A DNA stretch of 64,000 nucleotides from an uncultured Spirochaetota bacterium (GTDB lineage: Bacteria > Spirochaetota > Brevinematia > Brevinematales > JAOACQ01): contig CAWAOD010000005.1 in assembly GCA_963783575.1 (NCBI GenBank), forward strand, positions 416,001-480,000, in the 5' to 3' direction. Both the position numbers and the translations under genes were made by a program. Position 1 is the first letter of the stretch. Each line of letters begins with the position of its first letter. This document shows positions 1-64,000 of this stretch, one piece after another. The notes beneath the pieces were generated by a model. It was not told the DNA's origin, ran no database searches, and saw only the letters and a list, made by a program, of their open reading frames with translations.

Positions 1-221
1 CCCCCTGGGGTTATGATATTATTAATCAGGGCAGGGATAGTAAGCCGTTGGCGTGAATTTGCATTTATGCTTCATGAAATGCAGAGAGTAATTATTCCAT
101 GCCTTTCGCTTACCGGTATTTTTATAAATTGGATAAGAATTTCCAGAGGACTTATTAATAAAAAGAGAAGAAGAAAAATGCAAATTGTGGAATATTTTTC
201 CTTAACAAGTTAGCGCTTATG
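1..221 (+). mobile_element. 3' end of an IS4-family element (partial; second copy of the element at 34690-36040)
   Basis: Near-identical to 35820-36040; ends in terminal IR CAAGTTAGCGCTTATG. Confidence 0.9.
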
Positions 222-303
222 AGGCTAAGGGCAGGCTCCTTGACCCGGTTAATTCCTCACAGCTATGTGGAGTTTATCCCGAGCAGAGCCTGCCCTGAGT
301 ATA

Positions 304-1994
304 CAGACTGTGTGAAAACACAGTAAATATGCTATAATTATTAGAACAAAAATAATCGGAGTAAAAGATGAAGCATATTGAGGGAGAATCAAGGGATCAG
401 ATAGTTCTGTTCAATGAAACACTGGAAGATCTGTTAGGAGAAGAAGATCCGGTAAGGTTTATAGATATTTTTGTTGATAAGCTAAATATGAAAGGAGTTG
501 GTTTTAAAGTAAAAGAAGCATCAACCGGCAGAAGTTCATATAAATCCGAAATACTTTTAAAAATCTATATTTACGGATATTTGAATAAAATCAGGACAAG
601 CAGGAAATTAGAGAGAGAGTGCCGAAGAAACACAGAGTTGATGTGGCTGACTGGACGACTAGCGCCGGATTTCAAGACGATTGCCGACTTCAGGAAAGAT
701 AATAAGAAGGGAATACAGTCGATATTCAGAGAATTTTTGAAGATATGTCATAAAGCCGGGCTTTTATCATTTGACGTGGTTGGAATAGATGGAACCAAGA
801 TCAGTGCGCAAAACCACAATAACAATGTTTATCATAGGAAAAACATAGAAGAAATCATACATAGAATAGATCAAAAGATCGAAGAATATTTGAATGAGAT
901 GGATAAGAACGATAAGGAAGAAAAGAATGAATTTGAATTTCTTTCCGGAAAGATAGCGGAACGTTTAAAGAAAATGAAAACAAAAAAGGATAAAGTTGAG
1001 GCTATTAAAAAGATTTTTGAGGGAAATCCTGAAATGGAGAAATATTATTCAAATGACCCGGAAAGCCGGTTTATGAATGATAAAGGGAAATCCGACATTG
1101 CATATAATCTGCAGATGGCAGTAGATGATGCGAATAAACTGATTGTGGTGATTGATGTGACGAATGAAAACAATGATATCAAACAGATGGCAGGAATGTG
1201 TGACCGAGTAGAAGAAATAAAGGACGAGCTTAAGGTAGAGACTGAAACGGTCAAAGTATCGGATGCCGGTTATTACAGCGAACCGCAGATACTGGAATGT
1301 ATAGATAAGGGACATAACGTATATATGCCGAATCCGGATGACGGACATAAGGCAAGGATTCGAGGCAAAGAAGATAATAAAGGAGTACCTGCTGAAGAAT
1401 ACCAGGTTGATAAATTCAAATATGATCCGGGACAAAATGTTTATTATTGTCCGGAGGGAAACCCATTAGTGAGAAATGGGAAAAAAGTAGAGAAGGTCAA
1501 TGGAGGAAAAGAGATAGTCAGGTACAAGTGCGGCTTATGCAGCCAATGTGAAGTAAGAAATAAGTGTACTGAAAGCGTGGAAGGACGAAGTATCAAAGTA
1601 CCAGTTAGAAAAGAAGAAATTGAGAACTTCAAGAGGAAAATTCGTTCTGAAGCCGGGAAAAAGATCATAGAGAAAAGGAAAGAGATATGTGAACATCCAT
1701 TTGGATCGATAAAAAGGAATATGGGTTACAGTTATTTTTTAATGAAGGGAAAGGATGGCGTTCTGACGGAATCCAGTTTGGCAGGATTCATTCATAATTT
1801 AATAAAAGTATTGAATATATTGGGAATAAAGAGACTTATGACTCTGGTTTGATGCTAATAAACCATCGTTTATCGTATTCGGATAGATTTTTTAAACTAA
1901 GATTTTTTTAGCTTGAAAAATATATCAAAAAATGGAGTCTTTGTATAATTAATCGATTTTACTATAAAATTTTACTGAGTTTTCACACAGTCTG
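304..1994 (+). mobile_element. IS1182-family insertion sequence
   Basis: 24-bp IRs CAGACTGTGTGAAAACACAGTAAA / TTTACTGAGTTTTCACACAGTCTG; ATA on both flanks (301-303, 1995-1997). Confidence 0.9.
368..1852 (+). CDS. IS1182-family transposase
   Basis: SRKLERECRRN..MWL...PDFKTIADFRK, IDGTKI, DAGY, zinc motif, EHPFGSIK. Confidence 0.92.
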   Translation: MKHIEGESRDQIVLFNETLEDLLGEEDPVRFIDIFVDKLNMKGVGFKVKEASTGRSSYKSEILLKIYIYGYLNKIRTSRKLERECRRNTELMWLTGRLAPDFKTIADFRKDNKKGIQSIFREFLKICHKAGLLSFDVVGIDGTKISAQNHNNNVYHRKNIEEIIHRIDQKIEEYLNEMDKNDKEEKNEFEFLSGKIAERLKKMKTKKDKVEAIKKIFEGNPEMEKYYSNDPESRFMNDKGKSDIAYNLQMAVDDANKLIVVIDVTNENNDIKQMAGMCDRVEEIKDELKVETETVKVSDAGYYSEPQILECIDKGHNVYMPNPDDGHKARIRGKEDNKGVPAEEYQVDKFKYDPGQNVYYCPEGNPLVRNGKKVEKVNGGKEIVRYKCGLCSQCEVRNKCTESVEGRSIKVPVRKEEIENFKRKIRSEAGKKIIEKRKEICEHPFGSIKRNMGYSYFLMKGKDGVLTESSLAGFIHNLIKVLNILGIKRLMTLV

Positions 1995-2108
1995 ATATCG
2001 AAGGGCCGAGGGAATTCCAATAGAGATGCTTTCAGTTTTTCTGATTTTAATACCTCGAGACTTTGCCTTGAAGATCAATAGGAATATATTAAAATCCTGA
2101 GGCCAATT

Positions 2109-2744
2109 ATGAAGAATAGTTATCAAAAATTACGTGATCGTATGGTCAAAGAACAGGTTGCATCACGAGGAATTGAGGATAAAAACGTCCTTAGCTGTAT
2201 GAGAAATATACCAAGGCATTATTTTGTGCCCCTGTCTCATCAAAAAGAATCATATAATGACTATCCTATTTCCATAGGCTTCGGACAGACCATCTCACAG
2301 CCTTATATGGTTGCATTAATGACGGATTTGCTCAAAATCAGAAAGAATCATAAGATTCTTGAGATTGGTACAGGTTCAGGCTATCAAACTGCAATACTGG
2401 CATCTTTAGCAAATGCTGTTTTTACTGTTGAAAGAATTGAAGAACTTCTGTTTAAAAGTAAAACTGTACTGAATAGATTGGGTTTCAGAAATATTTTTTA
2501 TATGCTGGGAAATGGCTATTTCGGCTGGGAGGAACATGCTCCCTTTGATGGGATTGTTGTAACTGCTGCTCCTGAGAAAGTTCCCGAACCGTTGATAAAG
2601 CAGTTAAAAGCCGGCGGACATCTTGTGATTCCAGTAGGTGGGTCTTTCGAACAGGTTTTAAAAATTATAGTTAGAAAACCGGATGAAGGATATGATGAGG
2701 AAATAATTACAGGGGTCCGTTTTGTAAAGCTGGTCAATGAATAG
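2109..2744 (+). CDS. pcm: Protein-L-isoaspartate O-methyltransferase
   Basis: GQTISQPY, LEIGTGSGYQ, APFDGIVVTAA motifs. Confidence 0.95.
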   Translation: MKNSYQKLRDRMVKEQVASRGIEDKNVLSCMRNIPRHYFVPLSHQKESYNDYPISIGFGQTISQPYMVALMTDLLKIRKNHKILEIGTGSGYQTAILASLANAVFTVERIEELLFKSKTVLNRLGFRNIFYMLGNGYFGWEEHAPFDGIVVTAAPEKVPEPLIKQLKAGGHLVIPVGGSFEQVLKIIVRKPDEGYDEEIITGVRFVKLVNE

Positions 2745-2791
2745 ATATCAAACTGAGTAAGCAATTGAGAAAAGATCAAGCGGTACGCTTG

Positions 2792-4348
2792 TTAATCTAT
2801 CCTGTAATGAGCGCCTATACTTTCCCTGTTTGCAAGCGCGTCTTTTGCTACAATCAGTCCTGTCTGTACTGCATTTCTCAATTCTATAATGGTCTGGTTA
2901 ATCTTTGCATCACGGTAAAAATTCTCAATATCTTCTTTTAAATTGTTCAGATCAATGATGGCTCTTCTAAGACGCTTAGTGTTTCTAACGGCTCCTACAT
3001 AATTCCACATAATGTTTTTAAGTAAATTCCAGTCCTGGTTTATTAAGGCCGGATCAATTGTATCTATAATTCCAGTGTCTATCCAGTCATAAATTTCCGG
3101 AAACTCAATATTCAGATACCCGGATTTATTTTCTTCGATGAATTTTGCAATACGTCTTCCGAAGACAACACCCTCAAGCAGCGATGTACTTGCCAGGCGG
3201 TTTGCACCGTGGAGTCCAGTACAGGCGACCTCGCCGACAGCAAATAAGCGGTCTATATTCGTTCTACCAGTCATATCTGTTAATATACCGCCGCATGAAA
3301 AATGAAAAGCCGGAACAATCGGTATAATTTCATTAAGAATGTCAAATCCGAATTCCTGGCATTTATTATAGATATTGGGGAATCTGCTTTTAATCTTTTG
3401 TTTTCCGATTCTGGAAAGGTCAAGATAAACAAATTTTTCTCCGGTTTCAAGCATTTCGTTCAAAATTGCCCTTGTTACAATATCTCTAGGAGCCAGGTCT
3501 TTACCTGGATGATACTTTTCCATGAATTCCTTTCCATATTTATCCACAATAACTGCGCCTTCACCTCTGACGGATTCGGAAATCAAAAAATTATCGGCTT
3601 TCGGGTGATATAAAGTAGTTGGATGGAATTGTGTATATTCCATATTCTCAAGTCTTGCACCGGCCCTTGCCGCCATTGCATAACCATCCCCTGTAGCAAG
3701 CTTAGGATTTGTTGTATGCAGGTAAATCTGGCCCATTCCACCGGTTGCAAGAATTACAATTTTTGCGAGAATTTTTTCAACTTTTTTATTTTTATTATCA
3801 AGGGCATAAACTCCGACAGAGGTAATCGGTTTATACATCCTGAACTTATCTTTTGAATGATGATCAAGTGTAATTATATCTATGACTGTAAAATCAGGCA
3901 TAAAAGTAATATTATTTATTTTCCTCAGGGCCCTCAACGCCCCTTCGCCTATACTTTTTCCTGTTGTATCCTCGGAATGAAGAATTCGACGGGTTGAATG
4001 AGCCGCTTCTTCAGTCAGATCAAGATTACCGCTGCCATCTTCGGAAAATAATATTCCGAAATCACGGATTAATATCTCTTCAACGGCTTTGCTGCCTTCA
4101 TTAACAATTACATTTATTGCTTCAGGGTTGGATATACCGCACCCCGCGTTCATAATATCATCATAAATCAATTCCGGTGAATCATCTATACCTTTATAGA
4201 CAATACCGCCCTGAGCGTAGAATGTATTACTATCCTCAAACCTTCCGCACTTATTCATAAAACCGACAGAAAAACCGCTTTTTGCCAGATAATACGCTGT
4301 AACACAGCCGGCAACACCGCTTCCGACGACAATTGCATCGAATTTCAT
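2792..4348 (-). CDS. nadB: L-aspartate oxidase
   Basis: GSGVAG FAD motif, AQGGI, EAAHSTRRILH, QFHPT, GLHGANRLASTSLLEG. Confidence 0.93.
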   Translation of the reverse strand: MKFDAIVVGSGVAGCVTAYYLAKSGFSVGFMNKCGRFEDSNTFYAQGGIVYKGIDDSPELIYDDIMNAGCGISNPEAINVIVNEGSKAVEEILIRDFGILFSEDGSGNLDLTEEAAHSTRRILHSEDTTGKSIGEGALRALRKINNITFMPDFTVIDIITLDHHSKDKFRMYKPITSVGVYALDNKNKKVEKILAKIVILATGGMGQIYLHTTNPKLATGDGYAMAARAGARLENMEYTQFHPTTLYHPKADNFLISESVRGEGAVIVDKYGKEFMEKYHPGKDLAPRDIVTRAILNEMLETGEKFVYLDLSRIGKQKIKSRFPNIYNKCQEFGFDILNEIIPIVPAFHFSCGGILTDMTGRTNIDRLFAVGEVACTGLHGANRLASTSLLEGVVFGRRIAKFIEENKSGYLNIEFPEIYDWIDTGIIDTIDPALINQDWNLLKNIMWNYVGAVRNTKRLRRAIIDLNNLKEDIENFYRDAKINQTIIELRNAVQTGLIVAKDALANRESIGAHYRID

Positions 4349-4364
4349 TATTAAATCTCCGTTT

Positions 4365-5132
4365 TTATATAATTGAAAGGATTTGCGGTTCTTCTTCCGT
4401 AATCGCTATGGAATGCTCCCAGTGCGAAGCAGGTTTTCCGTCCAGAGTTACAACGGTCCAGCCGTCGCTGAGTGTCTTTACATGATATGTTCCCAGTGTT
4501 ATCATGGGTTCGATTGCAATAACCATTCCTTTTTTTAATCTGGGGCCTTTTTTCTTCGGATCATAATAGTTTACTATAGGTGGATCTTCATGAATTGCTT
4601 TTCCTACTCCATGACCGCAGTAATCCCTTATAATTCCATATCCTTTGGGGCTTAAAAAAAATGATATGGCCTTACCAATCTCATTAAGGTAATTCCCCTC
4701 TCTTGCAGCATCTATTCCTATCATTAAAGCCGATTTTGTGTCTTCTACAAGTTTTTTTACGGAAGGCTCAACATTTCCAATCAAATAATTATAAGTGGCA
4801 TCGCCATAATATCCGGAAAGATTGGTCCCGACATCAATACTTACAATGTCCCCGTCTTTTAGGATATTGTTACCTGGGATACCATGAATTACCTGTTCAT
4901 TAACGGATATGCAGGTTGCTGCTGGATATCTGGGGAACTTCGGTGAAGGAGAATATCCCTTCCAAGCTGGAATTGCACCTTTTGATAAGATAAAATCTTC
5001 GGAAATTAAATCCAGTTCTTTGGTTGTAACACCGGGTTTTACGAATGGTTTTAAATACTCAAAAAGCTCAGCAATTATGCGGTTGCTTTTTCGGATATAT
5101 TCAATCTCTGTTCTATTTTTAATATTTATCAT
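4365..5132 (-). CDS. map: Type I methionine aminopeptidase
   Basis: CISVNEQVIHGIP, GHGVG..IHEDP, IEPM, HWEHSIA. Confidence 0.95.
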   Translation of the reverse strand: MINIKNRTEIEYIRKSNRIIAELFEYLKPFVKPGVTTKELDLISEDFILSKGAIPAWKGYSPSPKFPRYPAATCISVNEQVIHGIPGNNILKDGDIVSIDVGTNLSGYYGDATYNYLIGNVEPSVKKLVEDTKSALMIGIDAAREGNYLNEIGKAISFFLSPKGYGIIRDYCGHGVGKAIHEDPPIVNYYDPKKKGPRLKKGMVIAIEPMITLGTYHVKTLSDGWTVVTLDGKPASHWEHSIAITEEEPQILSII

Positions 5133-5135
5133 TTA

Positions 5136-5606
5136 TTATCGGGTTGGAATTATTTCTTTTTTTAATTCGGCTACTTTTTTCTTTTCCTCTTCGAACATAG
5201 AGTCGAAATTGATTGTTGGGCCAGCGCTGTAAGCATCCTCAATCAATTTATCAACATCCTTTTTCTGACCGGCTGTAATATTAATATTGCCTTTGACTAC
5301 AACACCCGGTTCCATTGTAAGCTGAGGCGTCGAGACGTTGCCGAGTATTCTTCCCGTGGTTAGCAATTTTACTTCTTCAATGGCTTCTATATCACCCAGA
5401 ACAACTCCTGCTACGGTAACTTTTTTTGCTCTTATCACCTCGGTTTTTACCTTTCCTGTTTCACCTACATAGAGGTGTTCTTCAGTTCTAATTTCCCCCT
5501 CAAACTTACCGTCCACCTGAAATGATCCATGAACAAAAAATTTACCCTGAAATACAGAACCTTCTCCTATCATCGAATTAATTGATCCTTCAACTTTCGG
5601 CGGCAT
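5136..5606 (-). CDS. Bactofilin (polymer-forming cytoskeletal protein)
   Basis: IGEGSVFQG...VDGKFEGEI...VGETGKV beta-helix pattern. Confidence 0.88.
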   Translation of the reverse strand: MPPKVEGSINSMIGEGSVFQGKFFVHGSFQVDGKFEGEIRTEEHLYVGETGKVKTEVIRAKKVTVAGVVLGDIEAIEEVKLLTTGRILGNVSTPQLTMEPGVVVKGNINITAGQKKDVDKLIEDAYSAGPTINFDSMFEEEKKKVAELKKEIIPTR

Positions 5607-5718
5607 AAATTCCTCCTAAAAACATTTAGCGTATTTTTCTGTACTATTATAACATATCTTGTTATTCCGTGACAATTTTATTTTAATAATGTAGAAATTG
5701 TTTTTGATCAAACTACCA

Positions 5719-6549
5719 TTATATATCGGCAAACGTGGTGAAATATTGCATTACTTTTGCTAATTCCATTCCATATTTACCTATGCCTTCTTTGCCTTCA
5801 TCGCCATGAAAGTCGCTTCCGCCCGTCAGTATTAATTTATTGAAAAAGGATTCTTCAATTTTATTTGAAAGATCCCTGGAGATTTTTGGATGGCGGTATT
5901 CAATTCCATCAAGCCCTGCCTCGATCATTGTATTAATTTTTTCCCAGTTTTTTATATTATAAAGCATAAGCGGGTGTGCAAGCACTGCTTTTCCGCCGTT
6001 TTGCTTGATTAACCGGATTACCTCAAGCGTAGGAACCTCTTTTCTAGGTATATAACAGGGTGCTCCGGGTTTAAGAAGTTTTTCAAAAACCCTATCCGTA
6101 TCCTGGAAATAGCCTAAATTGACCAGTTCCCTGGCAATATGCATTCTGCCTACAGAAACATTATCATATTTTAATAGGCTTTCCTGTTCAATCCTGAATC
6201 CGTTTGATTTAAGCCGTTCAATTATTTGATAAGCCCTGTTAATTCTTGATTTTTTAAATTCCTGAACCAGGCTGATCATTCCATTGTATTTATAATTCGA
6301 AAAGTAAGATAAAATATGAATTTCTCCTGAATCTTCAAATATTGTCGAAAATTCACAACCGGCAAGAAAAAAAATATCAATATTTTTTTTTCTTAAAAGC
6401 TGAAAGGCTTCCTCAATGCCGTCAAAAGAATCATGATCTGTTATTGAAAAACCACCCAAACCTGATTTTATTACTTTATCAATAATATCTTCCACACTTA
6501 ATAATCCATCCGAATAACTGGTATGGATATGCATATCGACAATCTTCAA
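5719..6549 (-). CDS. PHP-domain phosphoesterase
   Basis: DMHIHTSYSDG, ITDHD, LAHP, GGSDFHG. Confidence 0.88.
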   Translation of the reverse strand: MKIVDMHIHTSYSDGLLSVEDIIDKVIKSGLGGFSITDHDSFDGIEEAFQLLRKKNIDIFFLAGCEFSTIFEDSGEIHILSYFSNYKYNGMISLVQEFKKSRINRAYQIIERLKSNGFRIEQESLLKYDNVSVGRMHIARELVNLGYFQDTDRVFEKLLKPGAPCYIPRKEVPTLEVIRLIKQNGGKAVLAHPLMLYNIKNWEKINTMIEAGLDGIEYRHPKISRDLSNKIEESFFNKLILTGGSDFHGDEGKEGIGKYGMELAKVMQYFTTFADI

Positions 6550-6681
6550 AATATAACCTCAATAATGATAATCCAGTTGAATATTTTATATTATTTTAAC
6601 AAAAAAGTCATTGAATTGGTTTTATATAAGTGTATTTAATATTTTTTAAGAAAAATAATAATGGGATTTTATAATTCATTA

Positions 6682-7197
6682 TTAAATTTTCATGCAATTC
6701 CGGCATCTGGCTTCATATTCATTTTCACTGCCTATCAAAACATCGTTTTTTTTGTTCTTCCCTTTAAAGAAAGTAAAACTTGCATTGTAACTTCCGCAAT
6801 TATGACAGACAGCGTTTAATTTTATTACCTCCTCACAGATTGGAATAATATCCAGAATTTTTCCGAAAGGTTTCTGTTCGCTTGTGGCATCGAGACCTGC
6901 GATTATAACGTTTTTTTTTTGATTGGCCCATAGGTTAACAATTGGCAGATCTTCAAAAAACTGCCCTTCATCGATACCTATAATATCATAATTTGAAATA
7001 TCGATTCCCGAGAGATCTTCAACGGCAATATTATGAATCGGGATATTTTTTGTATGATCATGGGTTATTAATTCTCTTTTATCGATTGAATGACGGATAA
7101 GAATTACCTTTTTACCAGCAATCCTGTCCCTGTTCAATCTCCTGATCAGTTCCGTGGTTTTTCCCGAAAACATCGGTCCTATTATCAAAGAAATCAT
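6682..7197 (-). CDS. tdk: Thymidine kinase
   Basis: GPMFSGKTTELIR, IDEGQFF, C-terminal zinc motif YEARCRNC. Confidence 0.93.
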   Translation of the reverse strand: MISLIIGPMFSGKTTELIRRLNRDRIAGKKVILIRHSIDKRELITHDHTKNIPIHNIAVEDLSGIDISNYDIIGIDEGQFFEDLPIVNLWANQKKNVIIAGLDATSEQKPFGKILDIIPICEEVIKLNAVCHNCGSYNASFTFFKGKNKKNDVLIGSENEYEARCRNCMKI

Positions 7198-7251
7198 TTT
7201 ACCCTCCGATCAAAATTATTGAACCTGAATTATTTGTTGATTAAAAATTCT

Positions 7252-7833
7252 TTATTTAAAATAGTGAATAATCCTCGGCGTAATATAAACTTCTATAAAA
7301 GCTGCAATGATAAGAAGCGGAATTACAATTTTTATATAATTAATTGTCAATCTTATTAATACTGTTTTTAGATTACTTTTATCTTTAGAAATCATTTTAT
7401 CAAATAATTTTGAAGCTATGACCAGACCCAGTACAAAAGCTATAAATATAGCCGGTAATTCAAAGATACCATGCGGAGCCGTGGAAATAAAAAATTGAAA
7501 AAGACCGGTTTTTTGTGAGTAGAATTTACAAGCAGCCCCAAGGATAAAAAAATTAATATAACAGGAAAATATTGAAGGAAGGGCAAGAAGAAACCCGCCG
7601 CAAAATATGATTAATGAAGCAACTAGATTATTTAAAAAAATACCGGTAAAAGTAAAACTGATTAGATGAAAATATGATTCAAGCAATTTTAATATCTTTC
7701 CGGCCTCACTTTCTGATAAAATAAACCCATTAATAAAACCTGCCAGACATATTACACCGGCTGCAAATATGAACTTATAATAAAAGTTAAATGAATTTAT
7801 ATAAGATAAATCATAATTATTTTTATTGTTCAT
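7252..7833 (-). CDS. SpoIIM/DUF95-family membrane protein
   Basis: IFLNN, PHGIFELPA, AAFIEVYITP motifs; start moved to the ATG at 7833. Confidence 0.8.
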   Translation of the reverse strand: MNNKNNYDLSYINSFNFYYKFIFAAGVICLAGFINGFILSESEAGKILKLLESYFHLISFTFTGIFLNNLVASLIIFCGGFLLALPSIFSCYINFFILGAACKFYSQKTGLFQFFISTAPHGIFELPAIFIAFVLGLVIASKLFDKMISKDKSNLKTVLIRLTINYIKIVIPLLIIAAFIEVYITPRIIHYFK

Positions 7834-8416
7834 AGCTTTGCTCTGCTTTATCAAGGTCCGGCTCAAATTTTTTCACTATTAAAATATTGCTGTACCGGAT
7901 TTCATCCGATTCCAATCCCTCCAGAGCCGTTTTAATTTGCCGGTACTCATCTTTCGAGAGGTTTTTGTTTTCCAATTGTCTTGTGTAATTTGATCTGAAT
8001 TCAAAAATTTTATTTTTTAAATTAGCGATATCTGTATTATAATTTGTTAATTCTCTTTTGATACTTGTATAAGCAAGAACCGTGTTTTTATAAACAATTA
8101 TCAATTCATCAGTTGTTTTAAAATGATTTGACAAACCGGATTCTTTAATTTTTGAACTCTCTTTTAATGATTTAAAAAATTTGATATTTGCACCGGGAGA
8201 ATTTTTTTCGTCCTCAGTAAGTCGTGATTGATATTTAGAGGAAAAATCCAGTATTTCCGGAAGTACAAATATAAAATTCGAAACCTGAGTTTCATTTAAA
8301 AGAGTAATCTCTTTATTATTAATCCCATCATTTGACTGCTCATCCTCCTGTGAACAGGAATTAAACATAAAAGCGGCGGCTAATAAAAGAATCAAATATA
8401 ATATGTGAATTTTCAT
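7823..8416 (-). CDS. Hypothetical lipoprotein
   Basis: GGAGA RBS before ATG 8416; hydrophobic signal peptide ending MFNSC. Confidence 0.65.
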   Translation of the reverse strand: MKIHILYLILLLAAAFMFNSCSQEDEQSNDGINNKEITLLNETQVSNFIFVLPEILDFSSKYQSRLTEDEKNSPGANIKFFKSLKESSKIKESGLSNHFKTTDELIIVYKNTVLAYTSIKRELTNYNTDIANLKNKIFEFRSNYTRQLENKNLSKDEYRQIKTALEGLESDEIRYSNILIVKKFEPDLDKAEQSYEQ

Positions 8417-8444
8417 TTTATCTCCTGAAATTTTATTACATGTA

Positions 8445-8552
8445 CTCCCCTCGCGGTGCGGTTTTACAAAGAAGCAATGAACTCGGTGAGCGTTTTTGAA
8501 ACGAGCAGTTCCCGGATCCACTGCTTTTTTTTATGCTGTACCACTAGGGAAC
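8445..8552. ncRNA. Candidate structured RNA (long imperfect hairpin), identity unknown
   Basis: GC-rich island; TCCCCTCGCGGTGCGG pairs with CTGTACCACTAGGGA and AAGCAATGAACTCGG with CCGGATCCACTGCTT. Confidence 0.3.
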
Positions 8553-8859
8553 CCAACATTTGCAAACATTTATGAACTTAGATTTTAACATAGTTTTACA
8601 AGAATGGAAAATATTTCTTGAATACCTGACCAAGGGAAGAAATCAGAAGGATAGGGTGCGTATATTGATAATATGCCGTTTCTCCATAAACAAATCAAAA
8701 GAATATACAATCGTTAACAATAGACATAATCGGTTTTAATTTTTTCATGTCAAGATTGAATCTTTTACAGATTGTTCAGCTGGGGCAATATTTTATTTTC
8801 ATCATTATTAAAATCATCTGTACTATAATCGAATAAGTATATTGAAATACTGGAATTTC

Positions 8860-9150
8860 TTATTTTGGTATTATAAAAAAATATGAGAATGCTCCCAGGA
8901 AAACCAGGTAAAAAAAGCTTACAATACTTATATGTACAATAAATTTTGTTCTTGATTTATTTTTTCTTTCTTTAATTGTCCACCACATACAGAATAATCC
9001 AAGGCAGAACTCAATAAAAACAATCGAGAAGGCAATGATTGTCCTTAATTCGGTAGAAAAAATTGTGTAAGATAACAATCCGAATACAGGCCAGAGCTCT
9101 AATAGATAGAACAGTACAAAAACTACAATTACCCAGATATTTTTCTTCAT
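8860..9150 (-). CDS. Small membrane protein (about 3 TM)
   Basis: AAGGAG RBS before MKKNIW; hydrophobic segments. Confidence 0.6.
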   Translation of the reverse strand: MKKNIWVIVVFVLFYLLELWPVFGLLSYTIFSTELRTIIAFSIVFIEFCLGLFCMWWTIKERKNKSRTKFIVHISIVSFFYLVFLGAFSYFFIIPK

Positions 9151-9296
9151 TATGAAACTCCTTATTTTGAAATTTTCTATTATAAAAATTCTAGAAATCA
9201 AAAATATTAATTTGGGTTAACCGCCTTGTTTAAAAAATTCGCAGGTTTTGCATTGATTATAATTTATTCCGTATATTATATGTTCCAGGTCAAAAA

Positions 9297-9956
9297 CTAT
9301 TGAATAATGATTCCATCTGTTAGTTTGATCTTCCGTTCAATATTATCTAAAACCCACTGGTCGTGCGATGCAAAAATGATAGTCACTCCAAGGTTAAGGT
9401 TCAATTCCTTCAATACCTCGACGATATTGTGAGAAGTCTGGCTGTCCAGGTTTGCCGTCGGTTCATCGGCCATAATATAAGGAGGATTGTGAACAAGCGA
9501 GCGCGCTATTGCCACACGCTGCCTCTGGCCGCCGGAAAGCTCGTCGGGTTTATGCTTGATATGCGCTGTCAAACCAACCCGTTCTATTAGCTCAAGAACC
9601 TTCTTTTTTTCAAACTTTTGTCCCTTTAGTTTCATCGGTACCACTATATTCTCATAAACATTTAAAACCGGGATAAGGTTAAAGCTCTGGAAAATAAACC
9701 CGACTTTTCTTGCTCTGAACTCGGTGAGCTGAATTGAGTTATAATTTGTGATATCCTCGCCATCTATAACAATTGTTCCGGATGTTGCCCTGTCCATAGC
9801 CCCGATCAGGTTAAGAAGTGTTGATTTTCCGCTGCCGGATACTCCTCCGACAACAACCATTTCTCCCTTTTCGATCTTAAGATTAATTCCTTTGAGAGCC
9901 TCAACATAGACATTTCCCGATTTGTATGTCTTTTTGATGTCTTTCAATTCTATCAT
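9297..9956 (-). CDS. ABC transporter ATP-binding protein (LolD/MacB-like)
   Basis: GVSGSGKST, GFIFQSFNL, LSGGQRQRVAIAR, ADEPT. Confidence 0.92.
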   Translation of the reverse strand: MIELKDIKKTYKSGNVYVEALKGINLKIEKGEMVVVGGVSGSGKSTLLNLIGAMDRATSGTIVIDGEDITNYNSIQLTEFRARKVGFIFQSFNLIPVLNVYENIVVPMKLKGQKFEKKKVLELIERVGLTAHIKHKPDELSGGQRQRVAIARSLVHNPPYIMADEPTANLDSQTSHNIVEVLKELNLNLGVTIIFASHDQWVLDNIERKIKLTDGIIIQ

Positions 9957-10013
9957 ACTTTACTCCTCTGCAACATAATGTTGCTTCAATATTTAAAATT
10001 TTCGGTAAGAATT

Positions 10014-11270
10014 TTATATGTTCATAGACATATAAAAATACAAGCTTAAATCCATAGCTCCGTAATAAAGCTCATATCTCTCATCGCTTGCCTGCATATA
10101 AATAATACTGCCGCCGATGTCAACTTTATCATATGTTTTGTCAATCGTGAACTGGTGTTTCATTACCCCCGAATCCATTTCGTTGAGGAAAAAATAATCA
10201 AAGCTGAGAAACGAATTTTTTATCGTATAAGTAATATCGGTTGTAATATAATTTTTAAAATTTCTTTCGGATATAATCAGATTTTGTCCATAATGGTATG
10301 CGTTTGATGGATTTTTTAAAAAATTGTAAGTATCATCATACATTCCATGGGACAAGCCTTCACCGTAGGAGAAATATTCAATACTGAAACTGATATTGTT
10401 GTTAAAAACCGGTTCTGTTTTTATTGTTTGGAACCTGAATGAAACATTATAAAAATCGGAGCCTGATCTTTTATCTGTGTAATTACCATCAGAAGATACA
10501 TAAGGTCTATAACTTTCATTTTTATACAAACCTTCCATAAAAAATATGATATCGAAAGGAAGAACAGCAGACATGCTCAACCCGTTTACCGGAAGCCTTT
10601 TATTAGTATCACTGCTCCAGCTGTTACCAGAATAGCCAAGGACATAATTCAGTGAATAATTTAAATAAGCGCAGGATATAGATGAAAGGAAATAATTATC
10701 GCTGATACTGTTGAAACCTATCCAAACCATACTTTGATCTAAATTGATCTTAAGCTTATCTATGAATTCCGGCAGGGCAATATTCAGCCGTGCTGACGGT
10801 ATTCCTTTGTATCCCATATCCTGGTTGCCGATGTATATCTTATTATATAAATCGCGGATTTCCGGTACAAATTCAATAAGATTCATAGGATGAAAATAAC
10901 TATTGTAACCGTAATCAATTCTCATAAAGCCGGTTTTTAAACTTATCATATCGTAAAAAAGGAGATCTATATAAGCGCTTCTGATACTTATATTTATTGC
11001 GTTGGTATCAAAGCCTGTTGAAATATAAGTATCCAGCCTTGCATCGGGCTGAAAATTGTCTTCAAAATTTAAAGCCGGGGTTGCAATTATATGCGCCGCA
11101 ACCTGGCCGTTATTAGTCCATTGATTAGTCTGCATCAAAACAGTATTTGACATCATATGCGATGTGTAAACCGTGCTGTATAGTGTTACATCGGTTGATT
11201 TATCTGCAAAAATCTGCGCGTTAATAATTGTAATTGTCATAGTCAATATCAACATAATATTAAATTTCAT
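10014..11270 (-). CDS. Exported hypothetical protein, possibly outer-membrane beta-barrel
   Basis: Signal peptide, aromatic-rich alternating pattern, inside the ABC operon. Confidence 0.55.
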   Translation of the reverse strand: MKFNIMLILTMTITIINAQIFADKSTDVTLYSTVYTSHMMSNTVLMQTNQWTNNGQVAAHIIATPALNFEDNFQPDARLDTYISTGFDTNAINISIRSAYIDLLFYDMISLKTGFMRIDYGYNSYFHPMNLIEFVPEIRDLYNKIYIGNQDMGYKGIPSARLNIALPEFIDKLKINLDQSMVWIGFNSISDNYFLSSISCAYLNYSLNYVLGYSGNSWSSDTNKRLPVNGLSMSAVLPFDIIFFMEGLYKNESYRPYVSSDGNYTDKRSGSDFYNVSFRFQTIKTEPVFNNNISFSIEYFSYGEGLSHGMYDDTYNFLKNPSNAYHYGQNLIISERNFKNYITTDITYTIKNSFLSFDYFFLNEMDSGVMKHQFTIDKTYDKVDIGGSIIYMQASDERYELYYGAMDLSLYFYMSMNI

Positions 11271-11317
11271 TTCCATTCCTCCATGGATTAAGAAAATCAA
11301 ATTATGATTGTCTTACG

Positions 11318-12061
11318 TCATCTCGCATGTATACTGCTGATATTCTGCGGTCCGAAAAGCGATTTCGGAAGCTTTATTTTTTTAATATTGGATAATTCCG
11401 CCATCGCCTTGTTTTCGGAAATATAATCTTCCATATTGATCTTAAAACCGACAACTATTTCATCTTTCACTTTAATATCCGAAAATGTCGCCATCTTTAA
11501 TTTTTCCCCTGAAGCTGTAAAGTAAAGCCTTTTGTATGTGTCGAAGGTATTGGAATCGATCCAGATATCGACTCTTGCATAAAGGCTTGATCTGTTAGGC
11601 GCAAGGACAAGATAATAAACATCCTTATCATCATATTTGGATTTCTGTAAATTGGTTACTTTATAATCAGTGGCTAATTCCGAGCTTACAACATCGCCCC
11701 AGCTGAAGCTCGATTCCAAGAAAACAGCCTGGTAACTCATAATATCGGTTTTATTTATTTTAAAAATATAATAGTAAATCGTGTCGCCGCTTCTCATGCC
11801 AACATCATTTTTATTGATTTCAGGAGATACCCAGACTATAGTCTGGTTTAAATATCCCTTTTTATAACCCTGCATCTTATATTCACGGTGGCCTTCCTGG
11901 TCGTCCGAGGTAACAAAAAAGTCAATGCTCCCTTCTTCCGGGAAGAAACGTTTATCCGATTTTTCAAGAATATCCTTGCCCTCTTTTTGGACATCTTCAC
12001 AGAATAATGCGCCTGATGCGGTTAAAAAACACAAGCACAAAAAGATTTTTACAAAATTCAT
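11318..12061 (-). CDS. Outer-membrane lipoprotein-sorting (LolA-like) protein
   Basis: Signal peptide; FLESSFSWGDV, YARVDIWID, YFTASGEKLK pattern; operon context. Confidence 0.7.
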   Translation of the reverse strand: MNFVKIFLCLCFLTASGALFCEDVQKEGKDILEKSDKRFFPEEGSIDFFVTSDDQEGHREYKMQGYKKGYLNQTIVWVSPEINKNDVGMRSGDTIYYYIFKINKTDIMSYQAVFLESSFSWGDVVSSELATDYKVTNLQKSKYDDKDVYYLVLAPNRSSLYARVDIWIDSNTFDTYKRLYFTASGEKLKMATFSDIKVKDEIVVGFKINMEDYISENKAMAELSNIKKIKLPKSLFGPQNISSIHAR

Positions 12062-12077
12062 TACATTCTCCTTAAAA

Positions 12078-13280
12078 TCATTTTCCCTGCATAACATTTA
12101 TTGGATTACTTATAAGCACTTTAAAAAATAACGGTATCTGCGATATAATAACTGCCGATAAAATAATCAAAAAAGCGTTCTTTATCTGGTAGAACTGGAT
12201 GTATAAATCCATCCGGTTCGTTCCGGAAAGAAGCACAAATAAAACTTCAAGAAAACCTCCCGCGATCTGCTGTTTTGCGATCAGTGCGGTCAAATAACAT
12301 AAAACTACCGCGATGAATGTTGAAATCACAAGCTGTGACACGGATTCCAAAAGCAGAGTCAAACCTATTTTCCAGGATGGGATGCCGAATGACATTAAAG
12401 TGCCGATTTCTTTCTGCCTTTTACGGAAAAGTATCATATAGATGTTAAAGTTAACAAGCAGGACAACAGTTACTACTACAATAATGGTCAGAATGATCAT
12501 TAAAATCAGAAAGACATTGAATTGAACCGAAATATTCAGCACATCCCATGAACTTACCCTCATAGCTTCTATCGAATCTATCTTTGTCCTGGACTGGTCG
12601 TCAAGGGCTTCACGGATGTCTTTGTTAATTGTATCCGGGATTATTCCACCTTTAAAAAAGAGACAAAATTCGATATCTTTTATCTGGGGCATAAAATATG
12701 CTTCCATGCTTGAATATTTTACCAGAAAGCGGGGCGTGCTGAAAAGGTTCAGACCCGGTGAATTGTAAATCCCGCAGATTTTGTATCCTGCCGCGTTATA
12801 GACCTTGTCCGAAGTTTTGCCTGTAATACGAATCGTATCGCCGACTTTTATATCCGTTTTCTGAAGAAGGGAAGACGGAACAAGAATATCCTTGCCTTCT
12901 TGTAAAAGTTTCCCGTCGAGAAGAGTAAGATACCCGGCCAGGTTTTTATCATCCTGGAGATTAACGCCGATAAGCTCCGCGCTGCCGCTATTGTTCCTCC
13001 CGGGAAGCCTGTACTGAACATCGGATCGGACTTTCTGCGTTATGTATAATAATTGAGGTATTTTTTTCATAAGGGTTGAAGGAATATTATCAATATTTTC
13101 CTTCATTTTCAAAACTATTTCTCCCGAGAAAACGGTGTTCTGCAGGTTCAACTGCCTTCTCGATCCGTCGATATAAGCGAAAAGAAGGATTATCAGCATA
13201 ATTGAAATAACATTCGTCAAATATAACTTCCAAATCCTCTTAAATCCCTGTATGATTTCCGCAACTATTAATGTAAACAT
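12078..13280 (-). CDS. ABC transporter permease (FtsX/MacB family)
   Basis: N-terminal TM, periplasmic domain, RQKEIGTLMSFG motif. Confidence 0.85.
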   Translation of the reverse strand: MFTLIVAEIIQGFKRIWKLYLTNVISIMLIILLFAYIDGSRRQLNLQNTVFSGEIVLKMKENIDNIPSTLMKKIPQLLYITQKVRSDVQYRLPGRNNSGSAELIGVNLQDDKNLAGYLTLLDGKLLQEGKDILVPSSLLQKTDIKVGDTIRITGKTSDKVYNAAGYKICGIYNSPGLNLFSTPRFLVKYSSMEAYFMPQIKDIEFCLFFKGGIIPDTINKDIREALDDQSRTKIDSIEAMRVSSWDVLNISVQFNVFLILMIILTIIVVVTVVLLVNFNIYMILFRKRQKEIGTLMSFGIPSWKIGLTLLLESVSQLVISTFIAVVLCYLTALIAKQQIAGGFLEVLFVLLSGTNRMDLYIQFYQIKNAFLIILSAVIISQIPLFFKVLISNPINVMQGK

Positions 13281-13438
13281 AATATTTTTCTCCTTTTAAA
13301 CGCGACCTCTTGGTTTTCTTCGACAATACTTCGGCAAGCTCAGCACAGCGGCTCAGGGCAGGCTTATTGACCCATGTATAATTCAATGTATTAATCTCAA
13401 TATAAATCAAACCGGCTTCCCATATTTTGCTTATTGAA

Positions 13439-14671
13439 TCACAAATCTCTCATGACTTCCACCGGATCAAGCTTGCTCATTTTCTGAATAGCATAAAGGG
13501 TGTTTCCTATGAAAGCGATCAGCAATATGAACGTGATTATGATGAATGTCTGAGGATAATTCTGTATGTATAATATCGATCTGCCGAAAATCAGGTGAAG
13601 AGGGATTATAGTGGCTTCAATCCCGTTTGTCGATATTCCCTGCATTACATAAAGTCCAAGAAGCGTTCCCAGCAAACCGAAAAATATCATCACGAGCAAA
13701 AATTCCCCGCCGAAAAGCAGGCCTATCCGCCATTTTTTTACACCCAGGGCCATATAAATTCCAATTTCCTGCCTTCTTGTTTCGATAGAAAGGTTCACTA
13801 GGAATGAACTGCAGAGATATACCATCAAAAGAAGAAGAAATGCTATAAAGTAGATAGTAAAGTAAGTCAGTTTATATATCCCGCTGACTAAATTTGAAGA
13901 ATCCTGAGGTAATATAAAACGGTAAATTTTGCCGAACCTGTTTTTTATATCTGATATTAAAGAATTAAGATTCCTGTTTTGATGCAGTCTTACAAATATC
14001 TCGCCGACAAGCGGCTCCTTTGTCATTAAAAGGCTATTGAGATAATCCAGCGATACAAAGGCGTAAAGCGCGAATTCGGTATAATAAGCAAGATCTTCAT
14101 AATCAAAAACTCCTACCAGTTTTGCCGGGTCGAAATTAAAATAGCCGTCCATTGTCTGTACACCGATTCCGACGACGGCACCGGTGTTAATATTTAAATA
14201 ATCGGAATGTCTGTAATAAAGATTTATCTGGTTTGTAGTTGTTAACCAATACCCATTGTCCATTTTTCTGTTTGGAAGAAGTTCTTTCTCTGCTTTCAGG
14301 GTCAACACCTGTTATGATCATTGGGGTTTCATTGAAATCTGATTTTACGTCACCCCATACCCTTAATCTTGGGGAAGCATTCGCGACATATTTATTATTT
14401 CTGAGAAACAAAAGAAGTTCCTGCCAGTTTTCAAGCGGGATAAGCTTTTTTCGCCATCTTTGGTTATTACATCAAGCCTTTTAACCTTTGCTGAAGTTAT
14501 GATAACATCTCCTGTCATATTCTCGGCAACGGCTTTCTTCAGAGACTTTGATATTGAAAACACGGTATTCATTCCGACAATCAGGTAGAAACAGAGCATA
14601 ATAACCATCAATCCTATTAAAATAAATAAAAACTTATGCTTTAAAACATTATGAAAAATCAGCTTTATCAT
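13439..14671 (-). pseudogene. ABC permease (FtsX family) split by two 1-bp frameshifts (about 14448 and 14300); real pseudogene or sequencing error
   Basis: Three overlapping ORFs join into one permease (DGEK|KLIPLENWQ...GVD|LKAEKELL...RRQEIGIYMALG); breaks lie in homopolymer runs. Confidence 0.75.
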
Positions 14672-14681
14672 TTCCCTCTCC

Positions 14682-15343
14682 TTATTTTATGTTGAAATCA
14701 GCACCGAGTGAAAAAACCGGTATGCCAAGCCCTATTCTTGAAGTAGGCGAGACCATCGATTCTTCACCTATATTTATCAGTCCAGCTTCTCCTTCAAGAG
14801 CTATTTTATCCCAGGTTTGGCTTATTCCTCCGATCTTAAAATTAAATGTCGGTTTTGGCAGCTTCTGGAAATCAAACCTTATTTCAAAAGCCATATAAGC
14901 CGACCAATTGTTGCCTCTCATAACCGGGGTAATACCAAAAGTAGGGTAGGCATTCAAGTCAGCATTTTTAAATGTTATCTGAGTCGGTAAATTAACATAT
15001 GTATTCCATTCAGAAATTAAATTTGTCGTATTATTGAGATTATATACACCATAAGGCTCAATAAGAAGGGTACCTGCAAACAATGGAATCAAATAAAGAT
15101 TTCCTCCTGCGTTAAAAGTGTCCGATACGCCGTAATTGGCTCCTATACAAAGGTTCACAGGAATAGGGAGCCATTCCATTCCCTTAAATTGGTCATTATA
15201 GCTCCTCCAAGTGATACATTTACAGTCATACTATCTTTTTTTATCATTTCCCTTCCTGAAGATAAAGCGCAGGAAGGATTCAAAGATATAATAAAACATA
15301 TTAGGATAGCAAGAAGTGAATTAATTAAGGCTTTATTTTTCAT
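14682..15343 (-). pseudogene. Putative lipoprotein/outer-membrane protein, frameshifted near 15187
   Basis: Signal peptide ORF ending LNPSC joins 14682-15179 ORF with one extra base. Confidence 0.55.
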
Positions 15344-15749
15344 AGTCTCTCCATTCGAATTAGTTATCAATTATAGGAATCAGGTCAATTATTAATATTA
15401 TTTTATTATTCAAATCAAAAAAATTATCCTATACCTTAAATCGGTAAATTATATCTTCAAAAATACTTAAAAACAATAGGACTTTCATCTCATTTTACAT
15501 AGGACTTTAGGCTTATATTGATTGCATGCTACAATAATGTCAACTCAGCAGGAAAATAAATAATTCTTAGTTATTACCACAGAGAACTAAACATTGTTTT
15601 TATAATTATATCCTTTTTGTCCCTTTGCTATAGTGATAAATTATTAATTTAACTTTTCCTAAAGGCTTCAATAACATAATTATTATAATATGAGATCAGA
15701 TAAAACTTCAATTCTTCAAACGAAATATTTTCTTTTCAGATTCTGCTCC

Positions 15750-16595
15750 TCAATTTTGCCATTCTGAAATTTCTTCCAGAACGGTCGTTTCACCGGGTTT
15801 TTGTCCTTTTATAAGTAAACTCCGGCTGTTATCCTCAATCCAAATGAATATTTCCCTTGTATATGCCTGAGCTAAAGTCGCGAGGAATGGATCGCCTATT
15901 GAAAAACCGTATTTTATGGTAATAAATTTTCCAGCCTTAGTTTCAATGGTTTCTTTCCCCAGTTTTACTAAACTTCCCGGGATAGGTTCTTTAATAATTT
16001 GAGGCGCAATAATGTAAGAAATGCCGCCCCCATTAAGATCCAGATATCTTGAGCCTATTAAGGCAAAAGAATCCATATCCCAGATAGGGTAATCAGTTTT
16101 AATTTTTATTCTGCTTTCAACGGTTCTGATTTCTTTATTATCAATCAATTTTTCAATATATAAGGCTGTTTTTTTTTCATTATTAATCTCAAGGCTGTAA
16201 TATACCAGTCCTTTATAGTTTAAATTATTTGTTAAAATATAATTCAAAATGTTAAATTTTGAAAAAATGATTGAGGCATTATCTAATGAAACGCATATCT
16301 GTTGTGAATAATTTGTATAATGTGCATGTATTCTATATTTATGTTGAGGTACATTAGCATCCATATAAAGCATAATTATTTTTTTGTCAGGATAATACCT
16401 TGTGACCCTATTGACTTCCCTGATTTTTTCACCGCCTGCATAATCGGTATATTTTAATAATTCCCCGTCGGTAAATTCAAAATTCCTTGCCTTCATAGGA
16501 ACCATCTCGATTCTTCTTATTCCCATAGGGCTGGATGTTGAAGGGTATCCCCATAAAATGCATAATGAAATAATCAGAATAATTATTTTCGGCAT
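15750..16595 (-). CDS. Exported hypothetical protein
   Basis: AGGAGA RBS, signal peptide MPKIIILII, ETIETKAGKF motif. Confidence 0.6.
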   Translation of the reverse strand: MPKIIILIISLCILWGYPSTSSPMGIRRIEMVPMKARNFEFTDGELLKYTDYAGGEKIREVNRVTRYYPDKKIIMLYMDANVPQHKYRIHAHYTNYSQQICVSLDNASIIFSKFNILNYILTNNLNYKGLVYYSLEINNEKKTALYIEKLIDNKEIRTVESRIKIKTDYPIWDMDSFALIGSRYLDLNGGGISYIIAPQIIKEPIPGSLVKLGKETIETKAGKFITIKYGFSIGDPFLATLAQAYTREIFIWIEDNSRSLLIKGQKPGETTVLEEISEWQN

Positions 16596-16707
16596 AAAAT
16601 CTCCTTTTTGCTTTTTAATTAATAATAGCACAAAATAATATCTTTTATCAATAACACTTTCGGGCGATTTTTTATTAAGATTTAAAAATACTACTTTCGG
16701 ATAAGGA

Positions 16708-17655
16708 TTATTGGTTTTGAGATTTATTTAATCCGGTAAGGTTCAATAATTCAACCCTGTTTTTTATATTCATTTTTTGATAGATGTTTCGAATATGCTT
16801 CTTGACCGTATTTACAGAAATAAAATTTTCTTCCGCTATTTTAAGGTTATTATGACCTTTTGCAAGACAGTTAATGATATTTCTTTCCTGCGCCGTTATA
16901 CCATATTTTTCCATGATTGATTCATTGGGTTGAAAAAATGTTAAAACCGGATACGCGGAAATTAATGGCTTAATTGAATAAATTAATAATAACAGATTCC
17001 ACAAAAAATAAAAAATCAGGTTGAGCCAATTCAGCGGAAGCTGGTTTAAATAAGAATTTCTATTTGGAATATTATATAGCTGCCATGAAGTTATTGAGTC
17101 AAATACAATAAAAATAATATAAAATAACGTAAATAATTTGATATTTTGTTTTATTTCTATAGATTTTAACTTATGATAATATATCAATACCAGCACAGGC
17201 GGATAAACCATGATTATTAATAATAATATATTTAAAAAGTTATTATCGGGAACAAAATAGATAACGCTGTTTCCAAGAGGAAATTGTATGAATGCCGAGC
17301 TTTGTAAAATAAAAACCAGTATAATAATTCCAATTAAAATAATATTTCCGGGTTTAATAAATGGTACGGAAAGCAGAGAATGGAAAATAAATGGAATAAT
17401 AAAAACAAGAATAAATGTCATTTCTTTCGCCGCATAGAACAATGCCAGCTCGGTGCGGTTCTGAAGCGAGAAATTTAGTTCAATATAAAGGAAAATAGTA
17501 TTAAACAATATCCTGGCAGTAATTATCAAAAAGAAAATAAGAAAATATTTTATTGATGGTTCTTTTCTATTTTGATATCTTATTATGAAAAGTGTTAAAG
17601 CAATTATTCCCATAGATAATGCTATAAAAAATATTAATATCATAATATGCGGCAT
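16708..17655 (-). CDS. Membrane-anchored LuxR-type HTH regulator
   Basis: About 7 TM segments then ITAQERNII...IAEENFISVNTVKKHIRNIYQKM. Confidence 0.85.
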   Translation of the reverse strand: MPHIMILIFFIALSMGIIALTLFIIRYQNRKEPSIKYFLIFFLIITARILFNTIFLYIELNFSLQNRTELALFYAAKEMTFILVFIIPFIFHSLLSVPFIKPGNIILIGIIILVFILQSSAFIQFPLGNSVIYFVPDNNFLNILLLIIMVYPPVLVLIYYHKLKSIEIKQNIKLFTLFYIIFIVFDSITSWQLYNIPNRNSYLNQLPLNWLNLIFYFLWNLLLLIYSIKPLISAYPVLTFFQPNESIMEKYGITAQERNIINCLAKGHNNLKIAEENFISVNTVKKHIRNIYQKMNIKNRVELLNLTGLNKSQNQ

Positions 17656-18031
17656 ATCATTTCTCCAAGAAAATATGATTGTTCTTAAAGATTTAACTAT
17701 TCAGCCATATAAAACCTGTTATTAACAGAACCGATTTTAAGCCACTAATTACACTAATTAACGTGAATTTGTGTGAACCTGCGGTGAGCTTCTTGGCTAA
17801 TCGTGAAATTAACGGCAAATAATGTATAGCTGTTTATGATACATATTGACTGAGTAATTACAGACTATTAATAAAATTTTTGATGAATTTTTTAGTATTT
17901 ATTGTTACAGGTAGAATTAACAAAAATGATTAGCCTTTAAAATCACTTTATTATGCTGAAGCTTCAATTAAATTATTATTGAATGGGAAAGAAAAATCTT
18001 ATTTTAGAAAAAATTTATTTTTAGAAAAAAT

Positions 18032-18901
18032 TTATTTTTTAAAGAACATTCCTATAAATTTCTGAAGGCCGGTTTCTTCATCTTTTATTTCCAGATTCAT
18101 TAATCGTCTGGCTATATGGTTAACACAGAGTGAAACATTGGATGTCGGATACATTTGAACGAACGGCGTTTGTTTTCTGACTGCTTCCGAAACAATCGGA
18201 TCGTCATAAATAAATCCGAAATTATCTATCTTGATATTCAAAAACTGAGCGCAGATGTCAATTATCTTTTTTGAAACTTTATTCGCCTCCGCGGGATTTC
18301 TGACGCGGTTCAACACAAGCTTGATATTGGCGTTATCGGACTCAGTAACTATGGCTTTTATTATTCCGTAGGCATCGGTTATTGATGTGGGCTCAGGTGT
18401 TGTGATGACAATTGTTTCATGAGCAGCAAGAACAAAGCTTATCACATTTGAAGAAATTCCTGCTGAAGTATCTATTATAATATAATCGGCATTGCTTATT
18501 TCCTTCAAGCCCTCGATTAAATTGTTTTTTTCTTCCTCTTTAATATTGGCAAGCTGGGTAAATCCGGATGCGCCTGCAATGAAATCGACCCCGGCGTCTG
18601 TTTTATATATTATCTCGGACATTTTTTTCTGTCCTTTGATAACGTGCAGAAGATTATTTTTAGGAATCGCTCCCAATAGAACATGAATATTTGCCAGACC
18701 TAAATCGGCATCAAAAACTATAACCTTTTTCGGGGCGTCTTTCATATTTGCAAGGCTGATGCCGAGGTTTAGAGCAAAACTGCTTTTTCCGACGCCGCCC
18801 TTACCGGAGGTAATTGCTATAATCTTGGTATTCGATCTGGGGAAACTCCCCATCATTCTTCTTAAACCTTCTGCCTGATCCGGACCTAGAATGGTAGACA
18901 T
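18032..18901 (-). CDS. flhG: MinD/ParA-family flagellar number regulator
   Basis: DQAEGLR, SGKGGVGKS, DADLGLAN, TPEPTSITDAY; follows flhF. Confidence 0.9.
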   Translation of the reverse strand: MSTILGPDQAEGLRRMMGSFPRSNTKIIAITSGKGGVGKSSFALNLGISLANMKDAPKKVIVFDADLGLANIHVLLGAIPKNNLLHVIKGQKKMSEIIYKTDAGVDFIAGASGFTQLANIKEEEKNNLIEGLKEISNADYIIIDTSAGISSNVISFVLAAHETIVITTPEPTSITDAYGIIKAIVTESDNANIKLVLNRVRNPAEANKVSKKIIDICAQFLNIKIDNFGFIYDDPIVSEAVRKQTPFVQMYPTSNVSLCVNHIARRLMNLEIKDEETGLQKFIGMFFKK

Positions 18902-18926
18902 AGTAACCTCAAACCCAAATAATTGT

Positions 18927-20237
18927 TTACTTTAAAGAATCGGCAATTAATTTATCTACATTAGCAATTTCAAAATCTTCGGGAACGCCCTGTCCGTTTG
19001 TAATAAATGAAAGCGGTTTTTTTGTTTGATAGAGGGTTGAAAGTATGGAACCAAGATATGCCGTCTCGTCAAGTTTGGTCGCGATTATGTGTGAAAAATC
19101 CAGGCAGGAATAACTGTTGATAATAAGGTCAAGATCCTTTGGCTTTGTTGTTGCGCTGACAACAAGATGTACATCAAACTTTTTATTCGCTTTCTTGATC
19201 CAATCGGACAGCTCTTTTATTACTATTGAATCCTTCGGGCTTTTACCGGCGGTGTCTATAAAAGTATAATGGGTTTCATCCTTATCGATAAGGTCAAAAA
19301 ACTGCTCCTGCTTATTGATAGGATAGAACGGCGCTTTCATTAGATCAGAGTATGTCCTGAGCTGGGAATCGGCACCGACCTTGTAGCGGTCTATAGAAAT
19401 GAAGCGTAGGGATTTCTGGCGGATTACCGCTATATGCGCGGCAAGTTTTATTATACTGACAGTTTTACCTACTCCAGTCGGGCCCGCGAATAGAATATTC
19501 TTGCCGTTATTATAATTTTCCATTAATATATCTTCCCGGGCGATATTAGCCTTTAAAAAATCCCTGATGGTAATAAGAACCTGTGATTTATCAATTAAAA
19601 CATCGCTTTTCTGCATTTTTAAAAATTCCAGAACATCCTGTATAAAAGCCGGATGGAACTCCCTTTCTCTTAAAAATTCTTCGGCCCACTGAATATTTTT
19701 CTGTGATATTTCCACATCCTGTATAATCTTTTTTCGGTTATCCAGGGCGGAGTTCCTGTTATTTTTCATCAGGCCTTCTTTTATTTCTTCAAATTCGCTT
19801 TTTATATAGGTCTGGATCTGAGATAAAGACAATTTAAGGTTTACAACTTCCTCTTCGAGTTTTTTATTTTTATCATCTTCGATTTGCTGAGAGTTTTGAA
19901 TATTCATTGATGAAGGTGAAGCGATTTTTTTGTATTCACTGTTTAAATATGTTGAGGTGTCCGTGTTCTCTTCTTTAAACAAGGAAGGCTGGATTTCCAT
20001 TCTCGGCTGAATTTTCCTTCCGGTATTTTTTCTTTCCCTGTCAAGAATCTTGTTCTCATCTATACAAGCGGTAGCGATCCAGACAGTTTCCTTTCGAAGT
20101 CCCAGGAACTTTTTTCTTTCCTCCGGGTATGTTCTTATGAGCATTGTCTCTTTAACCCGGTTTTCCACTCTGGCGGCTGTAAACATTTTATCTACGGCTT
20201 CCTGCTTGGTTCTTCCCTCATAGATTGCATATTTCAT
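18927..20237 (-). CDS. flhF: Flagellar biosynthesis SRP-type GTPase
   Basis: GPTGVGKT, DTAG, TKLDET, GQGVPED. Confidence 0.9.
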   Translation of the reverse strand: MKYAIYEGRTKQEAVDKMFTAARVENRVKETMLIRTYPEERKKFLGLRKETVWIATACIDENKILDRERKNTGRKIQPRMEIQPSLFKEENTDTSTYLNSEYKKIASPSSMNIQNSQQIEDDKNKKLEEEVVNLKLSLSQIQTYIKSEFEEIKEGLMKNNRNSALDNRKKIIQDVEISQKNIQWAEEFLREREFHPAFIQDVLEFLKMQKSDVLIDKSQVLITIRDFLKANIAREDILMENYNNGKNILFAGPTGVGKTVSIIKLAAHIAVIRQKSLRFISIDRYKVGADSQLRTYSDLMKAPFYPINKQEQFFDLIDKDETHYTFIDTAGKSPKDSIVIKELSDWIKKANKKFDVHLVVSATTKPKDLDLIINSYSCLDFSHIIATKLDETAYLGSILSTLYQTKKPLSFITNGQGVPEDFEIANVDKLIADSLK

Positions 20238-20355
20238 AATCCCCTCCCGCCTGAATTATTCTAACACCTTTTTCCTGTTATAGCAATAAATTAATATTAA
20301 TATTTCTATTGCAAGTTGAAGCTTAGCTTCGTATTGAAGCATTGGCTTCAATAAA

Positions 20356-22425
20356 TCAGCTTAAACTTATAATACCTACCTGGTCAAGCGAATAGTTTGT
20401 TGGAATTTCAGAATAGGATAAAACGCCGATCGTAGGGAAAGAACGCTCTATCAATTCTCTAACAAGTCTCCTGACTTTTTGTGAGGAAAGTATAACAGGC
20501 TGTATCCCTGATTTTACCGCATTTTCAATTACGGTAGTTGCCTTTTTCACGAACTGATTAACGAGTTCGGGATCCAGAGTTGAAATCAACCCCTGCTGTG
20601 TTTCCTGTATAGACTCATTGAAAATTTGTTCAAGATCGGGGTCAATTATAATAGCTTTAAGAGTATTGTTTTCATCGGAATAGTTTGAAACTATCTGCTT
20701 TCCGAAAGCCTGCCGGACATATTCAGTGATCATATCGATATTTTTAATGCTTCCCGCATAATCCGAGATTGTTTCAAGTATGGTAAGCATATTTCTTATC
20801 TTTACACCTTCCCTTAGGAGGTTTTGCAGAACTTTCTGAATTTCACCAATATTCGAATGCTTCATTGTTTCTTCAACAATGACAGGGTATTCCTTCTGAA
20901 TGGCATCCGGCATGGATTTCACATCCTGCCTTGTCAAAAGCTCGGCGGCGTTCTTTTTTATGACTTCGGTAATGTGCGTTGCAATAACGGATGGAGGATC
21001 GAAAATATCAAAACCAAGCGATTCTGCTTTTGCCCTTTCTTCATTTGAAATCCATTTCGCGTCAAGCCCAAAAGCCGGTTCTTTTATCTCAATCCCGTCG
21101 ATTGATTTTAAATCCAGTTTCGGGTTCATTGCCATAAACCTGTTAACATAAATCTTGCCTCTCGCAATCTCAGAACCTCTTAGTTTAATAATATACTCGG
21201 ATGCGTCGATCCCAACATTATCTATAATCCTTATCGGCGGAACAAGGATCCCCAGATCAAGCCCGATTCTTCTCCTTATCAATTTAATCCTGTCAAGCAA
21301 ATCTCCGCCCTGTTCTTTATCAACCAGCGGGATCAGGTTATAACCGATTTCAAGGTTCATAGGGTCAATTCTAACAATATCGTCGATGGTGGTAGTCTGT
21401 TCACCGGCCTGCTTTCCTTTTGCCTCCGCCTGCTTCTGTTCAACATTTTCCTTAGCCGAGATCGACATCATATAACCGACAGCCAGAAGAAGCCCGCCGA
21501 TAATGAAATTAGTCAGGAATGGAAAGCCGGGCAGGAAGCCCATCAAAGCAACTGTGCCTCCGGAAATATAAAGAACTTTTGGATTGGCTCCAACCTGTGT
21601 AACAACGTCCCTGCCGAATTTTTCACGGGAAGCCGTTCTTGTAACGATGATGCCTGTCGCTGTAGCAACAAGAAGCGAAGGTATCTGGGACACAAGGCCG
21701 TCGCCTATTGTCAAAAGGGTATATGTACCGGCGGCTTCGGCAAGCCCTTCGCCACGGACTGCAACACCTGTAATCAACCCTACGATAATATTCACAACCG
21801 TAATAACAAGAGCAACCTTAACGTTACCCGAAACAAACTTGGATGAACCATCCATATTTCCATAGAAGTCTGCTTCAAGCCGAAGTTCATCCCTGCGTCT
21901 TCTTGCTTCGTCTTCGTTTATGAGCCCGGCGTTAAGGTCTTCATTAATGGAAAGCTGTTTTCCGGGCAAAGCGTCCAGGGTAAAGCGGGCGGCCACTTCG
22001 GAAACGCGCGAAGCACCTTTTGTAATGACCAAAAACTGTATTGCGAGTAGAATTATGAATATTGTTATTCCGACTATATAATTCTTACCGACAACAAATT
22101 CACCAAAAGCCCTTATGACTTTGCCGTCAAAGCCTGCGCCAAGGGTAAGAATAAGCCTTGTTGAGGAAACATTGAGTCCGAGCCCGAAGATTGTTGTGAG
22201 AAGGATAAGAGAAGGAAAGGCGGAGAATTCGGCCGGTTTTTTTACATACATCGTGCTGAGCGCAATCATTATCGAAATTGCCAGATTCGTTACTAAAAGG
22301 ATATCCAGAACAAATGTCGGTATCGGTATGATTAGCATCAAAACAACGATAATCAAGGATATTGCGACAAAAATATCAACATTATCCTTCAGTTTAATAA
22401 AAGCAACGTTTTGATTTGACGCCAT
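20356..22425 (-). CDS. flhA: Flagellar export protein FlhA
   Basis: RVSEVAARFTLDALPGKQ, FYGNMDG, TIGDGLVSQIP. Confidence 0.96.
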   Translation of the reverse strand: MASNQNVAFIKLKDNVDIFVAISLIIVVLMLIIPIPTFVLDILLVTNLAISIMIALSTMYVKKPAEFSAFPSLILLTTIFGLGLNVSSTRLILTLGAGFDGKVIRAFGEFVVGKNYIVGITIFIILLAIQFLVITKGASRVSEVAARFTLDALPGKQLSINEDLNAGLINEDEARRRRDELRLEADFYGNMDGSSKFVSGNVKVALVITVVNIIVGLITGVAVRGEGLAEAAGTYTLLTIGDGLVSQIPSLLVATATGIIVTRTASREKFGRDVVTQVGANPKVLYISGGTVALMGFLPGFPFLTNFIIGGLLLAVGYMMSISAKENVEQKQAEAKGKQAGEQTTTIDDIVRIDPMNLEIGYNLIPLVDKEQGGDLLDRIKLIRRRIGLDLGILVPPIRIIDNVGIDASEYIIKLRGSEIARGKIYVNRFMAMNPKLDLKSIDGIEIKEPAFGLDAKWISNEERAKAESLGFDIFDPPSVIATHITEVIKKNAAELLTRQDVKSMPDAIQKEYPVIVEETMKHSNIGEIQKVLQNLLREGVKIRNMLTILETISDYAGSIKNIDMITEYVRQAFGKQIVSNYSDENNTLKAIIIDPDLEQIFNESIQETQQGLISTLDPELVNQFVKKATTVIENAVKSGIQPVILSSQKVRRLVRELIERSFPTIGVLSYSEIPTNYSLDQVGIISLS

Positions 22426-22537
22426 ATTTCCTCCCGTATTAGTCGCTAGTCTATAGCCGTTAGTTATTAGTCACTGGCTCATTAAAGACGGCTGTTTATT
22501 CTTGCTAGCGACTAACAGCTAGCAACTAGAGACTATT

Positions 22538-23710
22538 TCACGCCGCAACGCTTCCTTTCACCTGGTATACAAGCGATAATATCTTTGCTACTGTGATGAA
22601 AAGTTCCGGCGGAATTTCCTGCCCGACTTCTACTTTTTTATAAATTTCCCTGGCAAGGGGTTTGTTTTCAATTATCATTACATTACTTTCCTTGGCGACT
22701 TCCTTAATCCTTTGAGCGAACGTACCTTCGCCTTTTGCTATAACTACCGGCGCGTTCATATAACTCGGTTCATATTTTAAAGCGACAGCAATATGTGTCG
22801 GGTTTGTAATAACAACATCGGCGTTAGGAACTTCCTGAATCATCTTTCGTGACAGGAGCCTGCGTTCCATTTCTCTAATTTTCGCTTTAATCTCAGGGTC
22901 GCCTTCCATTTCTTTGAATTCCTGCCTTATTTCCTGTTTGGACATCTTCAGGGATTCCATATAAATCCATCTCTGGAACACGTAATCAGCTACCGCGAAA
23001 ATCAAAAGTAAGATACCCGAGAAATTTACAAATTGGAATATGACATTCCAGATCAGCACAAATGATTCCAGAAGTCCCATCCTGGAAATTCTTATCATTT
23101 CCGAAAGCCTTTCGTTTAAAATCACAAAAGCGATCGCAAATACTCCCACAACTTTCAGGATTGACTTAAAGAGATTAAATATAGTTTCTCTTGACCAGAA
23201 CATCTTTCCAAAGTTGGTTATCATGTTGGAGAATATTTTTCCGAAATTGAGGCTGATTCTCTTTGCAGTAAATACAAAACCGCCCTGTATGACATTCCCA
23301 AGGATCGCCGATATAACAGCGACAGCCATAATAGGGAGCAGGCATCCCGCCGATAGCGTTATCATCTCAATAAAAAAAGGCATTATGCTACTTCTTGATA
23401 CTTTTATTGTCAGCATATTTTCAAAATAGTAACGCATTATAGTCTGGAACGAATTGAATATAAAGCCGCCGAGCAATGATACTGTCCAGAATGTAAATAA
23501 AAAAACTATGATAGCTGTTAATTCCTGGGATTTAGGAAGGTTCCCCTCCTCACGGGCTTTTTTCTTCTTATACTCGGTCGGCTCTTCGGTCCTTCCCTCA
23601 TCTTCAGCCGCGAATAACTGCAAATCGAACCGGAAGTCCAAAATATAATTTTTACTAATTATATTGCCGTAACTTTGATAAATCAATTCGATTTTTTCCG
23701 GAAAATCCAT
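22538..23710 (-). CDS. flhB: Flagellar export protein FlhB
   Basis: TEEPT..KKKKAREEG, EGDP, NPTH autocleavage site. Confidence 0.96.
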   Translation of the reverse strand: MDFPEKIELIYQSYGNIISKNYILDFRFDLQLFAAEDEGRTEEPTEYKKKKAREEGNLPKSQELTAIIVFLFTFWTVSLLGGFIFNSFQTIMRYYFENMLTIKVSRSSIMPFFIEMITLSAGCLLPIMAVAVISAILGNVIQGGFVFTAKRISLNFGKIFSNMITNFGKMFWSRETIFNLFKSILKVVGVFAIAFVILNERLSEMIRISRMGLLESFVLIWNVIFQFVNFSGILLLIFAVADYVFQRWIYMESLKMSKQEIRQEFKEMEGDPEIKAKIREMERRLLSRKMIQEVPNADVVITNPTHIAVALKYEPSYMNAPVVIAKGEGTFAQRIKEVAKESNVMIIENKPLAREIYKKVEVGQEIPPELFITVAKILSLVYQVKGSVAA

Positions 23711-23729
23711 AATATTTCCTTAATTTCCC

Positions 23730-24512
23730 TTAACTGGGTTTCATAATACGGATCCAATCCGATGTGTTCTGGAGTAAGTGCCGCATCACGGAATCCCCAA
23801 GATCCACAACAGACGGTAATATAAGCCATAGAATTACAAATCCTATTACAAGCTTAAGGTTGAATCCCATAATCATAACATTGAACTGCGGTGCCACCCT
23901 TGAAATGATCCCCATGGCAATGTCCATCAAAATAGTTACCCCTATGATAGGCAGAGAAATCTTCAGGCTTATATCAAACATCGCGACCAGGGATGAAATA
24001 AAGCCTTTAACAATAGAGCCTGCTATATTGAATGTTAAAATATCAACCGATTTAAAACTGTCTATAATTAACTGAATCAAATAGAATTGCCCATCAATCC
24101 TTAATAATAATAGAAGGATTAAAATGCCGAGAACATTGCCGATCGCCGGCACCTGGGTATCTGAAATCGGGTCGAAAACTTCATTCATTCCCAGCCCCAT
24201 CTGGATGCTGAATATCTGTGCGGAAACCTGAAAAGCAGAAACGATAATAAATACAAAAAAACCGACCCCCGTTCCGAAAACAAAGTTTGATACCAGTTTT
24301 ACGCCGAAATCATTCAAATCCACAGGCGGTTTCAAACCCATTCCTATTAGTATAGGTATCGATACGAGAGTGGAAAAAAAACCGAAGGCCATTTTAAAAC
24401 GGAAAGGCATAGCAACACCGGAATAAAATGGTGCAGTGATAAACATACCAAGAATTCTCATGAAAATTATTAAAAATAACTCAAAATATAAAACAAAATA
24501 CTCATAAAGCAT
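23730..24512 (-). CDS. fliR: Flagellar export protein FliR
   Basis: QMGLG...FDP, RVAPQFNV; gene order. Confidence 0.92.
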   Translation of the reverse strand: MLYEYFVLYFELFLIIFMRILGMFITAPFYSGVAMPFRFKMAFGFFSTLVSIPILIGMGLKPPVDLNDFGVKLVSNFVFGTGVGFFVFIIVSAFQVSAQIFSIQMGLGMNEVFDPISDTQVPAIGNVLGILILLLLLRIDGQFYLIQLIIDSFKSVDILTFNIAGSIVKGFISSLVAMFDISLKISLPIIGVTILMDIAMGIISRVAPQFNVMIMGFNLKLVIGFVILWLILPSVVDLGDSVMRHLLQNTSDWIRIMKPS

Positions 24513-24522
24513 TTTTTTATCC

Positions 24523-24792
24523 CTACATTTTTGCCTGACCGATCAGGTCAAACAAATTCTTTGTAAAATTAATAAGATGATTTGCCAAAAATGGGCCTAA
24601 AAAAACCATAAGCAATAATATCGCAATTAATTTGGGAACGAAGGTTAGAGTTTGTTCCTGAATGGAGGTGGTTGCCTGGAAAATGCTTATAATTAATCCG
24701 ATTACAAGTCCGACCCCCAATAAAGGAACGCTTAGAATTAAGATCTCATACATTGTTTGATTAAGAATTCCAAGAACCAATCCCTGACTCAT
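24523..24792 (-). CDS. fliQ: Flagellar export protein FliQ
   Basis: FQATTSIQEQTLTFVPK. Confidence 0.95.
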   Translation of the reverse strand: MSQGLVLGILNQTMYEILILSVPLLGVGLVIGLIISIFQATTSIQEQTLTFVPKLIAILLLMVFLGPFLANHLINFTKNLFDLIGQAKM

Positions 24793-24806
24793 AATTAAGA
24801 ACTCCT

Positions 24807-25580
24807 TTACATTCTGAAACTTAAAACGAGCTTCTCAACAAGAAGATCCCAGCCGTCTACAAGGAAGAATAAAAGGATCTTCAAAGGGAAGGATATCATG
24901 ATCGGGGGAAGCATCATCATTCCCATTGACATTAGGACGCTTGCCACAACTACGTCTATTACTGTAAACGGTATCAATATAATCATACCCATATAGAAAG
25001 ATATTGTTAATTCATTTAACATAAATGCCGGAATTAAAACATAAGTCGGTACATCATCCGGCCCTTTCGGCCTTTCAAGCTTTGCCATTTTAGTAAAACG
25101 GTAAATATATCTTTCTGCGGTTTGCCTGAACATAAACTCGCGTATAGGCTGGATGGCTTTTGTATACCCTTCGTTTATGGATATTTTTCCATCCAGATAC
25201 GGCCTTATGCCATTCTGATAGGATTTATTGAAAGTCGGAAACATTACGAAAAGACTGATAAAAAGGGAAAGGCTTACTATTATCTGGTTTGGAGGAATAT
25301 TCTGGGTCGCCAGGCCCCTGCTGACAAATGAAAATACGATATAAATCCTGACAAAACTTGTTAGTACAATTAATAGAGTGGGGGCAAGGGAAATTATGGT
25401 GATTAAAAAGAGTATCTGTAAAGACAGGGCGACCTGCCTCGGGGATTTTGCTTCCTGAATATTAAAATTAACGGAAGGTATAGGGATATTCCCGGAAATC
25501 TGCTGAGAATATACTGGAGCCGAAAACAAAAACAGTGAAAGAAATAAAGTTATCAACCGCAAGCCGCCCCATTTCTTCAC
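24807..25580 (-). CDS. fliP: Flagellar export protein FliP
   Basis: TSFVRI, PPNQ, MGMMMLPP, VDGW. Confidence 0.95.
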   Translation of the reverse strand: MKKWGGLRLITLFLSLFLFSAPVYSQQISGNIPIPSVNFNIQEAKSPRQVALSLQILFLITIISLAPTLLIVLTSFVRIYIVFSFVSRGLATQNIPPNQIIVSLSLFISLFVMFPTFNKSYQNGIRPYLDGKISINEGYTKAIQPIREFMFRQTAERYIYRFTKMAKLERPKGPDDVPTYVLIPAFMLNELTISFYMGMIILIPFTVIDVVVASVLMSMGMMMLPPIMISFPLKILLFFLVDGWDLLVEKLVLSFRM

Positions 25581-26049
25581 AAACGCCTCCCGAAAAACAA
25601 GAAATTTGGCACACCCTGTGCGTTTCTGTGCATAACCATGATTTTAGTAGAAATATTATTACTACTACTTTATATTATTACTTAATTAATTAAAAAATGC
25701 AAGACTTTTTGTAATTATTTTTATCCTTAATTCTTTATTTGCATCAAAAATTTGAAGTTATTATAACCTAAACCGAGTGATCCTTTAAATGGTTTTTATT
25801 TGATAACAACTTCAATATATTAGTCGGCCGGTTAGTTAGTCGGTCAGTCATATCAAAATAAAATATTGCTTAACTAAACGATAACCGGCTTTCGACTTAT
25901 TATACAAGGTCTTAGATATTGATGATTGAATAAATATTATGAAAACTATTCAATTTAGATGTAATTTATTAGTAAAGTATTTAAACAATTAATTGATTAA
26001 TTAAAATAAGATACTTAAAATAATAGTAAAGTATGAATGGAGGAAGCTT

Positions 26050-27234
26050 ATGAAGGGTGATGATATATCAAAAAGATTGAAATCATCGTTTTCGATATCA
26101 AGAGTCGGCCATATAAGCGAGTATGTCGAACCGGTCAGTTGTTATGATAGTCTCGATGAAGCGCGGAAATTATTTTTAAAGCAACCCGATTTAACTTCAA
26201 TGCCGGTTGAGAGGGAAGGCGGAGTTGTTGGATTATTAAGCCGTGAAACAGTCTTAAAAAAAGGCAGGTCGGCATGGGAGGCTTTAAAGGGCAATACTCT
26301 CGATAAATATATGGATATAAGTACGTTGATAATAGATGCACAGGAAAATTCCGAGAAAGCCCTGGACGAGGTTCTGTCCCAGGATATAGACTCAATATAT
26401 AATGATTTTTTAATCTATCATAACGGGAAATATTTTGGGATAGGAACCTTCCTGAAGTTAACCAAACACATTTCTACACTTCGCAATATGGACCTTGAAC
26501 TCGCAAAAAATATGCAGGAATTTCTTATGAACAAGCGTGAAATAAAAAGCTCTCTATTTTCAATTGAAAAATATGTAAAAATGGTACATGAACTGGGCGG
26601 TGATTTTTACCAGATCCTTGAAATAAATAAAGATCTATTTATGATAGCTTGCTTCGATGTAAGCGGTAAAGGAGTTGCTGCATCTCTTACTACAAGTATT
26701 ATCAGCGCTTTTTTTGCGACACTTGAAGTCGGAGGATATTTGAAAAATTTTGATCCACAAAGTCTTGTCGTACAAATGAATAACCTGATCATTGATCAAA
26801 CTCCTGCTGAAATATTTATTGCCGGCGCAATGCTGTTTATTGACTTAAAAAAGATGGAAATTCAGTCTTTCAATATGGGATATTCGCCTATTTATAACTT
26901 TTATTCTGAAAAGAGCGGTAAATTAATGTGCAAAATATTGAATCCGAATATTAAACCGATGGGTATCGATGATTTTCTCGATCTTGATAAATATATGAGA
27001 GTAACCCCTATTCAGGATAATATGAAAATTTTTATATATTCTGACGGTCTTACGGATGCAAGGAATAACGAAGGTGAAATGTACGGAGAGGATAATCTTA
27101 AGCAATTTTTGATAGCGAAAAGCAAGCTCAAAGCTAATGATTTAATAAAGGATCTTAATGAAGAAATAGTTAAATTTATAGGAAAAGCCCCGCAGGCCGA
27201 TGATATAACAGCCCTGGCAATACAATTTAAATAA
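26050..27234 (+). CDS. CBS-domain PP2C/SpoIIE (RsbU-like) phosphatase
   Basis: N-terminal CBS-like region; GGDFY, DVSGKG, SDGLTD, DDIT. Confidence 0.85.
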   Translation: MKGDDISKRLKSSFSISRVGHISEYVEPVSCYDSLDEARKLFLKQPDLTSMPVEREGGVVGLLSRETVLKKGRSAWEALKGNTLDKYMDISTLIIDAQENSEKALDEVLSQDIDSIYNDFLIYHNGKYFGIGTFLKLTKHISTLRNMDLELAKNMQEFLMNKREIKSSLFSIEKYVKMVHELGGDFYQILEINKDLFMIACFDVSGKGVAASLTTSIISAFFATLEVGGYLKNFDPQSLVVQMNNLIIDQTPAEIFIAGAMLFIDLKKMEIQSFNMGYSPIYNFYSEKSGKLMCKILNPNIKPMGIDDFLDLDKYMRVTPIQDNMKIFIYSDGLTDARNNEGEMYGEDNLKQFLIAKSKLKANDLIKDLNEEIVKFIGKAPQADDITALAIQFK

Positions 27235-27268
27235 CATTCATTTTTTCATTGAATCGCCGGTCTGAAAA

Positions 27269-29731
27269 CTACCTTTTATTGTCAGTTTCTGGATTTGAAG
27301 TTATAAAAGTAGAAACAACATTAACAATTTTATCAGGAACGGCTATTATTTTAATTACTTTTTTTCCTTCAAGAACTTTTTTGAGTTTTGGATTTTCCAG
27401 ACCTAATCTTTTCAATTCTTCAACTGAAGTACCACGCGGTATTTGAATGGTATCCCGAAGCTTTCCATTTTCCTGTATAGCAATTGAAATTTCCTCATCT
27501 TTTGTAAATTCTTCAATAAATTCAGGCCATTCTGACTTGAGTACAGACGGCTTTTCACCGATGATTTCCCACATTTCTTCGGTAATAAAAGGCGCGAAAG
27601 GGTGAAGAATTTTTATAAAGTCCTTTATTACTTCTTTGTTTAATTTTTCTTCTTTTTGAAGCGTGTTTACGAAAATCATCATCTGGCTTATGGCCGTATT
27701 GAATTCAAGGGCTTCAATCTTTTCGCTTACAATTTTTATAGTTTTATGCCGCAATCGGTTAACAACATCCGGTATGGGTAAATCAGCATCAATTTGCTTT
27801 TCGAGTAATTTCCATGCCTTCTCAAGAAATCTTTTCAATCCGATAATGCTCTGTGTGTTCCAGGGTTTATCTGCGGCCAGCGGCCCGAGGAACATCTCGT
27901 AAATTCTCAAAGTGTCCGCGCCGTATTCCCTGATAACATCATCCGGATTTACAACGTTTCCCCTTGATTTTGACATTTTCTCACCGTTTTCGCCGAGGAT
28001 CATTCCCTGGTTTTTAAGCGCCATGAATGGTTCAGGTGTATGAACGACATTTATGTCAAACAAAAATTTATGCCAGAACCTTGCATAAAGCAAGTGCAAA
28101 ACTGCATGTTCAGCCCCCCCGATATAAAGATCGACAGGTTCCCAGTATTTGATTTTATCATTGTCTGCAATCACTATATTGTTATTTGGATCCATAAAAC
28201 GTAGGTAGTACCAGCTGCTCCCGGCCCATTGAGGCATCGTATTTGTTTCCCTTTTTGCCTTGCCACCGCATATCGGGCAGACGGTGTTTACCCAGTCTTC
28301 AATAGCCGCCAGAGGAGATTCGGTTGTTCCTGTTGGCTTGTATGTTTTAACATCAGGCAGTTTAAGCGGCAAATCTTTTTCATCGAGCGCGACTACGCCG
28401 CATTTCTCACAATGTACAACCGGTATCGGTTCTCCCCAGTATCTCTGCCTTGAAAAAACCCAATCCCTAAACTTATAATTAACCGCTTTTTTACCCTTAC
28501 CGATTTTTTCGAGCCATCCGGTGATTTCTTTTTTAAATTCGGAGGTCTTTAGCCCGTCAAATTTTCCCGAATTGACCGCAAATCCTTCTTCTGTCTCCGC
28601 CTCTTTTAGTTCGTACATTTTTCCATCTTTGCTAACCACCTGGATTATTGGTATATTAAATTTTGTCGCAAACTCAAAATCCCTTGTATCATGAGCGGGC
28701 ACAGCCATTATTGCCCCTGTTCCATAACCGATAAGGACATAGTCGGATATCCAGATAGGAATTTTATTGTTATTAACCGGGTTGACGGCATATGACCCTG
28801 TAAAAACCCCAGTTTTTTCCTTATTCAATTCTGTCCGCTGTAAATCTGATTTTCTCGCTGTTTCTTCGATGTAGCCGTTAACCTGATTTTTTTGATCCGT
28901 CTTTGTGATCTTTCCCACCAATGGATGTTCCGGAGCCAGGACCATATATGTCGCGCCGAAAAGGGTATCAGGCCTTGTAGTATAAACCCGGATGGTATCA
29001 CCGGTTCCATCAACATAAAAATCAACCTCCGCCCCTTCGCTCTTGCCAATCCAGTTTTCCTGCATAAGCTTAATCGAATCACTCCAATCCAGCAGGTCAA
29101 GATCCTTGAGCAGTCTTTCAGCATAAGCGGTTATTTTTAATACCCACTGCCGGATTCTTTTTCTCTCAATCAAAGTACCGCATCGCTCGCAGCGGCCGTC
29201 CTTGACCTCTTCATTCGCAAGCCCGGTAAGGCAGCTTGGGCACCAGTTGATCGGCATATCACTTTCATAAGCGAGATCATGCTTAAAAAGCTGGATGAAA
29301 ATCCACTGAGTCCATTTATAATAACCGGGATCGCAGGTTGAAATTTCCCTGTCCCAATCATAGCTGAACCCTATCGTTTTGATCTGGTCCCGGAAACGGC
29401 CGATGTTTTTATAAGTGGCCTCGGCCGGGTGCGTTCCGGTTTGAATGGCGTAATTCTCGGCGGGAAGGCCGAAAGAATCGAACCCCATCGGGTGAAGAAC
29501 GTTGAAGCCTTTCATTTTTTTATATCTGGTGAATATGTCGGTAGCAGTGTAGCCTTCCGGATGGCCTACATGCAGACCGGAACCCGAAGGGTAGGGGAAC
29601 ATGTCCAGCACATAAAGCCTTTTATCTTCAGGTATCGAAGGGTCTTCGGTTACCCTAAACGTTTTATTTTTATCCCAGTACAAACGCCATTTTTTTTCAA
29701 TACTCTGAAAATCATAGGTTCTTTCCATCAC
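27269..29731 (-). CDS. leuS: Leucyl-tRNA synthetase
   Basis: MFPYPSG.GLHVGH, TTRPDT editing domain, KMSKS. Confidence 0.97.
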   Translation of the reverse strand: MMERTYDFQSIEKKWRLYWDKNKTFRVTEDPSIPEDKRLYVLDMFPYPSGSGLHVGHPEGYTATDIFTRYKKMKGFNVLHPMGFDSFGLPAENYAIQTGTHPAEATYKNIGRFRDQIKTIGFSYDWDREISTCDPGYYKWTQWIFIQLFKHDLAYESDMPINWCPSCLTGLANEEVKDGRCERCGTLIERKRIRQWVLKITAYAERLLKDLDLLDWSDSIKLMQENWIGKSEGAEVDFYVDGTGDTIRVYTTRPDTLFGATYMVLAPEHPLVGKITKTDQKNQVNGYIEETARKSDLQRTELNKEKTGVFTGSYAVNPVNNNKIPIWISDYVLIGYGTGAIMAVPAHDTRDFEFATKFNIPIIQVVSKDGKMYELKEAETEEGFAVNSGKFDGLKTSEFKKEITGWLEKIGKGKKAVNYKFRDWVFSRQRYWGEPIPVVHCEKCGVVALDEKDLPLKLPDVKTYKPTGTTESPLAAIEDWVNTVCPICGGKAKRETNTMPQWAGSSWYYLRFMDPNNNIVIADNDKIKYWEPVDLYIGGAEHAVLHLLYARFWHKFLFDINVVHTPEPFMALKNQGMILGENGEKMSKSRGNVVNPDDVIREYGADTLRIYEMFLGPLAADKPWNTQSIIGLKRFLEKAWKLLEKQIDADLPIPDVVNRLRHKTIKIVSEKIEALEFNTAISQMMIFVNTLQKEEKLNKEVIKDFIKILHPFAPFITEEMWEIIGEKPSVLKSEWPEFIEEFTKDEEISIAIQENGKLRDTIQIPRGTSVEELKRLGLENPKLKKVLEGKKVIKIIAVPDKIVNVVSTFITSNPETDNKR

Positions 29732-29984
29732 ATACCTCTCTAAAGTCCGGCAATAATTACTCTGATATTTTAAATCAGACTATTATTTTAATTTATTTTT
29801 GAAGATTATTCAAACATCATCTGCTTAAAAGTAAAATATTAATCTGGACTCGGAGAATTTAGATTCACAACCGAAATGGTTGTGTCTATTTATGGAAAAG
29901 GGAATGATGCATAAAAACAATTAGTTTGATCATTTCCCCTCAAATGGAGAGCTTGAGATCCGGTCATCCGGATAGCTGCAAAAA

Positions 29985-31534
29985 TTACTCAGTTATCACT
30001 GGTTTGACAACATTATTGGTTTGTTTGCTTTTTTTTAACAAAAGGGCCGGAAGAATTACGCTGAGAGTTATGATTGTAAGAACAATCATTGTGTCATTTA
30101 TTGCCTGAAGCCTGGCCTGTTTTGCCACTATACCAAAGATAATACTGAGAACTCCCGCCTGAGCTTCTGATGGATGTAATCCGCCCCGTACAAACATTTC
30201 CCCAAGCATTTTCAGAGCTCCATGCTGTTTGCATTATATGGAGTTACCTGCTGGGACAAATTGGCATAATTGATCGTATTCCTTTGCTGCAAAACACTTG
30301 TTATAATTGTAAGTCCAACTGCGGTACCGACCTGAATAACGGTTTGCATTAATGCGGAGGCATTTGACATCGATTCCTTTTGAAGTTTGCTTAACGCGGC
30401 TGTCTGGATAGGTATAATCAGGAATCCAAAACCAAGCCCCCTTACTAATAAAAGCATTGTAACTGTTGAGTTTGAAGTATCAAAGGTCAGTGTGGACATA
30501 TTCCAGCTGTTAAATGCAAGAAGAAGTAAGGCAAGCACTGTAAGTATTCTTGTGTCAATTTTAGCGTTGAGACGGGAGGCTATTACCATAGAAACAGCAC
30601 TTGCGATCGCTTCGGGAAATAGCACAAGTCCAGCTTGGAAAGGTGTCAAGCCTTTCAATTGCTGGAGGAATACAGGCACTAGAAATATTCCGCCGAATAG
30701 CCCCATAACTGCGATAATCATTATTATATTGCCCATACTGAAATTGTAATCTTTAAATAGCCTCAGGTCCAGCATGGGTTCTTCTGTTCTTAACTCATGT
30801 ATGATAAAAACAAGCAGACTGAGACAACCGGTAACCATTAATATTAAATTTTGCATGTCTCCCCAATCCACATCGCCTTTTCCCAACACATAAAGCACGC
30901 ATCCCAACCCGATACCTGATGTCAGAAAACCTTGAAGATCAAAATACTGCGCGGGTTTATATTCAGATTCCTTTAAAAACAGGAAGGATAAAAAGATTCC
31001 CAGTACTCCAATGGGAATATTGATGAAAAAAATCAGCCTCCAGTCGAAATTCTCAATCAGATATCCTCCTAATGTCGGCCCGATAGCGGGAGCGAATAGA
31101 TTACCGATTCCCATAACCGCAAAAACAATTCCCCTTTCACTTTCCTCGAATGTTGTGAGCAGCAGCGTCATACCCACCGGTATCAGCATTCCTCCGCCAA
31201 GGCCCTGGATAATCCTTGCCGAAACAATTGACATAGTATTCCAGGCAAAACCGCATAATAAAGAACCTGATGTAAAAAGAATCAATGAAAAGATGAAAAT
31301 CATTTTCGAGCCGAATCTTCCTGATAGATAAGCTGTTGTTGCCATGACGATCCCGAGGGCCAGAGAATACGCGCTTAATACCCATTGTATCTGGTCAAAA
31401 CTGGCATTGAATGTTGACATCATCTTTGATATTGCCAGGTTGACAATACTTGAATCAAGTTTTACCATAAAAAACCCTATCGTGACGACTATCAAAGTCA
31501 GCCATTTCGATGGGCCTTTTTGTTTTTTTTCCAT
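29985..31534 (-). CDS. DHA2 (EmrB/QacA) MFS efflux transporter, 1-bp frameshift near 30215
   Basis: LDSSIVN, WRLIFFINIPIG motifs; last TM is in ORF 29985-30209 in another frame. Confidence 0.85.
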
Positions 31535-31542
31535 AATGACGT

Positions 31543-32397
31543 CTACCTCACATGAATTCGAACAGTTACATTTACCCCCGGAATAAGATTGATTCCGGCA
31601 TCCATTATATCAATTTTTACCTGTATTTCCTGAACAACCTTGGTAAATGTGCTGCCGGATGATGTTGGTAAAAGGGAAAAAATTGAATTGGCAGCATGGC
31701 CGATTGATTTTACTTTACCTTTAAATTTTATACCTCCGAATTGATCGATACTGATATCAACCTGCTGGCCGGGCTTTACCAGGTCGATCAATTTTTCACT
31801 GATATTGGCTGAAACCCATGCGTTTTTGATATCTGCAATCATTACCGCCGTTTGGCCTGCCTCAAGTATATTTCCCGTAACGGTGTTTTTTAGGATAACA
31901 ATTCCTTCAGCCGGGCTTTTCAGGTAAGTCCGGTTTAATGCGATTTTTGCCAGCCTGAGATCGGCTTGAGCACTGCCATAATCGAACCGGGCATTGTCGA
32001 ACTGCTGTTTTGTGAGTCCCGAATTATCCAGAAGAGCCTGGTCTCTGTGAAGTATGGATTCGGTATATTCGCTTCTCGCTTCGGCGCGGTCATACTGTGC
32101 CTGGGCAACACTGTGATCCATCTCAATCAGAAGCATTCCCTGGGTAATGCTTTCCCCTTCTTTTACATAAACCGCCTGAATTTGCCCTCCAGCCCCAAGA
32201 TTGGCGATTTTCACAATATCGGCGTTAATTCGAGCATCTTCAGTTGTAATGTAAGGCCTGTAATCAAAATACCATATACGGAATCCGAGGATTGAACCCC
32301 CGGTTATGACTATTAATGTTATGAATAACTTTATTATCCTGCCAAAAAGCCCTTTTCCATTTTCTTTTTGAATCTTGGTTTCAGTTTCCTGTGCCAT
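31543..32397 (-). CDS. HlyD/EmrA-family efflux adaptor
   Basis: TM anchor, TEDA, FSLLP...FTKVVQ motif. Confidence 0.88.
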   Translation of the reverse strand: MAQETETKIQKENGKGLFGRIIKLFITLIVITGGSILGFRIWYFDYRPYITTEDARINADIVKIANLGAGGQIQAVYVKEGESITQGMLLIEMDHSVAQAQYDRAEARSEYTESILHRDQALLDNSGLTKQQFDNARFDYGSAQADLRLAKIALNRTYLKSPAEGIVILKNTVTGNILEAGQTAVMIADIKNAWVSANISEKLIDLVKPGQQVDISIDQFGGIKFKGKVKSIGHAANSIFSLLPTSSGSTFTKVVQEIQVKIDIMDAGINLIPGVNVTVRIHVR

Positions 32398-32414
32398 AAA
32401 TCATCTCCTTTATT

Positions 32415-33806
32415 TTATTCCCCGATCAGCCTTTTCATTCTGAGCATGCCGGTGTAATACTCAAGAACGGCACCAAGATAACCGGCTTGCGCCTGGCTCA
32501 TTGCCGCTTCTGCGTCAATAACTTCAAATTCGCTTGAAATTCCGGCTTTGTATCTTTCATCCGCGAGCTTGTAGCCCAATTGAGCCTGATGCTCATTATT
32601 TTCCCTGCTTTTTATATCCTCATGGCTCTGACCGATTTGAATAAGCAATGATTGAACCTGGAGAGAAACGGTATCATAAATCTGATGTTTTTGTATTTCC
32701 AGGATTTTGATGTTTTTTTCTATTTCAATGCGGTTGTTCCAGTTTCTGGATACTACTGGAATCAGGCTGTCAATCGGTATGGTTAATTGCAGGCCTGTAT
32801 TCCAGGATGAATTCCAAGCTCTGTCGATTGGAATTGAGGCATTTGTTTTCTCATAGTTATAATTAAAGTTGAAAAATGCACTTAAAGAAGGCATATTACC
32901 GGCTTCAACTAATTTCCCCTGCAAACTGTATATTTTAATATCTATCTCGATATTTTTAAGTAGTATATTGTTTGAAAGGGCCATACTGATTAGCTTTTCA
33001 GTATTGGTTTCAAATAATATGATATTGGTTGTATCATAAAGACTTCCGACAAATTCGACCGATGACGGATCAGCTATACCGATCTGCTGGCAGAAAGCCA
33101 ATTTTGAGGTTATATAGGAATTACTTACCTGAAGAAGCACTGCCAGATTGTTTTTATATTGAACATCTGCCCTTATGGAATCATACTCCATTGCATTCCC
33201 GGCCAGATAATTCTTTCTTGTATATTCTGCGCTCTCCTTTAAACCGCGGTTTAAATCTTCCGTCATTTTAATATTTTCTTTTATAAGAAAGAGATTGTAA
33301 AAAGATACCGCCGCCCTGGATGCAATTTCCCTTTTCGTATCGTTCAATCTAGCCCGGACAAGATCAAGATTCGCCTGTTTAATGTTCAGGGAATTCAACA
33401 GCCTGAATCCGGCAAAGATGGGTTTTACAATTGAAATTCCGGTCTTATAATTGTCAGTGTAGATATTTGTTAAGACATCCGGTTCAATGGGTAACCCGCC
33501 CAGCGCAGGATTCGGAGTTTTTGTCAGTTCAAAAGATTCCATCATCCCATTTTTAACAGTGTCTGGATCAAGAACAGTATAGCCGGCAGACGCATAAATT
33601 GAGGGCATTGTTAAATCCGCCCTGGCCTCCGCATATTGGGCTTCTGCCACACCCATTTCCTCTTTGGCCCGGCTTATATCAAGATTATTCATAAGAGCTA
33701 GTTCGATAGAATTTGATAAAGTTAGTGTTCTGATTTCTGTAAAAACAGGTTTGGATAAAATCAGAACGAGAATCCCGATCAATATGTACTTCATTTTTAC
33801 CTCCAA
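32415..33806 (-). CDS. TolC-family outer-membrane efflux protein
   Basis: Signal peptide, ALMNN, two OEP repeats, RYKAG.SS.FEVIDA. Confidence 0.85.
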   Translation of the reverse strand: MEVKMKYILIGILVLILSKPVFTEIRTLTLSNSIELALMNNLDISRAKEEMGVAEAQYAEARADLTMPSIYASAGYTVLDPDTVKNGMMESFELTKTPNPALGGLPIEPDVLTNIYTDNYKTGISIVKPIFAGFRLLNSLNIKQANLDLVRARLNDTKREIASRAAVSFYNLFLIKENIKMTEDLNRGLKESAEYTRKNYLAGNAMEYDSIRADVQYKNNLAVLLQVSNSYITSKLAFCQQIGIADPSSVEFVGSLYDTTNIILFETNTEKLISMALSNNILLKNIEIDIKIYSLQGKLVEAGNMPSLSAFFNFNYNYEKTNASIPIDRAWNSSWNTGLQLTIPIDSLIPVVSRNWNNRIEIEKNIKILEIQKHQIYDTVSLQVQSLLIQIGQSHEDIKSRENNEHQAQLGYKLADERYKAGISSEFEVIDAEAAMSQAQAGYLGAVLEYYTGMLRMKRLIGE

Positions 33807-33825
33807 CTTTTACTGGTATTATAAC

Positions 33826-33930
33826 ATACCGGACGCCCGGTATATTAATGTGAATAGTTTCAAAGTATTATAATCCATTACTTGATATAGTATCATCAAA
33901 TTTTCTGCAAATATACCGGCCGTTCGGTTT
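33826..33930. promoter_or_regulatory. Two putative TetR operators (33826-33843, 33913-33930); third at 34587-34604
   Basis: Related 18-bp palindromes ATACCGGACGCCCGGTAT, ATACCGGCCGTTCGGTTT, AAACCGACCGTTTGGTAT upstream of tolC and tetR. Confidence 0.6.
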
Positions 33931-33968
33931 AATATATATGAGACTCTGCCTCGAGGATTCTTTATTGA

Positions 33969-34586
33969 CTAAGCTTTCAATTCCTCATAAAAAGCATCCC
34001 ACAATACCGATACCTCTTTTTTCCAGTCCAGGATTCTTTCTTCAATTACCAATTGCATACTTACACCCTGCTCGATATGATGAAAGAACCTGCTGATCTG
34101 TTCATTGTCCATTTTTGAAATAATCTCACCCTTTTTTTTTGCTATAGATACAACTGCCGTCCAGGCTTCTATTTCCTTATTACTCATTTCTTTCATCTTT
34201 TCAAGAAATTCCGGGTAAATCTTGATTGCATCGAACATTAAAATGAAGTAATTAAATGCTACCTTTCCTTCATTGTTCTCCGTGAATTTTCTAAAGTATG
34301 ACATTGTAATTGTATCCTGATTGTTCAGGTAATCCTGGTAAAATCGATAAAGAGATTCATGGGAATACTTGCTGAAATCAATTGTCATAATTGAATATAT
34401 AAAATAATCCAATATCTCCCGAAAGAGCTGTTCCTTGCTTTCAAAGTAATGGTAAAAAGCGCCTTTCGATAATCCTGTTTTCTTGACAATCTCTTTCATT
34501 GTTACTTCCTTAAAACTTTTCTGTAAAAAAAGTCTAAAGGCTACATTTAAAATATGTTCTTTTGAGTCGCTCATGATCTTCTCCAT
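33969..34586 (-). CDS. TetR/AcrR-family regulator
   Basis: VTMKEIVKKTGLSKGAFYHYFESKE HTH. Confidence 0.92.
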   Translation of the reverse strand: MEKIMSDSKEHILNVAFRLFLQKSFKEVTMKEIVKKTGLSKGAFYHYFESKEQLFREILDYFIYSIMTIDFSKYSHESLYRFYQDYLNNQDTITMSYFRKFTENNEGKVAFNYFILMFDAIKIYPEFLEKMKEMSNKEIEAWTAVVSIAKKKGEIISKMDNEQISRFFHHIEQGVSMQLVIEERILDWKKEVSVLWDAFYEELKA

Positions 34587-34689
34587 AAACCGACCGTTTG
34601 GTATGATATTAGTTTATCTATTATTCTATGATTTGTCAATATTTATTAAATAAATTTTTCCTATCCTCAAGGACAAAGGGGCATGCCCC

Positions 34690-36040
34690 CATAAGCGCTA
34701 ACTTGATTCTTGATATTTTTACAAATCATAGCTATAATATTTATATGGAGGTGGCTATGATTAATGAAGATTGGAATATTTTAGTTTCAATGTTTCCAAT
34801 AGGTTGGCGTGAAAAGGCAAAGGAAACGGGTGCATTAAGGGGATTGCGTAAGTGCAAATCTGAGGAGGACTTGCTCAGAACCCTTTTGATTCATCTGGCT
34901 GGCGGGTTTTCTCTAAGAGAAACAGTAGTAAGGGCTCGTGAAGCCAATTTAGCAGATTTATCTGATGTTGCCTTGCTGAAGCGATTAAGAAAGAGTTCGG
35001 ATTGGTTGGCGTCATTATGTGAAGGTTTATTTGAGGAGCGAGGTGTGAAACTGGAAAATAAAGATGGATTTGAAGTTCGCCTTCTTGATGCTACTGTAGT
35101 TAAAGAACCTGGAAGGACGGGAAGTTTATGGAAGGTTCATTACAGTCTTAGACTACCTACATTCAAGTGTGACTACTTTCGCGTAACTCAAATGAACGGT
35201 ATAGGGACGGGTGAGTCGTTTAAACAATTTGATTTGAAACCGGGTGATTATATTATAGGTGATCGAGGTTATGGTCAGGCTCCGGGAATAAAGTTTGCCG
35301 TTGAGCAGAAAGCTTCTCTATTGGTCCGCATCAGCCCTCATCATGTTGTAGTTAGCGATTCATCCGGTAAGCCATTTAATTGGCTGGATAGATTATCAGA
35401 AGTTTCGAAATCGGGACAAGCATGTTCATGGAATGTTCATTTACAATGCCCTGATAAAACCACTGTTTCCGGTAGAGTTTGTGTTATAAGAAAATCTGAA
35501 CAAGCTATTCTTAAGGCTCACAAACGTATTAAAAAGCATGCTATAAAAAAGAGTCAGAAGTTAAAACCGGAGACACTAATATATGCGGAGTTTGTGATTG
35601 TATTCACAACTTTTGAAGAGTCAAGTTTTCCGCCGGCAGAAATACTGCGATGGTATAGATTACGATGGCAGGTTGAATTAGTATTTAAACGTTTTAAGCA
35701 ACTTGCGGAACTTGGGCATTTGCCTAAATATACAGATGAAAGTTCCAAGGCTTGGCTGTATGGCAAATTGTTTGTGGCCCTGTTAAACGAAAAACTTATC
35801 TGGCAAGCCCAGACTTTTTCCCCCTGGGGTTATGATATTATTAATCAGGGCAGGGATAGTAAGCCGTTGGCGTGAATTTGCATTTATGCTTCATGAAATG
35901 CAGAGAGTAATTATTCCATGCCTTTCGCTTACCGGTATTTTTATAAATTGGATAAGAATTTCCAGAGGACTTATTAATAAAAAGAGAAGAAGAAAAATGC
36001 AAATTGTGGAATATTTTTCCTTAACAAGTTAGCGCTTGTG
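34690..36040 (+). mobile_element. IS4-family insertion sequence (1351 bp)
   Basis: IRs CATAAGCGCTAACTTG / CAAGTTAGCGCTTGTG; 11-bp target duplication GGGCATGCCCC (34679-34689, 36041-36051). Confidence 0.9.
34757..35875 (+). CDS. IS4-family DDE transposase
   Basis: LLDAT, GDRGY, YRLRWQVELVFKRFK (YREK motif); GGAGG RBS before ATG 34757. Confidence 0.9.
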   Translation: MINEDWNILVSMFPIGWREKAKETGALRGLRKCKSEEDLLRTLLIHLAGGFSLRETVVRAREANLADLSDVALLKRLRKSSDWLASLCEGLFEERGVKLENKDGFEVRLLDATVVKEPGRTGSLWKVHYSLRLPTFKCDYFRVTQMNGIGTGESFKQFDLKPGDYIIGDRGYGQAPGIKFAVEQKASLLVRISPHHVVVSDSSGKPFNWLDRLSEVSKSGQACSWNVHLQCPDKTTVSGRVCVIRKSEQAILKAHKRIKKHAIKKSQKLKPETLIYAEFVIVFTTFEESSFPPAEILRWYRLRWQVELVFKRFKQLAELGHLPKYTDESSKAWLYGKLFVALLNEKLIWQAQTFSPWGYDIINQGRDSKPLA

Positions 36041-36215
36041 GGGCATGCCCCCTTATCCTTGAGGATAGGCTTGACCAAATAATAGAAATTTAGTATCAAT
36101 TATAATAATAATAAAGGACCCGCAGCAAGCTGCGAGGTATTATAATGGCACGATAATGGAAGCGAAGCAAGCTTCGAGGAATTAAACCCGAAGAGATTAA
36201 ACCTGGAGGATCAAA

Positions 36216-37331
36216 ATGACCGTAAAATCTTTTATAATTTTTTTCATCTTTATGATAGTTACTTTTACCTGGGCTGAGGATTTGGAATTACCGCTGGTTA
36301 AAATAAAACTGCCCGCGGGTTTTAAGATTGAGGTTTATGCTGATCATATTGAAAACGCAAGAGAAATGGTTTTCTCACCGGCCGGAGTATTATTTGTAGG
36401 ATCGAACAATGCAGGGAAGGTTTATGCAATAACCAGGGATGGAATGAACGGCAGGGCAGGTAAAGTATATGTAATTGCCAGCGGGTTAACGCTTCCCGTT
36501 GGGGTCGCTTATTACAATAAAGCGCTCTATATTTCCGCCGTTAACAGGATACTTCGCCTGGATGATATTGAGGAACACCTGCAAAAACCGCCAATTCCTG
36601 TTATTGTTAGCGATGCATTTCCAAATGCATATATGCATGGATGGAAATTCATCCGGTTCGGACCCGATGCTTTGCTTTATGTTCCTGTCGGCGCGCCTTG
36701 CAATATCTGCAAGCCCGACGATCCACGTTTTGAAACAATCCAGAGAATGAATGCCGACGGCAGCAGCCTTGAGATATTTGCTTCAGGAATAAGGAACAGT
36801 GTTGGTTTTGATTGGAGTCCGCTTACAAAAGAACTCTGGTTTACCGACAATGGAAGGGACTATCTTGGCGATAACCAGCCGCCGGATGAATTGAACCGGG
36901 CTCCTGAAAAGGGAATGAACTTCGGATTTCCGTATGTCCATGGCAGGAATATATTAGACCCGGAATTTAAAAATAAAATACCTCCGGATTTTAAATTCAC
37001 ACCGCCGGAAATGGGACTTGGACCTCATGTCGCGTCTCTGGGTATGCGGTTTTATACAGGGAAGCAGTTTCCAGAACAATATAAGAACCAGATCTTTATT
37101 GCCGAGCATGGGTCCTGGAATAGGTCTGTCCCGATCGGATACCGTGTTACACTGGTACGCCTTGATCCGGCAGGAAAACTTGCCCTGAGTTATGAGGTTT
37201 TCGCGGAAGGATGGCTTGAAGGAAGTTATGCCTGGGGAAGGCCTGCCGATGTTGAAATAGGCCCTGATGGCGCATTGTATGTGTCCGATGATAAAGCTAA
37301 TGCTGTTTATAGAATCTATTATGAGCCTTAA
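36216..37331 (+). CDS. PQQ-dependent sugar/sorbosone dehydrogenase-family protein
   Basis: Signal peptide; GIRNSVG, DNGRD..GD..PPDELN, HGSWNR, GRPADV. Confidence 0.85.
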   Translation: MTVKSFIIFFIFMIVTFTWAEDLELPLVKIKLPAGFKIEVYADHIENAREMVFSPAGVLFVGSNNAGKVYAITRDGMNGRAGKVYVIASGLTLPVGVAYYNKALYISAVNRILRLDDIEEHLQKPPIPVIVSDAFPNAYMHGWKFIRFGPDALLYVPVGAPCNICKPDDPRFETIQRMNADGSSLEIFASGIRNSVGFDWSPLTKELWFTDNGRDYLGDNQPPDELNRAPEKGMNFGFPYVHGRNILDPEFKNKIPPDFKFTPPEMGLGPHVASLGMRFYTGKQFPEQYKNQIFIAEHGSWNRSVPIGYRVTLVRLDPAGKLALSYEVFAEGWLEGSYAWGRPADVEIGPDGALYVSDDKANAVYRIYYEP

Positions 37332-37453
37332 TTTTAAAAAATATTAATTTTAAAAATATTAATTTTCAAAATCCTAACTCTTCCGATACTTGACAAATAT
37401 GATTTATATTGATATTTTATTGTAGCAGATTATCAAAAAAGGAATTTTAGTTT

Positions 37454-38491
37454 ATGGAAGAAAAAAAAACCTCGGAAAGAATAAATAAGCTTAAAAAATT
37501 AAATATTTATGAAAGCTACTGGAGTGATTATAATAAAATCATTCATCAGATTATGGAAGAAAATATCAATATTATCGATTTCAGAAATAATTTAAATAAT
37601 CTTACCGCCAGTATAATTAAAGAAACTGTTAATTATGAGATGTTTTTTATAAAAATGCTGGCCTGCCTCGACACTCCTCATAGGTTCATATCACATTCAT
37701 TAAATACTGGTATATTTGCTTATATATTATCATCATATTTAAATGTTGATAAAAAGATGATTCCGAAAATTATTCAGGCGGCGCTTCTCCATGATATCGG
37801 TAAGCTTAATTACAATGAAAGTATTAAAGGATTATATCTTTACAGGAATGAAGACCCTTCTCAGGTTATTAAATATCACAGTATCTGGGGCAACAGAATT
37901 CTGCAGTATCATCTTAAAAGCGATCCTGAAATAGCGAGAATGGTATTAAACCATCATGAAAGAATTGACGGCTCGGGATTTCCGCGCGGATTAAAAGGCT
38001 CGGATCTAACTATTTATGATAACATTGTTATGACTGCCAATCTTATTGATAATATCATACAAAAAACCAATTATTCCTGTTTTGACGATACCGCTAAAAA
38101 TATTGATATGTTATTGACGAAATACAGCGAAAAATTTATTTTACCGATAAGAAATGTTCTGTATGAGATTTTTACATTAAGAAATGAAGAAAGAAAGCAC
38201 AAACGATACAAAATATACGCAAAGGGCTTACTGGAAAATGACAGCCTTACTACACCGGTTCCCCTTGAAATATTCAACATATCCACAAGCGGTATGGAGG
38301 TTTCAACGCCTGTATCTTTGAACAATAGTATGATTTATACCCTTAATTCAAAAATCTCACAGAACCTGTCGCTTAGAAATAAAGAATGTGAGATTATCTG
38401 GAAGAAGACTGAAAGAGACAAGTTTATATACGGTATGAAGTTTAACAGCCCACAGGATTACGATTTTTCAAAACTGTTAACTGAAGAATAA
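37454..38491 (+). CDS. HD-GYP-domain protein with C-terminal PilZ domain
   Basis: LLHDIGK, HHERIDGSGFP; ERKHKR and NISTSG PilZ motifs. Confidence 0.8.
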   Translation: MEEKKTSERINKLKKLNIYESYWSDYNKIIHQIMEENINIIDFRNNLNNLTASIIKETVNYEMFFIKMLACLDTPHRFISHSLNTGIFAYILSSYLNVDKKMIPKIIQAALLHDIGKLNYNESIKGLYLYRNEDPSQVIKYHSIWGNRILQYHLKSDPEIARMVLNHHERIDGSGFPRGLKGSDLTIYDNIVMTANLIDNIIQKTNYSCFDDTAKNIDMLLTKYSEKFILPIRNVLYEIFTLRNEERKHKRYKIYAKGLLENDSLTTPVPLEIFNISTSGMEVSTPVSLNNSMIYTLNSKISQNLSLRNKECEIIWKKTERDKFIYGMKFNSPQDYDFSKLLTEE

Positions 38492-38505
38492 TACCGGAGT
38501 ATTGA

Positions 38506-39522
38506 ATGGCATTAAAAAATTCTATCACTGACATACCTGGAATAGTTGTAGGCCAGGATCAAAATAATGAAGCTCTTACCGGATGCACTGTAATATTATG
38601 CGAAAAAGGAGCGGTAGGCGGAGTTGATCAAAGAGGCGGCGCGCCAGGTACAAGAGAAACCGACGCTCTTCATACTATGCATCTTGTTGAAAGGGTTCAT
38701 GCAGTCCTTTTGTCGGGCGGGTCGGCTTTCGGCCTTGACGCAGCTTCGGGAGTAGTGAAATATCTTGAGGAAAAGGGCGTTGGTTTTAATGCAGGTGTAG
38801 CTAAAGTTCCAATTGTCCCTGCCGCAATACTTTTCGACCTGAATATTGGCCGTGCCGACATAAGACCAGATGCGGCTATGGCGTACAAAGCCTGTCAGGC
38901 AGCTTCGGGTAAACCTCCGGCCCAGGGAAATTTCGGGGCCGGATGCGGAGCGACTGTGGGGAAAATCCTCGGTTTGGGGCAGGCAATGAAGTCCGGAATC
39001 GGTACTGCAAGTATGGGAATAGGCGGAGGCGTTATTGTCGGAGCGATCGCCGCGGTGAACGCATTCGGAGATATAGTTGATCCGGAGAACGGTGAAATAA
39101 TCGCCGGTGTCAGAAGCATCAATCAGGGCCCGTTAAAAATCGGTTACCAGGGATATTTTGCCGATACGCTTAAAATTATGAAGGGTTTAATCGGACGTAC
39201 AACTATGGGTTTTGCTACAAGACAGCAAACGGTTATTGGCGTGGTTGCCACAAACGCATCATTAAACAAAGAACAAATCAATAAGGTCGCACAGATGGCT
39301 CAGGACGGCCTTGCGCGGACAATCCGCCCGGCACACACAATGCTTGACGGCGATACGATTTTCGCGCTATCTATGGGGAAACATAAAGCCGATGTTAGCA
39401 TTATCGGATCTTTTGCAGCCGAGGTTTTTGCCATGGCGATTTTGAACGCCGTCAAATCGGCAAAAAGCTTGACCGGACTTCCGGCGTATAGCGATATTCC
39501 CGTTCCTGAAAATCAGCAATAA
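38506..39522 (+). CDS. P1-family (DmpA-like) peptidase
   Basis: RGGAPGTRETD, GGSAFGL, PAHTMLDGDTIF. Confidence 0.88.
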   Translation: MALKNSITDIPGIVVGQDQNNEALTGCTVILCEKGAVGGVDQRGGAPGTRETDALHTMHLVERVHAVLLSGGSAFGLDAASGVVKYLEEKGVGFNAGVAKVPIVPAAILFDLNIGRADIRPDAAMAYKACQAASGKPPAQGNFGAGCGATVGKILGLGQAMKSGIGTASMGIGGGVIVGAIAAVNAFGDIVDPENGEIIAGVRSINQGPLKIGYQGYFADTLKIMKGLIGRTTMGFATRQQTVIGVVATNASLNKEQINKVAQMAQDGLARTIRPAHTMLDGDTIFALSMGKHKADVSIIGSFAAEVFAMAILNAVKSAKSLTGLPAYSDIPVPENQQ

Positions 39523-39604
39523 TTATGACTATTAATATATACCAGTTTATCAATCCTCAGAAGAAGTTGTGTGAAAAATAAAATAAAATTTGCAAGGATG
39601 AGTT

Positions 39605-41023
39605 ATGGACAGTAAAAGTCAAAAAACATTACTCCTTGTGGAAGATGAACCCTATATAGCAACAGCCGTTTCTATGCTCTTAAAAGATTATGATTATGAT
39701 ATTATCCATGCTTTAAACGGACAGAAAGCGATAGATACAATGAATGATAATAAATCCTCCATTGATCTGATCCTTATGGATATTAATCTCGGCCTGGGAA
39801 TAGACGGCACGGAAGCGGCTAAAATAATACTAAAAGATCATGATATTCCTGTTTTGTTCCTTTCAAGCCATACGGAACGTGAAATCGTTGATAAAACCAT
39901 AAATATTACTTCCTATGGATATATCACAAAGGATTCCGGTATTTCCGTAATCGACGCTTCAATTAAAATGGCATTCAGACTTCATGAAGCGTATAAGAAT
40001 TTGAAAAAACAGAAAATGGAAATTGAAGTCAAAGATGACGAACTACGATTTTATGAAAAACGATACCGGAGACTTTTTGAAACGGCCAGGGATGGGATAT
40101 TGATTCTTGACGCCGAAAGTGGAATGATTATCGACGTCAATCCTTTTTTAATTGAAATGCTGGGTTATTCGAAAGATCAGTTTCTTAAAAAAAATATCTG
40201 GGATATCAGCGCTTTCAAAAACATCGATTATTCAAAAAAATTATTTAAAGAATTGCAGGATAAAGAATATGTCCGCTATGAAGATTTACCGCTGGAAACT
40301 AATTTCGGAAATCAAATACATGTAGAATTTGTAAGTAATGTTTATTTAGTTGACAGTGAAAAGGTAATCCAATGCAATATCCGTGATATAACCGAAAGAA
40401 AGCTGAGTGAGAAAGCGCTCGCAAATAATATGGACAAAAAGGATGCTTTGCTTAGAGAAATACTGCACCGGACAAAAAACAGCTTTAATATGATAACAAG
40501 TTTAATTCATCTCAGATCCAGCGTTGTTCAATCAGAAGAAACAAAAAACGCGCTTGAAGAATTAACTTTAAGGGTCAAATCAATTTCGGATTTATATACA
40601 TTACTTTATGAAACGGATTCTTATTATAATGTTCAGCTTAAAACCTATTTCAGTAAAGTAATTGAATCGATGCTCAAATTTTCAGAAAGCATAACTATTA
40701 ATAAAGATATTGAAGAAATTACCGTTTCCGCCAAAAACGCGGCTACTATCGGAATGATACTTGTCGAATTATTATCAAACGCGATAAAGTACGCGTTTCC
40801 CGATACTCATAAGGGGATAATAAATATAGAATTGAAAACAATAAATTCTAAATTAATTATGGTAATTGAGGATAACGGCATAGGCCTGCAGGATGATTTT
40901 GATATCAATAAAATAAAAAGCATGGGACTTCATCTTGTAAATTTGATGGTCAGCCAGCTTGACGGCAATATTAAATTCATCACGGAAAATGGAACAAAAA
41001 TCATTATTGAATTCCTGTTATAA
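39605..41023 (+). CDS. Receiver-PAS-histidine kinase (HisKA_2 type)
   Basis: LLVEDE/LILMD receiver, PAS, EILHRTKN, ELLSNAIKYAF, DNGIG. Confidence 0.88.
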   Translation: MDSKSQKTLLLVEDEPYIATAVSMLLKDYDYDIIHALNGQKAIDTMNDNKSSIDLILMDINLGLGIDGTEAAKIILKDHDIPVLFLSSHTEREIVDKTINITSYGYITKDSGISVIDASIKMAFRLHEAYKNLKKQKMEIEVKDDELRFYEKRYRRLFETARDGILILDAESGMIIDVNPFLIEMLGYSKDQFLKKNIWDISAFKNIDYSKKLFKELQDKEYVRYEDLPLETNFGNQIHVEFVSNVYLVDSEKVIQCNIRDITERKLSEKALANNMDKKDALLREILHRTKNSFNMITSLIHLRSSVVQSEETKNALEELTLRVKSISDLYTLLYETDSYYNVQLKTYFSKVIESMLKFSESITINKDIEEITVSAKNAATIGMILVELLSNAIKYAFPDTHKGIINIELKTINSKLIMVIEDNGIGLQDDFDINKIKSMGLHLVNLMVSQLDGNIKFITENGTKIIIEFLL

Positions 41024-41128
41024 TATATTGTAAATCAAGTATTTTTGCCTTTTCTCATTACCTGTTAATTCCAGAAAAATCATTATTCCTGAATTTGACA
41101 TAAAATTAATATTATCTCAAAATTTAAT

Positions 41129-42193
41129 ATGTTAAATAACGATATATTCGCAAAAATATCGACTATATCCGCCGAACGCGATTTCAACGGCATCATAAAA
41201 CTGTCTATTCCGTATGATACGGCATTGATTAATAAAGTCAAATCCCTTCCTGTCAGAAAGTGGGAGCCACTGGATAAGAAATGGCTTATACCGGATACAG
41301 ACGAGAACCGCAAATCAATCTTACTTTTGTTCGGCATCAATATTAAAGATAAAACCGGCTGTAAATGGACCGAACCAATCGCCCAGGAACTCAGGATAAG
41401 GAAATACAGCCAGAGAACAAGCAAAAGTTACCTGTTTTATAATCAGGATTTCATCGGATTTACAGGAAAAGTCCCGAAGGCATTCAAAATCAGGACATAA
41501 AGAATTACCTTGATTACCTGGCGGATGAAAAGAACTCTTCAGCATCCACAATTAATTGCGCAATCAATGCTCTCCGGTTCTTTTACGGCGAAATCAGGCA
41601 TCAAAATTTTATTTATGAAATAAAACGGGCGAAAAAAGAGAAAAAATTACCTGTTGCTCTAAACCGGAATGAGATAAAAAAACTAATTTGTTCATATCAG
41701 AACTTAAAACATAAAACCATAATCGCTCTAACATATTCCGCGGGAATGCGTGTCAGTGAAACAGCCGGTTTAAAAGTCTCTGATATAGATAAAATACGCC
41801 ATATGATCCATATCAGAGGAGCAAAAGGTAAAAAAGACCGATATACAATATTTTCAAATTCTATTTTAAATCTATATGACAGGTATTTAAATGAATATGA
41901 GCCTGTATTCTGGCTTTTCGAGGGTCTTATGCCGAGATCAAAAATAAGCATTCGTACAATAAAGGCTATTTTTGAACAGGGCTTGAAAAAAACCGGTATT
42001 CAAAAAGATGCGACAGTCCATACCTTGAGGCATAGCTTTGCGACCCATCTTCTTGAGAATGGGGTTGATATCAGGTATATCCAGGAATTATTAGGGACAT
42101 GAATCAAGTAAAACGACAGAAATTTATACCCATATATCAGAAAAAAATCTGTCAAATATAAAAAGCCCATTAGATGGAATAAATGTTTTTTAA
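41129..42193 (+). pseudogene. Integron-type tyrosine recombinase, interrupted by frameshifts at about 41468 and 42095
   Basis: Repaired frame gives YSQRTSKSY, STINCAINALRFFY, KKLPVAL, YSAGMRVSE, KGKKDR, HTLRHSFATHLLE, LGHESSKTTEIYTH, KSPLD. Confidence 0.85.
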
Positions 42194-42256
42194 TTGCGTA
42201 TATCACTCCGAAATTTGAGTAATATACGCAATGCGTATATATCGAGTTAAACGAAA
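42194..42256 (+). other. Putative attI-like primary recombination site
   Basis: Inverted repeat TTGCGTATAT...ATATACGCAA, third TGCGTATAT copy, then GTTAAACGAAA (G at 42246) starting cassette 1. Confidence 0.65.
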
Positions 42257-42302
42257 TTTTTGTGCCGGTTTGTTACTTATTGAAAAATAATGAGGAATAT
42301 CA

Positions 42303-42692
42303 ATGATTATTAATGCATCAAACAGATCAGTTCATGATAATTATATTGTTAATGCTTTAATTGATATTGAAAACTCGAATATAATTTTATCCACAAAATA
42401 CGAGAATGAAAATACAGTAATATTATTTGAAAATGTTTTGTGTCACAGTTTTGAAAATATAATCAACCAAAATATTATTTTAGATATTACTGAATATAAT
42501 ATTTCAGAATTTATTGATAGAATATCGCAACATTTATTAAATAATAAAAAATATTGTGATCCTCCAATTAATTGGGAAAATATTGATGATTTAAAAACAA
42601 AATTAACAAATTTGAAATATTTTGGATATGATATTTATAGTTCAATTGGTTTGAACGGTTGGGTTATTTCAAAACAAATGATTATAAAATAA
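42303..42692 (+). CDS. Cassette 1: hypothetical protein
   Basis: AT-rich ORF with RBS between cassette-end inverted repeats. Confidence 0.75.
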   Translation: MIINASNRSVHDNYIVNALIDIENSNIILSTKYENENTVILFENVLCHSFENIINQNIILDITEYNISEFIDRISQHLLNNKKYCDPPINWENIDDLKTKLTNLKYFGYDIYSSIGLNGWVISKQMIIK

Positions 42693-42729
42693 GAAGTTAG
42701 ATGCTTATACAGGCACAAAAACTTCGTTT

Positions 42730-42974
42730 AACAGCGGCTATATCGCTCCGGTGCTCGAAAAAACTTTTCAGGGCGTAACGGAGGAGAAAGAGAAAAGTTT
42801 TTCCTGCGCTCCTCGGGTTCGCCCGTTTTTGCTTTTAGTAAAAAGAGAAAGGGGTTCAAATTGACTATGATGATTATTAAAATAAAGGTTATTATTTACG
42901 GGCTCACCAAACCCGCAAACTTAAGCGCGCGGGGCTGGCGCTAAGGTTTGCGGGCTTCGTATAGCCGCACCGTT
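42730..42974 (+). repeat. attC-like linker 1 (type A, 245 bp)
   Basis: AAC-AGCGGCTATA...TATAGCCGCACC-GTT. Confidence 0.85.
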
Positions 42975-43004
42975 CTACGCAATTTTGCAAAGGATGGTTC
43001 TATT

Positions 43005-43451
43005 ATGGATAATATAGAAAAAAGATATGATATTAAGAGTGAAAAAACAATTAGTGAAATTATACTTAAAAATGGATGGGCTGATAGAATTTATTGGGAT
43101 AGAAATGATTGGTATATTGAATGGTCTGTAAAAGGTAAAAATATATTAAATAGAATTCCTAATATTCTCAATCAAATTGATGAATTAAATGATTCTGATA
43201 AGAATTGTATAAACTTTATGGTTAACTATTTTGGTATTAATAAGATTAAAAAGGATTTTGATGAAATCACTTTAAATATGCAAGAAGAAATTATAAAAAT
43301 TATTCAGAAAAGACTAATTATGAAAATACCAGATAAAATACTTGATAGTATTAGAAAAAATGGTCGTTCATATATAGCATTAGAAATGATTTTAGATACA
43401 GTAAAATCAGAACCATTAAAAGAATTAAAAAAATATATAAAGTCTTTGTAA
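43005..43451 (+). CDS. Cassette 2: hypothetical protein
   Basis: ATG 43005 after AAGGA; upstream extension lies in the repeat. Confidence 0.7.
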   Translation: MDNIEKRYDIKSEKTISEIILKNGWADRIYWDRNDWYIEWSVKGKNILNRIPNILNQIDELNDSDKNCINFMVNYFGINKIKKDFDEITLNMQEEIIKIIQKRLIMKIPDKILDSIRKNGRSYIALEMILDTVKSEPLKELKKYIKSL

Positions 43452-43473
43452 TACGCTTTGCAAAACTGCGCAG

Positions 43474-43717
43474 AACAACGGCTATATCGCTGCGGTGCTC
43501 GAAAAAACTTTTCAGGGCGTAACGGAGGAGAAGAGAAAAGTTTTTCTTGCGCTCCTCGGGTTCGCCCGTATTTGCTTTTTGGAAAAAGAGAAAGGAGTTC
43601 AACTTGACTATGATGATTAATAAAATAAAAGTCATTGTTTACGGGCTCACCACATTTGCAAGCCTAAGCGCGCGGGGCTGGCGCTAAGGCTTGCAAACGT
43701 CGTATAGCCACACCGTT
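43474..43717 (+). repeat. attC-like linker 2 (type A, 244 bp)
   Basis: Highly similar to linker 1. Confidence 0.85.
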
Positions 43718-43758
43718 GTACGAAATGGTGCAACAACTTATTAAATTAAGGATAATTT

Positions 43759-44310
43759 ATGCCTGAAAATCAACATTTAAAATCTGCTCGTAATGATTAC
43801 AATCCTGACCCTTTTTATTTTTTTGAAGAAAATGAGACCTTCAAAAGGTATGTTGTTTATAATCCTTTTTATGATGTCATCAAAAATATTTTTATTGATA
43901 TAATTAGTAATTACAATTCTGAAATTGAAATATTATTAAAAGATTTAAAGGATTATGATGAAACAGGAAAAAAAGATATAATTTGGGATCACTACTATAC
44001 TAAAACAACAAAAGATAAAATTCTAGAAGCATTGGATGTTCATTCAAAATACATATTTTATGATGGCTATCAACAATTATGCATTAGAGATTCAATAACT
44101 GAGGATTATTTTGCTTTCGATGATCATGGTATTTTATTTATCTATTCTGAAAATAAATTGATTGAAGATATTCTAAAAAAATATAAAATTAAGAACTCTA
44201 AAAATGAATTAATTCTTGAAAAACCGCATTGGCATATAAGACCTAAAGATGCAGATGATTTAAAAATTAGTTTCATAAAAGATCTTAAAATAGATAGGTC
44301 TAATGATTAA
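43759..44310 (+). CDS. Cassette 3: hypothetical protein (paralog of cassette 13)
   Basis: Shares FDDHGILFIY and HWHIRPKDAD with 63397-63939. Confidence 0.8.
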   Translation: MPENQHLKSARNDYNPDPFYFFEENETFKRYVVYNPFYDVIKNIFIDIISNYNSEIEILLKDLKDYDETGKKDIIWDHYYTKTTKDKILEALDVHSKYIFYDGYQQLCIRDSITEDYFAFDDHGILFIYSENKLIEDILKKYKIKNSKNELILEKPHWHIRPKDADDLKISFIKDLKIDRSND

Positions 44311-44331
44311 ATATGTTGCACCACTTCGTAC

Positions 44332-44545
44332 AACACGGCATAGCTGTTCCGCTCCGTCCTCGCGCGGCTCCGGGCGGTGCTCAGCCTTCGGCACATTTGC
44401 CTTTGTCATCTTTTTTGCATATTTTAAATTTAATAAAAAGGGTTATAAAATGAAATGCTTTAATATATTTAAAGGCTGGTTCTGGAGTTGCAAAAAAGAC
44501 GCCAATCGCTGACGCGAGCGGCAAACGTCAGCTATGCCTACCGTT
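44332..44545 (+). repeat. attC-like linker 3 (type B, 214 bp)
   Basis: AAC-ACGGCATAGCTG...CAGCTATGCCTACC-GTT; related to linker 9. Confidence 0.8.
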
Positions 44546-44596
44546 GTACGAAATGTCTTGGTGCCAAGATTTTAGTTAAAGGAGATTATTATAATT

Positions 44597-45082
44597 ATGA
44601 AAAAACAATTAAAAAAAGAACCTACTAATATTGAGTTTATTTATAGTGTTATAAATAATATTCGAGGATCGAAATTAAATTATTCTTGGCGTGATTCTGG
44701 TACTATCTTCTTCGAAATTGGAACTATCATTAAAAAAGATAATCGTAATCATCCAGAAGGAAAATTTTCTTTTATGATTGATTATCCATGGCGTTTTGAA
44801 AAAAGCAATGCTATTATCTGTTCTTCAGAATTTAGTACTACAGAAAGAGACAATTTTCTCCAAAACATAATTGGGAAATCAATATTAAATATTGATTTTG
44901 TTACATGTTGTAATGATTTAATTATTGAATTTAATGATTTAGTATTCCGGCAATTTTCAATTGAATCTGATTTACACTCTTGGTCATTACGTATCAGGAA
45001 TGAAAATAACGAATATTTAAAAAATGATGTAGATCATTTTTGGTTATCTTTTGAAGAAAAAAATTTCTTGATTGAATTTTGA
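44597..45082 (+). CDS. Cassette 4: hypothetical protein
   Basis: AAGGAG RBS; ORF fills the cassette. Confidence 0.75.
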   Translation: MKKQLKKEPTNIEFIYSVINNIRGSKLNYSWRDSGTIFFEIGTIIKKDNRNHPEGKFSFMIDYPWRFEKSNAIICSSEFSTTERDNFLQNIIGKSILNIDFVTCCNDLIIEFNDLVFRQFSIESDLHSWSLRIRNENNEYLKNDVDHFWLSFEEKNFLIEF

Positions 45083-45139
45083 TAAATTAATGATTATAGA
45101 AAGAAAATAATAAAACATTGGCACCAAGCCACTTCGTAC

Positions 45140-45382
45140 AACCGCGGCTATATCGCTCCGGTGCTCGAAAAAACTTTTCCGGGCGTAACGGAGGAGAAGA
45201 GAAAAGTTTTTCCTGCGCTCCTCGGGTTCGCCCGTTTTAGATTTTGATTAAAGAGAAAGGAGTTCAACTTGACTATGATGATTATTAAAATAGAAGTCAT
45301 TATTTACAGGCTCACCACATTTTCGGGCCTAAGAGCGCGGGGCTAGCTCTAAGGCCCAAAAACGTCGTATAGCCGCACCGTT
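45140..45382 (+). repeat. attC-like linker 4 (type A, 243 bp)
   Basis: Type A copy with compensatory stem changes. Confidence 0.85.
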
Positions 45383-45462
45383 GTACGCAAGCCTGGCTGA
45401 AGCTGGTTTAAATAAAATAATTCGGCATCCTTGCCGAATAAAATAAATTAAGGGGTTTTATT

Positions 45463-46254
45463 ATGATAACAAAAATATTTTATTTTTCGACAACGGGTAA
45501 TTCATTATATGTGGCTCGCACAATAGCTGGAAAATTAGGTGAAACTGAAATTATTTCTATTCCAAAAGTTATTAAAGGACAAATTAATACAGATTCTGAA
45601 AGTGTTGGAATAATATTTCCAGTTTATGCCTGGGGACTTCCTCGAATTGTTGCCGAATTTACTGAAAAACTCAAATTAAACAAAAATCAATATGTTTTTG
45701 CAATAGCTACATGTATTGAAATGCCTGGAGCCACATTAGGACAGTTAAATAAAATTTTAAATAAAAATGGATCACATTTAAATGCTGGTTTTTTAATAAG
45801 AGAAAATTTCCGTCCAAATAGTGATAATGAAATGTCTATAGTAAAATTCATTAAAAAAGCCACAAAGATAAAGCCAATTCAATTAAAAGGGAGGCTTCAA
45901 GAAATAACAGATATTCTAAAAAATAAAAAGAAGCATAAACTGGAAATGAGTGCCAAAATGGCTCAAATTTTAGGTAATTCTTTTCATAAGGTTGCAATCA
46001 AAAAATATATGGCAGCAGATTTGAATTATAAATTGGATGAAAAATGTAATTTATGCGGTATTTGTATCAAGATATGTCCTCGTGAAAATATTAAAATGGA
46101 AAATGGAAAAATTTTATGGAATCAAAACTGTGAAGGTTGTCAAGGATGTTATCAGTGGTGTCCAAAGGAAGCGATTCATTTGACAGATGGTACAGATATA
46201 AAAGTTGGGTATCATCACCCTGAAATTGTCCTTGGAGACATTGTTTTAAGATAA
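45463..46254 (+). CDS. Cassette 5: EFR1-family flavodoxin/4Fe-4S ferredoxin protein
   Basis: YFSTTGNS, FPVYAWG, CNLCGICIKICP, CEGCQGCYQWCP. Confidence 0.88.
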   Translation: MITKIFYFSTTGNSLYVARTIAGKLGETEIISIPKVIKGQINTDSESVGIIFPVYAWGLPRIVAEFTEKLKLNKNQYVFAIATCIEMPGATLGQLNKILNKNGSHLNAGFLIRENFRPNSDNEMSIVKFIKKATKIKPIQLKGRLQEITDILKNKKKHKLEMSAKMAQILGNSFHKVAIKKYMAADLNYKLDEKCNLCGICIKICPRENIKMENGKILWNQNCEGCQGCYQWCPKEAIHLTDGTDIKVGYHHPEIVLGDIVLR

Positions 46255-46436
46255 AACTGCGGAATTTTTGTAAATTAACGCCATCCTTGGCTTGGCTTTT
46301 TGTACCGATTTTCAGCAAGGCTGGAAATGATAAACTAATTTACCAGGGTAGCAATAAATGAAATTCCCATACCTGTCACAAACAGATTTCCCATAGAGAA
46401 GCTTGAAGATTACCTTTAATGAAAATTCATTAAAGG

Positions 46437-47999
46437 ATGGCAGGAATGGTGAAAAATATTATGTATCAGGACATAAAAAAACTGAAACTTTTGGGGAAAA
46501 GTAAAAATGGTGTATCCCGGGAACTGTCAATAGATATTAAGACAGTCCGGAAATATTGGACTATGAACGATGCTGAATACCAGAAAAGCCTGATGGAATT
46601 CTCTTTCCGTGAAAAAGAATTCGAAGGAATAAAAACAGATATATTGAAAGTATATGCAAAGAATGATTACATCCGGCTGAATATGTCTGCTTTGTATGAC
46701 TATTTATTGGAGGTAAAAGGCAAACTACCGGCGAATGAAAATACGATGAGGAATTTCGTACATTACCTGATTGAAAGCGGGCAGCTTACCTTGAATGAAA
46801 AGCGACGGTATTACACAAAAGTGCCTGACATGCCATATGGAAAGCAGCTCCAGCTTGATTTCGGTCAATATACCGACAGATATGGCAGAAGGTATTACAT
46901 ATTTGCCGCGGTGTTATCCGCCAGTCGTTTTAAGTATGCGGCCCTCCAGGAGAGGCCATTCCGGACAGAAGACCTGATCAATCATCTGTTGGACTGTTTC
47001 GCATATATGGGCGGGATACCGCATGAACTTGTCATCGATCAGGACTGCACGATGGTTGCGAGTGAGAACTCAGGCGATATCATCTACACGAAAGACTTTC
47101 AGTATTTCATCGGGGAAATGGGTCTTAAAATGTATGTGTGCCGACCTGCTGACCCGGAAAGTAAGGGAAAGATTGAAAACGTAGTCAAATTCATCAAGCA
47201 CGGTTTCTTCTCAGTCCGGGAGTTCAACAGTTTAATGGAAGCGGAAGAAAGCCTGATGAAATGGCTGGAAAGAAAAGCCAACGGGAGAATATCCCAGGCT
47301 ACAATGAAAATACCACTGATAGAGATTGAAACGGAAAGACCATATCTCCAATCTGTCAGGAATTCGATATTCCGTAAAGACAGGATAGGAGCAAGGGAAG
47401 AGCGCAGTGTAAGCGATAAATGCCGGATCGCAGTTGATGCAAGCCAGTATGATATTCCCGAAAAATACAGGAACGGTTCGGTGGACATCTACAAGACGGG
47501 CAGTCGGCTTTTTGTCTTTGACAGGATAACGGGAGAGCAAATCGCCGAATACCGGCTTTCAGTGATTCCGGGGCAGATTGTAACCAACAGGGCAATGATC
47601 CGGGAAATGGGAAAGAGTGTGCAGTTATTGAAAGAAGAAGTAAGCGGGTACTTTGATATTCCCGGCTGGAAGGATTTTCTTGAATGTAATTTCAGGAAGT
47701 TCAATCGTTATGTAAGGGACCAATGTCTTTCCGGAAGAAAATACTTCAGGGACAAGATAATTGATACCGGGAAGCTTACACAAGCGATCTCAAACTGCCT
47801 GGAGAGTGATAGTTATTCCATGAAGGATTTGTGGGATAATTACCTGAACTGTTTTATAACAGAAAAGGCAGAAATACCCTTGAATGTTGAAAAGATTGTC
47901 AGGCCTTCAGTGAATCCTGAACACTATCTTGAAGTAGCTAAATCAGACATCGGGAAATACCAGAGTTTCTGTGACTCCATCGGGGGCCGGCAATGTTGA
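46437..47999 (+). CDS. istA: IS21 transposase
   Basis: HTH N-terminus, QLDFG, GGIPHELVID, PESKGKIEN. Confidence 0.92.
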   Translation: MAGMVKNIMYQDIKKLKLLGKSKNGVSRELSIDIKTVRKYWTMNDAEYQKSLMEFSFREKEFEGIKTDILKVYAKNDYIRLNMSALYDYLLEVKGKLPANENTMRNFVHYLIESGQLTLNEKRRYYTKVPDMPYGKQLQLDFGQYTDRYGRRYYIFAAVLSASRFKYAALQERPFRTEDLINHLLDCFAYMGGIPHELVIDQDCTMVASENSGDIIYTKDFQYFIGEMGLKMYVCRPADPESKGKIENVVKFIKHGFFSVREFNSLMEAEESLMKWLERKANGRISQATMKIPLIEIETERPYLQSVRNSIFRKDRIGAREERSVSDKCRIAVDASQYDIPEKYRNGSVDIYKTGSRLFVFDRITGEQIAEYRLSVIPGQIVTNRAMIREMGKSVQLLKEEVSGYFDIPGWKDFLECNFRKFNRYVRDQCLSGRKYFRDKIIDTGKLTQAISNCLESDSYSMKDLWDNYLNCFITEKAEIPLNVEKIVRPSVNPEHYLEVAKSDIGKYQSFCDSIGGRQC

Positions 48000-48742
48000 A
48001 GATAAGAGAACAAATCATAACTGCGCTTACAACTCTCGGGTTGAAGGGTATGATAAAACGGATTGATGAGGAAATTGGTGAGGCTGAAAAGGCAAAAGAG
48101 TCTTATCTGAGTTTTCTGCAGAGGCTGCTTTCTCTGGAATTGAATTATAGAGTGGAAAAACGTTTTCAGCGGAATATGGCAGGAGCACACTTCCCGGTCC
48201 GCAAAGATGTGGAAGGTTTTAATTTTGAAAAAGTGAATGGAATATCTAAAATGGATGTTTCACAGCTATTGGATTTCTGCTGGATTGATAATCATCATAA
48301 CCTGTTGTTCTTTGGGTCTCCGGGGCTGGGGAAAACGCATCTGGCAATTAGTATCGGAATCCGGGCAGTTGAAAAGGGATATATTGTCTGCTTTGAAAGG
48401 ATGACTACTCTCATTAAGTTTCTGAAAACGGCGGACATCCAGAGAAGCTCTGCTTTCAGGCTGAACCGGATGATGAAGTCACACTTATTAATCATTGATG
48501 AGATAGGTTACACACCTATCGAAAAGAAGGAGGCAAATCTATTCTTTAGTCTTGTAAGTGAATTGTATGAAAAGACATCAATTGTGATAACATCGAATAA
48601 GGGATTTCAGGATTGGGCTGAAATGATGGGAGACCCGATTATGACAACCGCTCTTCTGGATAGGCTTTTACATCATTCAAATATTTATAACTTGAGCGGA
48701 GAATCTTACAGAATACAAAATTTGAATAAGGAGGTTGAGTAA
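47993..48742 (+). CDS. istB: IS21 helper ATPase
   Basis: GSPGLGKTHLA, IIDEIGY, TALLDRLLHH, GESYR. Confidence 0.95.
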   Translation: MLKIREQIITALTTLGLKGMIKRIDEEIGEAEKAKESYLSFLQRLLSLELNYRVEKRFQRNMAGAHFPVRKDVEGFNFEKVNGISKMDVSQLLDFCWIDNHHNLLFFGSPGLGKTHLAISIGIRAVEKGYIVCFERMTTLIKFLKTADIQRSSAFRLNRMMKSHLLIIDEIGYTPIEKKEANLFFSLVSELYEKTSIVITSNKGFQDWAEMMGDPIMTTALLDRLLHHSNIYNLSGESYRIQNLNKEVE

Positions 48743-48896
48743 CCATTCTTTGCCTCCTCACTATGGGAAATACTCACGTGGAAGGTATGGGGAAAACTCT
48801 TGTGAAGCATATGGGAAATACTCTTGTGGAAGGGGTGGGAAATTACCCGAGCGCAGATATGGGAAAAACTCTTGACATTTCCAAAGGCCAGCGTAC

Positions 48897-49048
48897 AACA
48901 GCGGCTATACGCTGCGGTGCGTCCTCGCGGGGCTCCGGGCGCTCCTCGGTCCTGCGGACACATTTTGCTTTGTCACGGCTTTTGCTGCGTGGGATGCAAA
49001 AGCCGCGCCAACCCTACGGGACGCAAAACGTCGTATAGCCGCACCGTT
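48897..49048 (+). repeat. attC-like linker 5 (type C, 152 bp)
   Basis: AAC-AGCGGCTATACG...CGTATAGCCGCACC-GTT. Confidence 0.82.
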
Positions 49049-49544
49049 AAACGAAAGTACGTTCGCCAGCTTAATAATTTAATGAGGTATTATGACAAAT
49101 AAAAATTTTACAAACAATGTTTTTAATAAGTTGGTTAAAAATGAAAATACTTTAACTGAATGTTTTAGAAATTTATTAGGATATAAATCATTTTTGAAAT
49201 TATTCCTTCTATTTTTAAAAAATAAATGTGGTGATATATCTTTTTCTTCAGATGAAATTGAGACACAAAAAGACTTATCTGAATATGGAAAACCTGATAT
49301 TTATATTGAAAACAATAAAACGGTAATTATTATTGAGAATAAACTTAAGTATACTTCATTAACAAATAATCAACCCTTATCATATTTACAATACTTAATA
49401 AACAATGATAAGCAATTTAAGTATTTAATCTTTATTATATCAAAAGTCTACATCCACTTAAATGAGCTAAATAATATTATTAAAGAAACTGATTCTGTTA
49501 TACCAATAAAACTTGTGTTTTGGGAAGATTTTTTAGATCAACTA

Positions 49545-50677
49545 GTGCTTAATTGCGTAAGTTAACGATAGTATTTCTTAATTGAGAACCTTTCACTTCC
49601 CGTTTTCTCCACACAAAAGGTTTTGCGGTTTCAGTGTATGCTTTAACAAATGCATCTATTGCTTCTCTCAATTCTTCCGTGTTTTTAAAACTGGCGCCTC
49701 TAAGAGCTTTTCGGCTCATAATACCAAACCATATTTCCACCTGATTTAACCAACTTGCCGAAGTAGGCGTGTAATGAAAAAAAACATTCTTATTCCGGGA
49801 TAACCATTCATCGTTCTTTTTGTGAATACAATAATTGTCTAAAATTACATGAATTTCTTTATCTTTTGAAACATCTACCACCACTCTATCCATAAACTCA
49901 AGAAATTCAATACGTCTTTTGTATTCAGTAGTTTGGGTGTGTATTAACCCTGTAGCTACTTCCAGCGCAGCAAATAGGTTCAGCGTTCCATTTCTTTTAT
50001 ATGTACTTTTGTATCCTCTTACAATTTTTCCATTATCCGTCTCTACATAGCCGGTTGTCCTTTCCAACGCTTGAATACCAGGTTTTTCGTCTACAGATAT
50101 AACCAATGCATTCATCGGCGGATTTAAATACAACCCAATAATATTTGTGGCTTTTGTCGAAAATTCAGGATCAGTGCTGACACACCAACTTCGCTGTCGG
50201 GATAAGCAAATTCCTTCTTTTCTTAAAACCCTCCATACCGCATGCGTTGATGTGTTTAAATGTTTTGCTAAAGCCGGACCATCCCAAATTGCCTGCCCGA
50301 TAGGCGGTGTTTTTTCCAGAGTTTCTAAAACTTTGTCCCTGAAATTCTGCCCATATATTTTTGGCTTTCCTGACCTGGGCAGATCATACAATCCATCAAT
50401 TCCTTTTTGCTGAAATCTTTTTTTCCAATCAATAACCGTATTTGGTCTTATGTGAAGGTCAGCCGCAATCTCAGATACATTTTGTCCTTTCAGGCTATTG
50501 ACAATTATTTTCGCCCTCTCTACAAGTCGCGCTTCCATAGTTCGGCTTCTCACCCAACTATCAAGAATAATTTCATCCGCTTTGGTGCATGTTATAACTT
50601 GCGTTTTCTTAGACATACAACCTCCTTTTTTATGTCTAAGATTATAATTAATAACGCTTATTATTGCAATTAAGCAC
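49545..50677 (-). mobile_element. IS630-family insertion sequence
   Basis: IRs GTGCTTAATTGC / GCAATTAAGCAC, TA duplication within a CTAG target. Confidence 0.9.
49549..50616 (-). CDS. IS630 transposase
   Basis: SVDEK, ILDN, HYTPTSASWLNQVEIWF. Confidence 0.93.
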   Translation of the reverse strand: MSKKTQVITCTKADEIILDSWVRSRTMEARLVERAKIIVNSLKGQNVSEIAADLHIRPNTVIDWKKRFQQKGIDGLYDLPRSGKPKIYGQNFRDKVLETLEKTPPIGQAIWDGPALAKHLNTSTHAVWRVLRKEGICLSRQRSWCVSTDPEFSTKATNIIGLYLNPPMNALVISVDEKPGIQALERTTGYVETDNGKIVRGYKSTYKRNGTLNLFAALEVATGLIHTQTTEYKRRIEFLEFMDRVVVDVSKDKEIHVILDNYCIHKKNDEWLSRNKNVFFHYTPTSASWLNQVEIWFGIMSRKALRGASFKNTEELREAIDAFVKAYTETAKPFVWRKREVKGSQLRNTIVNLRN

Positions 50678-51201
50678 TAGATCAAAGTGGCCTTTGTGAA
50701 ATAAATCCAATTATTTTTGATTTTAGATTAATTATGAAAAAGTGGTTTTATGTTTGTGAAATTGTATTTTCAATGGAGGATATTGAAATGATTGATAATA
50801 GACAAATTCCAGAGTTAATTATAAAAATCTATTCTGTAATTAATGATGTAAAAAATAATTTAGAAAATTATAATACATCAAATTTGGAAGAAAGGCCACC
50901 CGATGCAACAACAACAGGCTTTTATATTAAAGATGAAAATAAAAATATCATTTTATGGTTTGGAACTTGGTTTGATTTATGGAAAGAGAAAGGCTTTTCA
51001 CTAGCATTTGGTTTACATAAAGATACTGATAATATTATTCTGGATAAATTTAATACTTGCTTTAAAGATAAAATATTTCAATATGATGATTGGTTATTAT
51101 GTGGTATTGACAAATTAATTCTGGAAGATAAGAAACCAGTTGATAATATACTTGAACTACTAAATAACTATTTGTAAAACATGGCGAACCTACCTTCGTT
51201 T

Positions 51202-51412
51202 AACAGCGGCTATACGCTGCGGTGCGTCCTCGCTTCGGCTCCGGTCGCTCCTCGGGTTCGCCCGTTTTTGCTTTTGATAAAATAGAAAGGAGTTCAAATT
51301 GACTATGATGATAAGTAAAATAGAAGTCTTTGTTTACGGGCTCACCACATTTGCAAGCCTAAGCGCGCGGGGCTAGCTCTAAGGCCCGAAAACGTCGTAT
51401 AGCCACACCGTT
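51202..51412 (+). repeat. attC-like linker 6 (type C/A mosaic, 211 bp)
   Basis: 5' part like linker 5, remainder type A. Confidence 0.82.
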
Positions 51413-51445
51413 AAATGCAATTTTGGCCGGATTTGAGGTAAAAGA

Positions 51446-52285
51446 ATGAAAATAATAATAATTATGATTTTATTCGCATCAATTTCAGTTTTTGCTGATA
51501 CTCATTCACCTGTTATACTTTTACCAAATATTAAAATTACTTCGTCAGAATTATTTACAGAAAAGAATAAATATCCACTTTACAATCTTATCGATAAAAA
51601 TTCAAATACAACTTGGGTATTCAAAACCAGTAATATAAATCAAAGTAACATCTTTATTAATATTGAGGTAATAGATGACGATTTAATAAAATATATTAGA
51701 CTTATAAATGGATTTTCAAAATCTGAAAATCTCTATTTTGCTAACAACAGGATTATACAAATAGGATTAACAATTGATAATAATAATAAAAGTATCATTG
51801 ATTTAAAGGAAACATTAGATTTTCAAGATATTGAATTAAATAAATCAACAAAATCATTAATAATGTCTATATTAAAAGTAAATAAAGGCAGAAAATATCT
51901 GGATATTTGTATATCTGAGCTAGAATTATTAGATAGTAATAAAAACAATATATTAGATAAATATAACTATTTTATTTTCAATGAATCAGGTGAATACTCT
52001 GATATTTATATATATGATAAAAAGATAAATAAATATTTTCATTCAAATAAAGAAGGTATAACTGGTTATGGATTTTCACCAAATGGCGATAAAATATTTT
52101 TGAATTATAGTGAAATTGATGGCGTTGGTTTTGATGTCTATTATCTTAAAACAAAAGAAATAAAATCATATTTAACAAACAATAAATATGTAGAGACTAT
52201 GGATTGGATAAGTAATAATTATATAAAAATTAAGTGGTACGATTTGCGGGATATTAAAGGTATTACAAACATACTGATAAATTAA
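51446..52285 (+). CDS. Cassette 7: exported protein with discoidin/NADase-type glycan-binding-like domain
   Basis: Signal peptide; NLIDKNSNTTW, INGFSKSENLYFANNR, DICISEL. Confidence 0.6.
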   Translation: MKIIIIMILFASISVFADTHSPVILLPNIKITSSELFTEKNKYPLYNLIDKNSNTTWVFKTSNINQSNIFINIEVIDDDLIKYIRLINGFSKSENLYFANNRIIQIGLTIDNNNKSIIDLKETLDFQDIELNKSTKSLIMSILKVNKGRKYLDICISELELLDSNKNNILDKYNYFIFNESGEYSDIYIYDKKINKYFHSNKEGITGYGFSPNGDKIFLNYSEIDGVGFDVYYLKTKEIKSYLTNNKYVETMDWISNNYIKIKWYDLRDIKGITNILIN

Positions 52286-52305
52286 ACACGGCCAAAACTG
52301 CATTT

Positions 52306-52549
52306 AACAGCGGCTATATCGCTCCGGTGCTCGAAAAAACTTTTCAGGGTGTAACGGAGGAGAAGAGAAAAGTTTTTCCTGCGCTCCTCGGATTCGCCCG
52401 TATTTGTTTTTGATAAAAATAGAAAGGAGTTCAACTTGACTATGATGCTTATTAAAATAGAAGTCATTATTTACTGGCTCACCACATTTGCAAGCCTAAG
52501 CGCGCGGGGCTGGCGCTAAGGCTTGCAAACGTCGTATAGCCGCACCGTT
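52306..52549 (+). repeat. attC-like linker 7 (type A, 244 bp)
   Basis: Type A copy. Confidence 0.85.
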
Positions 52550-52592
52550 GTGCGAAAGTCGTGGCAGCTCTATATTAAAATAGGAGTTAGTT

Positions 52593-53162
52593 ATGGATCA
52601 TAATTTAGAGAAAGTATTAAAAAATGGGAAAAAACAAGAGTTTATAAAATTTACATCTTTAATGAATGTAATTGATGATAAAGGGCAATTTCCTTTAAAA
52701 TATTCAGTAGTAAATTCAAATTATGATACTTTTAAAGAATTAATTCCTTACACAAATGTAAATTTGGCAGATAATTATGGTGTAAATGCATTAATAACTA
52801 TAATAAGTAATATCAAAAATGACAAAAATCAAATTGATAAAATAAAATTACTATTACAATATGGTGCAGATGTAAATTCTAAAACTATTGCTGGAATTAC
52901 TCCTTTAATGACTGCTGTATTTATTGGGAAGATTGATATAATTAATATATTAATAAATTCAGGTGCAAATATCAATGATATAGGAAATGATGGTAAATCT
53001 GCTTTATTTCTAGCTGTCATAGCTAATAATAAAGCTATAGTAGAATGTTTATTAAAATATAATGCGAATACTAATTTGATTGATAAAGATAATAAGTCAA
53101 TATTAAATTATTCTAGAAATAAGGATATAACAAAATTATTAGTTGATGCAGGTGCTAAGTAA
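52593..53162 (+). CDS. Cassette 8: ankyrin-repeat protein
   Basis: LLLQYGADVN, GITPLMTA, GKSALFLA repeats. Confidence 0.9.
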   Translation: MDHNLEKVLKNGKKQEFIKFTSLMNVIDDKGQFPLKYSVVNSNYDTFKELIPYTNVNLADNYGVNALITIISNIKNDKNQIDKIKLLLQYGADVNSKTIAGITPLMTAVFIGKIDIINILINSGANINDIGNDGKSALFLAVIANNKAIVECLLKYNANTNLIDKDNKSILNYSRNKDITKLLVDAGAK

Positions 53163-53195
53163 GTTTGTTGGTTAAATATGCCCCGACCATCGCAC

Positions 53196-53438
53196 AACAA
53201 CGGCTATATCGCTCCGGTGCTCGAAAAAACTTTTCAGGGCGTAACGGAGGAGAAGAGAAAAGTTTTTCCTGCGCTCCTCGGGTTCGCCCGTTTTAGATTT
53301 TGATAAAATAGAAAGGAGTTCATCTTGACTATGATGATTATTAAAATAAAAGTCATTGTTTACGGGCTCACCACATTTGCAAGCCTAAGCGCGCGGGGCT
53401 GGCGCTAAGGCTTGCAAACGTCGTATAGCCGCACCGTT
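53196..53438 (+). repeat. attC-like linker 8 (type A, 243 bp)
   Basis: Type A copy. Confidence 0.85.
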
Positions 53439-53520
53439 AGCTGAAAGTTACGGGAAGGGTTTAAATGAAAAATAACCGCGGCGTCCTGCCGCGATATGAT
53501 AATTATTTTTAGGAGATTTT

Positions 53521-56079
53521 ATGTATAAATCAGAAAATTTAGATGAATTACGGAAAAATAATCCAAACTATTTATCTAAAAAACCATTTGAACATCAAAA
53601 AGATGCTTTTATTAAGTTATCAAATTTATATGATTTAATAGACTTTAAGTCTGGAATTTTAGTTTTACCAACTGGAGCAGGAAAAACTTTTACTTCAATA
53701 AATTGGATATGTCGTAATATTATAGCAAAAGATATAAAAGTTTTATGGTTAGCCCATACATCTCATTTATTAGAACAAGCATACCATGAGTTTTGTAATA
53801 ATTTCTTAGATATTCCACCGCAAAAACAAATTATTAATATAAGAGTTGTTTCAAGTAATCCAAAACACTCAAATCCAAGCGAAATAAAAAACACTGACGA
53901 TGTGTTGATAATTACTTCTCAAACAGCCATTAGTAACTATAATTCTAATGCGACAGATATTTATGGAAAAAAAATTACAACACAATTTGAAATTTTTCTT
54001 TTCAATTCCAATGATAAAGGTCTATTTGTAGTTTTGGATGAAGCTCATCATGCTCCTGCTTATGGAGTACGAAATTTATTAATAGGAGGTTCAAAATTTA
54101 AAAAAGGAATCATGCAGATTGTACCTAATTGTAATTTTCTGGGTTTGACCGCTACGCCAACTTATTCTGAACCAAATAGAAGAGGTTGGTTATGGGAAAT
54201 TTTCAAAGATGGGATAATTTATCAAGCAGATAAAACAGAACTTGAAAAACAAGGAATTCTCGCAATACCTAATTATATTGATTATAATACAGAAATTCAA
54301 TTTGATTTAGATCAAAAATCCTATCAGCAAATTGTCAGAGAACATAAAGACCTACCAGAAAATATTATTGATAATTTAGCTAAAAATGAGCAAAGAAATA
54401 ATTTTATTGCTGAAATTTTTATTAAGAATAGAAAAACATTCGGAAAAACGTTTATATTTGCAGATCGTTGGTATCAATGTGTTTATATAAAAGAAAAATT
54501 TAAAAAGGCGAGAATAAAAGCTGATGCTGTTTTTTCAAGAATAGATGCAAAACTAACAACTGTAGAAGAAAGGAACTCAAATATAAAAACTGATAATGAT
54601 GAAATCCTTAATAAATTTAAACAGAATCAATTAGAAGTTTTATTAAATGTTCAAATGTTAACTGAAGGTACAGATGTCCCTGACGTAGATACAGTGTTCA
54701 TTACAAGACAAACAACAAGTTCAATTTTATTAACACAAATGATTGGAAGAGCATTAAGAGGAACACAGGCGCAGAAAAATGGAAAGATAAAAAATACAGC
54801 TAATATAGTATATTTTATTGATAATTGGCGTCAAGTCATTAACTTTGCATCAGCAACAGAAGGCGGTCTTGCTGAAACAGAAAAAGTAAAAGGTTATTAT
54901 CCAATTGAGTATGTTTCCATTAAATTGATTGAAGAGCTTTCCAGAAGAATTGATAGCGGAACTGTTCTTGCTGATATCCCATTTATTCAGTTATTACCTT
55001 ATGGTTGGTATGAAACTGAAATAACAGTCACAAAAGATGATGAGACTCAAAATTTCAAAGAATTTGTAATAGTATTTGAATCAAATAAAGTTAAATTTGA
55101 AAAATTTATTAATGATATACAAAAATCATTACCTTCTGAATGGGAAGATGAGAATTTATCTGAAGATTATATGTCTAAGCAAATTAAACAATGGGTTTAT
55201 AAGTATTTTTCAAAAGAAGATAATTTAAAAAATACTCTGGATTATGATTTATCAATAATAGCAAGGCATATTGCTCAAAATGAAAAAAAGCCACCGAAGA
55301 TTGTTTTATTTAAAGATCGCAATACACATGATTTATACAAAATTGCCTATGAAACAGTCGAAAAACGTATGGATGAACTGTCTATCTATGATATGTTAGA
55401 ATCAACTTATAATGACTCTGAAAAATTATGGAAAGCTTTTTATAAAAGTTTTGACAGATTTCAATCTGCATTTGATTTTGAAAAGAGATGTGCTGTTTAT
55501 AAAATTAAATATGGCAATACTCCTATAATTAAAATTGCAGACCCCGATATAATAAAACCAACACGGGAACCAACAGAAGAAGAAAAAGAAAAAATATTTA
55601 AACATGATAACTATACCTGTCAATGTTGTGGAAAATATATAAACCCCAATAGTAAAAAAGAAAGGCGGCTTTTAGTAATTGATCATGTAAGTGCTTATAA
55701 ATTTAGAGGAGATAGTTCTGATACTAATCTACAAACACTTTGTGTGACTTGTAATACACATAAAAATATTAACGAGATTAATTTTAGAGTTACTTGTTCA
55801 AAATTATTGAACCCAAAAGATTTTGAGGCTTTTAATGTAGATCAAAATGAAGATTTTGGTACAGTTTTAAAACGCATAATAAATTTCTTTTATAACTGTA
55901 AAGCAGTTTTAAATATAAATTGGTCTACTGATGGAAGAAATAAATATTCAAAAATATGGGAGATAGAACTGTATCCTGAAAATAAAATTGAATGGTTGAA
56001 ACAGAATAAACAAAAATTGATGAATTTTATTCGAAATGAGTTAGAATATAAACAATTAGAAAATATTATTATTAAATAA
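53521..56079 (+). CDS. Cassette 9: SF2 (ResIII-like) helicase fused to HNH nuclease
   Basis: LPTGAGKT, DEAHH, GLTATP, QMIGRALR; CQCCG...IDHV...NLQTLCVTCN. Confidence 0.88.
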   Translation: MYKSENLDELRKNNPNYLSKKPFEHQKDAFIKLSNLYDLIDFKSGILVLPTGAGKTFTSINWICRNIIAKDIKVLWLAHTSHLLEQAYHEFCNNFLDIPPQKQIINIRVVSSNPKHSNPSEIKNTDDVLIITSQTAISNYNSNATDIYGKKITTQFEIFLFNSNDKGLFVVLDEAHHAPAYGVRNLLIGGSKFKKGIMQIVPNCNFLGLTATPTYSEPNRRGWLWEIFKDGIIYQADKTELEKQGILAIPNYIDYNTEIQFDLDQKSYQQIVREHKDLPENIIDNLAKNEQRNNFIAEIFIKNRKTFGKTFIFADRWYQCVYIKEKFKKARIKADAVFSRIDAKLTTVEERNSNIKTDNDEILNKFKQNQLEVLLNVQMLTEGTDVPDVDTVFITRQTTSSILLTQMIGRALRGTQAQKNGKIKNTANIVYFIDNWRQVINFASATEGGLAETEKVKGYYPIEYVSIKLIEELSRRIDSGTVLADIPFIQLLPYGWYETEITVTKDDETQNFKEFVIVFESNKVKFEKFINDIQKSLPSEWEDENLSEDYMSKQIKQWVYKYFSKEDNLKNTLDYDLSIIARHIAQNEKKPPKIVLFKDRNTHDLYKIAYETVEKRMDELSIYDMLESTYNDSEKLWKAFYKSFDRFQSAFDFEKRCAVYKIKYGNTPIIKIADPDIIKPTREPTEEEKEKIFKHDNYTCQCCGKYINPNSKKERRLLVIDHVSAYKFRGDSSDTNLQTLCVTCNTHKNINEINFRVTCSKLLNPKDFEAFNVDQNEDFGTVLKRIINFFYNCKAVLNINWSTDGRNKYSKIWEIELYPENKIEWLKQNKQKLMNFIRNELEYKQLENIIIK

Positions 56080-56169
56080 ATATCTAATTTATTGATTAAA
56101 TAAAGGATGATTATAAACAGCGCCATCCTTGGCTTTTCTGGTTGTGCCGACTTCCCGTAACCTTCAGCT

Positions 56170-56321
56170 AACAAGGCATAGCTGTTCCGCTCCGTCCTCG
56201 CGCGGCTCCGGGCGGTGCTCAGCCTTCGGCACATTTGCCTTTGTCATCTTTTTTGCGCGTGGGATGCAAAAAAGACGCCAATCGCTGACGCGAACGGCAA
56301 ACGTCGCCAAGCTGTACCGTT
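56170..56321 (+). repeat. attC-like linker 9 (type B, 152 bp)
   Basis: Matches linker 3 without its AT-rich loop; 3' arm differs. Confidence 0.8.
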
Positions 56322-56378
56322 ATATGCAATGCCTTAAATTTTCTTGTTTTATAAATATTAGTATAATAGGAGGTTAAA

Positions 56379-56873
56379 ATGAATCCTAATGTTAATTTGA
56401 CATTATTTTCTAAGGATAGTTATCGCTCGACCCGACAAGGGAAAATGGTGCTTAATTTTAGTGCGCTCCAAATATTTCCCTTATTGTGCCCAGTAGAAGA
56501 GTATAAATGGTTCCCAGGCTGGGAATGTATAATGGTATATTCCAAAACAGGGATTGCAGAGAAAGATGCCGTCTTTTTAACCAAAGAAAAGGACGGTTCT
56601 AATATTGTCTGGACAGTTATCACATATGATCCACCCAATTTAATTGAATTTAGTATCGTAAACGGTCTGAATTCCGTCGAGAGATTCAGTATTATTTTGA
56701 CAGAGATATCTCATAAAAGTACTGAACTTGAATGGAAAATCATGAATACATCTTATTCAAAAAATAGTATTGAACAAAACAAAAATCAAAATAATGAATC
56801 TTTTAATATTTTTTTAGAAGATAGAAAAAAGGAAATGGACTACTATCTACGGACAGGGAAAATAATTCAATAA
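56379..56873 (+). CDS. Cassette 10: SRPBCC/START-like protein
   Basis: IFPLLCPVEEYKWFPGW...WTVITYDPP pattern. Confidence 0.6.
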   Translation: MNPNVNLTLFSKDSYRSTRQGKMVLNFSALQIFPLLCPVEEYKWFPGWECIMVYSKTGIAEKDAVFLTKEKDGSNIVWTVITYDPPNLIEFSIVNGLNSVERFSIILTEISHKSTELEWKIMNTSYSKNSIEQNKNQNNESFNIFLEDRKKEMDYYLRTGKIIQ

Positions 56874-56897
56874 TTATATTAATAAGGCACTGCGCAC

Positions 56898-57050
56898 AAC
56901 AGCAAGTCAGCGGTTGCGCTCGAGTACTCGCTCCACCCAAATCGCCGGGCTGGTTGAAAGCAATTAAATATGTTAATTTTTATAAATGCTTTTTGATATA
57001 ATATTTACAGCTTAATTAAATACCGGCGACTTCGCCGACTTGCACCCGTT
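56898..57050 (+). repeat. attC-like linker 10 (type D, 153 bp)
   Basis: AAC-AGCAAGTCAGCG...CGCCGACTTGCACCC-GTT. Confidence 0.75.
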
Positions 57051-57164
57051 GTACGAAAATTTCCGGGCCGAAGCTGATGATATTACTTTTCCGGCGTCCT
57101 TGCCGGAAAAATGATTTATTATTTAAAATGTATTAGAATTTATATCGATTAGTAGAGGTTTTAA

Positions 57165-58439
57165 ATGGCATTATTATCAGAAATTGAATCTGCACTAATG
57201 CTTGGAATTACAGTTGAATTATTAAATTCATATACAAAATATTGTCCAAAATCTGGCGAAAATGTTAAATTAAAATATAAAATAGTAAAAGGTATAAAAC
57301 ATTTTGAAAAAGATGATATTCTATTTTATCATAAATATTTAAACAGTCCGTGGCCTATGCCAAAAAAAGGAGAAAGACCATATATTCCTAAAGCAATCCA
57401 AGATTTTATAAAGTTTGAATCACATTATTCCTGTTCAATTTGCGGTCATATGGATAATGGTGAAATAGCACATATTGAAGCAGTTTCAACAACACTAAAT
57501 AATAGTCCAGATAATCTTATTTATTTATGTCCAAATCATCATACAAAATATGATTATGGTTACAAACCTAATAGTAATGTTACATTAGAAGAAATTCGTG
57601 CTTCAAAACTTTTAAAAAGAAATGCTTTACAAAGAGTGATGAAATATGAGTCTAATACAGTTAAATTATTAAAAGTTACATTATTAAACATAAAATCAAT
57701 CAGTGAAAAACTAGCCTTTGAAAGTGATAAAACAATGCTAGAGATTTATAATGTTGAATTACAAAACATTGTGAAGAATTTACCAGAATATATAGATAAA
57801 GCAAATGATGACGCAAAAAAAGATATAAGTTTAGTAAATGAAAAAGAACTATTATCTAAAAATGCACCAAATTTAATAAAATATTCAAATATAATAATAA
57901 AAGATTCTTCTTTGTTCAAAACATCCGTTGACTCAATAATCAAGATTTCTAACGAAATATTTATTGATTTAGATGAATATCCCTGTCCTCATTGTGGAGG
58001 AAGCGGACTAACAGGATTACTCGGTGATATATGTGTTTATTGTAAAGGTTCTTGTGTAGTCTCAAAGCAAATGGTTAATAGTTATGACTCTAATAAAATT
58101 GATGAAGTTGAATGTCCTCATTGTGGAGGAAGCGGACTAACAGGATTACTCGGTAATATATGTATTTATTGTAAAGGTTCTCGTAGAGTATCTCATAAAA
58201 AGTTTGATCAGTATGATCCAGATAAAATCGATGAAGTTGATTGCCCTCGTTGTGGGGGAAGCGGACTAACAGGATTACTCGGTGATATATGTACTTATTG
58301 TAAAGGTTCTCGTAGAGTATCTCATAAAAAGTTTGATGAGTATGATCCCGATGAAACCAATGAAGTTGAATGTCCTCATTGTAGGGGAAGTGGTCTATCA
58401 GGATTAGTCGGTAATGTATGTAAATTATGTAAAGGTTAA
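57165..58439 (+). CDS. Cassette 11: HNH nuclease with four tandem CxxCxGxG zinc-finger repeats
   Basis: CSICG..EIAHI..NLIYLCPNHH; 129-bp repeats starting 57984, 58113, 58242, 58371. Confidence 0.8.
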   Translation: MALLSEIESALMLGITVELLNSYTKYCPKSGENVKLKYKIVKGIKHFEKDDILFYHKYLNSPWPMPKKGERPYIPKAIQDFIKFESHYSCSICGHMDNGEIAHIEAVSTTLNNSPDNLIYLCPNHHTKYDYGYKPNSNVTLEEIRASKLLKRNALQRVMKYESNTVKLLKVTLLNIKSISEKLAFESDKTMLEIYNVELQNIVKNLPEYIDKANDDAKKDISLVNEKELLSKNAPNLIKYSNIIIKDSSLFKTSVDSIIKISNEIFIDLDEYPCPHCGGSGLTGLLGDICVYCKGSCVVSKQMVNSYDSNKIDEVECPHCGGSGLTGLLGNICIYCKGSRRVSHKKFDQYDPDKIDEVDCPRCGGSGLTGLLGDICTYCKGSRRVSHKKFDEYDPDETNEVECPHCRGSGLSGLVGNVCKLCKG

Positions 58440-58566
58440 TGTGTTGTAACTAAGATAGTATATAAAGAATATATCAAGAAATATGGAACTATTGGCGATT
58501 AAAGCCTCCGCCGTCCTGGGCTCCGGCTTTTTGCTTAAACATTCGGCCCGGAAAACATCGTACAAC

Positions 58567-60360
58567 GGCCTTGTAGAAAAAGTTAATTTCAGGTAATAAT
58601 CCTCCATTCCCAAACAGTTTGTTTTTTTTGATCTGTCTGGAATTACTTTATTTATATAAAACCGGGCTGAATTTACCGGCAAAGCTGCTTTTATTCCATC
58701 ACTATGCCATTATATCCCTCCATAGACCTGAATTTTCCCGATATTGTGCACAGTATTATATAATACCCATTGAATATTCACTTTTCCCTTTCCCCTCAGC
58801 GTAAATCGATCCATACCTTTACATGCCCTTATATTCCCGAATACAGGCTCAACTATAGCCATTCTTTTCGCATAAAGCTTTCTGCCTTAAGGTGTATCTA
58901 TGAACTTTCTCATTTCGTCCGAGTAATGTCTGTTATCCGCATTCAATGGCCTTTGCAACATCGTGTTGCTGTCGAACTAACGTTCGACGGCCTTTTTGGC
59001 TATATAGTAGCTCTTATGGAACCTCCGTGTTCCCAAGGTTGTTTGATTTTATTTTAATTCTTCAGGAAGTCTTTCCGGAATGGACAATTACGGCAGGACA
59101 ATAACCGGCAGATATACTTCGCATATGTAATATGATTCACCGTATGGTTATATCTGAACCTGAGTTCCTCTCCTTTCTTGCATATATAAACATTATTTTC
59201 CGGATCATATTGAAAATCATCAATTGTATACTGCCCTTTCTTCGCAGGCTTATGTCTGTCAGCGGTTTCAAACCTGCAATCGCGCTTCCTGAAATTCGTA
59301 TCCGGGATGACCGGTTTCATACCGTTTTGCGAAATATATTTCAGGTTCTTTTCGCTGAAATAATTGGTGTCCGCAGTGATTATTTTATCCTTTAAATCTT
59401 TTCCCAATTCTACTTTTGCTTTACGGATCATCCCTTTCAGGAATTCCCCCTCAGACCCGCTCCCAAAAGCTTCGGGATATACCACAACCTGATACTTCGA
59501 ATCCACTACAGAAAGTCCGTTGTAGCCCTGGATAACACCATGTGAACTCTTTATTTTCGCACTCTCGTTGTCAGTGACATTGGACTGCTTTTCACCATGC
59601 CGTGCCTTGTTTTTGGGTTTTTCACTTTCCAGAAACTTTTCTATCTTTTCCGCTTTCTTTAAAATCTTCTCGATCCGTGCCAGATCTTTTTCCTTATCCT
59701 TCTCAGGAAAACCGCCGGCCTGATCACGCTTTTCATGTTCATCAAGCATTTCCTTAACCAGGTTTTCCAGCTTCTCTTTTTTCTTCTTCAAATCCTTAAA
59801 TGTTCCGCTCCATTCCTTTGATGCATTTGACGATAGTTTGCACCCGTCCAGCGCGAACATATCCCCGCCTATGAGATTCAGTTCGTCACAAACCATTAAT
59901 ATATTCAGGAATACGGTATTTATCTCATTTTTCATCGATGATACAAAATCGGCGATGGAAGTAAAGTGCGGTATTGAATTGGCGGAAATGGCTTTGGCTA
60001 TAATATTCGTTTTACACAAATACTCGATTTCACGTGATGTAAAAATACCGCGGGAATAGCTGTAGAGTATTATTTTGAGCATAACCCGCGGATTATAAGC
60101 CGGGGCACCGGTAGCATCGTTCTTATACTTATTCTCAAAGATTTTAAGATCAATTCTGTTGTCAACAAGAAAACTGAGTGTATATTCAAATGTTCCCGGT
60201 ATAATCTGCTCATCGAATGAGACAGGTATGAGTTCCATTTGATCGTAATTAACTTTCTTATATCTTGCCATAATTGCTTTTACCTCTTGATTTTATTTCC
60301 AATATATTTTAAAGTATATACGATATTCTGTACATGAATGACGGACTTTTTCTACAGGCT
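58567..60360 (-). mobile_element. IS1182-family element, array copy 1
   Basis: IRs GGCCTTGTAGAAAAAGT / ACTTTTTCTACAGGCT; (C)AAC duplicated. Confidence 0.9.
58710..60271 (-). pseudogene. IS1182 transposase, interrupted at about 58948-59056, plus a nonsense codon at 58887-58889
   Basis: GAPAYNP, LDGCK, ADTNY; C-terminal VEPVFGNI segment separated. Confidence 0.8.
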
Positions 60361-60361
60361 C

Positions 60362-60516
60362 AACAGCGCGTAGACGCTGCGCTCCTCGGCTATCGCTAAG
60401 GCGACCGGCTGCGGCCTTAGCCTGCGGTGCTCGGGCTTCGCCAAATTTGCCTTTGGCACACATTTTTGCAAAGCAAAAAGATGTGACAAAGGCAAACTTC
60501 GTCTACGCGAACCGTT
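60362..60516 (+). repeat. attC-like linker 11 (type E, 155 bp)
   Basis: AAC-AGCGCGTAGACG...CGTCTACGCGAACC-GTT. Confidence 0.78.
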
Positions 60517-60575
60517 GTACGCCATATCGTCCAGCAAAATTGAATTATACAAATAATAATACAAATAATATGTAC

Positions 60576-60604
60576 TTGACATCATAAATAAAAAATGATA
60601 TAGT
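60576..60604 (+). promoter_or_regulatory. Sigma70 promoter of the TA cassette
   Basis: TTGACA-17 bp-TATAGT, 5 nt before the toxin ATG; ATCAT...ATGAT palindrome spans the spacer. Confidence 0.7.
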
Positions 60605-60609
60605 TATTT

Positions 60610-60972
60610 ATGTGGATTATTGATAGATCTGAAGAAATAATTAAATGGATTCAAGGATTGGATGATGATGCAAAGGAATCAATATTACAGCATTTGATTA
60701 TTCTAAAAAATATTGGACCTTCTTTAGGAAGACCATATGTTGACTTAATTGATGAAAGTAAACATAAGAATATGAAAGAATTAAGGGTTCAAAATAAAAA
60801 AAGAGCTTTTAGAATATTCTTTGCCTTTGATCCTGAAAGAAAAGCAATCTTATTAATTGGTGGAGATAAAAAAGGCAATAAAAATTTCTACAAAGAAATA
60901 ATACCAAAAGCAGATAATTTATATGACATACATTTAAAAGAATTGGAGAAAAAATATGAAAGAAAAAGTTAG
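60610..60972 (+). CDS. Cassette 12: RelE/ParE (HigB-like) toxin
   Basis: GPSLGRPYVD..SKHKNMKELR..RIFFAFDPERKAILLIGGDK. Confidence 0.9.
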   Translation: MWIIDRSEEIIKWIQGLDDDAKESILQHLIILKNIGPSLGRPYVDLIDESKHKNMKELRVQNKKRAFRIFFAFDPERKAILLIGGDKKGNKNFYKEIIPKADNLYDIHLKELEKKYERKS

Positions 60973-61279
60973 TAAGAGAGACTTTTTAGATGAATTATCA
61001 AATACTCTCTCTCCTGAAAGAGTTGAAAGAGCTAAAACAAATGCTGATAAAGAAATATTTAAGATCAGATTGTCAGAATTAAGAAAACAAATGGGAGTTA
61101 AACAAGAAGAAATAAAATCCTTTTCTCAATCCAGTATATCCAGAATAGAATCAAGAAAAGATATGAAAGTTTCAACTCTTATTGAATATTTAGAAGATAT
61201 TGGAATGGGTCTTGAAATTAAAGTATATCCAAAAAAAAGAAGTAATAAAAACAAAGAAGTAACATTATTGCGAGTCTGA
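60956..61279 (+). CDS. Cassette 12: XRE-HTH (HigA-like) antitoxin
   Basis: LSELRK..QSSISRIE..DMKVSTL..Y; overlaps the toxin. Confidence 0.88.
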   Translation: MKEKVSKRDFLDELSNTLSPERVERAKTNADKEIFKIRLSELRKQMGVKQEEIKSFSQSSISRIESRKDMKVSTLIEYLEDIGMGLEIKVYPKKRSNKNKEVTLLRV

Positions 61280-61312
61280 TTCTACCGACAGCTGGACGAT
61301 ACGGCGTACAAC

Positions 61313-63106
61313 GGCCTTGTAGAAAAAGTTAATTTCAGGTAATAATCCTCCATTCCCAAACAGTTTGTTTTTTTTGATCTGTCTGGAATCACTTTTTTTT
61401 TATAAAACCGGGCTGAATTTACAGGCAAAACTGTTTTTATTCCATCACTATGCCATTATATACCTCCATAGACCTGAATTTTCCCGATATTGTGCACAGT
61501 ATTATATAATACCCATTGAATATTCACTTTTCCCTTTCCCCTCAGCGTAAATCGATCCATACCTTTACATGCCCTTATATTCCCGAATACAGGCTCAACT
61601 ATAGCCATTCTTTTCGCATAAAGCTTTCTGCCTTCAGGCGTATCTATGAACTTTCTCATTTCGTCCGAGTAATGTCTGTTATCCGCATTCAATGGCCTTT
61701 GCAACATCGTGTTGCTGTCGAACTAACGTTCGACGGCCTTTTTGGCTATATAGTAGCTCTTATGGAACCTCCGTGTTCCCAAGGTTGTTTGATTTTATTT
61801 TAATTCTTCAGGAAGTCTTTCCGGAATGGACAATTACGGCAGGACAATAACCGGCAGATATACTTCGCATATGTAATATGATTCACCGTATGGTTATATC
61901 TGAACCTGAGTTCCTCTCCTTTCTTGCATATATAAACATTATTTTCCGGATCATATTGAAAATCATCAATTGTATACTGCCCTTTCTTCGCAGGCTTATG
62001 TCTGTCAGCGGTTTCAAACCTGCAATCGCGCTTCCTGAAATTCGTATCCGGGATGACCGGTTTCATACCGTTTTGCGAAATATATTTCAGGTTCTTTTCG
62101 CTGAAATAATTGGTGTCCGCAGTGATTATTTTATCCTTTAAATCTTTTCCCAATTCTACTTTTGCTTTACGGATCATCCCTTTCAGGAATTCCCCCTCAG
62201 ACCCGCTCCCAAAAGCTTCGGGATATACCACAACCTGATACTTCGAATCCACTACAGAAAGTCCGTTGTAGCCCTGGATAACACCATGTGAACTCTTTAT
62301 TTTCGCACTCTCGTTGTCAGTGACATTGGACTGCTTTTCACCATGCCGTGCCTTGTCTTTGGGTTTTTCACTTTCCAGAAACTTTTCTATCTTTTCAGCT
62401 TTCTTTAAAATCTTCTCGATCCGTGCCAGATCTTTTTCCTTATCCTTCTCAGGAAAACCGCCGGCCTGATCACGCTTTTCATGTTCATCAAGCATTTCCT
62501 TAACCAGGTTTTCCAGCTTCTCTTTTTTCTTCTTCAAATCCTTAAATGTTCCGCTCCATTCCTTTGATGCATTTGACGATAGTTTGCACCCGTCCAGCGC
62601 GAACATATCCCCGCCTATGAGATTCAGTTCATCGCAAACCATCAGTATATTAAGGAATATGGTATTTATCTCATTTTTCATCGAAGAAACAAAATCGGCG
62701 ATTGAAGTAAAGTGCGGTATTGAATTGGCGGAAATGGCTTTGGCTATAATATTCGTTTTACACAAATATTCGATTTCACGTGATGTAAAAATACCGCGGG
62801 AATAGCTGTAGAGTATTATCTTCAGCATAACCCGCGGATTATAAGCCGGGGCACCGGTAGCATCGTTCTTATACTTATTCTCAAAGATTTTAAGATCAAT
62901 TCTGCTGTCAACAAGAAAACTGAGTGTATATTCAAATGTTCCCGGTATAATCTGCTCATCGAATGAGACAGGTATGAGTTCCATTTGATCGTAATTAACT
63001 TTCTTATATCTTGCCATAATTGATTTCCCCTCTTGATTTTATTTACAATATATTTTAAAGTATAACCGTTATTTTGTACATGAATGACGGACTTTTTCTA
63101 CAGGCT
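61313..63106 (-). mobile_element. IS1182-family element, array copy 2
   Basis: Same ends and length as 58567-60360; (C)AAC duplicated. Confidence 0.9.
61456..63017 (-). pseudogene. IS1182 transposase split into 405-aa and about 80-aa parts by a structured insert (about 61694-61802)
   Basis: ORFs 61800-63017 and 61456-61707 are in different frames with stops in all frames between them. Confidence 0.75.
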
Positions 63107-63107
63107 C

Positions 63108-63351
63108 AACAGCGGCTATATCGCTCCGGTGCACGAAAAAACTTTTAAAGGCGTAACGGAGAAGAAGAGAAAAGTTTTTCCTGCGCTCCTCGGGTTCGCC
63201 CGTTTTTGCTCTAAGTTAAAAGAGGAAGGAGTTCAAATTGACTATGATAATTAATAAAATAGAAGTTATTGTTTACGGGCTCACCACATTTGCAAGCCTA
63301 AGCGCGCGGGGCTTGCGCTAAGGCTTGCAAACGTCGTATAGCCGCACCGTT
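63108..63351 (+). repeat. attC-like linker 12 (type A, 244 bp)
   Basis: Type A copy. Confidence 0.85.
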
Positions 63352-63396
63352 GTACGAAATGGTGCAACGCTTTTTAATATAATTTAAGGAGTATTT

Positions 63397-63939
63397 GTGA
63401 ACAATGATCCAATGAAATCAGCTAGAGAAGATTATAAACCTACTCCATTTTACTTTTCTGAAGAAAATAATAATTTTAAAAGATATGTTGTTTATAACAA
63501 TTCATTTGAAATCATTAAACAACTATTAAAAGAAATAATAAGTTCCTATGATAATATAATAGAAATATTATTAAAAGATTCTCAAGGTTATGATGATAAA
63601 AAGGAAGAAGATATTTGGGACAGATATTATTCAGAAACCACAAAAGAAAACATTTTAAAATTACTTGAAATTCATTCAAAATATATTTTCTTTGATGGAA
63701 ATAATCAATTATGCATAAAAGATTCATCAACTGGTGATTATATTTCTTTTGATGATCATGGAATTTTATTTATTTATACTGATAAGTTTATTGATGACTT
63801 ATTATTAAAAAATGGAATAGAAAAAAAGAAAAATGAATTAATTTATGATCAAGGTCATTGGCATATAAGACCAAAAGATGCTGATGTATTAATGAATAAT
63901 TTTATTAAGGACTTACAATTAAAAAAGCTTGAAGATTAA
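63397..63939 (+). CDS. Cassette 13: hypothetical protein (paralog of cassette 3)
   Basis: AAGGAG RBS, GTG start; colinear similarity to 43759-44310. Confidence 0.8.
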   Translation: MNNDPMKSAREDYKPTPFYFSEENNNFKRYVVYNNSFEIIKQLLKEIISSYDNIIEILLKDSQGYDDKKEEDIWDRYYSETTKENILKLLEIHSKYIFFDGNNQLCIKDSSTGDYISFDDHGILFIYTDKFIDDLLLKNGIEKKKNELIYDQGHWHIRPKDADVLMNNFIKDLQLKKLED

Positions 63940-63963
63940 ACATGTTGCGCCACTTCGCACAAC

Positions 63964-64000
63964 GGCCTTGTAGAAAAAGTTAATTTCAGGTAATAATCCT
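63964..64000 (-). mobile_element. IS1182-family element, array copy 3 (truncated by window end)
   Basis: GGCCTTGTAGAAAAAGTTAATTTCAGG identical to the other copies, directly after CAAC. Confidence 0.88.

Follow-up and report, generated by a model that had tools for sequence, protein, structure and literature searches.

The recombinase gene and the cassette array

The window analysed here is a stretch of 64,000 nucleotides from the genome of an uncultured Spirochaetota bacterium. Positions 41129-42193 of its forward strand hold a tyrosine recombinase gene, which reads as three pieces with two frame changes and is followed by an attI-like site and an array of cassettes (Table 1). Pieces 1 and 3 lie in the same frame, giving 354 codons in total, in agreement with the repaired protein of about 354 aa proposed in a first-pass annotation of the DNA. 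The motif IKLSIPY...KKWLIP falls within the first 75 codons, KGKKDR at 41824-41841, HTLRHSF at 42019-42039 and SPLD at 42164-42175. The catalytic set R-K-H-R-H-Y is complete across pieces 2 and 3, with the last His and the Tyr 3' of frameshift 2. Eight promoter-like sites were found against 7.0 expected from shuffling, and the candidate upstream of the gene is weak by itself.

Table 1. Features of the recombinase locus, in window coordinates
Feature	Position	Strand	Remarks
Sigma-70-like promoter candidate	41095..41123	+	5 nt 5' of start codon; 10/12 consensus
Recombinase piece 1	41129..41467	+	HARP-related domain and first helices of SAM-like core-binding domain
Putative HARP-related N-terminal domain	41156..41344	+	about residues 10-72; predicted strand-strand-helix-strand-strand-helix
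Frameshift 1	41467..41470	+	A run; basis includes homologue alignment
Recombinase piece 2	41470..42099 (start approximate)	+	remaining SAM-like domain and catalytic domain (R, K, HxLR), without IntI insertion
Frameshift 2	42094..42096	+	G run, just 5' of catalytic His and Tyr
Recombinase piece 3	42101..42193	+	catalytic Tyr motif and SPLD tail; TIGR02249 positions 292-314, E 0.00019
Two extra arm-like motifs	42194..42231		inverted orientation, 5' of attI; may be accessory binding sites, from sequence
attI-like site	42230..42257	+	11-bp arm, 6-bp centre, 11-bp arm; GTT 42246-42248
Cassette 1	42249..42974	+	ORF 42303-42692, no family; attC-like site 42730-42974
Cassette 2	42975..43717	+	ORF about 43005-43451; site 43474-43717
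Cassette 3	43718..44545	+	ORF 43759-44310; site 44332-44545
Cassette 4	44546..45382	+	ORF 44597-45082; site 45140-45382
Cassette 5	45383..49048	+	EFR1-family ferredoxin 45463-46254, then inserted IS21; site 48897-49048
Cassette 6	49049..51412	+	PD-(D/E)XK-like ORF split by IS630; ORF 50734-51177; site 51202-51412
Cassette 7	51413..52549	+	discoidin-like glycan-binding domain protein; site 52306-52549
Cassette 8	52550..53438	+	ankyrin-repeat protein; site 53196-53438
Cassette 9	53439..56321	+	helicase-HNH protein; site 56170-56321
Cassette 10	56322..57050	+	ORF 56379-56873; site 56898-57050
Cassette 11	57051..60516	+	HNH and zinc-finger repeats; site 60362-60516
IS1182-like element in cassette 11	58567-60361		at AAC of site 60362-60516
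Cassette 12	60517..63351	+	RelE-like/HTH pair; site 63108-63351
IS1182-like element in cassette 12	61313-63107		at AAC of site 63108-63351
Cassette 13	63352..63963	+	similar to cassette 3; ends at AAC 63961
Third IS1182-like element	from 63964		starts at AAC ending cassette 13

Twenty other frame switches were counted in the assembly among 308 genome places matched by proteins of relatives, some of them in what we take, by resemblance, to be housekeeping-type genes (ArgB- and MutS-like). At this rate two errors within 1065 bp are unlikely, which favours a real pseudogene. The recombinase copy is thus, in our judgement, quite probably a real and presumably recent pseudogene rather than an assembly error. 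Two public DNA sequencing runs match the locus with a small share, and no RNA run is listed; contigs from public runs are identical to the window over 41283-41444 and 42811-42961, spanning neither frameshift. Piece 1 matched none of the longer proteins in a low-sensitivity search, and the ESM Atlas returned only matches below 0.9 to clusters without a name, from which no evidence was gained.

The attI-like site starts 37 nt 3' of the recombinase stop codon. Repeats similar to the extra arm-like motifs upstream of it occur at two related loci (L021 and L026) and others among the attI copies of the window genome. The array comprises 14 cassettes, 13 of them within the window, and continues past the window end. 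Pairing was measured between the 20 nt 3' of each GTT and the 20 nt 5' of the AAC closing the same cassette. The mean was 15.8 of 20 positions for own ends, 8.7 when the partner end came from another cassette and 9.0 when it came from the adjoining one. The own end was the best partner in 12 of 13 cassettes, and none of 100000 permutations reached the score. The two ends of each cassette pair over about 16-18 bp (18/20 in cassette 1), a pattern to be expected if cassettes recombine at G/TT in circular form.

Twelve complete cassette sites, each running from AAC to GTT, measure 152-245 nt. Their folded centre is asymmetric: the AAC side has 6 nt, the GTT side 8-9 nt. The mismatch at position 8 corresponds to a T-G pair on the bottom strand in 14/14 cassettes, and in all ten circle-form sites the bottom strand gives the more stable fold. 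The inner arms alone give no clear strand bias (bottom lower in 6/12, equal in 2, top lower in 4). Four different L-arm sequences were found, each pairing with its own partner, although one site does so imperfectly. A bulge in the L arm is present in 6/12 sites, so an extrahelical base is not conserved. The long own-end arm resembles the attI arms and is fixed in the array alongside the unequal centre and the wobble pair.

Several cassette genes look like defence genes with only partial PADLOC matches, namely the helicase-HNH gene (53521-56079), the PD-(D/E)XK gene (49092-49565), the HNH/zinc-finger repeats (57165-58439) and the RelE-like/HTH pair (60610-61279). No drug-resistance family was matched among the cassettes in Pfam or NCBIfam. 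Cassettes 3 (43759-44310) and 13 (63397-63939) are diverged relatives with near-identical ends, and the ends of cassette 11 (57051-58563) are the same as those of a cassette in a second array of this genome (contig C9, 384708-386221). The IS1182-like element scores 216 bits against a family cut-off of 270. Counting the window and the other contigs of the genome, 19/22 of its left ends are preceded by a cassette-end motif and AAC, and 9/9 right ends are followed by AAC and a site; a literature search listed no paper on an attC-targeting IS1182. IS4 (34628-35875), IS21 (about 46373-48876) and IS630 (49549-50616) elements in the window each have at least 10 near-identical copies in the genome.

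The window genome has a completeness of 89.85%, and the attI motif was matched at nine places in it. Six of the nine are followed by a self-complementary first cassette, each different. Seven further attI-like copies lie at C4:26888, C4:7087, C5:114975, C9:382288, C9:129771, C13:218522 and C16:120154; five have their own self-complementary first cassette, and two lie behind C-terminal stubs of the same recombinase. A near match to the motif is found at C5:358976. One enzyme may have served many attI platforms in this genome, and the system looks once active and by now decayed. A genome-wide cassette scan gave 27 matches against 10 in a reversed-sequence control; its orientation was set from the position-8 mismatch, which makes its 24/24 orientation count circular, and the count was not used.

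The IntI insertion and the HARP-related domain

The IntI-specific insertion is absent from the window recombinase, as judged from motif spacing and from an alignment gap. Between the arginine motif of box I and the HxLR of box II there are 92 residues, compared with 133 in 3/3 TIGR02249-positive IntIs and 95 in a XerC/D-type control. Among 270 collected proteins the spacing was measurable in 144 relatives and amounts to 91-95 residues in 143 of them; the sole exception has 342. The nearest intact homologue, P0001 from genome G011, shares 62% identity with piece 2. Its residues 86-251 and 276-348 align with residues 14-181 and 248-320 of VchIntIA (2a3v), and it is shorter by about 42 residues, with the gap at the insertion. 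Positions 175-232 of TIGR02249, which cover the insertion and the I2 helix, have no match. The first-pass annotation had reported the insertion missing on the basis of about 55 residues between KGKKDR and HTLRHSF; the count is 59, so that the exact figure falls while the short spacing and the missing insertion stand. Its description of an IntI-like SAM-like domain and SPLD tail was borne out as well, the SAM_4 domain and SPLD being as in IntI.

VchIntIA (2a3v) is the best PDB match both by sequence and by fold. However, the window-type enzyme is about 41 residues shorter than IntI in the catalytic domain, remains under the TIGR02249 cut-off of 265 (159.7 for piece 2, 212.2 for the intact P0001) and carries an extra HARP domain. 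Intact homologues pass the cut-off of the archaeal XerA model NF040815 and bear its name, 'site-specific tyrosine recombinase/integron integrase', a model without the insertion; P0001 scores 237.7 against a cut-off of 220, and piece 2 of the broken gene reaches 178.5.

The N-terminal domain is HARP-related by our assignment, which is supported mainly by a sequence profile. The Pfam model PF07443 matches residues 25-52 of the window copy with E 0.0027 and 17.7 bits, below its curated cut-off of 25. The same model matches 51 of 113 intact homologues at E<=0.01, and P0162, a relative with repeated domains, exceeds the cut-off with 32.1 bits. A family profile was built from 24 N-terminal domains, the window copy included. 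Against the PDB its sole significant match is the HARP domain of SMARCAL1 (4o66), with E 2.4e-5 and the next match at 0.15; there the domain is joined to an ATPase motor, here to a recombinase. Against 1.84 billion representatives the profile retrieved 5784 clusters at 50% identity, non-recombinases included. Among 24 long top matches that were scanned, 22 are tyrosine recombinases and two are SNF2 helicases, and both helicases carry the Pfam HARP domain over its cut-off. These results uphold the proposal of the first-pass annotation that the first 75 aa or so are HARP-like.

Structure comparison gave weaker matches. AlphaFold predicts the N-terminal domain as a small alpha/beta domain (pLDDT 82.7), and in the full model it precedes the core-binding domain, connected by a linker of lower confidence. 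Foldseek places the XPB N-terminal domain, 4o66 (rank 2, E 0.2) and MotA high among its matches, none of which reaches E<=0.001. A second fold comparison (VIA) was likewise weak, with eIF1 best at Z 5.2, UvsW and MotA at 5.0 and 4o66 at 3.7; the alignment with 4o66 covers 49 residues at an rmsd of 2.5. The structural kin of HARP, namely the T4 UvsW N-terminus, the XPB N-terminal domain and the MotA C-terminal domain, are thus represented by weak fold matches. The HARP domain of SMARCAL1 is a structure-specific DNA-binding domain that binds branched DNA or single/double-strand junctions. Conserved Trp residues are found in the HARP-like domain across phyla, and only one strong HARP-profile match is present in the window genome. 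Bacteroidota-type members carry two to four HARP-like domains in tandem (loci L038, L040, L046, L055 and L059; proteins P0121-P0270), and a tandem pair of HARP recombinases occurs in an Undinarchaeales MAG (L034:8490-11071).

Relatives, their arrays and a clade without HARP

A total of 160 related loci were counted after five near-duplicates had been dropped; 101 of them, with at least 2 kb downstream, were scored for arrays, and 59 with less were left unscored. The array detector was tuned on the window sites, so differently built or upstream arrays may escape it. Downstream arrays were detected at 17/28 HARP-bearing loci with at least 2 kb downstream and at none of the other 11, at 9/49 loci with short HARP-less enzymes, at 1/9 with cut or frameshifted enzymes, at the single locus whose enzyme has a long N-terminus but no HARP match, and at 0/14 loci adjoining an IS91-type transposase, a label assigned from a motif rather than a family scan. 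For the HARP-bearing relatives the opposite-strand control gave 1/28 and the upstream control 3/45; the second pair of these controls gave 1/49 and 1/36. The co-occurrence with GTTNNNYG arrays that the first-pass annotation had proposed as a check is therefore found. In many relatives an attI-like site lies 40-150 nt 3' of the recombinase stop codon.

Seven of the nine HARP-less array loci belong to the group of L044, a locus of an Ignavibacteriota MAG; the array calls at the other two, L155 and the XerA-type L066, look like detector noise. In a quick tree the L044 group is one branch with an SH-aLRT support of 98; L191, absent from the tree, shares its N-terminus with L190. Enzymes of the L044 group lack both the insertion and HARP, and an attI with hairpin arrays is present at 7/10 of their scorable loci. 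As many as 12 sites make up an array, and they share the asymmetric centre and the long outer arms of the window sites. About 20 residues precede the core of the L044 enzyme, whose start directly follows a promoter-like and ribosome-binding sequence. Its genome, for which no completeness is given, has no HARP-profile match and no IntI over the cut-off. Because the L044 protein was the one query used to fetch the HARP-less loci, these are kin and represent one lineage rather than many independent cases. The L044 branch lies among HARP-bearing rows, which suggests, from the sequences compared, that HARP was lost in it. Support for the deep branches of the quick tree is weak (82-90), and canonical IntI comes off a basal fork without resolution. 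By the detector, no convincing downstream array was found for CPR-type or XerA-type HARP-less relatives, the latter forming a separate branch.

A cassette of about 200 bp without a visible gene lies directly at the attI of L044 (10927-11247); three more copies are present in the L044 array, and relatives of it occur in L166 and L170. In G011 three near-identical gene copies of the intact type (L021, L022 and L023) follow the same restriction-modification fragment; one of them is frameshifted near its end, and a fourth, divergent member is also present.

The family is large. At E<=1e-30, 7766 of 8000 scored candidates match it, HARP-less relatives included, and at E<=1e-50 a match was found in 142/401 genomes of the phylum, IS91-type and other HARP-less relatives included. 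In one bacterial family (f15; genomes G050-G394 of 3.4-4.9 Mb, loci L125-L144) 66 of 75 genomes have a match, many with HARP and long arrays. A literature search on Leptospira with CALIN and attC returned nothing relevant.

Proposed recombination without the insertion

The locus shares its layout with the IntI/attI/attC integrons, namely a tyrosine recombinase with a SAM_4 domain and SPLD tail, an attI that adjoins its gene, one-gene cassettes bounded by AAC...GTT hairpins, and a more stable bottom strand. It appears integron-like in build, yet outside IntI by the insertion and by the TIGR02249 cut-off. The sites differ as well. Classical attC is described, in the accessible part of PMC5027507, with a 7-bp R box and extrahelical bases near L''; here own-end pairing extends over 16-18 bp, the attI has a 6-bp centre, the folded centre has 6 against 8-9 nt, and no extrahelical base is conserved. 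Closest among the IntI integrons are the sedentary chromosomal ones with intI pointing towards the array, a layout given for typical Spirochaetota in the portion available of bioRxiv 2022.02.06.479319.

In classical integrons the extrahelical bases are docked by the I2 helix, which also hinders the second strand exchange, and the insertion is presented as the innovation that allowed single-strand recombination (PMC7790495, accessible sections). It is held to be essential for attC recombination in the available text of PMC7790495 and PMC8138268. The latter (Smyshlyaev 2021) also finds the insertion incompletely conserved in an 'integron-like' subgroup of simple tyrosine recombinases; its accessible text mentions neither HARP nor arrays beside the insertion-less members. 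In the literature covered, with most subscription journals outside it, no account was found of array-heading integrases that are fused to HARP or lack the insertion.

We consider it fairly probable that an insertion-less recombinase built the array from a double-stranded attI and folded single-stranded cassette ends, with HARP as an accessory. The intact enzyme would recombine the double-stranded attI with a folded single-stranded cassette end, reading the arms of the site more by sequence than IntI does. The bottom strand would be cut within AAC. The extra centre bases without a partner (6 vs 8-9 nt) would block the second strand exchange, because the two centres cannot pair, and the junction would be left to replication for resolution, a job that falls to the I2 helix and the extrahelical bases in classical integrons. 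HARP may help to hold the branched hairpin base or the stalled junction, and it would be dispensable over evolution. A precedent exists in the CTX phage: its folded strand is integrated by way of Xer, with no I2 involved (PMC7790495, in the part available). Going by the sequences, the locus most likely represents a second integron type, in which the asymmetric spacer would do the job of the insertion and HARP would be accessory. A broader version of this idea is put forward tentatively: a second widespread integron class, invisible to IntI searches, in which the asymmetric centre, the fixed wobble and the long own-end arm of the site take the place of I2 in limiting the reaction to one strand exchange, one to four HARP domains of the SMARCAL1 type modulate it at forks or junctions, and the enzymes are living intermediates between Xer and IntI.

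The first-pass annotation had proposed that the N-terminal domain substitutes for the insertion, and HARP could be an essential stand-in that enables the use of folded single-stranded sites in the members that bear it. The domain is kept across phyla with its conserved Trp residues, is repeated two to four times in many members and would be, like the HARP domain of SMARCAL1, a structure-specific DNA-binding domain; by the spacing of 91-95 residues in 143 of the 144 measurable proteins, no collected protein combines it with the insertion. As stated, this proposal found no support, because a clade with neither HARP nor insertion heads the same arrays (7/10 loci), in the case of L044 in a genome without a HARP match. 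The bulged base is not conserved in the sites, so that there is perhaps nothing for a substitute to dock, and the modelled HARP precedes the core-binding domain, whereas the insertion of IntI lies in the catalytic domain. An essential stand-in is therefore judged unlikely, and these comparisons make HARP a likely helper rather than a replacement for the insertion.

Less probable still is a Xer- or Cre-like enzyme that carries out both strand exchanges on double-stranded sites, in which case the hairpins would have another role. The attI geometry is dif-like, dif itself having the layout 11-6-11, and P0001 scores above the archaeal XerA cut-off. However, the cassette sites, at 152-245 nt, have two arms only once folded, and their arm sequences vary between sites while pairing is kept, with the bottom-strand wobble in 14/14. 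XerC/D-type genes are also present elsewhere in the genome. Least probable, and in our view highly doubtful, is that a canonical IntI elsewhere, lost or outside the assembly, built the arrays with the local recombinase as a bystander. Points in its favour are that the local gene is broken, that the incomplete assembly may have left out a canonical IntI, and that arrays without a nearby IntI are common by the accessible account in PMC4889954. Against this, the attI-like site follows the recombinase gene in many relatives, and no IntI over the TIGR02249 cut-off was found in the four genomes examined (the incomplete window genome, G011, G041 and G060). The sites also differ from those of canonical IntI, for which L108 is the sole control, since the detector found sites in only 1/3 canonical control loci; L108 has bulged bases and own-end pairing of 9/18.

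The favoured reading, in which an insertion-less enzyme acts on folded cassette ends, bears on how integrons are recognized. IntegronFinder calls integrases with a profile of the insertion (PMC4889954 and PMC9024848, available parts), and integron surveys pick integrases by the insertion, as described in the portions available of PMC4889954, PMC9024848, PMC8352920 and bioRxiv 2022.02.06.479319. Should insertion-less enzymes run arrays, the rule would no longer hold, and a large stock of gene-capture platforms would have gone unnoticed. Enzymes with and without HARP exist naturally with sites of one build, which opens the avoidance of the second strand exchange to direct tests.

An assignment of the window enzyme to the IS91-associated recombinases was rejected, because an attI and cassettes, not a rolling-circle transposase gene, lie directly downstream. 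The IS91-adjoining tyrosine recombinases (L045, L048, L068 and others) have an SPLD-like tail and, in the quick tree, fall among the enzymes described here. Their IS91-type neighbours would form a second link of this recombinase clade to single-stranded DNA.

What the first reader, a model, noticed from the sequence alone, without database searches (positions are those of the whole stretch)
42246..63963. Every cassette has its own 18-25 bp terminal inverted repeat with an invariant position-11 mismatch
Seen: the start of each cassette matches the reverse complement of the end of the same cassette far beyond the classical 7-bp core. Examples: c1 GTTAAACGAAaTTTTTGTGCC vs GTTAAACGAAgTTTTTGTGCC; c4 23/25; c7 19/20; c9 GTTAGCTGAAaGTTACGGGAAG 21/22; c12 GTTGTACGCCaTATCGTCCAGC 21/22. 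Arm sequences differ between unrelated cassettes, yet position 8 is always G and position 11 is always A at the start versus G in the reverse complement of the end (13 of 13). That is a G:T wobble on the bottom strand and an A:C mismatch on the top strand. Inference: a single-stranded fold whose long outer stem forms in the excised circle or by looping out the gene, giving strand choice or directionality.
Basis: partly seen in the sequence, partly recalled or inferred. Interest (0 to 1): 0.85.

Follow-up and report, generated by a model that had tools for sequence, protein, structure and literature searches.

The report
Long wobble-marked gene-cassette ends
Each swappable gene cassette in this integron-like array has its own pair of matching ends about 20 bases long with one fixed odd base pair, a design found beside recombinases that lack the part classical integrons use to pick the right DNA strand, so the odd pair may be a second way of doing that job.

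Summary
Confirmed. All 13 cassettes, plus a 14th past the window edge, have G/G at position 8 and A/G at position 11. Own ends match at 131 of 154 positions 12-22, against at most 100 in 100,000 shuffles. The array follows a frameshifted tyrosine recombinase that lacks the IntI I2 insertion. Beside intact homologues in Bacillota, Spirochaetota and Bacteroidota, 68 of 77 cassettes carry the same A/G, against 2 of 127 beside classical IntI. Median pairing is 19, 19 and 14 bp against 8 and 10 bp. The A/G is mirrored at position 11 of the inner L box in 45 of 89 sites, though not here. Best reading: an attC-like site whose bottom strand folds. The G·T wobble keeps a T only on the strand to be cut and may replace I2/extrahelical-base strand choice; the long stem favours the excised circle. 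Limits: G8 is clade-specific, Chloroflexota homologues lack the wobble, and positions 12-18 show no strand bias. Nothing was tested at the bench. The scan noted this before on other DNA (e1-6533997, e1-3921013); nine paper searches found no description.

The parts
41129..42191 (+). Tyrosine recombinase gene, same orientation as the cassettes, split over three reading frames: HARP-like N-terminal domain, SAM-like domain, catalytic domain without the I2 insertion
   Evidence: three tblastn pieces; 65 residues between the KG..R and H.LRH motifs against 106-107 in IntI; end coordinate approximate
42190..42248 (+). attI-like site: crossover triplet GTT at 42246, a 19-bp near-palindrome of two arm-like boxes just upstream, and a third inverted copy at about 42193-42203
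   Evidence: sequence; similar head-to-head boxes upstream of the first GTT in L025, L257, L009, L030, L033; function inferred
42246..42732 (+). Cassette c1 (129-aa ORF); arms 42246-42269 and 42709-42732; attC-like core 42733-42971
42972..43476 (+). Cassette c2; arms 42972-42992 and 43456-43476; core 43477-43714
43715..44334 (+). Cassette c3 (183 aa, homologue of c13); arms 43715-43735 and 44314-44334; core 44335-44542
44543..45142 (+). Cassette c4; arms 44543-44572 and 45113-45142 (23 of the first 25 match); core 45143-45379
45380..48899 (+). Cassette c5 (flavodoxin/4Fe-4S protein); 5' arm from 45380; 3' arm split by IS21; core 48900-49045
46322..48883 (+). IS21-family element (transposase plus IstB) inside the 3' arm of c5, with a 5-bp target duplication
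49046..51204 (+). Cassette c6 (PD-(D/E)XK nuclease gene interrupted by an IS630-like element); arms 49046-49068 and 51182-51204; core 51205-51409
51410..52308 (+). Cassette c7; arms 51410-51434 and 52284-52308 (19 of the first 20 match); core 52309-52546
52547..53198 (+). Cassette c8 (ankyrin repeats); arms 52547-52566 and 53179-53198; core 53199-53435
53436..56172 (+). Cassette c9 (ResIII helicase-HNH, 852 aa); arms 53436-53457 and 56151-56172; core 56173-56318
56319..56900 (+). Cassette c10; weakest arms, 56319-56336 and 56883-56900 (14 of 18); core 56901-57047
57048..58566 (+). Cassette c11 (HNH plus CXXCXGXG repeats); arms 57048-57072 and 58542-58566; core displaced by an IS
58567..60361 (-). 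IS1182-like element inserted directly after the AAC of c11's site, AAC repeated at its far end; rest of the core to 60513
   Evidence: (DUF772 + DDE); family name recalled from this domain pair
60514..61312 (+). Cassette c12 (Gp49/RelE-like plus HTH pair, probable toxin-antitoxin); arms 60514-60535 and 61291-61312
61313..63107 (-). Second IS1182-like copy at the same point of c12's site; rest of the core 63108-63348
63349..63963 (+). Cassette c13; arms 63349-63368 and 63944-63963; a third IS copy starts at 63964

Best explanation
This is the cassette array of an integron-like system run by a tyrosine recombinase that lacks the I2 insertion. The 'terminal inverted repeat' is the R box of an attC-like site plus a clade-specific extension. 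SHOWN IN SEQUENCE: each cassette's start (R') pairs with its own end (R'') over about 20 bp; position 11 is A at the start and C at the end, which gives G·T on the bottom strand and A·C on the top; the same asymmetry recurs at position 11 of the inner L box in many homologous sites. INFERRED: (1) the site is recombined as a folded bottom strand and cut in AAC, as in integrons. (2) Positions 1-11 are the recombinase binding arm, and the enzyme reads the T at position 11 of the strand to be cut. That T is present in the double-stranded attI arm (A:T) and in the bottom-strand fold (G·T), but absent from the top-strand fold (A·C) and from the double-stranded R'' and L' arms (G:C). A/G is the only choice that keeps the T on R', removes it from the R'' top strand and still closes the bottom stem, so it can select strand and orientation without extrahelical bases or I2. 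(3) Positions 12-20 clamp the stem behind the often mismatched position 10 and the wobble. They pair fully only once a cassette's own ends meet, which favours the excised circle as a product and as a substrate for insertion at attI. About 0.8 for the folded-site reading, about 0.45 for the T11 read-out, about 0.5 for the clamp role.
For: Own-end pairing far above chance. An own-end finder with no condition on positions 8 or 11 recovered G8 and A/G11 in 8 of 80 homologous loci. With sites chosen from inner hairpins only, A/G11 occurs in 68 of 77 I2-less cassettes against 2 of 127 classical ones, and in a majority of cassettes in 19 of 25 loci against 0 of 31. By eye, 6 of the 9 exceptions keep A/G after a one-base bulge. 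L-box mirror: 45 of 89 against 2 of 48; 34 of 60 Bacteroidota-type and 10 of 17 Bacillota cores. Other wobbles at positions 4-10 favour the bottom strand 9 to 1. The bottom fold is more stable in 10 of 10 window circles and 70 of 72 homologous ones. c3 and c13 are 59% identical in protein, yet their start arms are identical for 20 of 20 bases and diverge at 21, which suggests selection. c12's genes occur without arms in L316 (85% identical) and as a cassette with different 18-bp arms and A/G11 in L322. I2 is missing in 45 of 45 homologues and in the window piece. Five more cassettes elsewhere in G000 have full own arms and A/G11.
Against: No experiment. The local recombinase is frameshifted. 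Chloroflexota I2-less loci L010 and L019 and most cassettes of L018 have 10-12-bp ends without the wobble, so loss of I2 does not force it. The window's own L boxes lack the mirror (0 of 2 ungapped cores; 3 of 9 in other spirochaete sites), and 5 of 10 intact cores here have an extra base in L''. Mismatches at 12-18 show no bottom-strand bias (1:0, 4:3, 10:11). Bottom-strand preference is also seen in classical sites (37 of 41, 71 of 83), so it is not special. Arms stop at about 14 bp in Bacteroidota, so 20 bp is not required family-wide. Only 25 of 200 I2-less loci gave cassettes in the strict pipeline (many end at contig breaks; none of the small Patescibacteria-type homologues showed an array). 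Three other G000 cassettes have A/G11 but unmatched arms. Kin are not independent.
Confidence: 0.6

Rival explanations
1. Positions 12-20 are a scar of cassette birth: one end is copied from the other when a gene is packaged, and the extension has no later role. A11 and G11 reflect two separate sequence needs (A for use as the attI arm, G inherited from the L'-type box), and the wobble is incidental.
For: Sharp, clade-fixed end of pairing (Bacillota: 0.90 at position 19, 0.20 at 20). No strand bias among mismatches at 12-18. Arms are added at capture, not carried with the gene. Related arms sit on c9 and on a cassette with an unrelated gene in contig C10, with two concerted changes, which copying also explains.
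Against: c3/c13 arms are 38 of 40 identical while the proteins are 59% identical. The wobble survives one-base insertions and recurs in the L box. A copy mechanism would have to spare position 11 every time.
Confidence: 0.22
2. The arms are inverted binding sites used in double-stranded DNA, as in Xer/dif or conjugative-transposon ends; the recombinase needs no folded strand.
For: The enzyme scores higher on the XerA-like model NF040815 than on the integron model and lacks I2, which papers call necessary for single-strand recombination (PMC7790495). G8 recurs in attI-like double-stranded boxes.
Against: Sequence at 12-20 differs between cassettes yet pairs within each, which a sequence-reading protein would not need. 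Wobbles lean to one strand. Cores are 146-239-bp branched hairpins with unequal spacers.
Confidence: 0.1
3. An ordinary integron array served in trans by a classical IntI; the long ends are normal R-box pairing.
For: Classical cassettes also pair beyond 7 bp (median 8 and 10, up to 18-19 in single cases). Cury et al. [quoted passage not shown] G000 is 89.85% complete.
Against: No match above the TIGR02249 cut-off in G000 (best E 2e-28). A/G11 in 2 of 127 classical cassettes. The I2-less gene sits directly before the first GTT in many phyla.
Confidence: 0.04
4. The stem acts in RNA: it closes the cassette transcript, for regulation or for an RNA step in cassette birth.
For: The arms bracket each gene on the transcribed strand.
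Against: On the transcribed strand the fixed pair is A·C and the fold is the weaker one in 10 of 10 circles (DNA parameters). The stem is continuous with the GTT/AAC crossover triplet. No Rfam match in the window.
Confidence: 0.04

Closest known systems
Classical integron attC sites (IntI1, VchIntIA): R'/R'' box, L box, extrahelical bases, folded bottom strand (PMC5027507, PMC7439510, PMC4792948; passages read)
   Same: Single-gene cassettes in one orientation, AAC...GTT hairpin sites, cassette-specific pairing of own ends, more stable bottom strand with G·T mispairs, attI-like site with accessory repeats next to a tyrosine recombinase; VchIntIA (2A3V) is the top fold match of an intact homologue.
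   Different: Own-end pairing of about 20 bp here against 8-10; fixed A/G at position 11 (13 of 13 against 2 of 127); starts mostly GTTGTAC, not GTTRRRY; spacers 4/6 or 4/7; no I2 insertion; extra N-terminal domain.
Inverted-integrase chromosomal integrons of Treponema (PMC3607928, first quarter read; PMC4889954 section 18)
   Same: [quoted passage not shown]
   Different: Those integrases carry I2. Classical-IntI arrays of the same phylum sampled here pair over a median of 8 bp with A/G11 in 0 of 41 and have about 52-bp cores.
XerA/XerC/XerD-type recombinases and dif-type sites (NF040815; 4A8E, 5HXY)
   Same: Catalytic domain without the insertion; 4 of 6 intact homologues pass the NF040815 cut-off; an 11-position arm fits Xer-type arm length (recalled, no call).
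   Different: The host has separate Xer-like genes; the family groups with IntI apart from them; its sites are variable hairpins in arrays, not fixed double-stranded sites.
HARP-fold DNA-structure recognition domains (SMARCAL1 HARP, XPB N-terminal domain, T4 UvsW)
   Same: Weak Pfam HARP hits in the window and in 4 of 11 proteins scanned; the predicted 74-residue domain matches XPB (Z 7.3, rmsd 2.5, 58 aligned), UvsW (Z 7.0) and SMARCAL1 HARP (Z 4.9, rmsd 1.8, 49 aligned).
   Different: All scores are below cut-off or under Z 8. L020 and L024 have no HARP hit yet keep 19-bp arms and the wobble, so the domain is not needed for this feature.

Membership tests
Classical integron (IntI/attI/attC) | Tyrosine recombinase with R-K-H-R-H-Y catalytic residues beside the array | tested here: met
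   Invariant R204, K229, H294, R297, H320, Y329 in 30 intact homologues; the local copy is split over three frames
Classical integron (IntI/attI/attC) | IntI-specific additional domain (I2 helix) | tested here: not met
   Motif distance 64-68 residues in 45 of 45 homologues and 65 in the window, against 106-107 in 14 of 15 IntI (one 164); TIGR02249 below cut-off and in two stretches in 6 of 6; split alignment to 2A3V
Classical integron (IntI/attI/attC) | Array of single-gene cassettes separated by AAC...GTT hairpin sites | tested here: met
   13 cassettes, 10 intact cores that fold
Classical integron (IntI/attI/attC) | R box consensus GTTRRRY/RYYYAAC | tested here: not met
   Position 5 is T in 10 of 14 starts; consensus from PMC5027507
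Classical integron (IntI/attI/attC) | Two or three extrahelical bases near L'' | tested here: inconclusive
   One extra base in L'' in 5 of 10 intact cores, none in 2, other layouts in 3; many homologous L stems pair without a bulge
Classical integron (IntI/attI/attC) | Bottom strand folds better than top | tested here: met
   10 of 10 window circles, 70 of 72 homologous (prediction only)
Classical integron (IntI/attI/attC) | attI next to the integrase gene | tested here: inconclusive
   First GTT lies just after the gene, has no attC core before it and carries arm-like repeats; use as an insertion site not tested
Classical integron (IntI/attI/attC) | Single strand exchange on folded attC with replicative resolution | not testable with these tools
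   needs a recombination assay
Xer/dif-type double-stranded sites | Fixed-sequence inverted arms around a short spacer | tested here: not met
   Arms vary between cassettes (non-own identity 0.2-0.5 at positions 12-20); cores are 146-239 bp; definition recalled
Transposon terminal inverted repeats | Element-wide shared TIR, target duplication, DDE transposase | tested here: not met
   Each cassette has its own arm; cassettes abut attC-like cores with no duplication; the transposases present belong to separate IS elements

The most novel reading that the evidence does not exclude
A second, widespread integron recognition code. I2-less recombinases select the folded bottom strand by reading a T in a symmetric G·T wobble 11 bases out in their binding boxes, and a long self-complementary outer stem drives cassettes toward the circle. 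This family may be the stock from which I2-bearing IntI arose, which would mean single-strand cassette recombination came before I2, and that Bacillota and Bacteroidota have complete integron-like platforms that IntI profiles miss.
Probability: 0.35. Interest if true: 0.9.

Novelty: new variant of a known kind. Interest (0 to 1): 0.72.

Why it matters
The accepted view is that I2, docking extrahelical bases, is what lets integrases recombine folded single strands and avoid a second cut (PMC7790495, PMC4792948), and that recombinases without it near attC sites are not integron integrases (PMC4889954). Here a family without I2 heads large arrays in several phyla, and its sites carry a different fixed asymmetry. 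The position-11 rule gives a one-base, directly testable account of strand choice, a signature for finding these arrays in clades reported to lack complete integrons, and a handle on two open questions: how single-strand recombination began and how cassettes are born (arms are added at capture, with a clade-fixed length).

Tried and rejected
Rfam scan of the window: 0 matches. Sequencing runs: none was listed, so neither the frameshifts nor circles could be checked in reads. Homologues of c3/c13 for compensatory changes: 1 other genome of 400, no arms found there, none confirmed in metagenome contigs. Of 11 homologous loci for c12, 1 was a clear cassette (L322) and 1 doubtful (L325). Idea that the L box always carries an 'inactive' G:C at position 11: rejected, since many homologous L boxes carry the wobble. 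Idea that long arms need the HARP-like domain: rejected (L020, L024). Idea that G8 is family-wide: rejected. Tree: IntI nests inside the I2-less family in the free trees, but the data do not reject the family as one clade (p-AU 0.435, 46 of 66 rows, two outgroup rows, quick trees), so the order of events is open; the 'array' label included five rows without a verified array. A first hairpin finder was noisy and was replaced. The pattern scan printed 47 rows, most of them false, which I dropped by eye. Pattern search in 11 same-family genomes gave hits in 4, but the fetched regions gave no clean cassette pairs. Paper searches found no description of I2-less arrays, extended R stems or a fixed wobble. 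PMC430272, which may discuss extended core pairing in Vibrio, is not held; most subscription papers are not searched, and no supplements were read (Cury 2016 Figures S1 and S5 may show such integrases).


Full report
1. What is there. From 41129 the window holds a tyrosine recombinase gene, split over three frames, then an attI-like site and 13 cassettes on the same strand. A 14th cassette follows past the window edge. Each cassette starts with GTT and ends with AAC. Between cassettes lie cores of 146-239 bp that fold into branched hairpins; three are interrupted by an IS directly after the AAC. The closest homologues of the recombinase come from Brevinematales and other Spirochaetota records, so the host is probably a spirochaete. 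G000 has one gene of this family and no match above the classical IntI cut-off.

2. Position 8 is G/G and position 11 is A/G in 13 of 13 and in the 14th. Own ends match at 131 of 154 positions 12-22; permuted pairings give a mean of 51 and a maximum of 100 in 100,000. Identity falls to background after about position 21-22. Of 26,901 control GTT/AAC pairs none exceeds 13 of 17 matches, while 11 of 13 cassettes reach 14-16. The two weak ones are c5, cut by IS21, and c10. Eight more cassette starts with true site context lie elsewhere in G000; all 8 have G8 and A/G11, 5 have full own arms and 3 do not (47 rows printed, false rows dropped by eye).

3. The recombinase is not a classical IntI. The stretch that holds I2 is 64-68 residues in 45 of 45 homologues and 65 in the window, 72 in two host Xer-like proteins, and 106-107 in 14 of 15 IntI. 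Six intact homologues all fall below the TIGR02249 cut-off, in two pieces; 4 of 6 pass the XerA-like NF040815. A model of one homologue (pLDDT 86) matches VchIntIA best. Its first 74 residues resemble HARP-fold domains with moderate scores. In quick trees the family groups with IntI apart from host Xer; whether IntI sits inside it or beside it is not resolved (p-AU 0.435).

4. Comparison across arrays. I fetched 200 loci of I2-less homologues and used 64 classical-IntI loci (and 4 of 13). A finder that asked only for own-end matches recovered G8 and A/G11 in 8 of the first 80 loci. To avoid circularity I then called sites from inner hairpins and inner flank profiles only, required genes to fill the interval, removed duplicates, and kept pairs with at least 3 of 4 matches at positions 4-7 (5 rows failed that filter). 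This left 77 I2-less cassettes in 25 loci and 127 classical ones in 31 loci. A/G at 11: Bacillota 20 of 20, spirochaete 12 of 14, Bacteroidota-dominated 36 of 43; classical same-phylum 0 of 41, classical mostly proteobacterial 2 of 86. Median paired length: 19, 19 and 14 against 8 and 10. G/G at 8: 19 of 20, 14 of 14 and 19 of 43. By locus, A/G is the majority in 19 of 25 against 0 of 31. So some pairing beyond 7 bp is ordinary, but the wobble and the pairing beyond it are not. The window's 20-22 bp is the long end of the range. Against the rule: Chloroflexota homologues mostly lack both, and the first cassette of L001 pairs over about 22 bp with a bulge and no clear wobble.

5. The inner box mirrors the outer one. 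Read outward from the spacer, R', R'', L' and L'' share one register with G at 1, often G at 8, and a purine at 11. At L-box position 11, L'' has A and the reverse complement of L' has G in 45 of 89 I2-less cores that align without gaps, against 2 of 48 classical ones. In the window the L stem breaks at about position 9 and the mirror is absent. The attI-like site carries extra copies of the same arm with G8. This points to an 11-position protein-binding arm (inference).

6. Which strand. In silico circle junctions fold better on the bottom strand in 10 of 10 intact window sites (0.6-8.2 kcal/mol) and 70 of 72 homologous ones, but classical sites do so too (37 of 41, 71 of 83). Other wobbles at positions 4-10 lean 9 to 1 to the bottom strand; at 12-18 there is no lean. 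The arm duplex alone differs by only 1.5 kcal/mol on average. The circle junction is 2.3-16.7 kcal/mol more stable than the array form of the same site.

7. Mechanism. From integron biology (PMC5027507, passages): only the folded bottom strand is cut, in AAC of R'; cutting the top strand would invert the cassette; extrahelical bases read by I2 enforce the choice (PMC7790495, first part of the text; PMC4792948, passages). My inference for this family: the enzyme needs a T at position 11 on the strand it cuts. The start of a cassette must serve both as the right arm of double-stranded attI (A:T) and as R' in the fold, so A11 is fixed. The end must not offer that T on the top strand yet must pair with it on the bottom strand, so C11 (G on the bottom) is fixed. 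The bottom fold then shows G·T, the top fold A·C, and the unfolded R'' and L' arms G:C. Positions 12-20 close the stem behind this soft spot and pair only between a cassette's own ends, which favours the circle. Shown: the base pattern, its spread, its absence from classical arrays, the fold energies. Inferred: single-strand use, the T contact, the clamp role.

8. Selection or scar. c3 and c13 encode proteins 59% identical, yet their start arms are identical over 20 bases and diverge at 21, and their end arms match at 18 of 20. c12's gene pair occurs without arms in L316 and with its own different arms and A/G11 in L322. So arms are given at capture and then kept. A birth scar for positions 12-20 is not excluded.

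9. What is known. In the papers read, the R box is a 7-bp motif and strand choice is ascribed to extrahelical bases, the central spacer and the terminal structure, with a general excess of bottom-strand G:T mispairs (1.24 against 0.39 per site; PMC5027507). Cury et al. found 21 non-IntI recombinases near attC sites in genomes without IntI and judged them not to be IntI (PMC4889954, passages and section 18). PMC9668308, PMC8618304, PMC7439510, PMC13616975 and bioRxiv 2024.07.02.601686 (passages) and PMC3607928 (first quarter) do not describe this system in what I saw. Nine searches found no account of it; the library lacks most subscription papers. The scan's own notes report the same ends and the same I2-less family on other DNA; I used them as leads only, after forming the reading, and tested the claims here.

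10. Verdict. A real, non-random feature. It works like an integron attC/attI system but fails the I2 and R-consensus tests for membership of the classical family: a new variant of a known kind. The L-box mirror and the T11 rule make it directly testable. Interest 0.72; confidence in the full mechanism 0.6.

Noticed in passing
window 58567-60361, 61313-63107, 63964 onward; 16 matching left ends in 7 contigs of G000: An IS1182-like element inserts right after the AAC of these sites and repeats the AAC. The end of c11 recurs in contig C9, and cassette islands lie away from the integrase in C4, C9, C10, C13 and C16, so the IS seems to carry cassettes off the array.
   Followed up: partly
window 42190-42245; L025, L257, L009, L030, L033: The attI-like site has head-to-head arm copies that overlap as a near-palindrome just upstream of the crossover, plus a third inverted copy around a small hairpin.
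   Followed up: partly
window 41129-41350 and intact homologues: N-terminal 74-residue domain with a HARP-like fold (XPB, UvsW, SMARCAL1 matches; moderate scores) fused to the recombinase.
   Followed up: partly
window 45424, 46280, 53480, 56122, 57093, 58510: A short GGCRTCC(T)TGCC-type hairpin motif sits near both ends of cassettes c5, c9 and c11, inside the arms, and nowhere else in the window. Role unknown.
   Followed up: no
L004, L020, L024 (Bacillota arrays): Pairing stops sharply after position 19, and position 20 is T/G in 14 of 20 cassettes, a second conserved mismatch.
   Followed up: partly
L010, L018, L019 (Chloroflexota): I2-less recombinases followed by cassettes with 10-12-bp ends and mostly no wobble, more like classical cassettes.
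   Followed up: partly
window 53521-56079, 57165-58439, 49092-51177, 60610-61279: Several cargo genes look like defence or addiction genes: ResIII helicase-HNH, HNH with CXXCXGXG repeats, PD-(D/E)XK nuclease split by an IS630-like element, Gp49/RelE-like pair.
   Followed up: no
G000 C10:79230-79836 and C12:24127: Two sites have ATC in place of AAC; in C10 the arms still pair, so the cassette may be locked in place.
   Followed up: no
L090 (G108:C33:33360-35958): Two divergent classical intI genes side by side.
   Followed up: no
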